From Chara braunii (Eukaryota; Plantae; Charophyceae), in the NCBI GenBank assembly GCA_003427395.1, contig BFEA01000020.1, forward strand, positions 1,051,123-1,115,122: a stretch of DNA of 64,000 bases, read 5' to 3'. The position numbers were made by a program, and so were the translations under genes. Under the pieces are notes generated by a model. That model did not search any database. It was given only the letters and a program-made list of their open reading frames with translations, and was not told the origin of the DNA. Each line of letters opens with the position of its first letter. Position 1 is the first letter of the stretch. Positions 1-64,000 of the stretch are shown one piece after another.

Positions 1-974
1 GAAGGGGCTCAGTCCTAACACTACCGGTTGACCCCTGGCCGATACAGCCCACCTACTGTAGCAGGTATCACACCTGCTAGCTGGTGCGGCTCCCGCATGT
101 TCCCTTATTGGAGGCTTGAGCACAAGTGTGGTTGCTACGGGGTTTCCCGTGAACATAACATACCCCCGTGTGACCTCATCGGACCTAAGCCATAGGTCAT
201 ATACATTCAGCATTACCGGCCCTTTTGCCTCAATCGTCCGAATAACACCATCCTGACGCCGTCGTCGGCAAAACCAAGGAAGGACAGCCCCGTTGGGCCC
301 TCAACCCCCTTGGTCCCTTCACGCTACTCCGATATCCCCGCATCATCACTGATCGACCTCGATCCCTGAACCTCTTTGATGAAAGTTTGACGTCGTAACC
401 AATAGTGTTAGGCCCAAGCTGGGTCTGGCTATGACATACATCTATATTAACCGATACTGTACGATGCGCAGACCTACCGAAACGTCTTCAAATATCCCAC
501 TGTTGTCGATGTCGTCCTCCGCACGTACGCACTAGTGACAAGCAAGCGCACCAATCCCGAGACATAATCCACTTAACCCTAGCTCAATCAGAAATAAAAA
601 TCCGACTGGCGATCACACCGGTTCTTCAATCACCAACAAATAGAAAAATCACGCGCGCCTCAACTTTGCGCGCCCACACACTCTCTACTCTAGTCGGCCA
701 CCTAGTCAACGTAAATCATAGCCTTAGTCGCGCCTCACGCAGTGTACTTAATTTTTAAATCAAACTTACTTTCTGTTGCTTGCAAAAACCAGGGCAGATA
801 CCCTTGTAAGGATATTCACACCGACAATGTTTTTCTTGTGTGCCCCTCGTATTCACCCTTACTTCTATTATTATTAGTTTTCTTATTTCTAGTTTTGCTA
901 ATGCCTTTGACTGAGGTGACCAGTTTCGAGGTCGACGTTGGTGAAAATTCTTTGTCCGCCCGTCTTGATACTTG

Positions 975-1430
975 GACCGGGGAGTTCGACGTGCATACGA
1001 GCCGGTGGGTAATTAGCCCGCGAGGTGGAAAGAAGCCTGGGTGGCGGGGGTCGTTGCAGGTGTACGATCTGCCACCCGCCATCTGCCGTGAGAGGTTTGA
1101 GTGTGGGCACGCTCGCTGAGACCCAATGAACGGGAGTGTAACGTGGATATGAGCCGCTGGGAGCCTGGCCCACGAGGCGAGAAAAAAAAACTGGGTAGGG
1201 GTGTCGTTGCGAGTGTATGGTCTGCCACCCACCATCTGTCGTGAGAGGTTTGAGTGTGGGCACGCTCATTGAGACCCGACGGGCGGGGAGTTTAACGTGC
1301 ATGCGAGCCGCTGGGAGCCTGGCCCACGAGGCAAAAAAAAAGCCCGGGTGGCGAGGATCATTGCGGTGTACAGTCGGCCGCCCATCGTCTGCTGCAAGAG
1401 GGTTGTGTGTGAGCATGCCCATTGGGACCA
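975..1430. repeat. ~153-bp tandem repeat x3
   Basis: GAGCCG(G/C)TGGG at ~999, 1151 and 1305 with colinear flanks. Confidence 0.85.
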
Positions 1431-2789
1431 GGAAGACAGTGGATTATGCCTGGGGGGGGGGAACTAGGGCAGTGGCCGTGGTGCCCAGGCTGCTGTTTAC
1501 ATGGAACCCTTCTCCAATTCGACCTTCAAAGTTCTCATTTGAATATTTGCTACCGCCAAAATCTGCGCCGGGACCCGCGGGGTGGTGGAATAGGCTTGGG
1601 CAGCCATGGCCAAGGGATACACCACCCATTAACCTCAGCCTGCTGCGAAAAGTGAGAGGGTTGGGTGCGAGGAGGCCTGTGGGACTAGCACCTGCTGCCT
1701 AATTCAGTTAGTACACCCACGAACTGTAGACATACAGATCTGAGTCCGAATGCCACATGATGAAGTTGTGTGAAATACTAGAGTCCCGATAACCTGGGAT
1801 TGATCAGTCCAATGATGATATCCCATGCCCATGCCCACAGGGTGGTCCTTCGGGACATCTGTTCAAACTGGAACTGCACAGAAAAGATTGCCATGTCCCC
1901 CTGCAGCTGCTTCCACGTTCGGGCATGAAACCAACTGGAACCAGCTAGCCCAGCCCAGTTGGTAGACCTGCAAACTGTTGAAATGCAGACCTGAGCTTGA
2001 ACTCCACTGAAGGTGGGTAAGTGGGAGCTTGCGCCACAAGCTGAAATACCACTACTCTTATTTTTATTTTATTTTATTTTTATTTTTTGTGAGGTGGAAC
2101 TGGGACTTTACCGCTGCCCCTCAATCCAAGGTGCAGGCCCTTGCGGGCCGTCCGATCCAAGCAAAGACATTGTTTGACGGGGAGTTGGCTGGGGCGGCAC
2201 ATCTGTTGGAAGGGAATGCAGAGGTCCAAAGATTAGCTCAACAAGAACGAGAAATCTCGTACAAAGCAAAAAAACAAAGGCTTCTTTTGCTTTCTGGTCG
2301 CGAACCTGTTGGGTCAGCTCCTAGCAACACAACGCTGGCGATTGGAAGTCGAAGGCAGAGGGAGCGAAGAATAAAAAAACTGGTTGACGTCAACAAAAGA
2401 CGGGAAAGGGGAAAAACGGGAAAATGACAAAGGCGAAAGAAACGGGGATAAGGGGGGGGGAGAAGATGTTTCACGCCCGTTCCTCGATGGAAACGGGCGA
2501 GTGAAGATCCGTTTCCAATGTTTTTTGCCATGACAAATCTAATGGCGAAGTAAAAATTGGAAGTTAGTGGCTGATTTTGGCACTACAGAGAAAGAAGGTG
2601 CGATGATGGAGCTGGGGAAGGGAGAAACGAGAGTGAGAAGTGCATAACTTGCCTGTTTTTTAATGGATTCGGGCAAGTGAAGCTGTCGTAGCTATTGCGC
2701 CTTGGCACAAGTATTGCGGACATGCGTATGTGTGTGGGCGAGAGAGGGAGAAAGGACTTGGATGAATGTCGGCATGGGGTTGGGCTTCA

Positions 2790-2792
<3 letters not shown>

Positions 2793-2873
<81 letters not shown>
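2793..2873. repeat. (GA)n microsatellite
   Basis: Seen directly. Confidence 0.99.
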
Positions 2874-2876
<3 letters not shown>

Positions 2877-4880
2877 AAAAAAGCTTACCCTGAAGACCAA
2901 GCTGGCGATGCGGGAATGAACAGAAAGCCTATGTGCCTAACTGCAGGGCCGCCAGCGGGTGTGAACGTGAGAGTCGGTGAGACTTTCCCTAAACGTCAAA
3001 CTAGCAACTCAGAATGAGCCTTGGGACAAGGGATTGGTGTGAAAACAGGGAAGGGAAAACGAGTTTGGATGCCCGCATGTGCGAAGTGCGACCGAGAGTG
3101 AAAAGGCAGCGAGGAAGAAACTAGGCGGAGGAGTCACCCAGTGCAAAGATAGACAGCGGACACAGAAAAGGGGAATGCACCCAGACGCGATTTGCGACCG
3201 GGTCTGTTTGCAAGTCAAGACGGGGAAGAAGTGGGTATGGTGTAGGAAAGATAGAGTAGCTTGCTTGACTCTCCATAGAACCAGACCGGGAAAGAATATA
3301 GGTTGGGGTTTTTTGGGTAGGCGCATCCAGCTCGAAAATCGGATGTGTAAGATAGTAGTAGATTGAGAAGTTAGTAAGAAAAGGTATGCGCGGGAGATGG
3401 CGAAGAGTGGAGGAGTGAGAGAGAGCCTATCTCGGTCATATCTTGACCGATTTCATCGAACTGGGGGTCGAAATCGAGGTTTTTAGGCAGGGCGAGTACG
3501 GTAGTGGGACCAGTTTTGGGGATAGATTAGTAGAACGGGAGTTAGTGGGAGAACAGCGTGCGAAGTGTGGTTGAAAATGGTGTCAATGAAGTAAGCTTGG
3601 GATAAAGGTTGTGTGATTCTGTCATTTCTCGATCGATCTCGGTCATCCAAGATGCTTTCCGAAGGGTTTGATGGCGGGCGAATTGAATGTCGTGTTCGGA
3701 ATCCGTAGTAGGATAGTGAATCGGTTGGTATGGAAGAAGGGGGCTGCGCGGTCCAGAGGTGAGCGGGCGGGCGGCTGCACCTTTTGGTTTTTGGCGTAAG
3801 GTTCATCTCGTTTCTAATCATGCGGACGATGGGGGGGGGGGCCGAGAAGGAATGACTCATGCGAACGATGGGGGGGGCGAGAAGGAATGAGTCACGGGGG
3901 TAGGATGCTCACCTGATGGGACGGTGTGTTGCTCCTAACGATGGAAGTAGTGCTTATCTATCTTTTTGCCCGCATGCATCTGGTCAGTTTCCAGAGGGAG
4001 CTTCATTTGATTTTGCTCATTCTGTCATCAGAAGTAGTGTGGGGATAACAGCGGGGTCGGACAGTCACTGGGTCGGGGGCTTACCAGTGGGCAGATGCAT
4101 GCTAAGCGAGGAAGGAGGAGTGGTCATACCTGGCAAAACGAAGGTCTGGTCGACGGACTGCTCGCTCTGTTGGGTGAGGGAGTGTGATTCCGGTGCGTGG
4201 CTCGGAGCACCGAGGGTCAGGTGCGCTGCTCGTTAGCCTTCGGCAGTAGCGAGGCACAGGGGCAACGGGGCCTGGGAGACCGCCGGTAGACGGTGTGCCA
4301 TCGATCTAGCAAGCAAGAGTAGTGAGCGGGGACGGACCAAGAGGTTGGCCCTACAAATAATAATAATAATAAAAAATAAAAAATAAAAATCGAAATAGGC
4401 AGGGCGCAAAGTAATTGATCACTGTAGGAAAGAAAGATTCGTATAACCAAGACTGACGGACCGAGAGCTCTCTCTTGAATCTGTGGGTGGTGGTGTTTTG
4501 GTCGTTCGTAGTAGTGGAGTGTTTTGTCTAGTTTAGTTTTCATCCCGCTGTCAAGATTAACAGTGTCACTTGGCTCTGTTGAAAGTCGGGATGACTGAGC
4601 ATTCACAATCATGTTGTGCCCACTGTTGCCTGCACTGTCCAGAAGAAGTCCGCTGAGGTGATATGCCTGTTGTGTGTCTGCTGCGTTTAGCTGAGTAGTT
4701 GTCACAGGTGTTGTCTATGAACTGTTGTATGTATGGTCACAGTCTGGACCGCCGCTGGTAACGGGCTGTGTGATCGCATACAGTTATTGTTGTGGCATTC
4801 GGGTGACAGATTGTTAGGAAAAGTGGATGTGGTGGACTGTGTGGGCCACTTGTACATAATTGTCGAAACAGAACTCCGGC

Positions 4881-4975
4881 GGGGGAGTTGAGCCGGCGAA
4901 TTCTGCATTTGGGGGAGTTGAGCCGGCGAATTCTACATTTGGGGGAGTTGAGCCGGCGAATTCTGCATTGAGGGA
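4881..4975. repeat. 30-bp tandem repeat x3
   Basis: GGGGAGTTGAGCCGGCGAATTCTGCATTT repeated at 4881, 4911 and 4941. Confidence 0.95.
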
Positions 4976-5546
4976 GTGATCGAGCGTGAATGAGGAAGAT
5001 TATTGCAGGGAGTTGCAAGGTCGTCAAAGAGTCGACAATAAGTAGTTTGACTTTCGTTCGACTGACCTGCTGTTGCGTTCTGACCATCATTGCGGGGCCC
5101 TCAGGTGACTCAAGATTACGAGGCCCTCTCCTGGGAGTTGAGTTTGTTCCCCTCCTGTATCTCGAGAGTCTCAAACCACTACTTTTGCCCTTCTTAATCT
5201 AAGTTTAGTCCTGTTACGGGAGGAAGGCGGCATGCGGGATTGCAACTCGTAGGACCGCAACAAGACTCCGTGGGGAGTCACCCCACCGATTGCGGGAGCT
5301 CTGTCGGAACTCAAGAGGAGTTATGGCGGCAGGGAACTGAGAGGTAACCTTTCATCTCCTTCTATGAACCCAGTTATAACCCTTATCTGCACCCGTTCAG
5401 GACACAAACCAAACTAAGTAAAGGAATGTATGTGCAATGTCAGTTTCAGTTTTATTTGTTTGACTGAAAGTAGATTGTGGGGTTGGATCTGGTGGAAGGA
5501 TGGGGGAAAGGTTGTATTGCTTGTGTCTGACTGGGTCAACCAAAGG

Positions 5547-6272
5547 CTGAGCAAGTCTCCATAAGTTTAGGGAGACCCAGTGCTATGTTTATTTTGAATT
5601 GTATGGAGAACCAGACATGTTCTATAAGTTTGGGTGGTCTGGTTGCTCTGACTTGAAAGGGCTGATTGTGAATGACTTTTCAGGGACCAAGCATGTTCCA
5701 TAAGTTTGGGTGGCTTGGTCGCCTTGTTTACTTTGGGTTTCTTTCAGTTTCTTTAGTTCTGAACGAGGAGGTTTGAGCATGTTCGATAAGTTTGGGTGAC
5801 TCAGCCTCTTCCTGCTTTGGTTTTAAGAGAAATGAACAAGGCTGAGGACCAAGACATGTTCCATAAGTTTGGGTGGTCTTGGTCCAACGCCACGCACATG
5901 CTGAAACCGGAAGGTTATAACTTGGTTATATATTATTACTATTCTATCTATGAACAGGTTACTCAGACAGGGTTCCATAAGTTTGGGTGATCTGACTATA
6001 GCTTATCACCAACTGAAGAGAGTACTAATTAAGAATAAACTTGTGGTGCGAAGGAGCAGACTAAATCTTGAGCTAAAGATCATCGGTTCAGTTATATGCT
6101 ACCTCAAAAGACTAAGGGCATATAATTATATAAATCTTGGATACTTAAACAGTTTATGGCGACTAGGGTGACCTAGTCAGATGCCCAAACAAGAGAAAAG
6201 TTGTTGTGCCTTGTGTTTGTGTATACTTCATGGTTGAGCTAGACATGTTTCATAAGTTTGGGTGGTCTAGCT
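5547..6272 (+). repeat. Array of seven stem-loops with conserved core ATGTTCCATAAGTTTGGGTG and unique spacers
   Basis: Copies at 5547-5580, 5609-5644, 5685-5720, 5768-5808, 5846-5885, 5963-5995 and 6237-6272. The closing stems differ in sequence but stay paired. Confidence 0.85.
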
Positions 6273-6529
6273 TTATGTCCTATGTAAGCTGGGTATAAAG
6301 GGATAAATCATTGAGAGACTATGAACTATTGTTTGATAAATTTGACTTTAGGGATGGTGAGAGTACTTACCTTTGTGGATTGGCCTGCATGTGGCTGAGT
6401 GCGACTACTACTTAGTCTGAGTTTCAGTTTGATAGGTAGTTGCTTTAGTTGTTCGTCATGTGCTAGAGCCATAAGAGTTAGTTTCAATTCCTGCATTTTC
6501 TGAGCTATTTTTTTTTCTACTTAGATCAA

Positions 6530-7200
6530 TTTCTGCATTTTCTAGGATCTTTTATTATACTTGGGCTTGTATAAATATTGGTAAGTCACTTTCTTTACGA
6601 GAAGCGCTGCCGAAATTTCTACAAAACCAAGGAGTTAGTCAGACTTTGTCTTTTTCAGGGTTCAACTTTTCTAACTTCTTGGCTTAGTAAAAATCTGGAA
6701 AACCTCCTTTTCTAAAAGGAGTGCTGCCAAATTTTTGTTAATTCAAGGAATTAAACAAAAATTAGACCTTGAGAAGTCAAAATCATTTTAGATTTTGAAC
6801 TTAACTTTGTATAAATCTTGGAATAACACTTTCTTTACAGGAGCGTTGCCGAAATTTCTACAAAGCTAGGGAGTTAGTTAAATTTTGTCTTAGTTGAACT
6901 CAGACATTGTTTCTGAGTTCATATCTAACTTAGTATAAATCTGGGAAGTCTACCTTTCTAAAGGAAGTACTGCCCAAATTTTTACTAATTCAGGGAGTTA
7001 GATAAATTTTGACGTTCCAGAGTTAAAGATCGTTTTTGTTTTTCATACTTGGGTTATTATAAATTATGAGAAGGCACTTTTCCTACGGGAAGCGCTGCCG
7101 AAATTTTCTTAGTTTAAGCGAGTTAGATTATATTTTGAAAGGTGGCAATTCTGACTATCCACTCTGTATAGAGGGAATCCTGCCAAAGATTTACCTTTTC
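6530..7200. repeat. Diverged ~120-bp tandem repeat (alternating A/B, ~240-bp higher order)
   Basis: (C/T)TGCC(G)AAATTT-like marker at ~6606, 6724, 6846, 6970 and 7095. Confidence 0.8.
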
Positions 7201-9561
7201 ATTAGACACTGACTTAGGGGTAGACTCAGGATTAGTTAAGTAGAATGATTCTTGGTGAGATCGTGATATGGAGATTATTCTCCATGGACTTATAGATTTA
7301 GCTTGGGGGTTGGCCTGTCTTGTGTTACAGGTTTTCTTGATCGATTGATTCAGGATTTGGGCTAAATTCAGCTTGATCCTACGAGGATCATCTTCTGTTA
7401 TCACTGATAACAGGTCGGTTGTCGATTCATCAGTCTACGACTCAACTTCAATTCATCCTCAATACTCAACCTAAAAGGCTTTAGCCCTCGTGATTTTATT
7501 GTTTTATTAAGGTTTTCACCCGGACTTTTATTGAATGGTCATTTAACAAAGGTACTGAGTATTTAATTATGGTTGGTTGGAGAAGGGTTGGGGTTTGCAT
7601 GGCTTATGCGAGGGATATGAGTATAGAGGTTAGTTGAAGTTGACTCTGTGTAGTGCGTGGACTTTTGGTTGATGCTTTGATGTGATTGCAGGTATGTTCT
7701 GTGGTTCGGATTTTGGATTTGACTATCTGCGATCACACACATATATATGGTTGTGAGGAGTCTCACTGTGATTGTGAGAAATGATCGTTACATACTTATC
7801 CCCTTTACATATATATACGTATGTACCTATGTTGGGTGTTCGCGTGGCCTTAGAGGGCCCACGCTTAAGGGTTAAATAGGGGTTGAGATTGAGAAAAGAG
7901 AAAGAAAACTCCGCTTTATTGTTGAATGTTTCTTAAAGATTTTTTAGTCGGACGTAGGTTCTGGGCCCGGATTCAAGGTCTTTGTCCAGGACATCCGAGG
8001 TCCTAGACTTTGCATGGAAGGGGTCTTCCCCTGCGCAGAGCCTATTTGCCCTGCCTGCCGAGACACTCAGCTTAAAGGTCGGAGGTGTCACGGAGGCAGC
8101 ATGGTTATTCCTTCAGCCGTGCAATATCGTGAAGAGGTAAGCCTTCACGATACTTCGAGTCTGACACTTGAGTGTCATTAGCGGTACTCGGATCTACGAG
8201 GAACCGCTTGATTATGGGCACTACATAGTACGTCATTATCGCGACTGCTTGCGTATTCATTCATTGCTAGTCGATATGATTTAGCCTTACGCCCGGGCGG
8301 TTTTATACTAAAATCTCGCGCGCGACGCCTATCCGATTTCCGCGTCAGAAAGTTATGGGATGGCTACTAAGGGGCTAGGAGTGTTGTCGCGTTGTTTGTT
8401 CGGTGTCGTTTTGTGCAGATGTATGTGTGTGTGTGTTTTTATTTTTTTATGTTCTTTAGAGTGGAGTTCGCGTGGTGTGTGGAATGCGTCCTAGTCGACC
8501 GGCGACGAGTCACGCTTGGGACCTCAGCCCCCCAAGATGTCGGTTCGCGTGCAGGTTCGATAGAGACGTATTACCGCGCGTACCCCATATGCTACAGCGT
8601 ACGAGAAACGCCCTCGGCTGGTCCACCTCTGCGATTGCACCTAATCTAGCTTTCGCACTGTGGACTGGAGGCTCGGCGGGGATACGCCCACCGAAGGGAG
8701 GTGACAACTCCCGTAAGGTGGTGGTACGTCGTGCCTCGCTTAGGCCCTATCCTGTCGTAGGGGCTCGCGAGAGGTATGGCTGGCGCACTCAGCCGGAGCG
8801 GCGTGCAGAAGCTCCATATGCATTTGCGACGAGGATCAGACCGACTCCTGCGTGACGCGGCAGGGTCTCGCCCCATTTTGTGCGGTGCGGGACCGATGTG
8901 CTCGACAACGTAAGGGGACGAGGGGCCGCGCGTCCCGCCGGCTTGCGACGCCTCGCACACCCAATCCCCGCGTGGTTGTACCTCACCGTTGATACCCTGT
9001 GTGCGCCGCTCACTCGGGCAAGGACCCTCTATTGCGCCGTCAACTTCAGACAGGGCTGCAGTAGCGTGGCTTGCAAAAAACACGCTAAATACCCTTGTAA
9101 GGGTATTTGGTACGACAGTCCTATCAGACCTTATTAAGCGACGTCCTTGTCGCATTGGGCGTCCAAACCAAATACTGTTTAAACATAGCCTCAAAAAAAA
9201 GTATGCAATGACTTTCTAACATAACTGATTTGACTAAAACGTCATCAAGTTATATCAACTTCAAGCCTCGATTCCTCAAAACAACTAGGTAAAAGTCAGC
9301 AGTAAAAAAAATATCATTTCAATTCCTTACCAAAACAAGTGGACCCATCGCAGCTACGCTGCGGCAGTAGAGGGGGACCAAAGGTGGAGGCAGGGGCGAC
9401 GGTGAGAGGTGAAGATGAGGAGGAGGAGATGGTAAAGCAGTGAGAGGAAGAGGAGAAGGAAAACGGGGTGGGAGGAAGGGGGGAGTGCCAAATGATACAA
9501 ATCTGAAGATGTGGGGGCATTTGGAAAATGGGATTTTTTGTCTTTGTTCCTCTTTGCTTCC

Positions 9562-9564
<3 letters not shown>

Positions 9565-9653
<89 letters not shown>

Positions 9654-9804
9654 NNNNNNNNNNNNNNNNNNNNNNNNNNNNNNNNNNNNNNNNNNNNNNN
9701 NNNNNNNNNNNNNNNNNNNNNNNNNNNNNNNNNNNNNNNNNNNNNNNNNNNNNNNNNNNNNNNNNNNNNNNNNNNNNNTCTATCTATCTATCTATCTATT
9801 TATC

Positions 9805-9866
<62 letters not shown>
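9565..9866. repeat. (TC)n - assembly gap - (TATC)n microsatellite
   Basis: Seen directly; N run at 9654-9778. Confidence 0.99.
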
Positions 9867-9867
<1 letters not shown>

Positions 9868-11039
9868 GTCTCCCTCTCTCTCTCTCCAGTTTCAAGCGTT
9901 GTCAGGTCCAAACCGAAGCGGCATCAAGCAGCACGGTCGAGCGGCAGCGAGTTCTCTCTGTCTGTGGACTGTGAAGCGTTGCCGCGTGGGAGGGGAAGCG
10001 GCAGCAAGCAGCAGGGCCGGGGGTGAGGCACTTTGAAGCAACCGCCGACGGTTCGCAGTCCAACAACGACAAAGGCCGGGAAGAACGTGATTGAAACGCG
10101 CCAGTTCCCACCACGACAGCGACAGTGGGTGCGACATATTTGTTGGGCTGCCGACTTTGTTTTATTTTTCCCGCCTGGGCTCTCCACCCAGGTTTTTGTT
10201 TTTTCCCGCCTGGGCCTGTCACCCGGGGTCCCACACCTGGAAACCGGGTCTCGCGCTGGCGTCATGTGAGACTCGGTTTTTCCTTTAGTAGTATGTAGAT
10301 AGATAGGAATCTACAATAGCCGAATAATCGACGAGGTACTGACATGTTTCAACCTCTAATTCAACAAGGTGGATAAAGTCACTTTCCACCAGTTATAATC
10401 ACGAACAAAAAGTTATCCAAAGTCAAACTTAAGACTACACAATTCCTGGTCCCTTTGAACGATATTTTATCGTGTCGGGTACCCAAATCATACTATGAAA
10501 AAAACAAAACCCAACTCAATGGTGGGTTAAAATTCAAAATCTTAATCTTTATTTGACCTTTTTTCTTTCACACGACGTTCATTCATACTCAACTCATTTA
10601 TTCACCATTTTTTAACTCTTTCTCAAAAGAACACCCCATTGTGGGGAATAATCAAGCATCTCACTCTTATGGCTAACCAAAAGGCTAGACCGATTGACCT
10701 CTCTACAGAGGCCACAAATGTACCCCATGGGTTGGGCGTCGTTAAGCCCAATCTCACAGACCATTATTATTATGTACAAGTCATTCATTTTAGTCACTCG
10801 CAAAGGGATGTTCATTAAGCCTTTAAAATTAAATAAAATTCACCCTTTTGCTCATGAATTTTAGTTTTATAAGTAGGGTTCTTCACTTTTTGTTACACAC
10901 TTTGTCAATCTCATTCATAAGCTTTGCTTAATGAGCAAGTTCTCTTAATCTTTCTTCCAAATAAAAACCCAACGTTTTTACTTCTCAAAATTTCACACTT
11001 GTTGACAATGTCACTTTCAACCTATATACTAAAATCAAG

Positions 11040-11600
11040 TGGAGGGTCCCAAATTCAGGCGGGTTTCCCTACCGCAGACAACGGCCTCACCAGCTAGTAG
11101 TAAAAACTCTGTCCTCATAATCATGAAAATCATTGTCGCAAACTAGACCGCTTGCAGCCCATAACAAGTTGAGTGAACTTGATGGGTCCCAAAATCAAGC
11201 GGGTTTCCCTGCCGCAAACGACACTTTCACCGACTATTATGTGACTAAGCTAAGTGTGGATGCCGATTCTGGCGGTTTTTTCCCTACCCTCTGGCGCACA
11301 ATAAATCATTTGTGACTCGCAACTAAAAGGTCAATCATGAGGGGTCCCAGAATCAGGCGGGTTTCCCAGCCACAAACGACGCCCCCACCGGCAGGTGAGA
11401 ACTATCAGAGTGGAGTTGTCGATTTTGGCGAAGAATAAAAACTCTTACCTTACCCTCTGCCGCACACAAAACCATCTGTGACTCACAAACAAAAAGCCAG
11501 TCATGAGGGGTCCCAGAATCATGAGGGTTTCCCTGTCGCAAACGACGCCCCCACCGACAGTTGAGAACCAACAGAATGGAGTTGTCGATTATGGCATATG
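11040..11600. repeat. ~140-165-bp tandem repeat x4
   Basis: GGGTCCCA(A/G)A..CA..CGGGTTTCCC blocks at ~11044, 11183, 11342 and 11508. Confidence 0.85.
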
Positions 11601-12834
11601 ATAAACTCTTAGTAAATCTTTTTTTCCAAAAATAACCATTTAGGTCGCCCTCAAGCATGACCTCTCTCTCATTTGTAACTCAATATAATTTTTTAACTCT
11701 TTTAAGCCTCCCAAAAATATCACACTGATCATCACGCTTTCTTCACTTCATTGAACCCTCTTTGGTTCAGACACACTTTACTCACAATTTGTCACACTTC
11801 TCTTCCATACTTTTAACTTCTTTGTTTCTCATATGCCAATTAGAATAAAACATAAAAAAACCCGCAAAGTCACAATGGTGAGAATGATAATGACAACCAA
11901 GGTGCGTACGAATTTGCAATTTGAGAGGATCAAACCTCATGCCAAAGTGATTCCAAAAAGATATTCATACTATCTTTTTTTTTTTTTACACATGGGGAGA
12001 GACTCCATCTATTGGTGAGGAGCATCACCTGCTGGAAATCGGGTTCAACGTCCCTTATAGAAAATAAATTTTGTGTACATCAGAAATTGTGGGGGTTCCT
12101 CCCAGCATTGAGTACCCTGGGGTCCAAGGGATTGACTGAGCAAGATATTAGAAGGAGGGGGAAACCTCTTCGTCTCAAGTTTCAAATTATCACAAATCTC
12201 AAACCATCGTCAATCAAAGTCTCAATAAAAAATAAATGGCCTTGTATAGCATATCCTACAAGTCATAATTGACGGATATACACAAAATGATCCCAAGTGT
12301 TCTCATGGAGGTCATTGAGCGTTAAAAGTACGAACAACCTATCCATAGTAGCCCTCCACTTGTATCCTACCAAAACTGAAAAAAAACTTAGAAAGTGGGT
12401 AGTCAGATCCAATACTAACTCACAAGTCTCAAAAAAATAATGACTCGTACTCGAAATCACAATTATATACAAGGCAGATTCCATATACCATCGGAAAGCT
12501 CATAGACTCAACCTTGATGACAATGCAAAATAGATAATTGTCAATCAGTCTAGCAATTGAGTTTTATGTACCGTCGTAACACCCTAAATGTCTATTTGTA
12601 AGTCGTCTGAGGCTACTGACACGACTCTACATTTTCTTGCCATAGAGAAGATAAGTGAGACGATGCTCATTATTAACACAAGAGGTTAACGGGGCAAATT
12701 ACTGTCTGTTTTTTTTATAAACAGCCTTCTTCGACTCTATATTTCATTCTCTTGCATTTAAGAGGGGTATGACCGACTCTCACACAACAACAACATACAA
12801 TTTGCGACCACTGTTCTCGCTGCCTGCTATTATC

Positions 12835-13824
12835 TCACCCTATCCAACTTGCAGTTGATGATACGTCTTTATCATCACACTCCTTTTTGGTATCAAATGC
12901 AGCGGGAGGTAAGGCTATACCAGCTTTTTCGTGGCTCCCTCGTTTTTCTTTCCTCTTCCTGTCCATCATCCTTTTATAGGTATGAGTCACAACATTCCTC
13001 GCTCTAGTCTGCACCTCCTTTCTCTCAATACATGACTCTTTTTTCTTCCCTTCAACCCACTTATGATTCTGCTTGGTCACCTTAGTGTCCTTTTGCAGTC
13101 CATTTTTTTGAAGGTTATCCTTCTGAAGTCCACTTTTCATATCCTCAGAGGTGTCAACTCCAAAATCACTTGTCATTCTACCATGCTCACTCTTCTCACA
13201 ATCTCGCGACTCCTTTTTTTTTCGTGCTTCACACAAAGTGTGACAAAGATGCTGATCGAAATCCCCTTGTACAAAATTCTCTCGGATTTTGTCTCAGATA
13301 AACCTTCATTTTGTCGCGCAAATTAGATCTCGCTGCTCGGCGTATGAAAAGTTCATAAGGAAGACAAAGCACTTGTCATACTCAAACAATGCTCAAACTT
13401 TGCGAGAAACATGTTCATACTCATCCAGAAACTGTCTCGCTGACACATAATTGAACTGATTTATCGTCTCAATATCGTCCTTGGTCAGTTTTTCCTCACC
13501 TAACCGGTATGTTTCCCACATAGCATTATAAAACTCACTCCATGATGATCTCGTTCATCTAATTAACCCACTGACTTCCTCCTCCAAGTCTATGTGAATA
13601 TATTTTATAACTTCTCTTAGCATTCGCTCCTCATTCTACTTGCAGTAGGACCCTATCTACCAGAACTTATCAAGGAAGTTGGAAACATGATAGCCCCTGA
13701 AGACATCGATTTCAACCTTGGGTAGGTTGTCTCGCTCCCATTCCCACATATCCAACAGATAGGCGAGTTTTTGGACCCCAATCGTCCCTTGTGAACCTTC
13801 CATCTCGAGCTCCTTCGACCCCAT
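12835..13824 (-). pseudogene. Degenerate retrotransposon gag-like ORF
   Basis: ATG at 13824 is in frame with ORF 12835-13236. Reads MGSKELEM..LPKVEIDVFRGYHVSNFLDKF..SSWSEFYNAMWETY with several stops, then a Lys/Glu-rich tail. Confidence 0.55.
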
Positions 13825-16049
13825 TACCTGTTAAACAGACAATGAGTGGTCTTAGGGCCGAGACTCAAAAGAAGTTACGCAACGAGACTAAATATAAAAT
13901 ATACCCCACTAAACTTATCCTGACATTCATCATGTGAGCGCACATGAGAACCTATTCAAAACAACAGCGATACCGAAGAGAGTCTTTCAACAAATATCCA
14001 CCTAAAATAAAACATAAATTTTCACTCATAAAACCCTTAAATCATAACCCGTGCATTAACCAATTATCACTTCTACTATCAAGGAAGGATACAACTTACA
14101 TATATCACATAGGTGGATACTCCAAAATGCAGTACAACCCACGATAGATAGCATATACTTACAATAATAATTCATAGCATGATAAGCAAAAAATATTTGT
14201 TAGGGTTGTAGCTGAAAAACGCGGTATGTCTTAGAAACAATAACATGAATTTGACTCAATTGTCAGTCATGCAACAAGATAACTCTCAAAACATATTGCA
14301 AAAATTCTATAAGACAAAAATAGGACTAGCAATGAGTAAATAGCATGATACAACTGTTACTCCTTCAGCTTTAAGTGAAGCATATAATACAGAGGGGCGG
14401 TGTAATCCTCATGAGATAACATCTTGCCTCTTGAGCCCTGCTCTAAAGATCAAGCCTCATCGGAACCTTCTCTAATTCCAGCGTTTGAACCTTACTGAAC
14501 CTATCAAGCTTAGCAAGACAACCCCACTCGTAGTTATTAAGACAACAAGTGACAATCATGCACCTCTCTAAGTACGGTGGCCCTACCTAGCGAGAGTCTG
14601 GCCTAGGTCGTAACTCTAGACCCACCCTGGCTAAGCAGTAGTTGCCCTACTTTGTCATCAAGGTTTAAGTAAGGGAACAAACCATTTCCTCTTCTTTTAC
14701 ATGATAATGTAATTACTTTCTTATTCAAATGAAAGATAACATCACCCCACAATGGACCAAGAAACATAGTTCTGACATGAGTCTCACTATCATTCTCAAG
14801 ACTCATAACTGCTTCCTTAAGCCTCAACGAGGGAGTAACAATTCAAAAGTGCACTTCCACTGATAACAATTATACAAGCTGACTAACTTTCTTCAGGAAG
14901 AATCACCTTCCACAAAAACAAGTCACCCCATTCACCTCTGGTCCCATGTCATACGTAGGTTTCATGCAAAGTCTATGTCCTCTTGGAAGGCAATCCATAG
15001 ATACGTCATCAATCAAGCATAAAACAAAATTCAAGAAAAAAACACACATATGGAGACAACCAAAATAAAACTCCAACAAAATAATATACATATATACCAC
15101 ATATACTTAAAACATAGGCCTCTCTTCGGGTCAGTCAAATCTCTAGCCAGGTAATCACTACTTTTCAAGTTTTATCGGTAGGTAATGACTAAGTCATCCA
15201 CAAGCGACTTAGCTTATCGCCAACTAACACCACCAAAGAGTCCAAACACAATACTCCTCATAGTATCTATCGTATCCCAACTCAATCTTATCTCCATGAA
15301 AGATTTTTACAATTAAACCCCTCACTTCGCACTCATCAGTCACCTCCTCATCTATGTCACTCGCGTACTAGAAGTTTTCTCTAAAGTGAGGCTTTACTGA
15401 CTTAGGGAGGACGCCTCAGTTTAACTTAATTACCTCCCAAGGCAGGCTTGGCACAACAATCACGTAATGAGTCAACTAGCTTCAACGCATTAACAATTAT
15501 TAACATAGCAATGGACACACCCAACAATGTTGATACCGCCGCACTCAACCTAAGCCGCATCAGATATGCAAGGCATCGATCAATCACCTCACAAATACTT
15601 AGAATAAGAATATGCTCGCTGAAGTCGTATCTTAAATGTCAAGGTACGCAAGTGCATCACCGAAGACTTTATTTCTCAATCATTCCCCACATGCTTATAA
15701 TCATCATCATCAAGAAAACACTCAAATATTCAAGTTGTCGTTTTGCCTAGATCATCAGTCTGTCAATAACCTGGGTTCGTTCACTTAAGGACCCCGGTAG
15801 GCAGCCGAGATTCACGGCAACGGCCCCACCTGTCGCCGTTGTCGGCGGGACATCACACCCAAGTCACAATCTTATGACATCTCCAACGATAGTCAAGGTA
15901 TCATGTCATCAACTATATAAATCTAATGAAAGTTTCTCGTTTTGCCTAAATTTCAAATTACCAAAACCCGAGTGTCGTTCCACCAGGGACAACGGTAGGC
16001 AACTGTCATCCCCGACAACAGTGCCACCTTCCGAACGCACGGTCCCCGT

Positions 16050-18900
16050 AAGAGAGGGGACCTTTCCGGCCGCGTCATACAAGATTCGGCAGGACTTCGT
16101 TGTAGAGTGTTGTCGCTTCGGCCGAGTGCGTCAGCCATACCTCTCGTGAACCCCTACGACATGATAGGGTCACGAGAGGTACAACTTACCTCCACCTGCA
16201 GGAGTTGTCACCATCCCTTAGGTGGGTGTATCCCCGACGAGCTATCAGCCCACAGTACGAAAGTTTTTACATGCAATTGCAGAGGTGGACCAACCGAGGG
16301 CGTTTATTGTATGTTGTAGCATAGGGGGTATGCGAGGTCTCACACCTCTATCGAACCCGTGCGAGAACCGACGCACTGGGGGCTAAAATCCCATGCGAGG
16401 CTCGTCATCGGTCGACTAGGACGCGTCCTTCGTACCACGCGTTACACCACGTCAAAGACAAATAACCAAGTGACTCATACAAAACACTCCTAGTCCCTTC
16501 AGTATCAAACCCATGACCTTTTGATACAGAAATCGGTTAGACGTCGCGCACGAGACTTAAAATAAAACATCGAGAACGAGGACTTTCTTATACCGACTAG
16601 CCATGCATGCAAGCAGTCACAACGATGGATTACTATGTAGTACCCATAGTCACGTGGCCCTTGATAGTCTCGAGGGTCGCGTTCGACACTGAAATGTCGG
16701 TTGAAACTCGCTTTGAGGGGTTAATCTCTCGACGTTAGACAACCGTTAAGGCGGTTGAGAACCACACCCTCTTCTTCACCCTGCGGAGAGTGGGTGGTAC
16801 ACAAATTTCGACATGTGGTGGCAATCAACTCTTGTGGCCATAGAGACAAGCTCCATCATACAGGATCTCGAGAGAAGTCAAGGGGTTTGACTTTGACGGC
16901 TGCCACAGACTTCAACGTCCAACTATGAAAATTAACAAGCAAAATCACTCAGTAAAATAAATAAGCATCACATTACCCGTATATCAAATTAAAACTGGAG
17001 ATAAGATAAAGGTGGGCAGGAAGGTAATCCCATCGGATATGCAGATCGCGCGACACATGGTTGTCATTTTCACTGCCTCCAAGGTAAAACTCGTACACCT
17101 AGCTCCAAAATACCAACCTGCATAAAACATAGACACACGAGAAAGCCACATTGTCATACACCAATGTGGTCAACTTTACAGTTCTATGTAACTCACACCA
17201 CGCCTCATACACTCAGGCCCCAACCATTCTCCAATTTTTCATAGAAGTCCATCAGTTTTTTACAATGGTCATTTAAAAGAAGTTTGTTTAAAACTTTCAA
17301 AGAAACATGCCAAACCTCATGGCTAAGGCATCAAGTTGAGGTACAGGTGTAAGCAAAGTTGTGTCGTGAGCCGACGAGTCGAAGATCAACCAATCGACCT
17401 TTTATCAAAATATAACAAAAGACGATTCTCGTAGGATCGGACTGAACTAGTCAGATCTTGAATAAAAAACGGTCAAGAAAGACCTGTTCCACAACACAGG
17501 TCAAATCCCAAATACTTGAACTTTAGTGTACGGAGAATAAATCCCCATATCACATCTCACTTAAAATTTTATAAGACTAGATTTTAAATCTATATCTCAC
17601 ATGAACCTGACACGATCTCCCTTATACAGGGTGGATTGCCACAACTTCTCCTAACATAATATAATTTAGCTTTTTAAAACTAAAAAGAAATCGGTAGCGC
17701 TTCCCGCAAAAAAAAAAGATATTTTCAGAATTCATATCAGGCTAAATATAAAACTCAGGAATAACTCTAACTTCACAAAGTAAAATTTTGTCTAACTCCC
17801 TGATTTAGTAGAAGTTTGGGGAACACCTCTCCTAGTAAAGCGGACGTCCTAGATTTTAACTAAGTCAGACATAAAATTCATACAAAAGTTGAACTTTGAA
17901 AAATCAAAATTTGTTTTGTAGAAATATTGACAACGCTTATGTAGGAAAAGTAGCTTTTCAAAATCTATACAAAGCCAAGTAAAATAAATGATCCAAAAAA
18001 ATATGAGAACTCGAACTAAGTAAAATAAACGTAACTCAGAAAATGCAGGAATTGAACTCACTACTATAACTTCAGCACGTGGCGAGCACTAACGGACTAC
18101 CCTACTAAGCAGCAAAAACAGCAGAGCTTAAATAAAAGACAAGGCATTGATAGAAAACATGCCATGTCAGCAACTCATTCAACTAATTCAAAAACAAGGG
18201 TTCGTTCATTCAAACTTCCATCTTTATTTTTACCTTGATTAACAAAGACATGAGTCATGTATCTTATTTGGTTAATCTTTAACTTTCCAAATTATTTTCC
18301 GTCAAACCCCATGCAATCCTTAGCACACTAGCCTAGACTATTCTCGCAAGGAGAGGAGTTACGCCTTTGTCAACAAGCAAATCTAACTGACTTAACAAGG
18401 TGACCGAATCAGTCAAAACGACCTCATCTTCAGCCCCAGTTCAATTTCTTAGGCAAACGAGTAAGGCGACTAGATCAGTCGGGACGACCTCATCTTTCGC
18501 TTCAGTTCAATGTCTTAGGCAAACGAGCAAGGCGACCAGATCAGTCAGGACGACCTCATCTTCAACCCCAGTTTAATGTCTTAGGCAAACGAGCAAGGCG
18601 ACCGGATCAGTAAGGAGGACCTCATCTCCTGCCTCAGTTCAATGTCTTATGAAACGAGCAAGGTGACAGGATGAATCAGGAGGACCTTATCTCCATCCCC
18701 AGTTCTAATCATTGCAAGCAGACATTGTGGATTCTTACCACATACAGATGAATTAATCATGCATAGTAGATTTCTCTTCTGATTCAGTTAAAGTCTAGAA
18801 TTATACAAAAACTCAAAACTCGGTCAAACTCAATGAAGGGTGGTATAGATAGGGGTATACTGGATCCTAAAGGAAATGGTGTCGGCCTACCTCAAACTGC
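16050..18900 (-). repeat. Inverted, diverged relative of the 5.3-8.9 kb segment
   Basis: 16100-16450 is the reverse complement of ~8470-8800, 18030-18060 matches ~6480-6510, and 18835-18895 matches ~5340-5400. Confidence 0.8.
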
Positions 18901-21875
18901 AGATCAAGCGGCACTCTGACGAACTTCCAAGTTGTAAATAATAGCTATCTAAAGATATCCCAATGGTCAAGTTTCTTGACGACCCGCAGTACCTCAGTCA
19001 CACAGTACCATCAACATCCCTAACATCTTCAGTTCGGCTTGTCATGTAATCAACTCCTAAGTTTTTTTTTCCCTACTTGCTTACTCCTCTCTTTGAGGAA
19101 ACCGGTCGTCATCTCTGGCCCCAGTTCAATGTCTTAGGCAAAATAGCAAGGCGACCGGATCAGTCAAGAGGACCTCATCTCCTGGCCCTGTTCAATACCT
19201 TATGCAAACAAGCAAGGCGACCGGATGAGTCGGGAGGACCTCATCTCCAGCCCTAGTTTCAATCATCGCAAGCAGACACCGTGAATTCTTACCACAAACA
19301 GATGAATTAATCATGCATAGTAGATTTCTCTTCTGATTCAGTTAAAGTCCAGAGTTATACAAAAACTAAAAACTCAGTCAAACTGAATGAAGGGTGATAT
19401 AGATAGGGGTATACTGGATCCTAAAGGAAATGGTGTCGGCCTACCTCAAACTGTAGATCAAGCGGCACTCTAACGGACTTTCAAGTTGCAAATGATAAGC
19501 TAGCAAAAGATACCGCAGAGGTCAAGCTTCCTGACGACCCGCAACACCTCAGTCACACATTACCATCAACAACCCTAACATCTTCAATTCGGCTTGCCAG
19601 GTAATCAACTCGTCAGCTTCTCTTCCCAACTTGCTTACTCCTCTCTTTGAGGAAATCGGTCCTCATCTCCAGCCCCAGTTCAATGTCTGAGGCAACTAGC
19701 AAGGCGATCGGATCTGTCAGGAGGACCTCATCTCATGCCCCTATTCAATGTCTTATGCAAACGAGCAAGGCTACTGGATGAGTCGGGAGGATCTCATCTC
19801 CAGCCTCAGTTCCAATCATCGCAAGCAGACACCGTGGATTCTTACCACAGACAGATGAATTAATCATGCATAGTAGATTTCTCTTCTGATTCAGTTAAAG
19901 TCCAGAATTATACAAAAATTCAAAACTCAGTCAAACTCAATAAAGGGTGGTATAGATAGTGGTATACGGGATCCTAAAAGAAATGGTGCCGGCCTACCTC
20001 AAACTGCAGATCAAGCGGCACTCCGTTGACTTCCAAGTTGCAAATAATAGCTAGCAAAAGATACCCTTGTGGTCAAGCTTCCTGACGACCCTCAGCACCT
20101 CAGTCACACAGTACCATCAACATCCCTAACATCTTTAGTTCGGCTTGCAAGGTAATCGACTCATCAACTTTCTCTTCCCCACTTGCTTACCCCTCTCTTT
20201 GAGGAAACCGGTCCTCATCTCCAGCCCCAGTTCAATGTCTTAGGCAAACTAGCAAGACGACCAGATCAGTCAGGAGGACCTCATCTCCTGCCCCTGTTCA
20301 ATACCTTATGCAAACGAGCAAGGCGACCGGATGAGTCGGGAGGACCTCATCTTCAGCCCCAGTTCGAATCATCGCAAGCAGACACCGTGGATTCTTACCA
20401 CAGACAAATGAATTAATCATGCATAGTAGATTTTTCTTCTGATTCAGTTAAAGTCCAGAGTTATACAAAAACTCAAAACTCAGTCAAACTGAATGGAGGG
20501 TGGTATAGATAGGGGTATACTGGATCCTAAAGGAAATGGTGTCGGCCTACCTCAAACTGTAGATCAAGCGGCACTCTAACGGACTTCCAGGTTGCAAATG
20601 ATAAGCTAGCAAAAGATACCGTAGTGGTCAAGCGTTCTGAAGCCCCGCAACACTTCAGTTACACAGTACCATCAACATCCCTAACATCTACAGTTCGGCT
20701 TGCCAAGTAATCAACTCGTCATCTTTCTCTTCCCTACTTGCTTACTCCTCTCTTTGAGGAAACCGGTCCTCATCTCCAGCCCCAGTTCAATGTCTGAGGC
20801 AAACTAGCAAGGCGACCGAACCTGTCAAGAGGACCTCATCTCCTGCCCCTGTTCAATGTCTTATGCAAACGAGCAAGGCGACTGGATGAGTTGGGAGGAC
20901 CTCATCTCCAGCCCCAGTTCCAATCATCGCAAGCAGACACCGTGGATTCTTACCATAGACAGATGAATTAATCATGCATAGTAGATTTCTCTTCTGATTC
21001 AGTTGAAGTCCATAGTTATACAAAAATTCAAAACTCAGTCAAACTGAATGGAGGGTGGTACAGATAGGGGTATACTCGATCCTAAAGGAAATAGTGTCGG
21101 CCTACCTCAAACCGTAGATCAAGCGGCACTCTAACAGACTTTCAAGTTGCAAATGATCAGCTAGCAAAAGATACCGCAGCGGTCAAGCTTCCTGACGACC
21201 CGCAGCACCTCAGTCACACAGTACCATCAACAACCCTAACATCTTCAGTTCGGCTTGCCATGTAATCAACTCGTCAGCTTTCTCTTCCCTACTTGCTTAC
21301 TCCTCTCTTTGAGGAAACCGGTCCTCATCTCCAGCCCCAGTTCAATGTCTGAGGCAAGCTAGCAAGGCGACCGTATCTATCAGGAGGACCTCATCTCCTG
21401 CCCCTGTTCAATGTCTTATGCAAACGAGCAAGGCGACTAGATGAGTCGGGAGGACCTCATCTCCAACCCAGTTCCAATCATCGCAAGCAGACACTATGGA
21501 TTCTTACCAAAGACAGATGAATTAATCATGCATAGTAGATTTCTCTTCTGATTCAGTTAAAGTCCAGAGTTATACAAAAACTCAACACTCAGTCAAACTG
21601 AATGAAGGGTCGTATAGATAGGGGTATACTGGATCCTAAAGGAAATGGTGCCGGCCTACCTCAAACTGCAGATCAAGCGGCACTCTAACGGACTTCTAAG
21701 TTGCAAATGATAACTAGCAAAAAATACCACAATGGTCAAGCTTCCTGACGACCCGCAGCACCTAAGTCACATAGTACCATCAACATCCCTAACATCTTTA
21801 GTTTAACTGACCAGGTAATCGACTCTTCAGCTTTCCCTTCCGTACTTGCTTACTTCTCTTTTTGAGGAAACCGGT
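18400..21875. repeat. Higher-order tandem array: ~554-bp unit x6 containing 66-bp subrepeats
   Basis: Marker GATTCAGTT at 18781, 19335, 19888, 20441, 20996 and 21550. Marker ACCTCATCT at 18421, 18487, 18553 and 18619, with a variant at 18684. Confidence 0.97.
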
Positions 21876-22044
21876 TTTTACTGCAGTGTCGAGACCACTG
21901 CTCACTTCAGATGATTGCAAACAGCAGCACATGTAAGTTCGATCTTCTCTTTTTTTTCTCTCTGCCCTTAGCACATGAGTACATATGGTCGTCCACTTGG
22001 CCAGGTTCACTTAGGAGAGTGGTAAGTTTCCCGCTGAGATATGA

Positions 22045-24427
22045 ATGGGTCTAACAAATCATCTATACGGGGCAGTGGTTCAACATTTTTCACTGTGACC
22101 GCATTAAGACCCCTGTAGTCAATACACATTCGAAGTTCTCCCTCCTTCTTGGGAACAAAAAGAACATGCGCTCCAAACGGAAACAAACTGGGCCTAATTC
22201 AACCCTTCTCTAGGAGCTCATCTAACTGCTTACGCAGTTCCTCTAACTCTCTTGGGGACATTCTGTACACGACCCCCTTCGGAGTTCTCCTGCCAGGCTC
22301 TATCTCAATGCGATGCTAGATGGGCCGCGGCACTACTCCTACAAGCGGCTGAGCTAAATCGGTATACTCCTCCGGCAGCTTGGCAATGACGGGGTTCATA
22401 GGCTTCTCTTCCTTAGGCTCAGTAACAGGCCTAACATAGGCTACAAAATCCTGCTCTTCTAGTTGCTCCTTCCTCATGAATCGCGCAAAGGCGGGAGCAT
22501 TCAGACAACAATGTGTCAGGGAGTTGTCTACTCCTGACACATGGAACAGGCGAGCAGTCTTAACTTCGCCTGATGAGTTAGGGAGCTTACACTCATGCTC
22601 TCTCAAGTGAAGTGTGGCCGCTGCTGCCTCTCTCCAGTCCATTCCTAGGACTATGTCAAACGGAAGGTTGTCTTCTACGAGGAGTGTAAGGGAATGAAAG
22701 ATTCTCTCTACCTTCCCATCCTTCTCTAGGCGTAAGTATGTCTGGACTCCCTCTCCATAATCCTTGACTCGCATGGTGCGGTTGTCTACGAGGATACTGA
22801 CTATAGGGTCTTCTAATTTCTGGACCTTCAGATTTAACTTCAGCTTCTGCAGCACTTTTCTACTGATATAGCTATGGGTGGCCCCACTATCTATAAGGGT
22901 CCCTACTCCGCCTCTAAAAACTTCTACATCTATTAGTATTGGTTGTCATTTACCATCTTTCTTCATTTTATGCCAGGTCGGCATCCTCTCTTTTAGCTCC
23001 TCTGCCAAGCTTGTGAGGGAAGTGCCTAGAGAGACTCTAACACAAGCATTCTCTTGACAACTATCTAGGCACTAACCAACAACCTCTGCCATAGACACAT
23101 GTGGTTTGGGAGTTTCTATGTGGTGTGCGCATTCTTTTCCACACAGTCTAGGGGTAAGGGCAGTTGCAACCCCTACCGGCGGTTGCCTTTTGTTGCCTGC
23201 GCAGCAAACCAGGCCTCTCTGTACTTAGGGCAGTATTTAATGATATGCCCAGGATCACCACAATAGATACATTGATCCTGATTTATCCTCCTCTGCCAAA
23301 CTGTTTGCTCTAGGCTTAGATCTTTCCAGGGTCTTCCTTGCGGCAAGTCAGGGTGCCATCCACCCATCCTGGGAGGTGACCGAGTAAAACGAGAGCGGTT
23401 TTGCGGGGGATCTTGACCCCTACCTCCCGCTTGGCGGCCTCCTTTGTCACCAACCCCCTGATCACTCTATCCTCGACCACCGGAAGCCTGCCCCGTTGGC
23501 CTCGGCCTCCACCTCTCCCTTGCGGCCACCCTCCAACCACGACAACAGCGTAAGTACTCCCTGACTCACAGTACTGCCCTCCTCCTCGAGGCCCCACTCA
23601 ATCTGGTTATAAGGGACCTCCTTCATACCACCTTCATCTAAAGTAAGGATCAAATGATCCTTGGTCTTAGCCTGGTCCGAGATGGTAGTACACCCTTTCC
23701 ACTTCTTGCCCTTATCAAGATCCTTATGCCAGAAAGTGGAAACTGGCATAGACTGCGCTTCAAACGCTACCTCTTTCCTACTCCAAGTATCGTAGGTCAT
23801 GGTAGACTCCCTACTCTTCTCAAAGAAGTGTTCGCGCAAAGGTTCGGGCATAGCACGATAAGACAGGTTGACCAACTGGGTTTCAGTTAACCCATGGTCA
23901 GGGATGACGATCAGTTCATCCATGACGCCCTTGAGGGCTCTAACACTCCTTCATTGGCGAGAATGGATGGTCTGCAGTTTGTCAGAAGCTCTAACACTTC
24001 ACGTGACATCTGCAAACCGTTCACGCAATAACTTAAAGAAGTCACTCAGGGGGTGATCAGGGAATATGCAACCATATTGTTCTCGCACTTAGCAGCACGA
24101 GAAAGTGACTTAGCGAAGCTAACTGCTTCGTCTTTAAGGGCATGGAAGATCAGGAACTATCTTCTTCAGGCGTACGTAGGAGTTCAAGTTTGCCTTTCGG
24201 TTATCGAAGTTCTTCTCCTTCTTCCCATTGTAGGAATCAGGGAACTTCACCTTTACAGGCTCTCTACAGGGACGAACTTCCTCCTCCCTTAGAGCAGCAA
24301 GTTTCGTGTCTTTTATGGCGCCTGTGCAAAATCGCTCCATACTTTCTAATCTCGCATTCACCTCTAAGCCCACGTGCATCATCATTTCTCGTACGAATTT
24401 TATAGACCTCAATTTGATGAACTGCAA
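22045..24427 (-). mobile_element. Ty3/gypsy gag-protease-RT fragment, degenerate, truncated early in RT
   Basis: Gag KVKFPDSYNGK, zinc knuckle CIYCGDPGHIIKYC (ORF 23173-23367), protease LIDSGATHSYI (~22865-22900), FDIVLGMDW, and RT start [27 protein letters not shown] ending near 22045. Confidence 0.92.
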
Positions 24428-24434
24428 AGTTACA

Positions 24435-26926
24435 AAAAAGACACACTAAGAAAGTAGAAGGAAAGGGATAGATGGGGACAAGAAACAGGGAGGGAATGGG
24501 TAATGGTAGAGATAGAAGAAGAATCAAGAATGACCTATGCGACACACGTGATCAGAGAGTCAGATGGATATGAAGAGAGGTGAGATTGTCCGAGAAAGCA
24601 GCAAGTAAAAGATTTTGAGTGTCACGGAAAAACTAGAAAATTATTACAAATGGACCAGGATTTCGTCAGGAGTATTTTAGGCATTGGAGTCCGAAAAAAT
24701 AATCCGCTCATGGGTGACCAAGACGAGCTTTCATCCTAAGTCGTCAGCACGAATAATAATGAATTGAAGATGACTCACAAACAGTTCTGCAACAGTATTG
24801 CTCAAAACCGAAGCCTACCATAATGAGAGAGCATAAAAAAGACTCCTCTAACTCACAAAAATTAAGGGGAACCAAGTCATTAGCATCGCGCATATCATTA
24901 CTTCAGTCCTGAATAACAATGCAAGGAACGATTGTCATTGGCGCCATAGGATCGAAAGATCTAGTGCAGTAGTCGATGGAAACTCAAACTATAGAAATAC
25001 TAGGTCCTGGATCCTAACACCTCACCCTTTCAACAAGAGATGCCTTAAGAAAAGACGAAGTAACTCAAATCCCCAAGACATCGTAAGAGCACAAAGCCAC
25101 CGAGTTGAACTCTCAACAGGTAACGACAAATACAATTGCCATTAATTCCTAGTTAGGAAGGAAAAAGCACCATCGGCAAAGGAGTTTGGGGGAGAGCACA
25201 CCAGGACCCCATTCAGCAAACCCCGAACGAGAGCTTATTAATGTTAGGGAGGATAGAATGAGAAAATCGTAATCCGATCACCATTATTATCCCAATCACT
25301 ACCATGGTGAGGGAGAAAGACAGAAAGATAACGACGATGGCAAAGACTATCGCTAAGTGCAAGAAGCGCTGGCAGGCGACCTCAGGAGAATCATCAGGGA
25401 GACATTGAGAAGTGGGGAGGGGTATGGAAGAAATGAAATCATTACGCGCTCGGAGCAGGAGGGCAAGGAAGGAGGAGAGCAGTATGCAAGTAAGGATAGC
25501 AAAGAGAACTGAAGAGGATCGTTGGAAGGAACCCATGTTGTGTCGTTATTAAGTTGAGCACCTTCCGCGTGCGAAGAGGGGAGTGGAGGAATTCATAGAA
25601 GAGGGAGAACAGCAACAAGACCGACGATGGCCTACGGAAACGAGGAATTCAAAAAACGCCAGAGTAGCCAGTAACATGTCGAAGATCGTGAAGACTCCCA
25701 AGAAGACGGATGAATAATCCATGGCAAGCTTGATGACTAAAAACACCTACTGAAGGCGCGAATCCATCAGCAACTCCTACGCCAAACATGCACGCAACAA
25801 CACACAGCAAATGAGCGATCATCTCGTTAGACATCCATCATACATGATTGGGGGCAAGAAAAAAGCAAGTAAGAGAGGGGAGATGGAGGCAGAAGGGGGA
25901 GGGGGAAAGGAGGAGAAAGAAAGAGAAAAGAAGGAAGAGGAAAGATTCTTCCAAATCGGCCAAGCGACCCCAACGTGTCGACGAAACCAGCGAAAGGGGG
26001 TTGCCAGAACAGTCCCTAAAGATTTTTCGCCAGCGTCTGCCAAACTGGCTCATCAGGGGAGTGATACCCCTTGGTTATCGTTCTGAGATGGGAGGAGTAT
26101 GAGAGAGGAAAATAGCAAAGGAAATGAGGCAACAAGGCTAGGGAGGGGAATGGAGGAGTAAAGGGAGGAGGACGGGGGGAGGGTGGAGGGGCAAATGGAA
26201 GTGGGATTCATTACCATTGTCGCGCAGGAAGAGGAGGCTGCCGACATGTCCACTTAGGAGGAGGGGAAGGAGGAAGTCGCCAATCTTAGTGCAAATATTG
26301 CCACGTAATCCAGGAACAACCGCCCACAGAGCTGTCGACGCACAGTCGCAGGAAACCACACGAGCGCTACGAGGTAAAATCAACCAGCGCATGAAACCTC
26401 ACAAAGCGGCGGTAGGATAATACGAATAGCTGGGCGGGAATCAATGATGAATCGGCGCCGCCATTCGCATACACCCCCGGTCGCAGATGGAGAGAGGGTA
26501 ATCATACCCGGGGAGCCTAAATAAATAGTATATGGACCGGCGGAGAACTGAGCGTCGGTTGAACAAAGCAGAAAGACGACCTTGGGCCGCAAAAAAAGGG
26601 GGGAAGAGAGGGAGGAACAAAACGAAGGGGTGGAGGAGCGAGTGTAAGGGCCTAAATTTTGTTTTTTTGCGGTAAAGCATGGGGGTACATGCCCAGTTGG
26701 CTGAAGTCTTTTCAGCAGGTTGTTTTGCGACAAAGTCGGGCCTCATAAATGTTTAATTTTTTATTTACTTATTGAGAAAAATTACAGGGGAAAGGGGGGG
26801 AAAAAGGGGGGGGAGGTTAAATTCTCCTTAATATTTCGGGGTATGTACCAGTATATTAATCGGAAGGGGAATAACTGGTAAAACACCAGATGGTGGTGAT
26901 CAAGTAACCATTGTAAAGAGTGAGCA
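24435..26926 (-). repeat. Downstream direct repeat of the Penelope-like element
   Basis: Copy of 31347-33865 with a ~29-bp deletion near 24535. Bordered by (GT)n at 26927-26970 and abuts gypsy gag at ~24430. Confidence 0.9.
26005..26085 (-). ncRNA. Type I hammerhead ribozyme, second copy
   Basis: UCCC-CUGAUGA-GCCAG..CUGGC-GAA-AAAUCUUU-A-GGGA. One substitution breaks the stem III palindrome. Confidence 0.8.
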
Positions 26927-26971
<45 letters not shown>

Positions 26972-27126
26972 CCCTCCCCTGTCTCGCTGGCGAGGAGTCT
27001 AGGAGGCGGGCAACGGGTACCCGCCTCATCAGGCAAGTACCCGCCAGCCACCATCACAGTCCTGCCGGAAGGGACTGAAACGACAAGCAACAACACACAT
27101 TACGCAAACACATCTCAAATTATAAT

Positions 27127-30100
27127 TTAAGGAATAGGGAGTAGGGCAGCAACTCTCACCTTAAACTTGCGAATGGTACATTCCACATCCTCACGCGGTG
27201 TCATGAACTTAGAATGAGAGTTAAGGACCTTATACACGCAACTGAGGCACTTCCTGAGACAAAAGTCATTATTAATCATGTCGACAACAACTCTTAGAAT
27301 CTCAGGAGCAGCGTGCATAGGTCTAGAGCATAGAACCAAGATGATGGAGACCTGGGGGATGATGATGTTCAATGATTGTTGTTCATGCCTGTTGGACAAA
27401 AACTTGACATACCTTGCGATTGGGAAATCAAGCAACCTTCTTTTATCGAACTTTGTTGTGAAAAATTCGTCGGACGTTTCCGAGAGGACTGTGATCTTCG
27501 AGTTTAGGAACTGGGCTTTAAGCCCATAGGTATTGCCAGAATCATCTGTAGTAAAGAGTTCAGTTTGATTTTTAATTTGAATAAGGTGCAAAGGGTATAA
27601 ATGAAAAATATTAGATTTCGATCTCTCTTGTTCAGGATCAAGGAATCTTAAGATGGAGGGGTTATTGATGCAATGCAGGTCATCGATATACCTGAATGAG
27701 TGCTTAAAAACGGGGAGGATCCAGAGAGCACCATTGTCAATAATTCTCATGATTAACAAGAATTTGTATTTAAAAAAATAAATGATGCAAAATGAGGGGG
27801 AACAAGGAAAGCGCATCGGAATACCTTGTGTATGTTTCCATATATCACCTCCAAGGGAAGTGAAACTTCTATCATGGACCCATTGCATAAGGGATAACAC
27901 ATCCTTCTTGCAGAGGGAGATAACGGACTTCGGGATAACAACATTTTCTTTGCGTAGGGAACAAACCACATCATCATTCCTCTTGAATCTACATCCAATG
28001 AGAGTACCTAACTTTTTCTTCTCCAATTTCTAGGCAATATCGAGAAAGAATCAGATGGCTGCAGGGAAGCCATCTTCATCATTATCAATGGGAATGGTCT
28101 CAAAACAGCGCGTGATATCTGCAGAAAAAAACAGAGTAGACTTTAGAGGGAAGATTATAGCAGTAATCCTGGACTGCATCGATGGACCACCAGATGGAGG
28201 TATCGATGCCATGAAAGGCTTGCAGGCGATGGGTAAGTTCCTTGCATCTAGATTAGACCAACAGAATGAGCAATTTGATGATGGCATCACAGATCTGCGA
28301 CGCAGGAGAGAAAAACAAGTCAGTAGCATTGGTCAGTCATCTGAAGGATCTTTTATGTTGTTTGTAAAGAGCCACTAAGTATGACATTTTTCGCTGGCCT
28401 GAAGGGATTTTCGTTGAGATGCGATTCAGAGAAGATTCTGCTTCAGCGAAAATCAGATCAAGCGAGGATGAAATTTTCTCGAAATCTGAACTATCCAGCC
28501 TCTCCAAAACCAATTTCCTAATGAGGTGAATGCAAGTGAAGGAAGAGGTAGAAGAAGCTTTATCCGTACCGCTGACGAGGAACCTGGAAGTGAGGAATTA
28601 TAATTCCTTCTTCGTAGAATCGAGGGAGAGGAGGGAAGGAGGGTCCCGATGCTTAGGTAGAGAAGAAAGTTGGAATTTTATTATGTTAATCACAAATTCC
28701 CTAGTCCTAGTTTTAACAGCGGGGGGGGTGAACATTCTGGAGTTCACCATTCCAAATATCTCATCCCAAAAAGCTAAAAATTCAAACAATGCTAAGGCTA
28801 AATTCCTAGGTTGCAGTGAGATGTGATTAAGACCTATTTTTAGCAGGGTTGAAACCTTCTTGTTCGAGGAAATAGAGGGATCAAGAGAAACAACGTGGGA
28901 GGAAGAGGGGGGGAAGGGTTGGGGAAAGTCGATGGATTCCGAGAGGTGAAAGGGCAAGAATCTATGTGAAGAGCAGGGGCAGGACACCGAACCCGCATAG
29001 GTAGACAACCATTCTAACAAGACAAAATCCCTGAATACACAAGATGGTTTGTAAACAACCGATTCAAGCGACCGAGAGTACGTCCATCCGATAACCACTG
29101 ACGCTAGAAGGATAATCGCGGAAGGAGGAAAAAAGAGTTCAAAGGTCTTCTCCACGATAGCCCTGAAGTTGACACCTTCCATAGCCTTGTTGGCGAACCT
29201 CACGTGGAAGTGGAAGTCAGCTTTTGCTAACTCGGCTCCCACCCATTTGAACCTTCCGAATTCATCTGTACGAATCTGCCCCTCCGATACGTGACACAAA
29301 GAGTTGACAACAACAAACTGGTAAGCTCAAGCAGGAAACAGCGAGGCCTTCACGGCAAACCTGTTTCTCGGGCTGCGTCTGAGGTACTTGGCTGAGGTGG
29401 AATTCGCAGACTCCGTCTGAATAGTAATTGTGGATAACGGAGGAGTTCCATGAACGCTTGGAGATGCTTCGCAGTCCGCTGCCACAGTAGGGTCCTCCTC
29501 AGTAGCCATAGCCACCGGCCTGATGTAGTACGACAAAATAGTGTTGGACTGAGGCTTTGGAAGTCGCTCCTCCCTCAACCTCTTTCTGGACTTCTTCGCA
29601 TGACTCTTGAGGTATTTGTCCGGGAGAAGGAGGCTGGCCATCTTTCGTGGAAAGTTTCTTGCCATAAGGGATTCGTCATCCATAATGGTCTCCTGTCGTC
29701 TAGCAGGATTGTCGATGATGGCATAAGCCATTCTCTGCATGATGAAACGCATCTGGCAAAACACTACTGTCGCTAGCACCGAGGCTCTCCAAGTGGTTTT
29801 CAGGAAGTTCCGCATTGCCCTCATTCGGGCGCTCATAGTAGGAGCGACAGGAAAGAGGTGCTCCAGATTGGCAAGGAGGTACCAGAGAACATTATCAAAC
29901 CAAGTAATGTTAGTTTTGCAATCCTTCTTCCTAATCTCGAGGCACCGACATTTCAGGTAAGGTCTCCCGACGTTCTAGATCCGTTTCAACTCCGGAAATG
30001 GCCCAGCGCCTCTTGGGGTGCAGAAACCACGAATTGCTAGGGCAGAGGTTGACTCTGAGCACTTGAGAGGATCAATGGATCCAACCGCGGGCAGTTTCAT

Positions 30101-31024
30101 GGCATCCGCAGTAAGCGGATAAAAACCCTTAATCTGTTTCGTATTCTCAGCTAAGGCATTGTCGTCGCACAACTCTATCTCAGCTGGGAAAAGGGAGGCT
30201 AGGAACCTGTATGCGTTGGAACTAATCGGGGCCGAGTGGTTGAAGGTATCCATATCCCAGAGTTTGTAATCAATCTCCATGGACTCCGACTCGATATAGC
30301 GAGAGGGGAGGAGAGGAAGGAAGGCATTTCGATAGTATTTGCCAACCTCCTTTCTTTTCGATTTGGTAAGATTCAACATCAACTGCTCTTTGGACTCAGC
30401 AACAAACTTCTGGTGAAACAATTTCTCCTCCTCAGTTTAATCCAATTCTTCCTCTGAGTCCGATTCTAGTTGGTTTTGATCCTGAATCGGAACAGCGACA
30501 AGTCCGTCGTGGAAGGCAGACTTGACAACCCACAAATCGACAAAAACATTTTCCTTCATGGCTAAGTCATCAAGAATGGAGGCTTCGAATAGCCTATCAT
30601 CGGTAAAGACATCTGCAACACCTTCAACTAACGCTCTCGAAAGCTCGGGGAATTTCTCCCTGTCATACGTCGAACAGCACAAGATATCTGCCCAATCGTT
30701 GAATGAAAGGACAAAGATAAGCGGGGGGAATTGGGGAGGGACAATGACCGAGTTAGCTCTAACAAACTCCATAACCTTTGGACCAGCCACGGAGATGAGA
30801 GCTTGAGCAGGGCATGAAGGAACTTTGAAGCCATCCAGCTAGGAGAGATCGTTTCTCACCAAATCCGCATACCATCCGTTCCGGGTGAAGGAGGGTTTCT
30901 GCACATACGGAACAACAAAGAATATAAGAAAAGGAACCAGCGGAAAAAAACGAGAGACAGGACTAGTCATGGATATCATTTTTCCCAGAGTAATTGTCCA
31001 CATCCGCATTAATCGCGATGTCAT
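27127..31024 (-). pseudogene. Disrupted ~1300-codon Penelope-like reverse transcriptase polyprotein
   Basis: ORF pieces starting at 31024, 30790, 30421, 29836 and 29299 share one frame. Reading through stops gives SCPCSSH, KIGLNH, TDKA..SFTC, YLVALYKQHKRSFR and IWWSID. After a frameshift at the A run ~28125-28131 come SADITRCFETIP, QGIPM.FPCSP, FRYIDDL and AQFL. About nine in-frame stops. Confidence 0.85.
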
Positions 31025-31346
31025 AGGTTTCTCAGACTTGACGAGGGGGAGTCGACCCTCTCGATGGCAAACCGTAAGGAGTTATCTATTCGTGTGTATG
31101 TGTGTATAGTGAGATGAGTCCACCCCATCATGAGACGAGGCAAGCTAAGTTTAAAAAGAGACACATCACAACAAATGCAGAGGTACTGGACAAATTATGA
31201 TTCGCACGAATACTAGACGTATATCCAACAAACCACGTCGTAATCAGTCCATGCCCAAAAATCGTCTATGTCCTCTTCAAATCTTTGCACAAGATATCTC
31301 AAAGTCTATAATAATTTATAGGAAGGAGGCAGAACAGCGACATGGG

Positions 31347-33863
31347 AAAAAGGCACACTAAGAAAGTAGAAGGAAAGGGATAGATAAGGACAAGAAACAG
31401 GGAGGGAATGGGTAATGGTAGAGATAGAAGAAGAATCAAGAATGATGGAGAAAACGTGATATTCAATCCAATGAGCTATGCGACACACGTGATCAGAGAG
31501 CCAGATGAATATGAAGAGAGGTCGGATTGTCCGAGAAAGCAACAAGTAAAAGATTCTGAGTGCCACGGAAGAACTAGAAAATTATTACAAATGGATCATT
31601 ATTTCTGCAGGAGTATTTTAGGAATTGGAGTCCGGAAAAAGAATCCGCTTATGGACGACCAAGAGGAGCTTTCATCCTAAGTCGTCAACACGAATAACAA
31701 TGAATTAAAGATGAATCACGAACAACCCTGCAACAATATTGCTCATAACCGAAGCCTACCATAATGAGAGAGCATAAAAAAGACTGCTGTAACTCACAAA
31801 AATTAAGGGGAACCAAGTCATTAGCATCGCGAATATCATTACTTCAGTCCTGAATAACAATGCAAGGAATGATTGTCATCGGCGTCATAGGATCGAAAGA
31901 TCTAGTGCAACAGCCGATGGAAACTCGAACTATAAAAATATTAGATCCTGGATCCTAACACCTCACCCTTTCAACAAGAGATGCCTTAAGAAAAGACGAA
32001 GTAACTCAAATCCCCAAGACATCGTAAGAGCGCAAAGCCACCGAGTTGAACTCTCAACAGGTAACGACAAATACAACTGCCATTAATTCCCAGTTAGGAA
32101 GGAAAAAGCACCATCGGCAAGGGAGTTTGGGGGAGAGCACGCTAGGACCTCATTCAACAAACCCCGAACGAGAGCTTATTAATGATAGGGAGGAGAGAAT
32201 GAGTAAATTTTAACCCGATCACCATTATTATCCCAAAACACTACCATGGTGAGGGAGAAAGACAAAAAGATAACGAAGATGGTAAAGACTATCGCTAAGT
32301 GCAAGAAGCGTTGGCAGGCGACCTCAGGAGAATAATCAGGGAGGCACTGAGGAGTGGGGAGGGGTATGGAAGAAATGAAAGCATTACGCGCTAGGAGCAG
32401 GAGGGCAAGGAAGGAGGAGAGCAGCATGCAAGTAAGGATAGCAAAGAGGACTGAAGAGGATCGCTGGAAGGAGCCCATGTTGTGCCGTTATTAAGCTGAG
32501 CACCTTCCGCGTGCGAAGAGGGGAGCGGAGGAATTCAGAGAAGGGGGAGAACAGCAACAAGACCGATGGTGGTCTACGGAATCGAGGCATTCAAAAAACG
32601 CCAGAGTAGCCAGTAACATGTCGAAGATCGTGAAACCTCCCAAGAAGACGGATGAATAATCCATGGCAAGCTTGACGACTAAAAACACCTACCGAAGACA
32701 CGAATCCATCAGCAATTCCTACGCCAAACATGCACGCAACAACACACAGCAAATGAGCGATCATCGTGTTAGACATCCATCATACATGATTGGGGGCAAG
32801 AAAAAAGCAATTAAGAGAGGGGAGATGGAGGCAGAAGGGGGAGGGGGAAAGGAGGAGAAAAAAAAAGGAAAGAAGGAAGAGGAATGATTCTCCCAAATCG
32901 GCAAAGCGACCCCAACGTGTCGACGAAACCAGTGAAAGGGGGTTGGCAGAACAGTCCCTAAAGCTTTTTCGCCAGCGTCTGCCAAACTGGCTCATCAGGG
33001 GAGTGATACCCCTTGGTTATCGTTCTGAGATGGGAGGAGTATGAGAGAGGAAAATATCAAAGAGAAGGAGGCAACAAGGCCAGGGAGGGGAATGGAGGAG
33101 TAAGGGGAGGAGGACGGGGGAGGCTGGAGGGGCAAATGGAAGCGGGATTCATTACCATCGTCGCGGAGGAAGAAGAGGTTGCCGACATGTCCACTTAGGA
33201 GGAGGGGAAGGAGGAAGTCGCCAATCTTAGTGCGAATATTGCCACGTAATCGAGGAACAACCGCCCACAGAGCTGCCAACGCACAGTCGCAGGAATCCAC
33301 ACGAGCACTACGAGGTAAAATCAACTAGCGCATGAAACCTCACAAAGCGGCGGTAGGATAATACGAATAGCTGAGCGGGAATCAATGATGAACCAGCGCC
33401 GCCATTCGCATACACCCCCGGTCGCAGATGGAGAGAGGGTAATCATACCCGGGAAGGCTAAATAAATAGTATATGGACCGATAGAGAACTGAGCGTCGGT
33501 TGGACAAAGCAGAAAGACGGCCTTGGGCCGCAAAAAAAAGGGGGAAGAGAGGGAGGAACAAAACGAAGGGGTGGAGGAGTGAGTGTAAGGGCCTAATTTT
33601 TTTTTTTGGCGGTAAAGCATGGAGGTACATGCCCAGTTGCCTGAGGTCTCTTCAGCAGGCTGTTTTGCAACAAAGTCGAGCCTCATAAGTGTTTAATTTT
33701 TCATTTACTTATTGAGAAAAATTATAGGGGAAGGGGGAAAAAAAAAGGGGGGGGTTAAATTCTCCTTAATATTTCGGGGTATGTACCAGTATATTAATCG
33801 GAAGGGGAATAACTGGTAAAACACCGGATGATGGCGATCCAGTAAACATTGTAAAGAGTGAGC

Positions 33864-33865
<2 letters not shown>
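31347..33865 (-). repeat. Upstream direct repeat of the Penelope-like element
   Basis: Colinear with 24435-26926 (roughly 90% identical by eye). Bordered by (GT)n(GA)n at 33866-33974. Confidence 0.9.
32947..33027 (-). ncRNA. Type I hammerhead ribozyme (minimal, palindromic stem III)
   Basis: Minus strand reads UCCC-CUGAUGA-GCCAG(uuuggcagacg)CUGGC-GAA-AAAGCUUU-A-GGGA. Stem I is extended by distal CAGAAC/GUUCUG. Predicted UUA cleavage between 32959 and 32958. Confidence 0.85.
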
Positions 33866-33909
<44 letters not shown>

Positions 33910-33912
33910 GTG

Positions 33913-33979
<67 letters not shown>

Positions 33980-36187
33980 GCATGCAGCATGTTAGTGGCG
34001 GGGAGCACAAGGGCAGGCACTGAGCTCAAAAAAAAAAAAAGAAGTTGGAATACAAGAGTTTTTTTAAATTTTCGAAATCCGAATAGAAACGGTACACGTT
34101 GCATTCGAATACAACGTGTACGAGTTTTATTCGAGTGTACACGTTGTATTCGAGGTGCTCTGCTCTTCGAGAAAAGTGGACCCGCGCCGTTTCAATTTTG
34201 AAAAAGACTTAAGGACCGCAGCCTCCTCGGCCTCCTACGGGCAGCTACCTGTCCTACGTGGCGCTGGCCCTTGCAATGCCCCAAAACCTGAAAATGCCCG
34301 CCCTCCCGACGACCACCAACGTTGAAATGTCTCAGGGGGGGAAAATGCAACTCTGACGGGCTGCAAACTTTTCCACGCTGCCGCTGCTTTGCCACCGTTT
34401 CGACCAAAACCCAGCGCGCGGTCCCATGGGCAGCTACCGGTCCCGCATTCTTCAAAGAAACTGCCACCACCCCCCAAAGTGTCGTGTGTGCACCTGCCTG
34501 CATTTTTTGAACCTTCCAACGACCAAACGGGCCCGAATCAACGACCGGTATGACGAAGGACGATGAAAATGTCTCGGGGGGGAAATGTCTGAGGGGGGAA
34601 AAACGCAGCCTGAATCAATGACCGGTATAACGAAGGACGACGAAAATGTCTCGGGGGGGAAATGCCTGAGGGGCGGAAAACGCACCCCTGACGGGCTGCG
34701 AACAGGGCCTTGCCCGGACTCAGAAGGATCCCCTGGCCCTAACTCAGAAAAATCCCCTGGCCCGGACTCAGATGGATCCCCTGGGCCGGATCAGAGGGGT
34801 TCCCGCGTAGTGTGGTCGTCAGATCGGGCATCGGTGGGTTACTTCACCATCCAGCGTAACGTTACCTTCAGGGCTCGGTACTGCACATCCACATCCACAC
34901 CTTGACGGAACCGGGTTTTCTCAGTCTCAAATGATCATCAGATGCGTCCCAACGCTTGCCGCTGTCAATCCCTGTCGTTATCTTCTCCGCTCGTCGTGGT
35001 TAATCCAGGTTATCAATCTTTTTCTTGCTCGTCTCCTTCCGCCTTTTTCAGGTCTTTGATAATGAATGGCAGAGGAAGGATAGGGGACTGATCATATAGG
35101 AAAGGTGTGGGTCAGCTACCAGGCAGCTTTTGTTGGAGTTTGTGTTGGCAGTGAGTTGTTCCAGAGGACGGGGAGGGTGGGATAAGTGGGTAGAGGCAAA
35201 CGGCTGTACAGAATATGAAGGGTATGTTTGCTGGAGAGTCTAGAATCCTACTGCCTGTCTACCCTTACGGCAGGTTGGGAGTTGGCGTTTGAGGGTGGGG
35301 AAGAGGAGTGCGGGGCAAGGGGTGTGGAGACAAGGCGAGCGTTTTTGAATATCTCCTGCACGCTTGTTGTTAGCCAGGGGGAAGAGGAGGCGAACGGAAG
35401 AGGAATTGGTGAGCAGACGAGCGCGGGAGGTTGAGCGGCAGGGGCTTTGCGGAGATGGAAAATTGGAAGGATGAAGGCAAGTTACCGTAGAGGAGAGGGT
35501 AACGGCTTGTTATGACTGTAGATCCTGCCATGCTATTAATCAATGGTCAAGAAACTCGGGTAGTTTTCTGAATTTTGGTGTGTTGTAGGGAAACGCCGCC
35601 TGACGCCTGGCGGAGCAGGGAGGGCCACCTACCGGTAGTCAGCTGGACTGGGCTGTTGTCAGTTGCGGTCGCCGTGCGTACCAGGGACTGGTCGGTGCAG
35701 GGCCAAGCGCGCTTTGCCCCAAGCATCCGAGCTCGGCGCCCCGGTCGTAGGGCAGTGCAGTGCAGTAACTGTCTAACGCCAGTCCCGAGCTCAGCCTATG
35801 GCAGCCAGGTCGCGCATCAAGGATGGCCGCAGGGAGCAGCGAGACGCCTTCCGAAGTTGTGTCGAGATACAGAGAGTGGTTTAGATGGAGGACGAGGGGG
35901 GCAGATGATTGGAGGAGGGGGAGAAAGAGGAGGAGGAGGATGATCGTAAGGGCATAGCGCGGCGAAGAAGCCGGTGGCATCGGCAGGTCAGGGTATAGCA
36001 AGAACAGAGAGCGCAAGAAGGGAGAAGCTATGGTGTACGGCTGTGCGTGCGTTTGACGAGAACAAGCTAGCTAGCTATGGTGGACGTTTGCAGGTGCGGT
36101 GCATGAAGGGTATGAAGAGGGAATGACCCGGGGTGGGGGGGAAGTGGGGGAGGTGGCTTTTCAGCCAGACCAGACAGATCAGACGCT

Positions 36188-39100
36188 ATGGCGAGCAAAG
36201 GTCAAATGCGGAAGTTGAGGAAGAAGAACGGGATGGCGGCGGCGTCTGCGAAACTTGTTGACGTTCGGAAATTCGGAGGTAGCGGCACTACCAGTAGCGG
36301 TGGCTGCTTTAATCAGGGCCCTGCGAACGGATTGGCGGGGATTGCTCCCGCGGCGGGAGCGGGTCACCCTCCTCCTCCTCCTCCTCCTCATCATCATCAG
36401 TACCATCAGTCGGGATGCCCATCCAAAGAGTCCGGACGGGACGCGTGTACCACTACTACCACCTCGAACACTACGGGTAATTACAAATACCGAAGTTCTC
36501 AAGATGAGGACGATGGCGGCGCCAGCAGCGCGGGCGATTACTCTGAGACCGAGGACGAAGGACTGTCGGGATACCGACGAGGCGGCTACCACCCTGTTAA
36601 GATCGGGGAAGTGTACAATTGGGGTCGCTACGTCGTGGAGCGAAAGTTGGGATGGGGTCATTTCTCGACAGTGTGGCTGGCTTGGGACGTGACGGCGAAG
36701 AGACACGTGGCCCTGAAGGTCCAGAAGAGTGCGGCCCATTACACGGAAGCGGCCATGGACGAGATAACGCTGCTGGAACAGATCGTCCGCGGAGATCCCG
36801 GCGACGTGTTCCACGTGGTCCGCCTTCTGGACCAGTTCAAGCACAGCGGGCCAAATGGAAACCACGTGTGTATGGTCTTCGAATTGCTGGGTGACAATTT
36901 GCTCACTCTGATCAAGCGGTACAATTACCGCGGCATGCCCATTCCGATGGTGAAGGAGCTTTCCCGCCAAATCTTGATTGGGCTGGACTACTTGCACCGA
37001 CAGTTGTCAATCATTCACACTGACCTGAAGCCGGAGAACGTGCTCTTGGTGCACCCATTGGACCCCTCGAAAGATCCGCGAAAGACATGTTTGAGGCACG
37101 CTAATTACGATCGAGAGAATCAGCAGGATCAGGGTTTTACCGATCAGCGAACAGCGGAGGTGATGACGTCATCAGCGGCGGCGATCGAGCCATCTACTGC
37201 CGCCGCCGCCGCCGCCGGCTCAAAGAGTACAAAACCAATCGCGACGCCCACGACGACGACGATGGGGAAGGGTGGCCGGGAGTTGCGCGAGGATGAGACG
37301 GGGACGGCGAGTTGGGAAGCGGCGGTGATGGAGGAGGGGGGAGCCACAGCAGCAGCAGCGACGGCGGCGGCGGGAGGAGCGGGGGAGGCTAGAAACAGCC
37401 CCACAAGGAAAGGAGTAGTAGTAGGAGGGACAGAGGGGCTGACGAGGAATCAGAAGAAGAAGCTAAAGAAGAAGGCGAAGAAGGCTGGTGCGGTGATGAT
37501 CGGCGGCTCTGATGATGGAAAAGTTACGGGGGGTGGTGGTGGTGATCTTGATGATAAGATTTTGACGACGGCGGCGGCAGGGGGTGGCAAATGCGAGGAA
37601 AGGGGAGGAGGGTTGGCTGGGGGAGGAGACGGAGGACCGATGGCGGCGGGAGAGAGGAGGAACGGGTGCGCCGATCAGGAACGACAAGTAATGGACGGCG
37701 GCGGTCTAGATGGCGAAACGAGATTCGAACTGCTGACCTTAGATAGCGTCGTTTCGAAACCTAATAATGCTACGGCGCCGCCGCCGCCGCCGCCGCCGCC
37801 GTCTTCGACGACGGGAACAAGAAGGAATGGGGAATCATCCCCAAACATAGCTGTTCTTACCCCTCTTTCCCAAACGACGGTGATGGCGACGAGTGCGAAA
37901 GGAGAGAGAGAGGCAAAATTAGCGGCAGCGATGGCGGGAAGAGACAGCGTGATTGTCCAGATGGCGGAAGGGGAAGGGGGCAAGATGACAACAGCTCATT
38001 ACCAGGATTTCGCCGCGGGACGGGCGGAGATCGTTGCGACTGTTCGTGTTAGTAAGGAGGAGGAGCAGATGAAGTTCCTCAAGAAGTATCCCCCCCAACC
38101 TTCTCCGCCTCTATCTTCCCTCCAGTGTAATCATGCACAAGATGGATTTCGGGTAGTAGTAGGAGGAGGAAAAGGAGGAGGCGATAGTGGAGGTGCTGAC
38201 GTGGAGATCAAGGAGGTCGATGATGATGAGGAGGAGGAAAACAGGAGAGGGGGTTTGTTACTTGCCGACGCTGGCATGATTGATAACAACGTCAGCAAAC
38301 TCCAAGCCGTCAACAACAGCAGGAGCCACAAGTCGTCGTCCTCCTGCTCTCCTCTCGAACGCCGCTCGACTAGAGAGGGTTCTTCCACGATAGATTTGAC
38401 CTGCAAGCTCGTAGATCTGGGTAATGCTTGCTGGACTTACAAGCAATTTAGCAGCGATATACAGACTAGACAGTATCGCTCTCCCGAAGTTTTGCTCGGT
38501 GCCAAGTATTCGACCCCGGTAGATGTTTGGTCCTTCGCTTGTATCGTGTTTGAATTGTGCACTGGCGATGTGCTCTTCGATCCCCACAGCGGCGACGGGT
38601 TCTCGAGAGACGAAGATCATCTGGCGCTGATGATTGAGCTCCTTGGAAGAATTCCGAGGAAAGTTGCATCCAATGGCAAGTACGCGAGTTCGTTCTTCAA
38701 TCGCCACGGAGAACTACGACATATAAAGAAGCTGAGATTCTGGCCATTAGACGAAGTTCTGACGCAGAAGTACGACTTCGCGGAGGAGGACGCAAGAGGA
38801 GTCACAGACTTCTTGTTGCCGCTTCTGGATTTCCTTCCAGAACGGCGCGCAACGGCGGAGATGGCGCTGTGTCATCCGTGGCTAAACCCTGTGCCGCGAT
38901 CGATGGCCTCGTCAGCAAAAGAGGAGATCATCAGGGTGAACAAGGGAGAGAAAAGGGAGGAGAAGGTTGTCAGAGCGAAGCGGCAGCAGCAGCAGCAGCA
39001 GCGGCAGCAGCGGCAGGCGGGGGGGAAGGGGGTGGAACAGCGAGTGAAAGGCTTGCTGATTACGGGAAGAAGAAAAGATAGTGAACACTGCTCTGATGAC

Positions 39101-39190
39101 GATGACGAGAGGGACGACGATGACGATGAGGAAGATGATGAGCATGATGATCATCATCATGTTGAGAGAGTGGGAGAGAGGAGGTGGTAG
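36188..39190 (+). CDS. SRPK: SR protein kinase (CMGC, SRPK family), single uninterrupted ORF, 1000 aa
   Basis: Diagnostic motifs in order: YRRGGYHPV, KLGWGHFSTVWL, ALKVQKSA, HVCMVFE, IIHTDLKPENVLL, a long spacer, then DLGNACW, DIQTRQYRSPEV, DVWSFAC, EDHLALMIELLG, HPWL. A kinase domain split by a spacer is typical of SRPKs. Confidence 0.95.
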   Translation: MASKGQMRKLRKKNGMAAASAKLVDVRKFGGSGTTSSGGCFNQGPANGLAGIAPAAGAGHPPPPPPPHHHQYHQSGCPSKESGRDACTTTTTSNTTGNYKYRSSQDEDDGGASSAGDYSETEDEGLSGYRRGGYHPVKIGEVYNWGRYVVERKLGWGHFSTVWLAWDVTAKRHVALKVQKSAAHYTEAAMDEITLLEQIVRGDPGDVFHVVRLLDQFKHSGPNGNHVCMVFELLGDNLLTLIKRYNYRGMPIPMVKELSRQILIGLDYLHRQLSIIHTDLKPENVLLVHPLDPSKDPRKTCLRHANYDRENQQDQGFTDQRTAEVMTSSAAAIEPSTAAAAAAGSKSTKPIATPTTTTMGKGGRELREDETGTASWEAAVMEEGGATAAAATAAAGGAGEARNSPTRKGVVVGGTEGLTRNQKKKLKKKAKKAGAVMIGGSDDGKVTGGGGGDLDDKILTTAAAGGGKCEERGGGLAGGGDGGPMAAGERRNGCADQERQVMDGGGLDGETRFELLTLDSVVSKPNNATAPPPPPPPPSSTTGTRRNGESSPNIAVLTPLSQTTVMATSAKGEREAKLAAAMAGRDSVIVQMAEGEGGKMTTAHYQDFAAGRAEIVATVRVSKEEEQMKFLKKYPPQPSPPLSSLQCNHAQDGFRVVVGGGKGGGDSGGADVEIKEVDDDEEEENRRGGLLLADAGMIDNNVSKLQAVNNSRSHKSSSSCSPLERRSTREGSSTIDLTCKLVDLGNACWTYKQFSSDIQTRQYRSPEVLLGAKYSTPVDVWSFACIVFELCTGDVLFDPHSGDGFSRDEDHLALMIELLGRIPRKVASNGKYASSFFNRHGELRHIKKLRFWPLDEVLTQKYDFAEEDARGVTDFLLPLLDFLPERRATAEMALCHPWLNPVPRSMASSAKEEIIRVNKGEKREEKVVRAKRQQQQQQRQQRQAGGKGVEQRVKGLLITGRRKDSEHCSDDDDERDDDDDEEDDEHDDHHHVERVGERRW

Positions 39191-40449
39191 GTAGTAGTCG
39201 ATGATCTAAGATGGTCGATTTTCATGTTTTCTCTGAATTTTTTTTCTTTAATACAAAACTTGCCAATGCGATCTCTCTTCTCAACTGTAGCCGCCCCTTG
39301 TGTTTTACTCGTCTCTCCTTTTTTTTTTCACTCTCTCTCTCTCTCTCTCTTCCGTTCATCCTCGCTGCTCTTTCTTTGTCGTCGTCATGTCTCCGTGTCT
39401 CTTCGCTTCTCTCTCTTTCCGTTTGTTTCCGTTTGGAATACTGCGATCAGTTAGTGATTTGGTGGAGGCTTTAGCTGTTCATTACGGTCTCGCATGTTGT
39501 GTCTTTTTTTTTCCCTTTTTTCTTTCCTTGTTCCTCCCCCTCCTTAATCCAATCCATCCCTCCGTAACGCAACGGCGCATTCTCTCTCTTTTTCTTTCTC
39601 GAGGAGCCCGCCAACCACTAACGGCCATCGAAGCAAATAGGTAGAATAGACACGGGAACGACCAGGTTTAGAGATTCTCAGAGTTGTATACGTACTTGCC
39701 TTGCCTTGTTAGCTGCGTTATGTGTTTTTGGCAGGAACCTGCTTCGGCTATTTCATATTGGTCGGCGGCGCTGTCACTTACAACACTACTATGTAGGACT
39801 TTTTTTGGGTACGTCACTGCAATCAGACTACTGTTCAGACTACTGTAGCCTCTGTGAGACTGTCATTTCTGTGCCAGTCCATCAATCAATCAATCAATCC
39901 ATTAATCAACTAACCAATTAATCAATCAATAGCATCAATCAATCAATCAATCAATCAATTTCAATCAGTAAATTAGTGAATCGATGAACAATGCAGAGTG
40001 TAAGGATGTCGAAGGAAATATATATAACGCTCTAAAGAGAGTGCGTGCTCTTTTCTTAACCTTCGCGCGGCGATGCGATGTGCATCATGATAGTTTTTTT
40101 TTTCTTTTTTTTATAAAACCATCATCTCAGTTTTGATGCCAATTATGAATTGACATCGATGTGTCTCGGGAGGGAAAGGAAGAGAGGATCTGAAGAAGTA
40201 GGGGGTGAGGGAAGGAGGGAGGGAGGGAGGCGGATGTCGGCCAGCAGGTCAAGGGGCATTTGGCAAGTTGTATGCGTCCTGTATCTCGTTGGTGGAGGAT
40301 TAATAATGGAGTTGCGTTCACGACAGTCTCTCTTTCTCTGTCTTTTCTTTTTCTCGCGGAAATTACGTTTTTACTTATTTCGATGATGGCATCTCCGATC
40401 CTGAGAAGAATGTGGTGACTATGGCCAATCCTCTCTCGCTCTCTTGCTG

Positions 40450-40517
<68 letters not shown>

Positions 40518-41028
40518 TCCCTCTCTGTCTCTGTCTCTTTTCCGATTTATGAGATTCATTATGTATGTTCCTCATGCTGCAAGTGCACTTTTTGTTTTCT
40601 AGTAGTTGGCGGATGTGTGTGGCTGGATCCCGCGCAACCGCGCATACGTGATGCACCTAAAACATAAAATCTGGCGTGTTTCGCTTCAGAGTTTCTCGTC
40701 TCTCCCTGTATTATTATTATTTATTAGTTCTCATAACTTCTCCATGCAGTCTTTTTCCGAAAACGCACTTTTTGTTCGGTAGCTGACGGTATATGCTTAT
40801 ATTATTACGGGGAAATTACGCGGGAGTCGCAAAAACGACTTGTACTTGCACTATGGGCCATTTACGGTGCCCGAAGTGCAATTGCAAATTGTATATTGTC
40901 CCGTAGTGCAATTATTATAACTCGTTTTCGTGACTCTACCGAAGTTACCCCTATTATTATTATTATTTCTCATAACTCTCCATGCACCTTCATTCGGTTC
41001 CGTTCTTTTCCCCTTTCTTTTGTCTGAA

Positions 41029-41048
41029 TGTGTGTGTGTGTGTGTGTG

Positions 41049-41118
<70 letters not shown>

Positions 41119-41185
41119 CCCCCCNNNNNNNNNNNNNNNNNNNNNNNNNNNNNNNNNNNNNNNNNNNNNNNNNNNNNNNNNNNNN

Positions 41186-41265
<80 letters not shown>
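41029..41265. repeat. (TG)n(GA)n microsatellite spanning a gap
   Basis: Seen directly. Confidence 0.99.
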
Positions 41266-41269
<4 letters not shown>

Positions 41270-41745
41270 TTTCAACAAGTGCACCTGTCAAGTTACTGGG
41301 GGAGAAGGGGGGTGATGACGAAAGCAGAATAAGGGGCGTATATTACCACTCTGCTGGTTGACACGAACGCAGAATAAGAGGCGATTGTAACCCGTCTGCG
41401 GGTTGATGTGTGTGGAAGGAACATCTTGCCACCTGTATCTATATCTGATTCGCCCCAAAATACGGGAGATGATGGTTGCACATGGGCTCTTTCTTCCTTT
41501 TTTTCCTGTTTTTTGGGGGAAACTTTTCTGTTTGTTTTAGAATTGGGCTCGATTTTCACTATGGATTGTTTAAGAATCGTTCTCCATCAGGTCGGTGAGG
41601 AGATTGTATGTATACAATCGGGTCGCGATGAGGAGGGAGGGCGGCGAAGAGAGCATGCTTTGGACCAATTGGGGACTTGGCCTGGAATTCCTGTTCTTCC
41701 CCCCCCCCCCCCCCACCCCCCGCTTTATTTTAAAAAGTGTAGTTC

Positions 41746-42058
41746 TTTGTTTCTTACGTAAGTGACACAATTCAGACTCATTTGAGGGCATGATATGATA
41801 AATACTTCCGTCGTTTGTTTCTTACGTAAGTGACACAATTCAGACTCATTTGAGGGCATGATATGATAAATACTTCCGTCGTTTGTTTCTTACGTAAGTG
41901 ACACAATTCAGACTCATTTGAGGGCATGATATGATAAATACTTCCGTCGTAAGTGACACAATTCAGACTCATTTGAGGNCATGATATGATAAATACTTCC
42001 GTCATAAGTGACACAATTCAGACTCATTTGAGTTCATGATATGATAAATACTTCCGTC
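41746..42058. repeat. Near-perfect tandem repeat, periods 68, 68, 55, 55 bp
   Basis: TAAGTGACACAATTCAGACTCATTTGAG at 41759, 41827, 41895, 41950 and 42005. Confidence 0.95.
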
Positions 42059-43500
42059 GGTGGTCGTCAATGTAGTCATATCAACCAGAAACATCCAGAA
42101 GCTCCAGAAAACGGTGTAGGGAGATGAGGGGGAAACGGTGGTGGAAAAGTGCGACCAAGGGCATGCTACTCTCACACAACTTTTTGACTTACACCGTCAG
42201 AGACCGTTAGGTACCGTTAGATACATCCAGGTAAGTTCTACATCCATGTAAGTTCCAGTATGAGAGGGACTCGCAACACTAGGACTTTTCTGGACGGCGA
42301 ACGCAGCTGTGGACGAGATTGCTGTCAGACGCATTCAGCTCCGGACTGATGTCGGATACATTTGGGAAAGTGCTAGCGTGAGCTTGCCCTGTGTGCGTCT
42401 CAAGGGCCTCTGTCCACTATTCTAGACTCCCGAAGTTTCGAGAGTAACGCCTCGCTCCACTTACTCTAGACTGGAACTCGTGACAACACCCTTAGAGAGC
42501 TGTCAGAAAGCACTCTCGAAGGGTACTCTCGATTTGTATCGAGTTCACAGCCTGCAACGCTCAGGTTTTCTAGGTCCTCCTGCTATCTCAAAGGGCGCTC
42601 ACGATTTGTATAGAGTTCACAGCCTGCAATGCTCAGGTTTTCTAGCGTCCTCCTTCCTAATCCCACTCCGGCCTCCTTTTTTGCGAGTGTGCCTCCTGGC
42701 CCGACCATCAGAAAGAGCTGGCGCTGTCATCTAGCGCTGTAGAAGGGCTGTCATGTAGCGCTGAGAAATTTGCGAGTGCTTCTATTGTTCTTGAGGCCTC
42801 CTGCCCCGACCATCAGAACCACCTGGCGCTGTCATCTTTTTTTTTTTTACAAAAAACAACCCGAACGGTTGCTAGAGGTGCTGATAAAAGCAGACACCAC
42901 CAGCACCTTCGGAGAGGCTCCATCTATTAGTGGGGAGTAGCGCTTGCTGGAAATCGGGTCCAGCGTCCCTGTAGAGTACAATGTAAAAAATGCATGTTTT
43001 GGGATAGTAATCTATTGACTGTCTTAGTTATGTCTTTCCAGTGGTTGTCTTGCGTTGTTGTGACTATAACTATGTATGTGGTATTGAACTATTTACAGTT
43101 TGCAGTTTCTATTGTCCGTTGTATATACTGTGTATGTTACAGCGTTGTGCAGGTATGGTTGCTGTGATTTGTAGGTTGTGGATTTTGAGTTGTGATCTAG
43201 CGCTATAGAAGGGCTTGTGCAGGTATGGTTGCCGTGATTTGTAGGTTGTGGATTGTGAGTTGTGAGTTGTGATCTAGCGCTGCAGAAGGGCTGTAAGGTA
43301 GCGCTGAGAAATTCGTGAGTGCTTCTATTGTTCTCGAGTCTGGAGTAAGTGGAGCAATGTTTCTTTTTCAAGAGTTTTTGACCTCTGACAGCTCTAGAAG
43401 CACTCACAGCTCTAGAGGCACTCACAATTTTTTTTGTGTCTAGTGTAGTGGAGCGAGACCCAAGGTTGAGGATAAGTTTTCTTCTTTCTCCTCTTCTTTT

Positions 43501-43714
43501 TTAAACCACCAGTACTTGGCCCAGCTATCGGCCGCGGCGCTTCCCCGTTAACGTGCCGTGCCTTTAGGGCTTCGGGGTACCGGACCACAATGGCTGGAAG
43601 CGCCAGCCAAAAACAAAACAAAACAAAACGGTACCCCGGCGCTTTGGCAAACATCAGCGCGCAGGGGCATTCCAGGCTCGGCATCGACAGCTGGGCCAAG
43701 TACTGGTGGTTTAA
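43501..43714. mobile_element. MITE with ~30-bp TIR (AAACCACCAGTAC family)
   Basis: TTAAACCACCAGTACTTGGCCCAGCT / AGCTGGGCCAAGTACTGGTGGTTTAA. Confidence 0.8.
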
Positions 43715-43852
43715 AAGGGCGACGGCCTTGAGATATCATCATTGAGCTGACTGGCCCCACACAATTCAGAAGTATTTGGTTTTTACTTCCTTCATCTGGA
43801 TTTGAACTCCGGTCTGCATCTCAACAGTTCATGGGTATGCCCTCTGAGCCAA

Positions 43853-44260
43853 GGGCCTCGTTCGACACCACTTGAACTCAAGGGTTGACGGAAAATTCTT
43901 CGTTCCACCCGTCTCTAATGACCCCGCCCTAATGTTTTCACTTTCCTGCTCTCTCAAGTGTGCATCGTTGAAACTCAAGTGCGGCTGGGGCAAAATCGCA
44001 CTTGTGGTACCTGAGTTCAAGGGCCAGCGGATACCGCCAGCACTCCAAGTGGGCTTTTTTTTCGGTTTTTCTTTTTCCCCCCAGCAGGCGATCCTGGTCC
44101 AGTATTGGTCAGCAAGCCGTGGAGTTCGGTTTCAAGTGCAGCGATCCTGTTCAAGGGTTTCCTCGAGTGCACATGGAACCATAAATGGAGTAAGTGTAAA
44201 TTGATCACAATTTGTCGTTTAGTGTGCAAACGTATTTTCAAGCGGTGTCGAACGAGTCTC
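43853..44260. mobile_element. Second copy of the same Harbinger-like MITE
   Basis: TIR GGGCCTCGTTCGACACCACTTGAA / TTCAAGCGGTGTCGAACGAGTCTC, flanks CAA/TAA, internal similarity to 48699-49152. Confidence 0.85.
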
Positions 44261-45135
44261 TAAGGCTCTTGGGCGAGGAGAAGTTTTGATGGAACAAGTA
44301 TGCAAAGGAAAAAGCGAGGTTTCGGTGAAAAAAGAGAGAGAAAAGTTTTGGAGAGGGAAAGAAAAGAGGGATGCCGACCAACTGGCCTGGGTCAGTTGTT
44401 AAACCCCTGAGCTGTTTAAAGTACAGACTCAAGCTTGAGCTTCCCTGGAAGCAGTTGAGTGAAATAATTCAATTCTGAATTATGGAACGGCTGGTTAGTT
44501 TGATGATGATATCTCAAGGCCGTCAGATGTATGCCGTGGGGACCAAGAGGGGGAAAACAAAAAACACACTCACCACATGCACAAACGACAAAATATGGCC
44601 GTGCATCTTTCCAATGTTCTAGCGGCAGAGTCATTCTCATTTGGCAAATTTGGTGAGGTGTGGCAAATTTGGTGAGGTGTATCCTTCCATGTTCTAGCAG
44701 CAGATTCAGGGCATACTCACACTGCGACCCCAAATCCGCACATTATGTGAATCCGATTTGCGGTTTTAGGCACGCGGGTGGTCACACTGCGTTACAATTA
44801 CTAAGAGGATAGGGAATTGGTGCTTCGCTGGTCACACATACCCGGCCGTGAAATCTACCAATTATATTCCCCCCCCCCCTTCTTTTTCCCTGCGTTCCGC
44901 ACATCCGCACACCTCAACATTGGCCTGTACATGTCAAGAACTTTCGAGAATGAATTTTGGCAAATTTTCAAAGAAGATTCGAAAAAATAAAAGGGTCCCT
45001 TGCCCTGCGGCTTTCCAGGCTGCTGACAAATGGGCACTTGAATAGTACATTTGGTACTTCGGCAAGTCTGTGTGACCGACCCTCTAGCCTTTTTCTTGAG
45101 AATTTGGGATTATAGTTCCCAGCGTCTCATTCTCA

Positions 45136-45667
45136 GGGCATACTCACATGAGGAGGACCAAATGACCTTAAAATGATAAATCCCAAAATTTGAGTCAGTT
45201 TTCAGGTCACACACAACAGGCCCGCTACCCAAATGTCTCAAACGGTGACCCTTTTGTCAGCGGCCTGCGGGGCAGTGGGAGGACCCTTTTTTGAGACTCA
45301 AATGACCTTTTGAACTTTCCCCGCAATCTTACCTTATTGCAAGAAGTCGTGGACAAAGAAAACAGCCTGCCAGAAAAAGACAAAAAAGATGGACTATCTA
45401 TGTTCTAGCAGTGGATTCAGTCTCATTTTGCACATTTGGAGAGTAGTGCAGCTACGTCGTTTAAAAAAAAAAGAAACTCCATCTACTCTGTTAGTCCTCA
45501 CCAGTGTGACTACCAACACTTGCCCCGAGGGTGAAGTGTGAGGGCTGCGATTTCGCCATTTCTGGACGCAGTCCGCCCGTGTGACCACACGAGGACCAAA
45601 AGTCCCAAATAGGCCTACCCAAATGCCTCAAGATTTTGAGACTTTCTGTCCTCGTGTGAGTATGCCC
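45136..45667. mobile_element. Harbinger-like MITE, family 2
   Basis: TIR GGGCATACTCACA / TGTGAGTATGCCC with 3-bp TSD TCA. Confidence 0.8.
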
Positions 45668-47396
45668 TCACTTTGCAAATTTGGTGAGTAAGGGCCTGAC
45701 CCCACTTCTTATAGGCGAGGCATATTTTTTTTGGTAAAATTTGGGATCCCACCTCTTTCCGTGAGAGCAGGAGTTGGCCCTGTTTTTACAAAGAAGTGGA
45801 AACAGACCATTACGTGGCAGTGCGAGCACTATTTGAGGACCGGTAGTTCTTTCAAAAATAAAAAGACGCCAACCCGTACCCTGCACCGTTAAAGAAGGTG
45901 CCCTTGTTTTTTTCTTCCTTCTTTTTTGTTTTCCTGATGTGCAGGCCGTTGGATCCTCGAGGCGCCACAAGATAGGGCGTCGTTAGACACTCCTCGGGGA
46001 CGCGAAATCCCCAAGGAATTGTTCGTTCCACCTATCCTCGGGCATGCAATCCGAAAAAAAAAAGTGAAAATGCTCGTAAGGAAATTCCTCAGGCATTAGG
46101 AATTTCCCCACCCATTTCTTCCTTGTGCCCAAGGGAGGGACCTCGCGAGGTCCCTTGGGCACAAGGAATCCACGTTTCACGGAGAGGAGAGGCACACGGG
46201 TAGATAGACGTTACAGCTGAGAATCTGGATCGTGGCGGCACCCTCCCTATTGGCTGAAGGCCTGAAGCACAACTGTTTTTTTTTTTCTTCTGACATCAGT
46301 CTTAGGAAATGTCCGGACACGACGTCCCCGAGGACAGGTGGAACGAAGAGCACAAATTCCGTTACGAGCCACAAGGAAAATTCTTTGTGGCGCAAGGAAC
46401 TCGTAAGGAGTGTCTAACGACGCCCATAGTGCCGCTCCGCTGGGAAAAGTCGCGCAGAAGTAGGGCATGTGGGGTTGCGTTTTCTTGGGGTTGTGTTTTC
46501 TTTCACGTTCCGTGCGCTGCGCCTCCACCTTTCGCGACACTTTTACGTTCTTTCGAAAAAGAAAAGAAGTGGGATCAGGCCCTAAGGGTGGGAGGCCCTG
46601 AATCTTCTGCCAGAACATGGAGAGATGCACCACGATGAATATGACCGCTGTGGAAGGATGAAATGTGTAGATAGCTAAATGGTCCCTTAGTTGGATACTA
46701 GGCACGCAAGTGGCATTCGCCTGATTGTGTCCATTTTCTGTTTTTGTCATTTCTATGGGTGCCAGCTGTTCGAAAGCCAGCCACTCTCCACATGCCTCTC
46801 CACATGCGCAGATAACAAATTATATGGGAATGTATCTTTCCATGTTCCCGCAGAATATTCAGTCTCGTTATACACATTTTGTGATTAGCGAAGCGAAGCC
46901 CTGTGACACACATCAATGGACATATGAACTACTACTCAAATGTGCAAAATTACACTGAATCCTCCGCTGGAACATGGAAAGATAAATTTCCTGTATCTTT
47001 TGTCTTTTACGCATGTGGAGAGTAGCGGAGCGCCTGGCCCCTGACAAAAATGGATCTGTACCCTATTTAAAGATGGGAAAAACTGTACCCTATTTAAAGA
47101 TGGGAAAACCCGCTATACCCAGTCCTGGTGCCCAACTTGCATCTGCACCCGGGAAATGGTCTCCGCAAATTATTTGCATGCCCAGGATGGAGGTGGGCCA
47201 AGGTTGGTCCCGCCAATTTGCAGTTATACCCAACTCCGGAATGCTCAAATTATGCTCATGCCCGGGCAAATTGTGTGCATACCCAATTTTGCCTGCCGGG
47301 TTCCTGGGCATAAGCATAATTTTGTGCTCCCGAACCAAGGCCCTGTGGAGCTGGGTATGTGTATAAGTTGGCTCGTGGGAAAAGAGGGGTATGACC

Positions 47397-47594
47397 TTAA
47401 ACCACCAGTACCTTTCTCAGCTATCAACGCCGAGCCGAAAACTGCCCTGCGCGCCAAAGAAAAACGAACTGATGCGGGCCTCATTTTGGCTGGCACCACC
47501 AGCCATTTCACGCCGGTAGTCGCGGGCCTGCCCGCCTCCCGTGTTAACCGGCGGGCATTTGTTTTTCAAGCAGAGAAAGGTACTGGTGGTTTGA
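47397..47594. mobile_element. MITE, AAACCACCAGTAC family
   Basis: AAACCACCAGTACCTTTCTC / GAGAAAGGTACTGGTGGTTT. Another terminus starts immediately after it, and further ends lie at ~53030 and 54500-54810. Confidence 0.75.
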
Positions 47595-48531
47595 ACCACC
47601 AGTACCTTTCCCCGCTTGGAAAAAAAAAATGCATCGGTTAACACGGGCGTTGGGGAATTCCTGGCACTGCAACGGAGAACGAAATCAGTGGGACGAAGGA
47701 AAACAGGCAAATGGACAACATGACTCGGACTGCCTGGTTGACTCAGCGAGGCCTGTAAATGAATGGGAGAATTGACTTGAAAAGCGTGCATGTGTTTCCA
47801 CATGCACGTGCACACTATGGGGCTCGCTGCACTATAGATTCAAGCTTTTTCTTGAGTGCGGCATGGCTGCACTTACTCAAGAAATGGGCGCTCGAAAACC
47901 TGTTCTAGAGGTGTCAGAACGACTCTAGAAAAGTAATAGAGTCGTCATCGCTCCACTTACTCGATAAGTTTGGTCTAGATTTTTCATTTCCTGAGCTGTC
48001 AGAGTGGAGCACCAGCCTGCAAAGGCGTTTTTTTTTACGGAGGTCCGGAGGACCCTTGAAACGCCTCGGTTTTCCTCGAGTGGCCTTGAGTCTGGACGGA
48101 CAACCCAGGCTGGTGCTGTCCTGTAGTGAAATGGCCGAACTCGGAAAGTGACGGAGCAACTCTAGTAGCTTTTCTAGAGTCTAGAGCTAGTGCGGCGATG
48201 CATAGATTTTAGGACTTCTCGTGACTCTGACAACTCTAGAATGTCTCTAGATTTCTTTCACGAGGCTAGAGTAGTGCAGCGAACCCCTATACCTCAGCCA
48301 GCAAAAAAAAAGAAAACAAATGACAAATGGAAACTGCCAAAAAAGAAAGAGAACAGGTAAACGTCCACTCATAACGTCCACTCAGATCCCGCTGCTCATG
48401 GGGGAGCGAAAAGTTCTTGACATGCTTGCTGTCAGATTCGTCCAGGTATGGCCATACTTGCACCTCACATGTGGGCGAGTCTGACTGCAACCACGTCCAG
48501 AATAGATGGTTCAAGAGAACGCCCTGTGAGT

Positions 48532-48581
<50 letters not shown>

Positions 48582-48698
48582 CACTTTTTTTTTTTTTTTT
48601 TTTTTTTTAAACTAGGCTATATTCTTCTCTCAAATATTTCATCATCCTTCATATTCTTTCAATTCACCTTCACTACCTACCTCTACCACTACTCGTAA

Positions 48699-49152
48699 GG
48701 GCCTCGTTCCACACCACTTGAGTTCAAGAGCTGAGCGGAAAATCATCGTTCCAGCACCCCCCTTAGAGAGACCCGCTTTGTTTTCACCTTTTTGCGTCCC
48801 AAGGGTGTGCCCTTGAAACTCAAGGGCGACACAGCCCAAAAACAATCGCCCTTGAATTCAAGTCACCACCCGGAGGTACCTTGAGTTCAAGTGCCAGCGG
48901 ATACCGCCAGCACTCCAAGTGGGCCTTTTTTAAAGTTTTTTTTGGTTTTTCTTTTTTTTCCAGCAGGCGATCCTGGTCCAGGATTGGTCAAGACGTGGAG
49001 TTCGATTTCAACTTTCAAGTGCAGCGATCCTGTTCAAGGGTTTCCTCAAGTGTACATGGAACCATAAATCGATTAAGTGTAAATTAATCACAATTTCTCG
49101 TTTAGTGTGCACTTCAAACTCAAGTCTTTTCCAGTAGTGTTGAACGAGGCTC
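48699..49152. mobile_element. PIF/Harbinger (Tourist-like) MITE
   Basis: TIR GGGCCTCGTTC..CACCACT / AGTAGTGTTGAACGAGGCTC with TAA on both sides. Confidence 0.85.
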
Positions 49153-50987
49153 TAAGACTTATACAGGGGTCCCCTTTTATTTTTTTTCTGGCCCGTAGCC
49201 GAGGGCCTACTCACACTAGGAGCGAGATCCCACTAGCCATGTATGTGGATTAGTGCGACGGGTGGGGGACAGGTGGGTGGCAGCGTGAAATAGGGAAAAT
49301 AAACGCAAAAAAAGACATTTCATGACCAAACAAATGAATGAAAAACTGCTAAAAAAGAAAAGAAAGTGCTCTTCTCACAGCTGGTGTCTGCTCCAGGCGG
49401 GGTGTCAGATGTCAAGGTATGATTCACTGGCCATGGCTGTGGCAGTCAAGACGGCTGCATGTGAGTGGGCACACGGACCATATTCATTGGCTTCCTTGAA
49501 ATAGGCTGCAGTGCACGCTGTTTGGTTGTTCTGACAGTAATTCTCTTTGGCAAAGGAGGGCAAGAGTAACTCCATACACCATTTGCTCTAGGTGAGGGGA
49601 TAGAACCCTCCCAAACACCTCCCAAACCACAATCAATTTTCAGCAATGAAGCCATTCGTCTTTGCCTTCGCCGTGAGTGAAACGTGTGTGATTTCACAAA
49701 GCAAAAAACTTGGTTGTGATTTCATGCACGTTTGGGACAGCCACAGGACCCCAACAACAAAAACAAAAGAAAAACCTAGTTAGTATGGTCTCCACTTTAC
49801 GAATTGGTGGCAAGTTTGATTAAAATGACCCTTTGGTTTTCATATAAATGGCATGGCAAGTGGTCTGAAAATTAGGGTCTCCGTTAACCTTCTCTCCACT
49901 ACTCACCAAATGTGCAAAATGAAAAAAAAAGGAAAAAAAAAAAAGGAAAAAAAGAAAAAAAAGAAAAAAAGAGAATGAATATTCTGCCGGAAGATGGAAA
50001 GATATTCCTATTGTCTTTTCTGCACGTGGTGAGTAGTGAAAGAGGGCCTAAGTCATTTCTCACACAGCTCTGGACGCGATTGGAGTCAGATTCATTCACG
50101 GGCCTCCCTCCACTACTCACCACATGCACAAAAGACCAAAAATATGGCGGCGTACCTGCCTATATTGTAGAAGAAGATTCATTCTCATTTTACACATTAG
50201 TTGAGTAGTGCAGGGATGCCCAATGTCTCTTCCCTTTCTTGTCTCACGTCCAGAAGCGGGCTGCTGCCGGCACTGAGGACACGGTATGTGCTTTTTTCTT
50301 CCCTTTTTTGTGGAAATGGGCTGCTGACAGCACTTACGAGACATTATGTGCTTTTTACTTCTTTTTTTTTCTTTCTTTCTTTCTTGGGATAATTTACAAA
50401 ATACCCCTATAAGTTGAGATATATGATGAAAAGCTCACACCCCCAATGGTCCATGCGGAAACCAAGTACTCGATGAAACAGATGCTTTCTCGACAAAGGC
50501 TTCTTGGCGAAGGCTCTCAAAAGGTTCCACACACACTGAGCCCGGTTCACGGGTCCGTTGGCAATGTCTGCTGACTCTGGCCGCATTCCTGAGTTGAAAT
50601 TTTCAGCCATTTTTCTGTTGACTCTTCTAGGCTTCGCTGTCTATCTGTGTGTTTTCTCACAATTGTGTGTTCAGTTCCCTCACCCTTCTAATGCACCTCC
50701 ACCGTATTGCCAATCGCGACGCTGGTATGAGTCCTTGGAACGGTGTGTCCAGTTTTCTTACCCTTCTTTCCTCCTAGACGAGTGATAGTCATGAACGATA
50801 GTGTAACTGCCGTTGTGTGTGGACTCATTCCTCGTTTGACGTAGGCGGTACCGGCTGAGTCGTTCGAAGTCTCTGCCGTTGCCTCAGGCTTGGCAGCTTC
50901 GCCCTGGTAAGCTTGCCCATCTCCATCTCCCCCCGCCATTCCTCCAATTCTTCTCCTTTGCCCTCTCCGACATCCTCCTGCCCGCCA

Positions 50988-51062
<75 letters not shown>

Positions 51063-51110
51063 CACACACACGCACACACGCACACACGCACACACGCACA
51101 CATGCACACA

Positions 51111-52160
51111 ATCAGTTTTAGGTATGTTTGTTTTTCCTCTCTTATTGTTTCTTACTTTTTGTGTCTCTAGCCGAGCACCCTCTAGCAGTGCTAAACAGTC
51201 GGTGGTTCCTCATTTGGAGTGCCAACTGCACTCTTAGGGGGGCCGCTCGGTTCGGGATGTCTGTGTTGCCTGTCGCCGCTGTCGGTGATGACGGATGGTC
51301 GTCGGAGTGTCTCCCTGGCTCAGCGGGTGGTGGGAACCAACAGTCTGCAGGGTTCAATCGTGATGTGAGTAGGTCATGTGCTGCTTTGCTCCGTGTTGGA
51401 TGTGGACGTCCTCGTCTGCGCTCCGCTGTTGCCCTGCTGCCTGTCCTGCGTGCTGCAGTCGTTTTTGGCGTTGTGCAGCCTTGTTGCCTCTACTGTGTTG
51501 CCTGGTGCTTCACAGGGTTGCTGCTCGCTGCTATGTTCCGCTTGGGGACAGTCTGCCTTCAACAAAGGTCAAAGGGTTCATGACCCAAACCATCAAATAC
51601 GGAGATTCCGCAGATTGTCGAGGGTTCAGCCTCCTGATGAGTCGGTGCAACTCCGACGAAACAATCTTGTCATCATCAGTTTATTTTTTTTGGTCTTCCG
51701 ATTTACTTGGGACTTGTACTTGTTTATTTATTTATTATTATTATGATTATTTTTTTTTTTTCCGGTTTGCTTGACTTGGTGTGCTTGTGTCCCTGTTTCG
51801 TGTTCTTGCATGTTGTCTGCCCTCCTGCCTCCCCCGTGCCCTCCAGCCTATGCCTTGATGTCCTTTTGCTTGCTTTGCTCTGATGCTTTTCTTGTTTGCC
51901 TGGTCTTGGCATTCTTTTGGGACTTGTTTGTTTTGCTTTTTCGGTTTGCCTGCTGGTGTGCTTGCACGTTGTCTGCCCTCCCGCTTCGCCCATGCCTTTT
52001 GTTTGGCACTTTGGAAAGCTGATCATGGATAACCACGTATGTACGAGGTAGCTCCAATGAGTTAGTAGAGTGGCAGCATACAGTGTTAGTTTGGTTGCGG
52101 CAGGGTGGGGTGTACCATGGGTTCCATGGGGTGCATGGCGAGTACGCCATGGGATGTATT

Positions 52161-52162
<2 letters not shown>
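51111..52162 (+). mobile_element. Candidate non-autonomous hammerhead-bearing retroelement between (CA)n tracts
   Basis: Flanked by (TC)n-AA-(AC)n at 50992-51110 and (AC)n from 52163. Has a central hammerhead, a 3' hairpin CATGGCG-agta-CGCCATG (52134-52151), and no credible ORF. Confidence 0.55.
51612..51667 (+). ncRNA. Type III hammerhead ribozyme
   Basis: AGAUUGU-C-GAGG(guucag)CCUC-CUGAUGA-GUCGG(ugcaacu)CCGAC-GAA-ACAAUCU. All three stems pair perfectly, the core is intact, and the GUC triplet predicts cleavage after 51619. Confidence 0.92.
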
Positions 52163-52200
<38 letters not shown>

Positions 52201-52359
52201 GCACACGCACCCACACNNNNNNNNNNNNNNNNNNNNNNNNNNNNNNNNNNNNNNNNNNNNNNNNNNNNNNNNNNNNNNNNNNNNNNNNNNNNNNNNNNNN
52301 NNNNNNNNNNNNNNNNNNNNNNNNNNNNNNNNNNNNNNNNNNNNNNNNNNNNNNNNNNN

Positions 52360-52422
<63 letters not shown>
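52163..52422. repeat. (AC)n microsatellite spanning a gap
   Basis: Seen directly. Confidence 0.99.
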
Positions 52423-52424
<2 letters not shown>

Positions 52425-54574
52425 CGCAACTGCTAAAACGACAGCGGGCCCCCCAATAGAATGCATGTCCATTATGGGTGTATCTAGACAGAAAGTTGCT
52501 TCAAAAGATAACAACCACAATGGTGGTGCGTTCTGTCTAAGGGCCTGGAAAAGGCCGTTGTCGGCCTCAAACGGCCAGGGGGCAAAATGCAAAGATGACC
52601 TGGGCTGACGGGGTAAAACGAAAATAAAACAGAGCCTGGGAAAAGTTCGCAAGTACCGGGACCTTTTGCAAAGATGGACAGTACCTGGTAGGGGTATTTT
52701 GCAAAGATGGTGGGTCCAACCGACGCCAGGGGCATTTCGCAAAGCATTTTTTGCATCGGAGGGGCTCCGCTCTACCCACATCCTTTAGGGGCATTTTGGC
52801 ATATAGCTCAACTTATAGTGCCATTTTCGCAAATTATCCCTTCTTTCTTTTCTGGGAGATGAATCTCAGCATTTCTAGTGAAAACAAGGCCTGGGCTGCC
52901 ACGTCTCGTTCGCCATAAGGGGCGGTACTGGTGCCAGGCTCAAATTTCCCCTACTGGTACCCGCCCCCTCCAGGCTTGGCAAAAAATGGCATGCAGGGCA
53001 TTTTTAGGTTTGGCATCAATAGCTGAGAAAGGTACTGGTGGTTTGAGTTGGGCAGGGTCTGCGTATAGATGCAAGTTAGGTGCTGGACTGGGTATAGCCG
53101 GTATTCCCATCTTTAAATGGGGTACAGATGCAAAATTTCCCTAAATAAAACAAACAGAATCGGGCGTATGTACTTGTGTTGAATCCTCCGATGGAACATG
53201 GAAAGATACATTCCCATATTTTTTGTCTTTTACGCATGTGGAGCGAGTGCCTGGCGCCCGCAGAAACGACAAAAAAATAAAACAATGAACAGAATCGGGC
53301 GCATGTACTTGTGTTCCAAAACATCCGCCCCAGAACAGACGTGAGAGCATTCCATCTGGATTCGATCTTCTGCCCTGCGGTTCCCCGTGGGACACCCCCC
53401 CCCCGGTACCTCTCGCACACCAGCTATTTTCGCTGGCCCCGGTGGGCAGCATCAGCTGAGGACCGCGCTCATTAGGAGTATAGAGGGGGTGGAAACAATG
53501 GGATAACCTGCTCATGTACCATGCCACCCTCCATAATGTCATCTTCCACAACTGCAGTTGCGAGCTGGAATGTTCAGTCTATCTGGAGTATCGCACGCCT
53601 ATCAGAAACAGAGGAATGCAATAATGTGGAAGGCTACCCCACTCCATGCCTATTTCGTACAAGGCGGATTCCCACTGCCAGCCAGCTTTGCTGAAATGCC
53701 AGCGACACATTTTTGGTTTAGTTTGGCTGGTGCCGTCAGCCATTTAGTCCGGTTGCCCCCAGCCAGCCTCTGATTTTTTTGGTGAGGCTCAAAAGTTGGC
53801 TGGGGCCATGTACTGTTGGTTCAAGCACAATGAAAGTGATAGGTCCTGGGGGGGGTTTGTCCTTTTCCTTCTTTTCGTCCATTCGTTTGGCAGAATGTTT
53901 TAGGCAGTTCTGCAGAATGCTTTCGGGCAGTTCGGTTAGTTTGGCAGAACCGTTTTTGGCAAGTTCCATTTGTTTGGCGGAACGTTTTTGGGAAGTTCCG
54001 TTCGTTTGGCGGAACGCTTTCGGGCAGTTCCATTCATTTGGCCGCGTCCACACATTCTGGCCCGCCTGTGACGGGGCAGAGAATCCTTGAGTGCCCCAAA
54101 CTCGGAAACTAACTCACGAATTCCGATGACTCTTGTTGAGACATCATTGGGATTCATGAGTTTTTTTTGCAAGGTGCACAGATTAGTCAGAACATGTCTT
54201 CTTCTCTCCTTGAACGCAGATTTCTCTCCTTGACTGCAGACTGTGTCCATCACGTCTTGTGAACTGTTTTCTTGAGAGGACTTGCGAAACAGCCACAGTT
54301 TTGTGCAGGTCGTGTGGCTGAATGCTGTAGAATGAACCCTTTGTTTTGCTGGTAAATTGCTTCACAAGAGCTGGCGAGGTTTCAGTCTGTCTACTTTGGT
54401 GGCACTCACTGTAGTCCAATTGACTTTCTGTCACTGATTCGCAATTTCACACAGTTTCATGCTTTTTCGATTCTTCAGAAGGGTGGGTGTTCGTACCACC
54501 ACCAGTACCTTTCCCAGCTACTTTTCAGAGATGCGGCTCGTTAATGGCTGCAACTTTCAGGGCCAGGCCACTGT

Positions 54575-54852
54575 TGATAAATTCCATCGGCGGCCGTTGT
54601 CGTGTTTCGGGGCTCCGAAAGTCACAGTGAGGGGACCACGGCCGATGTGAGGGTGGGGTATTGGTGGTTTAACCCACCGGTCCATCTGAGTCTCTGTCCG
54701 TTTTCTGATGTGTTTGATAAATTCCATTGGCGGCCGTTGTCGTGTTTCGGGGCTCCGAAAGTCTCAGTGAGGGGCCCACGAGCGATGTGGGGGTGAGGTA
54801 CTGGTGGTTTAACCCACCGGTACATCTGAGTCTCTGCTCGTTTTCTGATGTG
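54575..54852. repeat. ~140-bp tandem duplication
   Basis: TTGATAAATTCCAT..TTTTCTGATGTGT occurs twice. Confidence 0.9.
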
Positions 54853-55173
54853 TGATCTTACCGGCAGCTACTGACTGTCTTCACCCCAATAGAGCGCCCA
54901 GTCGTTATCGCTGTTTCTAGACGGCAGGTGGCCCCAAGCACAGCTATGATGAGTGGGTGTTCTATTCAGGTGCAGACAGTGGCATGGGAGGGCTTACCAC
55001 CCGCTGCAAGCCATATTGGTCAGGTAGGCTAAACCTTTCTGCAACCCCCGTGGTAAACCGGCCTTTTTTGTTACCCTCATGTGTTTGTTTTTTCCCCTCT
55101 TCTTTCTCATATATAGAGCAAGAAACGCTCATTGCCATTTGTGTTTTGATTCTTTTGGATCCTTTCAATCTCA

Positions 55174-55291
55174 GGGCGGACTCACACTAGCACCATCTTA
55201 AATGTACCTGAACACATTTACGCCCGGATCTGGATGTATCACGCCACAATTACGTCCAGAAATAATAAAAAGTCCTAGTGTGAGTATGCCC
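55174..55291. mobile_element. 118-bp Harbinger-like MITE, family 2
   Basis: TIR GGGCGGACTCACACTAG / CTAGTGTGAGTATGCCC with TSD TCA. Confidence 0.8.
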
Positions 55292-55689
55292 TCAGAGTGG
55301 TTATGGGTCCACCACCAACCATACTACAATCCAGTCAAACCACAGTTCACAAGGAGCCTAAGTCCACCAAGCTAGCTTCCAAGGCTCACGAGCCTGCAAC
55401 TGCACCTTTCGAAGGTGGCCTGCCCCTTTCAGTACCGAAGCCAAGTGATCTTGCCGTATATACCAGTAAGAGCACTACTTAGGTTCATTTGAACTGGCGG
55501 TTTACAAATGAAAAACACCATACTGCAATCTGTTCCTTCTCTCTGGCTTCTCCTCTCTGCGTGGGCCCACATGCCCACCTGTTGCTGCTATCTTCCCTGG
55601 TGTTGTTTTTTTTTTCTTTTTTTTTTTCCCCGTCTGTCGAGTGGGCAATTTCCCACTCCGAGCAATCACTCCCGTATCTTACACCAGTT

Positions 55690-55720
<31 letters not shown>

Positions 55721-55869
55721 AAAAAGAAAAAAAAGGGTTTAGGCTGCCGGAGTTTCTAGGGCCCAGTCATTATTGCTGTATCGAGACTGAAAGCTGCCCC
55801 AAATAGACTGGGCGTTGTGTCGGGTGAAGGTGGTGGGGGTATGGATTATCACGCATTAGAGCAGACCCC

Positions 55870-56950
55870 TTTTGAGGTGAGTTACATGGAAATAAGGGGT
55901 GTATTTTGGACGTAAAGAAGTAAAGGCTGTTGCCCGTTAAAATAAAATGAAAAAAAGAGAAATAAAGATGCAAGGAAAATGCGCAATAGGAGATGACAAT
56001 GCCCAGCATGCACAATCACATTGAAGGCCAGATAGTATCACAGTGTCCAGAAAGCAGAAATGCACCAATATAACACCAATGAAGAATCCCGTAACACTGA
56101 AAACCAATGTCAATGAGAGATTGCTCTCGCCACCACCAACTTGAGTGTCCAGGCCCTATCTCCCTACTTGGCGCTCGGCGCCCAGCCTACTTCCTACACA
56201 GCTACAGTCTGCCTACTAATTGACAATGCAACTGTTGACGTCAGCAGTCCACGAAGATGTCACCCAATGCAGACCATCGCCAATACCAGGTATGTGCCCT
56301 CACATCATCATCATCATGATCCTTCTCCCTCTCCCCTGACTCACTCCCACGTCTTCCCCCTGTAGACCCGAAGACCACCCCTGCGCCTCACTGTGCAACC
56401 AAGCCCTCAGCCAGCTATGGAGGCTGGGCTATGGCGCTGCCCTCAGCAGCGCCCTGCTTCCACACACGACCGCACGTGCGCAGCACCTTGCTCCAGCGCT
56501 AGCAGCCAGCACGCGAGCAGAAGCTCCAGCCAGCAAGTGCCTGAATGCCGCTCCAGGCAGCGAGCTCTTCCCTATATGGAAAGAGCCTGCCTGCCAAGAG
56601 CCTGGCTGGCCTGGGCCTGGGCCCAGAAGCTTCCGGTAGGCCCCAGGATGCTGCGCCTCTGGTGCAGCTACAGGGCCTCATTCGGTTGGGCCCCCCAACT
56701 GTCTGTGTATGAGGCTGCGAATCTCGCCCAGGGCCTGCGCTTTCGGAACAGCCTAGAAGGCCGTGGAATTTCCTCGCTGCTCGGCCTGTGTTTCCTTCAA
56801 CCAACTGGCGCGACGAAACTGCCTGGACCCCAAATACAAAATTGACAGCCGAGGCCTTCTCGTGATTTATCAGGCCCGCCTTCACTTAGGGCGGGCGCAG
56901 ATGCAACAGGGCCCCCTTAGGCCTGCCGAGGACCCAGATCCTCACAAAGA
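55870..56950. repeat. Diverged third copy of the 57-58 kb / 63 kb repeat
   Basis: Shares TGCAAGGAA, CAGCTATGG, TTCGGTTGGGCCCC, AACCAACTGGCG and CCCGCCTTCACTTAGGGCGGGC blocks in the same order. Confidence 0.7.
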
Positions 56951-57236
56951 CTTTCTACGAGGAAATAAACGGTGTATTTTTTTGGAAGTAAAAGGAACAA
57001 ACTTCAATTAAGTCTGTTGCCCCTTAAAAAAGGAAAACTGGCAATCAGTACAAACATCACTATGTGGAAGGTCACTAGCAATCAACAACGCAGTATTTGC
57101 AGCAATCTGGTGCAAGATAGCCTTCTGTCCGCTTAAACCATCAGTACCTCGCCGTGCTATTTTTCTCCGACGCGGTGTGTTAACGGCCGCGTTGGACGGG
57201 GGTCGGGGGAGGAACGACCAGTACCAACCTAAAAAA

Positions 57237-57279
<43 letters not shown>

Positions 57280-57282
57280 AAA

Positions 57283-58253
57283 TGCAAGGAATATGAGCGA
57301 GAGCGATAGACAGAAATCCAAGTTGCAAAATCACGAAGTAGCTGAGATAGTGATGAACCAAGCAGAGATTGCAATGCACCAAGACACTGTCCAAATAAAA
57401 GCAATACAATGAACGTGAATGTCAATGTTGCCACTCTCTGATCACACCAACACAGTATCCAATGTTGCACTTACTGTCTGGTGCCCAGCGCCCACCCTAT
57501 CCTACTCAGCTTATCTAGTCTATCTACGCTATCGCAACTGGATCACTCTGAAGTCGAAGACCAATGTACTTGACGTCAACACCAATGCCGATCACCAGCA
57601 TACACCAGGTACGTTCTCTCTCCTCTCGTCATCACCCCTCGTCTCCCCACATCATGCGCCTCCTACCCGAAGACCACCTTATCCATCTCGTCCCTTTCGC
57701 CCCTGCAGCCCGGCTATGGCTGCTGTGCGCCCACTGCCCTTGCAGCGCCCCTCACCTCAGCACCCGTGCGCGCGTTCCACCAGCAGCGCCCATGCAGACA
57801 CTTGCGCAGCAATGCAGCAGTGTGTCCGCATTGCCTGCCTAGGCCAGAATGCCCCGGCCAGAGGCTCACACTTTCCTTTATGGAAAGTGTGTCATGGCTG
57901 GCTGGCCTGGCCAGCCGTGTGGGGGGGGCCCAGTAGCTTCGGTTGGGCCCCAGGTGTCTGCGCCCAGGCCCAGTTCTGCATATTGGTCTGGGCCTCGTGC
58001 AGCCTCCAAGTGTTTGCCGCTTTCTCATTGGCTCACGGCTCATGTGTGACTACAATGCTGCTTTCTCATTCGTCCGTGGCCGCTGCGTGATGTGTCGGCC
58101 TTGCACTGCGTGTGCCGAGGGCGCAACCACCCATGCCCTGGGCTCAACTGTACAGCGCAGCCCATGTTTCTGAAGAGCCAAAAGCCTCACGTTTCTGTGT
58201 AACCAACTGGCGTGCTGCAACTGTTTGAGTACCCACGTATGGAAAAATGTCGG
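57283..58253 (-). repeat. Probable 3' LTR, truncated at its inner end
   Basis: High similarity to 62854-63800. Joins the end of RNase H with no integrase or polypurine tract, which implies an internal deletion. Confidence 0.6.
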
Positions 58254-58269
58254 CCAAACTCAGTTATCA

Positions 58270-61200
58270 GCGCAACTAGGTGGTCTGCCCTTCGAGATAG
58301 CGCATCGACAATCCTGTTGTACTCTCCTTTCACGTAGTCTACAATATGACTTCAATCCAACATTTGAGTGAGTCGGAGAGAACAGGCTGCGTCTTGATCC
58401 ACTTGAGTGTCTGATGGTCAGTTCTCAAGTAGAAGAACTGTCCCAACAGATAGTGCCTCCAGTGGACAAGAGCCTTGTAAAGGGCGTAGAGTTCCCTTTC
58501 GTAGGTGGACTTCGCCACCTTTTTGGATGGCATCTTTTTGCTCATGTACTCGATGGGCCTCAACTTTTTCCCTTCCTGCTGGGCTAGCACTGCGCCTGTG
58601 CCATATTGGCTTGTGTCAGTGGTTACAACGAATGGCCTCTCCGGATCGGGGACCATGAGAATCTCATGACGTGTGAGGGCATACTTCAATATTTTGAAAG
58701 CAGCCTCACATGCGTTTGTCCATTCTCAAGGTGTATCAAGGCGTGTTAGATCAGTCAAAGGGGAGGCGATCGTACTATAGCTCTTCACAAAGTTACGGTA
58801 GTAGCCACACATCCCTAAGAATGATCTGACCTCAGTCATAGACTATGCTAGCCACCTTAACATCTTCGGGCCTAACGCGGATATCTCATGACCTAAGTAC
58901 AAGATTCTACTGCGACCGAACTCGCATTTCTCTAAGCTTAGCTTATACTTGTGTTTTCGCAGGAGTGAAAGTGCGTTTTCACCATGTTGGGCATGCTCCT
59001 CGACAATCCTACCTAAGATAAGTATATCATCGAGGTACACGACAATGAACTTATCCAAGTAGTCATGAAAGACCCAATTCATGGCGTGCTGGAATGTTCC
59101 CGACGTATTGCAAATGCCAAAAGGCATCACCACAAACTCGTACAAACCGTACCTGGTCTGAAATGCGGTTTTGAGCTGATCTTCTGGTCTAATGGCAATT
59201 TGATGGTACCCAAATTTTAACTTTATCTTGCTGAAGTACCTACATCCCTGCATCCTATCCAATAGGTCGTCGATCCGTGGTAGAGGCTCTACGTTCTTAA
59301 CGGTAATGACATTGAGGCCTCTATAATCAATGCACATCCTTAGTGTCCCCCCGTCTTCGGGACGAATAGAACTGGTGAGCCGAAGGGGGAGATGCTCGGT
59401 CGAATCCAACCCTTCTCTGTGAGCTCTTTTAGTTGTCGATGAAGCTTGTCCAACTCGGTCAGAGCCATCCTATAGATTCTTCCCTCCGGTGTCTTTCTAT
59501 GGCATGGACAACCTCCCTGTTTACGACTCCTGAAGGCTGCTCGAATAGAACAGGGTACTTTGCGACGACAATTTCTATCTCTGGTGGTATTTTAACGGCC
59601 TCCCCTTTCTCAAAGATAAAAACTAAGTACATACCCTCCTCTTGGTTCTGTTTATAATAATTATAGAATGCTGATGTACACATACAACCGTGAGTGTCTA
59701 TCCGACTGCTAGCCTTGTACTTCGCGAGTCTGACTATCCCACCTTCCGGTAGTACATGCTTAAGCACCTTTCGGTCCCAGTCGAATTGGGGCTGTGCAAC
59801 CTCGAGGTAGTACATACCTAACAGCATGTCAAATGGCAAGTCGTCGCTAACTAGGAACGAAATCCTATGATTAAGTTCCCCACCTCCGTAGTAGGAGGTG
59901 CAGACTATGTCCTTGACGTAGTCATTTACAACCATGCGCTCTTTGTTGGCCAGGGTAGATGTCACATATCTACCCAAGCGCTGCACCCGGTCCCCTAGGT
60001 GCAGTCTCTCAACACAGTCGCGCTTTATGAAGTTCCGCATGGAGCCAATGTCTACGAAGGCACCACACTTGCGGCCACCTACACCGGCTTCCATTATGAA
60101 ATGCTCCCCTCTAGGACCTCTAGATACTGCCACCCAAGACTCATGAGGGTCCCTTGCCGACCACTCAGTTTCCAAGTCTTCTAAGGCCTCAGATACATCT
60201 AACGAACATAGTGTCGTTTGGTCCAGATGTATCTGCGGGGTGACTAGAGAGTCAATAACTTCGGCCAACTCCTGAAGTGGTTAGGGTACATCAACCACTT
60301 CAGCATGAGCATAAGCAGCTATTACTTGTACGGGCCGGATGTGTTTCCCTGATTGGAGCTCGTAGAGGCACAACTCTGGGCGAAAAATCCCCCAAAACCG
60401 CCTTGGGAAGAATCTTTTGAGAGACTTTCTCGTTATTGCATCTAAACTGTTGATGGCCATATTCGCCGCAGTTAATGCAAGCTCCTCGCGAGTACCGAGC
60501 CCTCCACACATCCCTGATCCAGGCCAACCCTCACCCAAGCCGCTATCTTCTTTGAGTTATGAGCCTTCCCCTGACTCTTTTGCTGACTGCCCTTGCCGCG
60601 ACCAACTGCCTTTCCTTTGGTTATGGCGACGAGGTTGCCACCCTCTGCACTCTCCTCGCCACCTATCTTTGTTTCCTCCACAAGATTAGAGAGATCATAA
60701 TCTCGGTTTGATTCCCATCAGAATCAACCATCATCAACCGACTATCCTTCTTCTTCCATTCTTGTGGGGGCTTCTTCTCCCTCCCGTCCATAGCAAGTTG
60801 TTGAGCTCCTCCTAGCTTGGCCTCTAAATCTAAGGCCTTCTTGCTAAAGGAGTGAAGAGTATGATATTTCGATGCTAGCCTCACTAACCATATCTTGATG
60901 TCTGTGGGAAGGCATCGAAAATACATAGTCAGTAAGACTTGTGGATCATAGTGGGGTAACACTTGTGAATCATAACGGACACCCAGGACGACTATGAATT
61001 TCTCCACGGCGGCGGTGAGCTCATGCGCGGACTTGTACCTTCTGGTATCAAGCCGGGCCAACGCATCAGTGGCCCTGCTGGGCCTGCTGGAGGTTGTGCC
61101 ATCGCGTTTCAACCAATGCCATGAAACTCTCCAATGTGTGGGTCTTTGCCCAATCATTCATTCACCGATCGAGCCCCTCAGATGCCACTATTCCATCTAG

Positions 61201-61785
61201 CCATCTCGATGCCAATCCCTCAAGATATGAGGCGGCAGTGATCACCTCTTCTTCTCGCAACGTCCTCTTTGCCCTACCCCACACCGGAACCGTCCTCAAC
61301 CATGTGTCAAGTGCCTCGCCCTTCTTATCTCCTGAGAAAGACGGGGGTGGTTTCAGTGGAGTATTGGGGTACCAAGGCTGTTGTAGTCCCATTTGTGGAA
61401 CTGGCTGCTGCCCGGTAGCGGTAGCAATTGGACTTGAAGATGAAGAATCAGCAGTTTGTGCTGCTGCTGCGGATGTACCACTTGGCGGGGTACCAGATTG
61501 AGTGGCAAATGAGTCTGTGATCGCCGGTGTTACTACTGGCGATGGAAATGCTGCCTGCGACAGGACACTGGGGCCACCAGCTAAGGAGGGATGTGGTCCT
61601 CCTCTTGTTTGCATGACATTCAGTATATGGTCAATGGTATCCTGAATTGCATCCAGTTTGCTTTCCATGTACGCGTACATCCTCAACATACCCGCCTTGA
61701 GGATTTTACTCGTGTCGTCAAGGGTCGAGTGATCTATTCTGACTCCGACTAGCTCTCCTACAACAACATCACACAAAACTGACAC
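58270..61785 (-). mobile_element. Ty3/gypsy gag-pol (gag, CCHC knuckle, protease, RT, RNase H), frameshifted; integrase missing
   Basis: LKPPPSFSGDK gag, CINCGEYGHQQFRC, FVDIGS protease-site variant, [19 protein letters not shown], and TDTSQYGTGAVL..ERELYA..TDH RNase H. PR-RT-RH order is gypsy type. Confidence 0.95.
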
Positions 61786-62838
61786 TGGTAAACTACTACA
61801 GTTCTAAGCTTATGTTGTATGTCAGGTTCTAGCAGTTCGTCACGACTCAACTAATCAAAATAAAAATAGATCAAGTGCACAAATGTATGTGGTAATGGAA
61901 ATAATTGTGTTTGTGTACGAGCGCCAATTGGAAACTTCCCTTCCCTTGTATCCAACGAACTTGACTTGCATCATCAAGCAGCAGTGTCTGTCGTGTGCAC
62001 AACGGCCCACCCTTGTGCCCAGGAACCCACTTATGACCAGTACTGCCCGTTATCCTCACGTGCAACGAGCCTTACATCCGACTGATCTGGTTGACCAAGA
62101 GGCAGTTTAAGGACAACCCCCAAGGTCCTCATGAATTATTTAACGTCGTAGACAGGACGATGATCACAACTAGTGTTCAAATCAGATCCCGCTAGAAATA
62201 ATTTATAGATGATCTGGTAGATGTCTTGCATAAAACTGGACAGTCCACGTTCCATCTACAGCGCAACAAGAGCTTAAAGGACAATGCAGAAAAGCATGCG
62301 TGCTCTACTCCCATGGGTTGGCATGGTGACCGTGACCCGTGCTTCGACCAGGGCCCTTCAGAGGCACCACCCTCTCCTTCCAGATGCACCACCAGGAAGA
62401 ATGTCGACTCTCAAGGTAGAGCGGTCACAACTCCTGAACCATAAGAGGACAATCAAGTTGGACTCACTTCCTCATGGTAAGAAGAGATTGAGATGGGAAG
62501 ATAAGGTAAGGGAACAATGTACCTGGAGATAGCTGCCCTCAACCACAAATTTCTCACCAATTGAGCCGACGTGCATTTTGATGACCTGTCACAGCCTCGG
62601 TACCACCTACACTGCAATGCAGTGCCACCTCAGCCAAAATGCATGTCAGCACGCTCTCATCATCCCACACACACCCTGTCGCCACAACTCCCACTCTGTG
62701 CCACAGCCCTCCTGCCAGCCTCCCCTCTACCCGGGAGTGGCAAACTATGCCAGCGCCAATGTATCCTCACTGCGTAGAAGCTTCATCAGCGCACCAAGTA
62801 ACAATGCCGCCAGCGCCGGTAACGGCGATCTCGAACCA

Positions 62839-62850
62839 GCTCCGATACCA
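62839..62850 (-). other. Primer-binding site, tRNA-iMet-like (TGGTATCGGAGC)
   Basis: 11/12 match to the canonical TGGTATCAGAGC, directly inside the repeat boundary. Confidence 0.7.
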
Positions 62851-62853
62851 AAT

Positions 62854-63800
62854 TGAAAGGAATATGAGCGAGAGTGATAGACAGGAATCCAAGTTGCAAA
62901 ATCACGAAGTAGCTCAGATAATCATGAACTAAGCAGAGATTGCAATGCACCAAGACACCGTCCAAATAAGAGAAATACAATGAACTCGAATGTCAATGTC
63001 GCCACTCTATTGGCGTCCAGCGCCCAGCCTAGCCTACTCAGCCTATCTAGCCTATCTATGTTCTCGCAACTGGATCACTCTGAAATCGAAGACCAATGTA
63101 CGTGACGTCAACACCAATGCCGATCACCAGCATACACCAGGTACGCTCTCTGTCCTCTCGTCATCACCCCTCGTCTCCCCACATCATGCGCCTCCTACCC
63201 AAAGACTACCTTCGCCATCACCTGCCTTGCGCTCCTGCAGCCCAGCTATGGCTGCTGTGCGCCCGCTGCCCTTGCAGTGCCCGTGCGCGCGTTCGACCAG
63301 CAGCACCCATGCATACACTTGCACAGCAACGCAGCAGCATGTCCGCATTGCCTGCCTAGGCCAGAATGCCCCTGCCAGAGGCTCACAATTTCCTTTATAG
63401 AAAGCGTGTCGCGGCTGGCTGGCCTGGCCAGGCGTGTGGGGGGGAGCTCAGTATCTTCGGTTGGGCCCCAGGTGTCTGCACCCAGGCCCAGTTCCCCATA
63501 TTGGTCTGGGCCTCGTGCAGTTAGACACATTCAGGCAGCCACACAGCCTCCAAGTGTTCGCTGCTTTCTCATTGGCTCACGGCTCATGTGTGACGACAAT
63601 GCTGCTTTCTCATTCGTCCGTGGCCGCTGCGTGATGTGTCGGCCTCACACTGCGTGTGCCCAGGCCGCAACCACCCAGGCCCTGGGCTCAACTGTACAGC
63701 GCAGCCCATTTTTCTGGAAAGATCCAGAAGGCTCACATTTCCCTGTAACCAACTGGCGGGCTGCAACTGTCTGAGTACCCACATATGGAGAAATGTCGGA
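62854..63800 (-). repeat. Probable 5' LTR (may extend further right) of the 58-62 kb element
   Basis: Direct repeat of 57283-58253. On the minus strand it ends in CA at 62854, followed after 3 nt by a PBS-like sequence. Confidence 0.65.
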
Positions 63801-64000
63801 AATAGGCCCCACGTGGATATACAGCCCCGCCTTCACTTAGGGCGGGCACAAGGCTTGCTGGGGGCCTCAGCCCAGAACACGTGCATGGCTGACAAGGGCC
63901 CCGTGAGGGCTCATTCCTCGCAAAAAAGATTCCTGAAACTGAAACAAAACAAATGGGAAAAGAAACGCAGTGGGGAAACAAAACGAATGGGGGGGGGGGG

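Follow-up and report, generated by a model that had tools for sequence, protein, structure and literature searches.

The window, a stretch of 64,000 nucleotides of Chara braunii DNA (contig BFEA01000020.1), holds a composite Penelope-like element (PLE) of the PLE-X type on the minus strand and, about 17 kb away on the plus strand, a 1-kb element that is called el1 here (Table 1). A 1000-aa kinase ORF of the window is identical to a product of this contig in assembly GCA_003427395.1. Read along the minus strand, the composite runs from (TC)30-AAA-(CA)n through region A, an ORF part, a 3' module ending in GGGGAGGGT and (CA)22 to A', a second copy of region A. It is a partial tandem in which 31347-33908 repeats 24435-26970 with 92.4% identity over 2566 nt. 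Because of this arrangement the (CA)22 at 26970-26927 separates the ORF part from the second 2.5-kb copy, and is an internal tract and not the insertion end that an earlier note on this DNA had taken it to be. At the downstream end of the composite (24435) there is no (CA)n, and a gypsy gag-pol fragment is found instead. Gypsy elements are present in the window.

Table 1. Features of the two elements and of a third compound microsatellite in the window
Feature	Position	Strand	Basis
(TC)30 microsatellite ahead of the PLE composite	33916-33975	-	
(CA)n, imperfect, directly before upstream region A	33867-33912	-	
Region A (pseudo-LTR), upstream copy, non-coding, with type I hammerhead	31347-33866	-	direct repeat
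Type I hammerhead, minimal, with core CUGAUGA, a stem II of 6 bp, GAAA and palindromic helix III AAAGCUUU	32950-33010	-	Rfam, 20 bits, E 6.9
Decayed ORF of PLE-X type, with CxCX8C in the N-terminal extension, a CxC motif and RT	27130-31081	-	7 in-frame stops, one frameshift
3' module conserved in PLE-X, with GC-rich hairpins followed by GGGGAGGGT	26971-27062	-	model R1, fold score, alignments
(CA)22 junction, ORF part to second region A copy	26927-26970	-	
Region A', second pseudo-LTR copy, ending against the gypsy gag-pol fragment	24435-26926	-	
Second type I hammerhead copy, helix III palindrome mutated to AAAUCUUU	26008-26068	-	
Third compound microsatellite, (TC)n-CC-(CA)10, with gap 41125-41185 inside (TC)n	41029-41265	-	
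(CT)34 upstream of el1	50991-51058	+	
(CA)n, partly 8-nt higher-order repeat CACACACG, directly before el1	51062-51110	+	
el1, non-coding 1052-nt element, 5' end AATCAGTTTTA	51111-52162	+	no protein relatives
Hyper-abundant, transcribed part of el1 (5' half and hammerhead)	51177-51680	+	contig depth
Type III hammerhead, GUC cut site, predicted cut between 51619 and 51620	51612-51667	+	Rfam RF00008
T-rich low-copy 3' half of el1, module border at 52000, predicted terminal hairpin	51681-52162	+	
(CA)n after el1, read at 52163-52216 and 52360-52423, gap 52217-52359 inside	52163-52423	+	

The minus-strand element is an old, inactive copy of an endonuclease-less, PLE-X-type Chlamys PLE. The stops in its ORF are of all three kinds and the frameshift lies near 28335; RT motifs A, B' and C (YIDD) are present at about 28330-27600 on the minus strand. 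The earlier call of a Penelope-like element with hammerheads holds. The RT piece matches best the Chara braunii proteins GBG63676, GBG77882 and GBG83558 and the Selaginella EFJ09726 cluster, with E values of 1e-41 to 1e-35, and tblastn matches are colinear over 27193-30382. The SCPCS of the window copy aligns with CQC, CEC and CPC of the relatives (the CxC motif), and its KCRCLEIRKKDC with KCACL..GC and KCKCKKEKSKDC (the N-terminal CxCX8C). No GIY-YIG endonuclease was detected: Pfam gave no match in six ORF pieces of this decayed copy, the GIY..YIG pattern was not found in the relatives, and only about 190 amino acids follow YIDD in the window. RT kinship, the CxC motif with the N-terminal extension, the absence of GIY-YIG, and the pseudo-LTR hammerhead with the partial tandem together place the element in the PLE-X subgroup. 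Hammerhead-bearing, endonuclease-less PLE-X elements in Chara, as well as non-autonomous Chlamys elements, have already been published (Craig, Yushenova, Rodriguez, Arkhipova 2021, PMC8557442). The window element has in common with the PLE-X of Chara braunii and Selaginella described there the closest RT, the N-terminal CxCX1-8C extension, the CxC motif, the lack of GIY-YIG, the pseudo-LTR hammerhead, the partial tandem, and a location in Chara that is genome-wide and not in rDNA; it differs in nothing essential, and the window copy is decayed.

The two type I hammerhead copies of the window lie 6942 nt apart, and the upstream one is predicted to cut between 32959 and 32958. This ribozyme is kept in 7 element copies from 6 sources (both window copies and five further copies in five loci); its stem II comes in four variants, and its helix III is palindromic. 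Model R1 scores the window's 3' module at 71.3 bits (E 1e-14) over 26959-27051, and the fold of the 3' hairpin is supported (z -2.2), the hairpin belonging to a module that nine copies have kept. Hairpins, GGGGNGGGN and (CA)n close the 3' UTR in nine PLE-X copies and one remnant (the window and seven Chara loci). These loci were picked for their PLE-X genes, and the (CA)n association is an observation on this set, not an enrichment over a genome-wide background. Wherever its start is legible, the repeated region begins directly after this 3' (CA)n. The earlier suggestion of a (CA)n association of the PLE holds for the unit junctions of this PLE group, in the nine copies and the remnant. A (CA)n bias of Chlamys PLEs has already been published (PMC8557442); the main text of that paper does not set out the fixed 3' module ending in GGGGNGGGN and then (CA)n. 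In two loci (L003 and L007) the entire PLE composite lies within (CA)n: the downstream A' breaks off in both at one internal CA-rich motif, after which comes expanded (CA)n. In L005, A' stops inside the hammerhead, and in L002 it finishes with a 57-nt tail and (TC)36; since these ends differ from each other and from that in the window, the outer 3' junction is not uniform.

The 1-kb element el1 was found to have no protein relatives over 51111-52162, in line with its earlier description as non-coding. Its AATCAGTTTTA 5' end starts at the same base after (CA)13 at L003:14786, in a copy that is truncated to the first 274 nt and is the sole other copy seen with its flank. The 5' end is therefore at (CA)n in 2/2 copies, while the 3' end is seen in one copy only. 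Alignment to el1 of 11,004 DNA contig pieces showed that it is multi-copy, as the earlier note had expected, but with a very uneven profile, and RNA reads from two raw-read runs aligned to it as well. Summed DNA contig depth is about 1e5 to 1e6 over 51177-51680 and about 1e3 over 51681-52168, making the 3' half about 100-fold rarer than the 5' half and ribozyme. A transcribed superfamily of ribozyme repeats, very abundant in this genome, includes the 5' half and the type III hammerhead; the 3' half is a rarer variant. RNA over the 5' half is strand-biased 10:1, and as the strand convention of the library is uncalibrated, the transcribed strand may be either the hammerhead strand or its complement.

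The hammerhead of el1 reaches 46.0 bits (E 3.1e-7) against RF00008, just under the gathering score of 48.5, with the full model matched and all core letters present. Helix III covaries across genomic copies (a U to C change at 51615 goes with A to G at 51664), and we accept the ribozyme as probably real, with cleavage predicted from its sequence. Many genomic copies of the ribozyme family begin at the cleavage site or within 8 nt of it, with breakpoints at 51620-51628 in the aligned DNA contigs and heterogeneous AT-rich flanks, a pattern that the copying back of cleaved RNA would be expected to leave. Among the RNA reads aligned to el1, ends were not reported to accumulate at the cut site; a single back-joint contig (51663 to 51621), from what is presumably an RNA run, is too weak a signal to be counted.

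How the two elements are related can be judged from their borders and from their bodies. The upstream borders are almost the same, (TC)30-AAA-(CA)n at 33975-33867 on the minus strand and (CT)34-AAA-(CA)n at 50991-51110 on the plus strand, just as had been noticed before. Direct comparison of the PLE with el1 found no sequence similarity, again in agreement with the earlier note. Its further claim of one common architecture needs correction in the ribozyme type, which is minimal type I (dimeric-type) in the PLE and stable type III in el1, and in the 3' hairpin, which in el1 cannot be distinguished from shuffles (z -1.5; 14/200 shuffles fold as well). An nhmmer profile of the PLE-X 3' module gave no plus-strand match at the el1 3' end, and the covariance model R1 scored that end at 16.3 bits (E 0.13), level with other (CA)n-adjacent background matches. 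We favour, with a probability of roughly 0.6, the reading that the window holds two unrelated retroelement insertions that have in common the way in which they join (CA)n, and no common origin.

Of the alternatives, the one that survives best, though it is improbable, is that el1 is the commonly 5'-truncated tail (a solo pseudo-LTR) of an unseen autonomous PLE family whose type III hammerhead follows an internal (CA)n. Such a tail would mirror region A of PLE-X, which always begins at internal (CA)n, and the layout of el1 is that of region A, with (CA)n, a ribozyme some hundred nucleotides in, T/C-rich low-complexity sequence and a CA-rich end; moreover, another Chara type, whose 3' hammerhead is canonical, has been reported (PMC8557442). 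However, what precedes the (CA)n is not the 3' UTR of an RT gene but (CT)34 in the window and a PLE-X A' end in L003, and in about 240 kb of Chara DNA none of the RT genes was found to have a type III hammerhead beside it. Somewhat less likely still, the 1-kb stretch may be a mosaic of several repeat fragments between two (CA)n tracts and not one mobile unit. The roughly 100-fold difference in depth between the halves would fit this, as would module borders at about 51177, 51667 and 52000, contigs that match 52000-52160 alone and continue for 426 to 968 nt beyond, and the L003 copy with its first 274 nt only; yet those 274 nt span the 51177 border in two independent loci, one subfamily runs on past the ribozyme with GTCACAGTCA and a T-run like the window, and (CA)n abuts both ends of el1.

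The earlier note had proposed that the PLE primes at (CA)n and mobilises the hammerhead element in trans. If the PLE-X family as a whole is considered as the source of the RT, this can draw on the joining of both elements to (CA)n with the same upstream junction, on a hairpin that precedes the downstream (CA)n in both, on the el1-like 5' end in L003 that directly follows the (CA)13 closing a PLE-X A', and on the non-autonomous Chlamys elements of Chlamydomonas (PMC8557442). We nevertheless regard it as doubtful, since the two have no sequence in common, pair a minimal dimeric-type type I with a stable type III ribozyme, and do not have the GGGGNGGGN module in common at the 3' end, where el1 scores as background by profile and covariance model, while the known non-autonomous Chlamys elements carry the 3' ends of their autonomous partner (PMC8557442). 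The PLE copy of the window is dead, and with neither sequence, ribozyme type nor 3' module in common, a role for it as the partner of el1 is not supported.

Under the favoured reading of two unrelated insertions, the following route may explain the (CA)n borders. RTs of the PLE-X group lack an endonuclease, and cDNA would probably be started on exposed (TG)n DNA ends annealed to the (CA)n of the element RNA, with (CA)n microhomology probably also setting the 5' junction. Insertions would then come to have (CA)n on both sides, act as seeds of new (CA)n and accumulate in head-to-tail order, and the hammerheads may serve to trim read-through or tandem transcripts. Being non-coding, el1 would have to borrow an RT of this endonuclease-less, (CA)n-priming kind. 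Mino, at (AC)n, and Kibi/Koshi, at (TC)n, are reportedly microsatellite-specific LINEs, known from Kojima and Fujiwara; like the Chara elements they sit at (AC)n or (TC)n, but they are endonuclease-bearing non-LTR elements without ribozymes. Priming between (TG)n and (CA)n would be analogous to the telomere annealing of the endonuclease-less PLEs Athena and Coprina. These and the Terminons (cited in PMC8557442) likewise have no endonuclease, RNA-borne repeats complementary to the primer DNA end, and hammerheads nearby; they anneal to telomeric overhangs at chromosome ends, whereas the Chara repeat is (CA)n at internal sites. A bolder and unlikely extension is that the Chara PLE-X RTs act as an internal telomerase-like system, in which RNA (CA)n anneals to (TG)n DNA ends, templates both priming and repeat growth and makes much of the (CA)n of the genome, and that the same enzymes mobilise in trans a guild of non-coding elements with type III hammerheads. 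If true, those elements would be algal cousins of plant retrozymes, linking the PLE-associated retrozymes of animals with the LTR retrozymes of plants.

Several known non-coding elements resemble el1 in part. MRC1-like non-autonomous Chlamys elements of Chlamydomonas reinhardtii are also non-coding, microsatellite-associated and presumed borrowers of a Chlamys RT, but their 3' ends are common with autonomous families and they have no hammerheads (PMC8557442), whereas el1 has a type III hammerhead and no 3' end in common with the PLE-X copies seen here. Animal non-LTR retrozymes are likewise non-LTR, non-coding, hammerhead-bearing repeats that co-occur with PLEs, with cleaved RNA thought to be the template (PMC7229834; bioRxiv 10.64898/2026.07.22.740005), and retrozymes as non-autonomous PLE derivatives have been proposed for animals (Li, Clavereau and Pollet 2026, bioRxiv 10.64898/2026.07.22.740005). 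Their units are short, lie in tandem and have type I ribozymes related to PLE pseudo-LTRs, in contrast to the dispersed 1-kb unit of el1, whose sequence is unrelated to the PLE pseudo-LTR; with a single type III ribozyme and no tandem unit in the window, el1 was not assigned to this class. Plant LTR retrozymes are non-coding, about 1 kb long and, like el1, from the green lineage, and each of their two LTRs, about 350 bp long, carries a type III hammerhead (Cervera, Urbina, de la Pena 2016, PMC4918200). That el1 is such an element, mobilised by Ty3/gypsy elements, is most improbable despite its type III hammerhead (PMC4918200) and the gypsy elements in the window: it has a single ribozyme and no LTRs, with no direct repeats in or around it, no match with at most two mismatches to the tRNA-Met primer site TGGTATCAGAGC inside 51111-52162, and flanks of (CA)n microsatellite, not a 4-bp duplication. 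With three of the defining features lacking, el1 is rejected as a plant LTR retrozyme.

It is worth noting that the window has assembly gaps at 52217-52359 inside (CA)n and at 41125-41185 inside (TC)n; the same microsatellite lies on both sides of each, so that no frame or element body is affected. The second of these gaps is in the third compound microsatellite, and the 515-nt segment that comes after this microsatellite has no hammerhead. Further compound (TC)n(CA)n motifs are found in other Chara loci, and the motif is not special to the PLE and el1.

The Penelope-like element (PLE) in the window lies on the minus strand and is a composite. When the window is compared with itself, 31347-33908 repeats 24435-26970 (92.4% over 2566 nt, at a spacing of ~6941 nt), and from this repeat and the order of the parts it follows that the (CA)22 tract is an internal junction of a partial tandem. 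The earlier note had taken this (CA)n for the 3' flank of the PLE, which has to be corrected. Such a pseudo-LTR arrangement is typical of PLEs (PMC8557442). The repeated part is a ribozyme-bearing region of 2.5 kb, called A in its upstream and A' in its second copy. Past 24435, the downstream end of the composite, there is no (CA)n; a gypsy gag-pol fragment (22000-24434, minus strand), recognised directly from the sequence by a CX2CX4HX4C zinc knuckle and a 12-residue motif, adjoins the end of A' without an LTR in between. The coding frame of the PLE runs from 31081 to 28340 and, after a frameshift, on to 27130, with seven stops of all three kinds. This broken frame and the 7.6% divergence of A from A' mark an old, dead copy. 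Selenocysteine or an alternative genetic code was rejected as an explanation of the in-frame stops, since TAA, TAG and TGA are all present alongside the frameshift.

Coordinates of the PLE parts, the non-coding hammerhead element (el1) and associated repeats; positions are in the window unless a locus (L) is named
Feature	Position	Strand	Remark
(TC)30-AAA-(CA)n	33975-33867	minus	first in the minus-strand order
Region A	33866-31347	minus	copy of A'
PLE ORF part	31346-26971	minus	
(CA)22	26970-26927	minus	between ORF part and A'
Region A' (second copy)	26926-24435	minus	
(TG)n-rich stretch, window	27090-27110	minus	example
(TG)n-rich stretch, L002	13800-13840		example
(TG)n-rich stretch, L005	14065-14095		example
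Third (CA)n-joined family, L004	3700-3746		
Third (CA)n-joined family, L004	14400-14443		
Third (CA)n-joined family, L007	5890-5960		
el1	51111-52162	plus	(CT)34-AAA-(CA)n on left, (CA)n on right
el1 part	51105-51176		relative summed depth about 2-3e3
el1 part	51177-51608		relative summed depth 3e4 to 4e5
el1 part (ribozyme)	51609-51680		relative summed depth 4e5 to 1.1e6
el1 part	51681-52168		relative summed depth mostly about 1e3, extremes 16 to 8e3

In an exhaustive search, the best relatives of a 300-aa piece of the RT are hypothetical proteins of Chara braunii and a 662-aa cluster of Selaginella moellendorffii (34-43% identity). A search with a length window returned nothing, as it presumably shuts out full-length relatives. 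Using tblastn, the relatives' proteins match the window colinearly across the N-terminal extension and the RT, and the CxC motif aligns with theirs, as does CxCX8C in the N-terminal extension, so that the element is indeed Penelope-like, as had been proposed. Pfam gave no match on six pieces of the ORF, and GIY-YIG was detectable neither in these nor in the relatives, one of which has a weak match to a GRF-like zinc ribbon. The PLE-X type of Chlamys elements, which lack the endonuclease (EN), has been published from Chara and spike mosses with these same RT, CxC, CxCX8C and no-GIY-YIG features (PMC8557442).

Seven Chara loci were fetched through the relatives' proteins; they were chosen for holding PLE-X genes and give no genome-wide statistic. 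Every PLE-X copy examined has ~140-180 nt between ORF and (CA)n, with GC-rich hairpins and GGGGNGGGN at the (CA)n-proximal end. Copies with this 3' module and (CA)n are found in the window, three times in L001, and once each in L002, L003, L004, L005 and L007. A covariance model of the module recovers 9/9 copies with 57-94 bits, as well as a decayed tenth copy before another (CA)n tract (L004:3683-3772). Wherever the sequence is readable, region A begins directly after (CA)n. Upstream of the first A copy there is (TC)n(CA)n in the window, L005 and L001, (CG)n(AG)37 in L002, and the 3' end of another family with (CA)n in L007. Downstream, the A' copies of L003 and L007 both break off at one and the same internal CA-rich motif, which sits at the border of A and ORF; expanded (CA)n comes next, and there the composite as a whole is enclosed in (CA)n. 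The A' of L002 terminates in a short tail plus (TC)36.

Under the canonical PLE reading, which we favour, a full unit would consist of ORF, 3' module, (CA)n and A. The copy ahead of it would be 5'-truncated, at a point determined by microhomology of (CA)n with a (CA)n target. In the alternative reading the unit would have a different phase, with A, ORF and a (CA)n tail. Most PLE-X copies also have a (TG)n-rich stretch just after the stop codon, ~120 nt before (CA)n, and pairing of the two could close the 3' UTR. RNAalifold on a first alignment of the 3' UTR gave a weak consensus (-7.4 kcal/mol); the long-range (UG)n-(CA)n pairing that it proposed rests on simple repeats and is not relied on here.

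Region A carries a small hammerhead. The motif at 32961-33014 scores only 20 bits with Rfam, and at the gathering threshold neither this ribozyme nor that of el1 is found; both needed the E-value mode. The same motif is present in both A copies of the window, 6942 nt apart, and in region A of L001, L003, L004, L005 and L007. All copies retain the core CUGAUGA...GAAA and have a short palindrome for helix III (AAAGCUUU or AAGCGCUU), while stem II exists in four sequence variants, each able to pair. By its sequence the motif belongs to the minimal type I hammerheads known from PLEs, which are thought to act as dimers (PMC7761336). In a single case, the hammerhead itself is where A' breaks off, ~20 nt short of the predicted cut site (L005:15700-15725 vs L005:7751-7791), as would be expected if ribozyme-cleaved RNA were the template.

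A different arrangement is seen in Selaginella moellendorffii (GL377659.1), where PLE-X genes form a ~5.2-kb tandem without (CA)n. The tandem adjoins a 28S gene on the opposite strand, truncated at about model position 1170, in line with published rDNA targeting. The window itself has a eukaryotic 28S rRNA-like fragment at 1990-2330 on the plus strand (Rfam RF02543, 63.5 bits, model positions 2425-2802) in a non-rDNA context; it has no evident link to PLE-X, whose Selaginella site is at ~1170.

The second element, el1, is 1052 nt long and, as the earlier note had stated, encodes nothing: its longest ORF (151 aa, spurious) has no protein relatives, and no other copies could be fished out through predicted proteins. 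At 51612-51667 its hammerhead fits the type III model over the full length (46 bits, E 3e-7); the core is intact and the cut site reads GUC, in keeping with the original call. The (CA)n to the right of el1 is read over its first 54 nt, before a gap (52217-52359) inside the tract. On the left, the (CA)n at 51063-51102 consists of about five copies of the 8-nt unit CACACACG, a higher-order repeat such as might arise when a short template is copied again and again. With no LTR and no tRNA-Met primer site, el1 is not an LTR retrozyme. Just after the hammerhead, UCAUCAUCAG at 51634-51679 can pair with the catalytic core CUGAUGA. In the structure of minimum energy the core is taken up by this pairing and the ribozyme fold does not form, which could mean an off-switch or be due to chance.

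No other copy of el1 exists within the window. Its first 274 nt recur in L003 at 80% identity, where the copy starts with AATCAGTTTTA directly after (CA)13, has no (TC)n upstream and comes next after the end of a PLE-X A'. Apart from L003, ~240 kb of other Chara loci hold no type III hammerhead and no further el1 copy, so that copy numbers from summed contig depth are only relative. In one run, 11,004 DNA contig pieces match el1 at ≥85% identity; single listed contigs have a depth of 7-27. Most family members depart from the window after 51663 and continue with GTTTGTCACAGCCCCTC, by which 51664 becomes G; in the opposite strand of helix III, U to C at 51615 is the most frequent change. Together the two keep the helix III pair, which is evidence of constraint on the ribozyme. 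At 51620, 51621, 51624, 51625 and 51628 there are breakpoints with heterogeneous AT-rich or (TA)n sequence upstream, and thus many genomic copies of related families start at or just after the cut site. In two raw oligo-dT RNA runs, the 5' half of el1 has a depth of 100-480 with a 10:1 strand bias (the library strand convention is uncalibrated), both strands of the ribozyme reach 500-1600, and hardly any reads fall on the 3' half; no pile-up of read ends over el1 was reported from these runs.

That el1 and this PLE form a specific two-part system is unproven. What they have in common is only (CA)n and, as had been noticed before, a similar upstream junction, (TC)n-AAA-(CA)n before the PLE and (CT)34-AAA-(CA)n before el1. 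Against such a system, the two share no sequence (the first reading, too, had seen no obvious similarity), and their ribozymes are of different types, I and III. The earlier note had further seen a 3' hairpin before (CA)n in both. For PLE-X this holds in every copy, but the terminal hairpin of el1 is no better than shuffles, its 3' end lacks the PLE-X module by profile, and the covariance model scores it at 16.3 bits (E 0.13), the same as other (CA)n-adjacent background. Non-autonomous Chlamys elements, in contrast, have the same 3' ends as their partners (PMC8557442). An unrelated third family, with three occurrences, likewise has a hairpin ahead of (CA)n: (GATT)n, a GGGGGAGGGGTC...CCCC hairpin and CACCACCCCT come in this order, and (CA)n follows immediately. 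Elements joined to (CA)n thus seem to form a guild and not just a pair. A third compound tract in the window, (TC)n-CC-(CA)10, opens 40514-41265 on the minus strand, followed by a 515-nt segment that ends at (AG)29 and contains two repeats spaced 240 nt and no hammerhead. (TC)n is recurrent just upstream of (CA)n-led elements.

Within the literature searched, Chara braunii is coupled with hammerheads only in Craig et al. 2021 (PMC8557442), who describe the PLE-X type and find hammerheads in two Chara subclades. A (CA)n bias has already been reported for Chlamys in the same paper; the PLE itself and the bias as such are therefore published, and the (CA)n link of PLE-X, known in outline, is sharpened here. 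Craig et al. also raised the question of how EN-less PLEs find a primer away from telomeres. The fixed 3' module with (CA)n in every copy examined offers a specific answer that can be put to the test, namely that the primer is found by annealing to (TG)n ends. In the view of Li, Clavereau and Pollet (2026, bioRxiv 10.64898/2026.07.22.740005), the non-LTR retrozymes of animals have their origin in PLE pseudo-LTRs; an element from a streptophyte alga that lacks LTRs, is bounded by (CA)n and carries a type III hammerhead is not described in their paper. LTR-less retroelements of this kind in such an alga would widen the retrozyme concept, and they bear on whether hammerheads parasitise or serve PLEs.

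The rest of the window contains several other repeats. A tandem array at 18393-21875 has about six units of ~555 nt with ~90% identity and internal 66-nt sub-repeats. Direct repeats at 57279-58253 and 62850-63799 (84% identity), with a tRNA-Met-like primer site TGGTATCGGAGC at 62839-62850 (minus), probably belong to an LTR retrotransposon on the minus strand. At 36188-39190 there is a 1000-aa kinase ORF that is exactly an annotated Chara braunii product (GCA_003427395.1, contig BFEA01000020.1), and at 47538-47647 a near-perfect 110-nt palindrome with weak miRNA-precursor-like matches on both strands.
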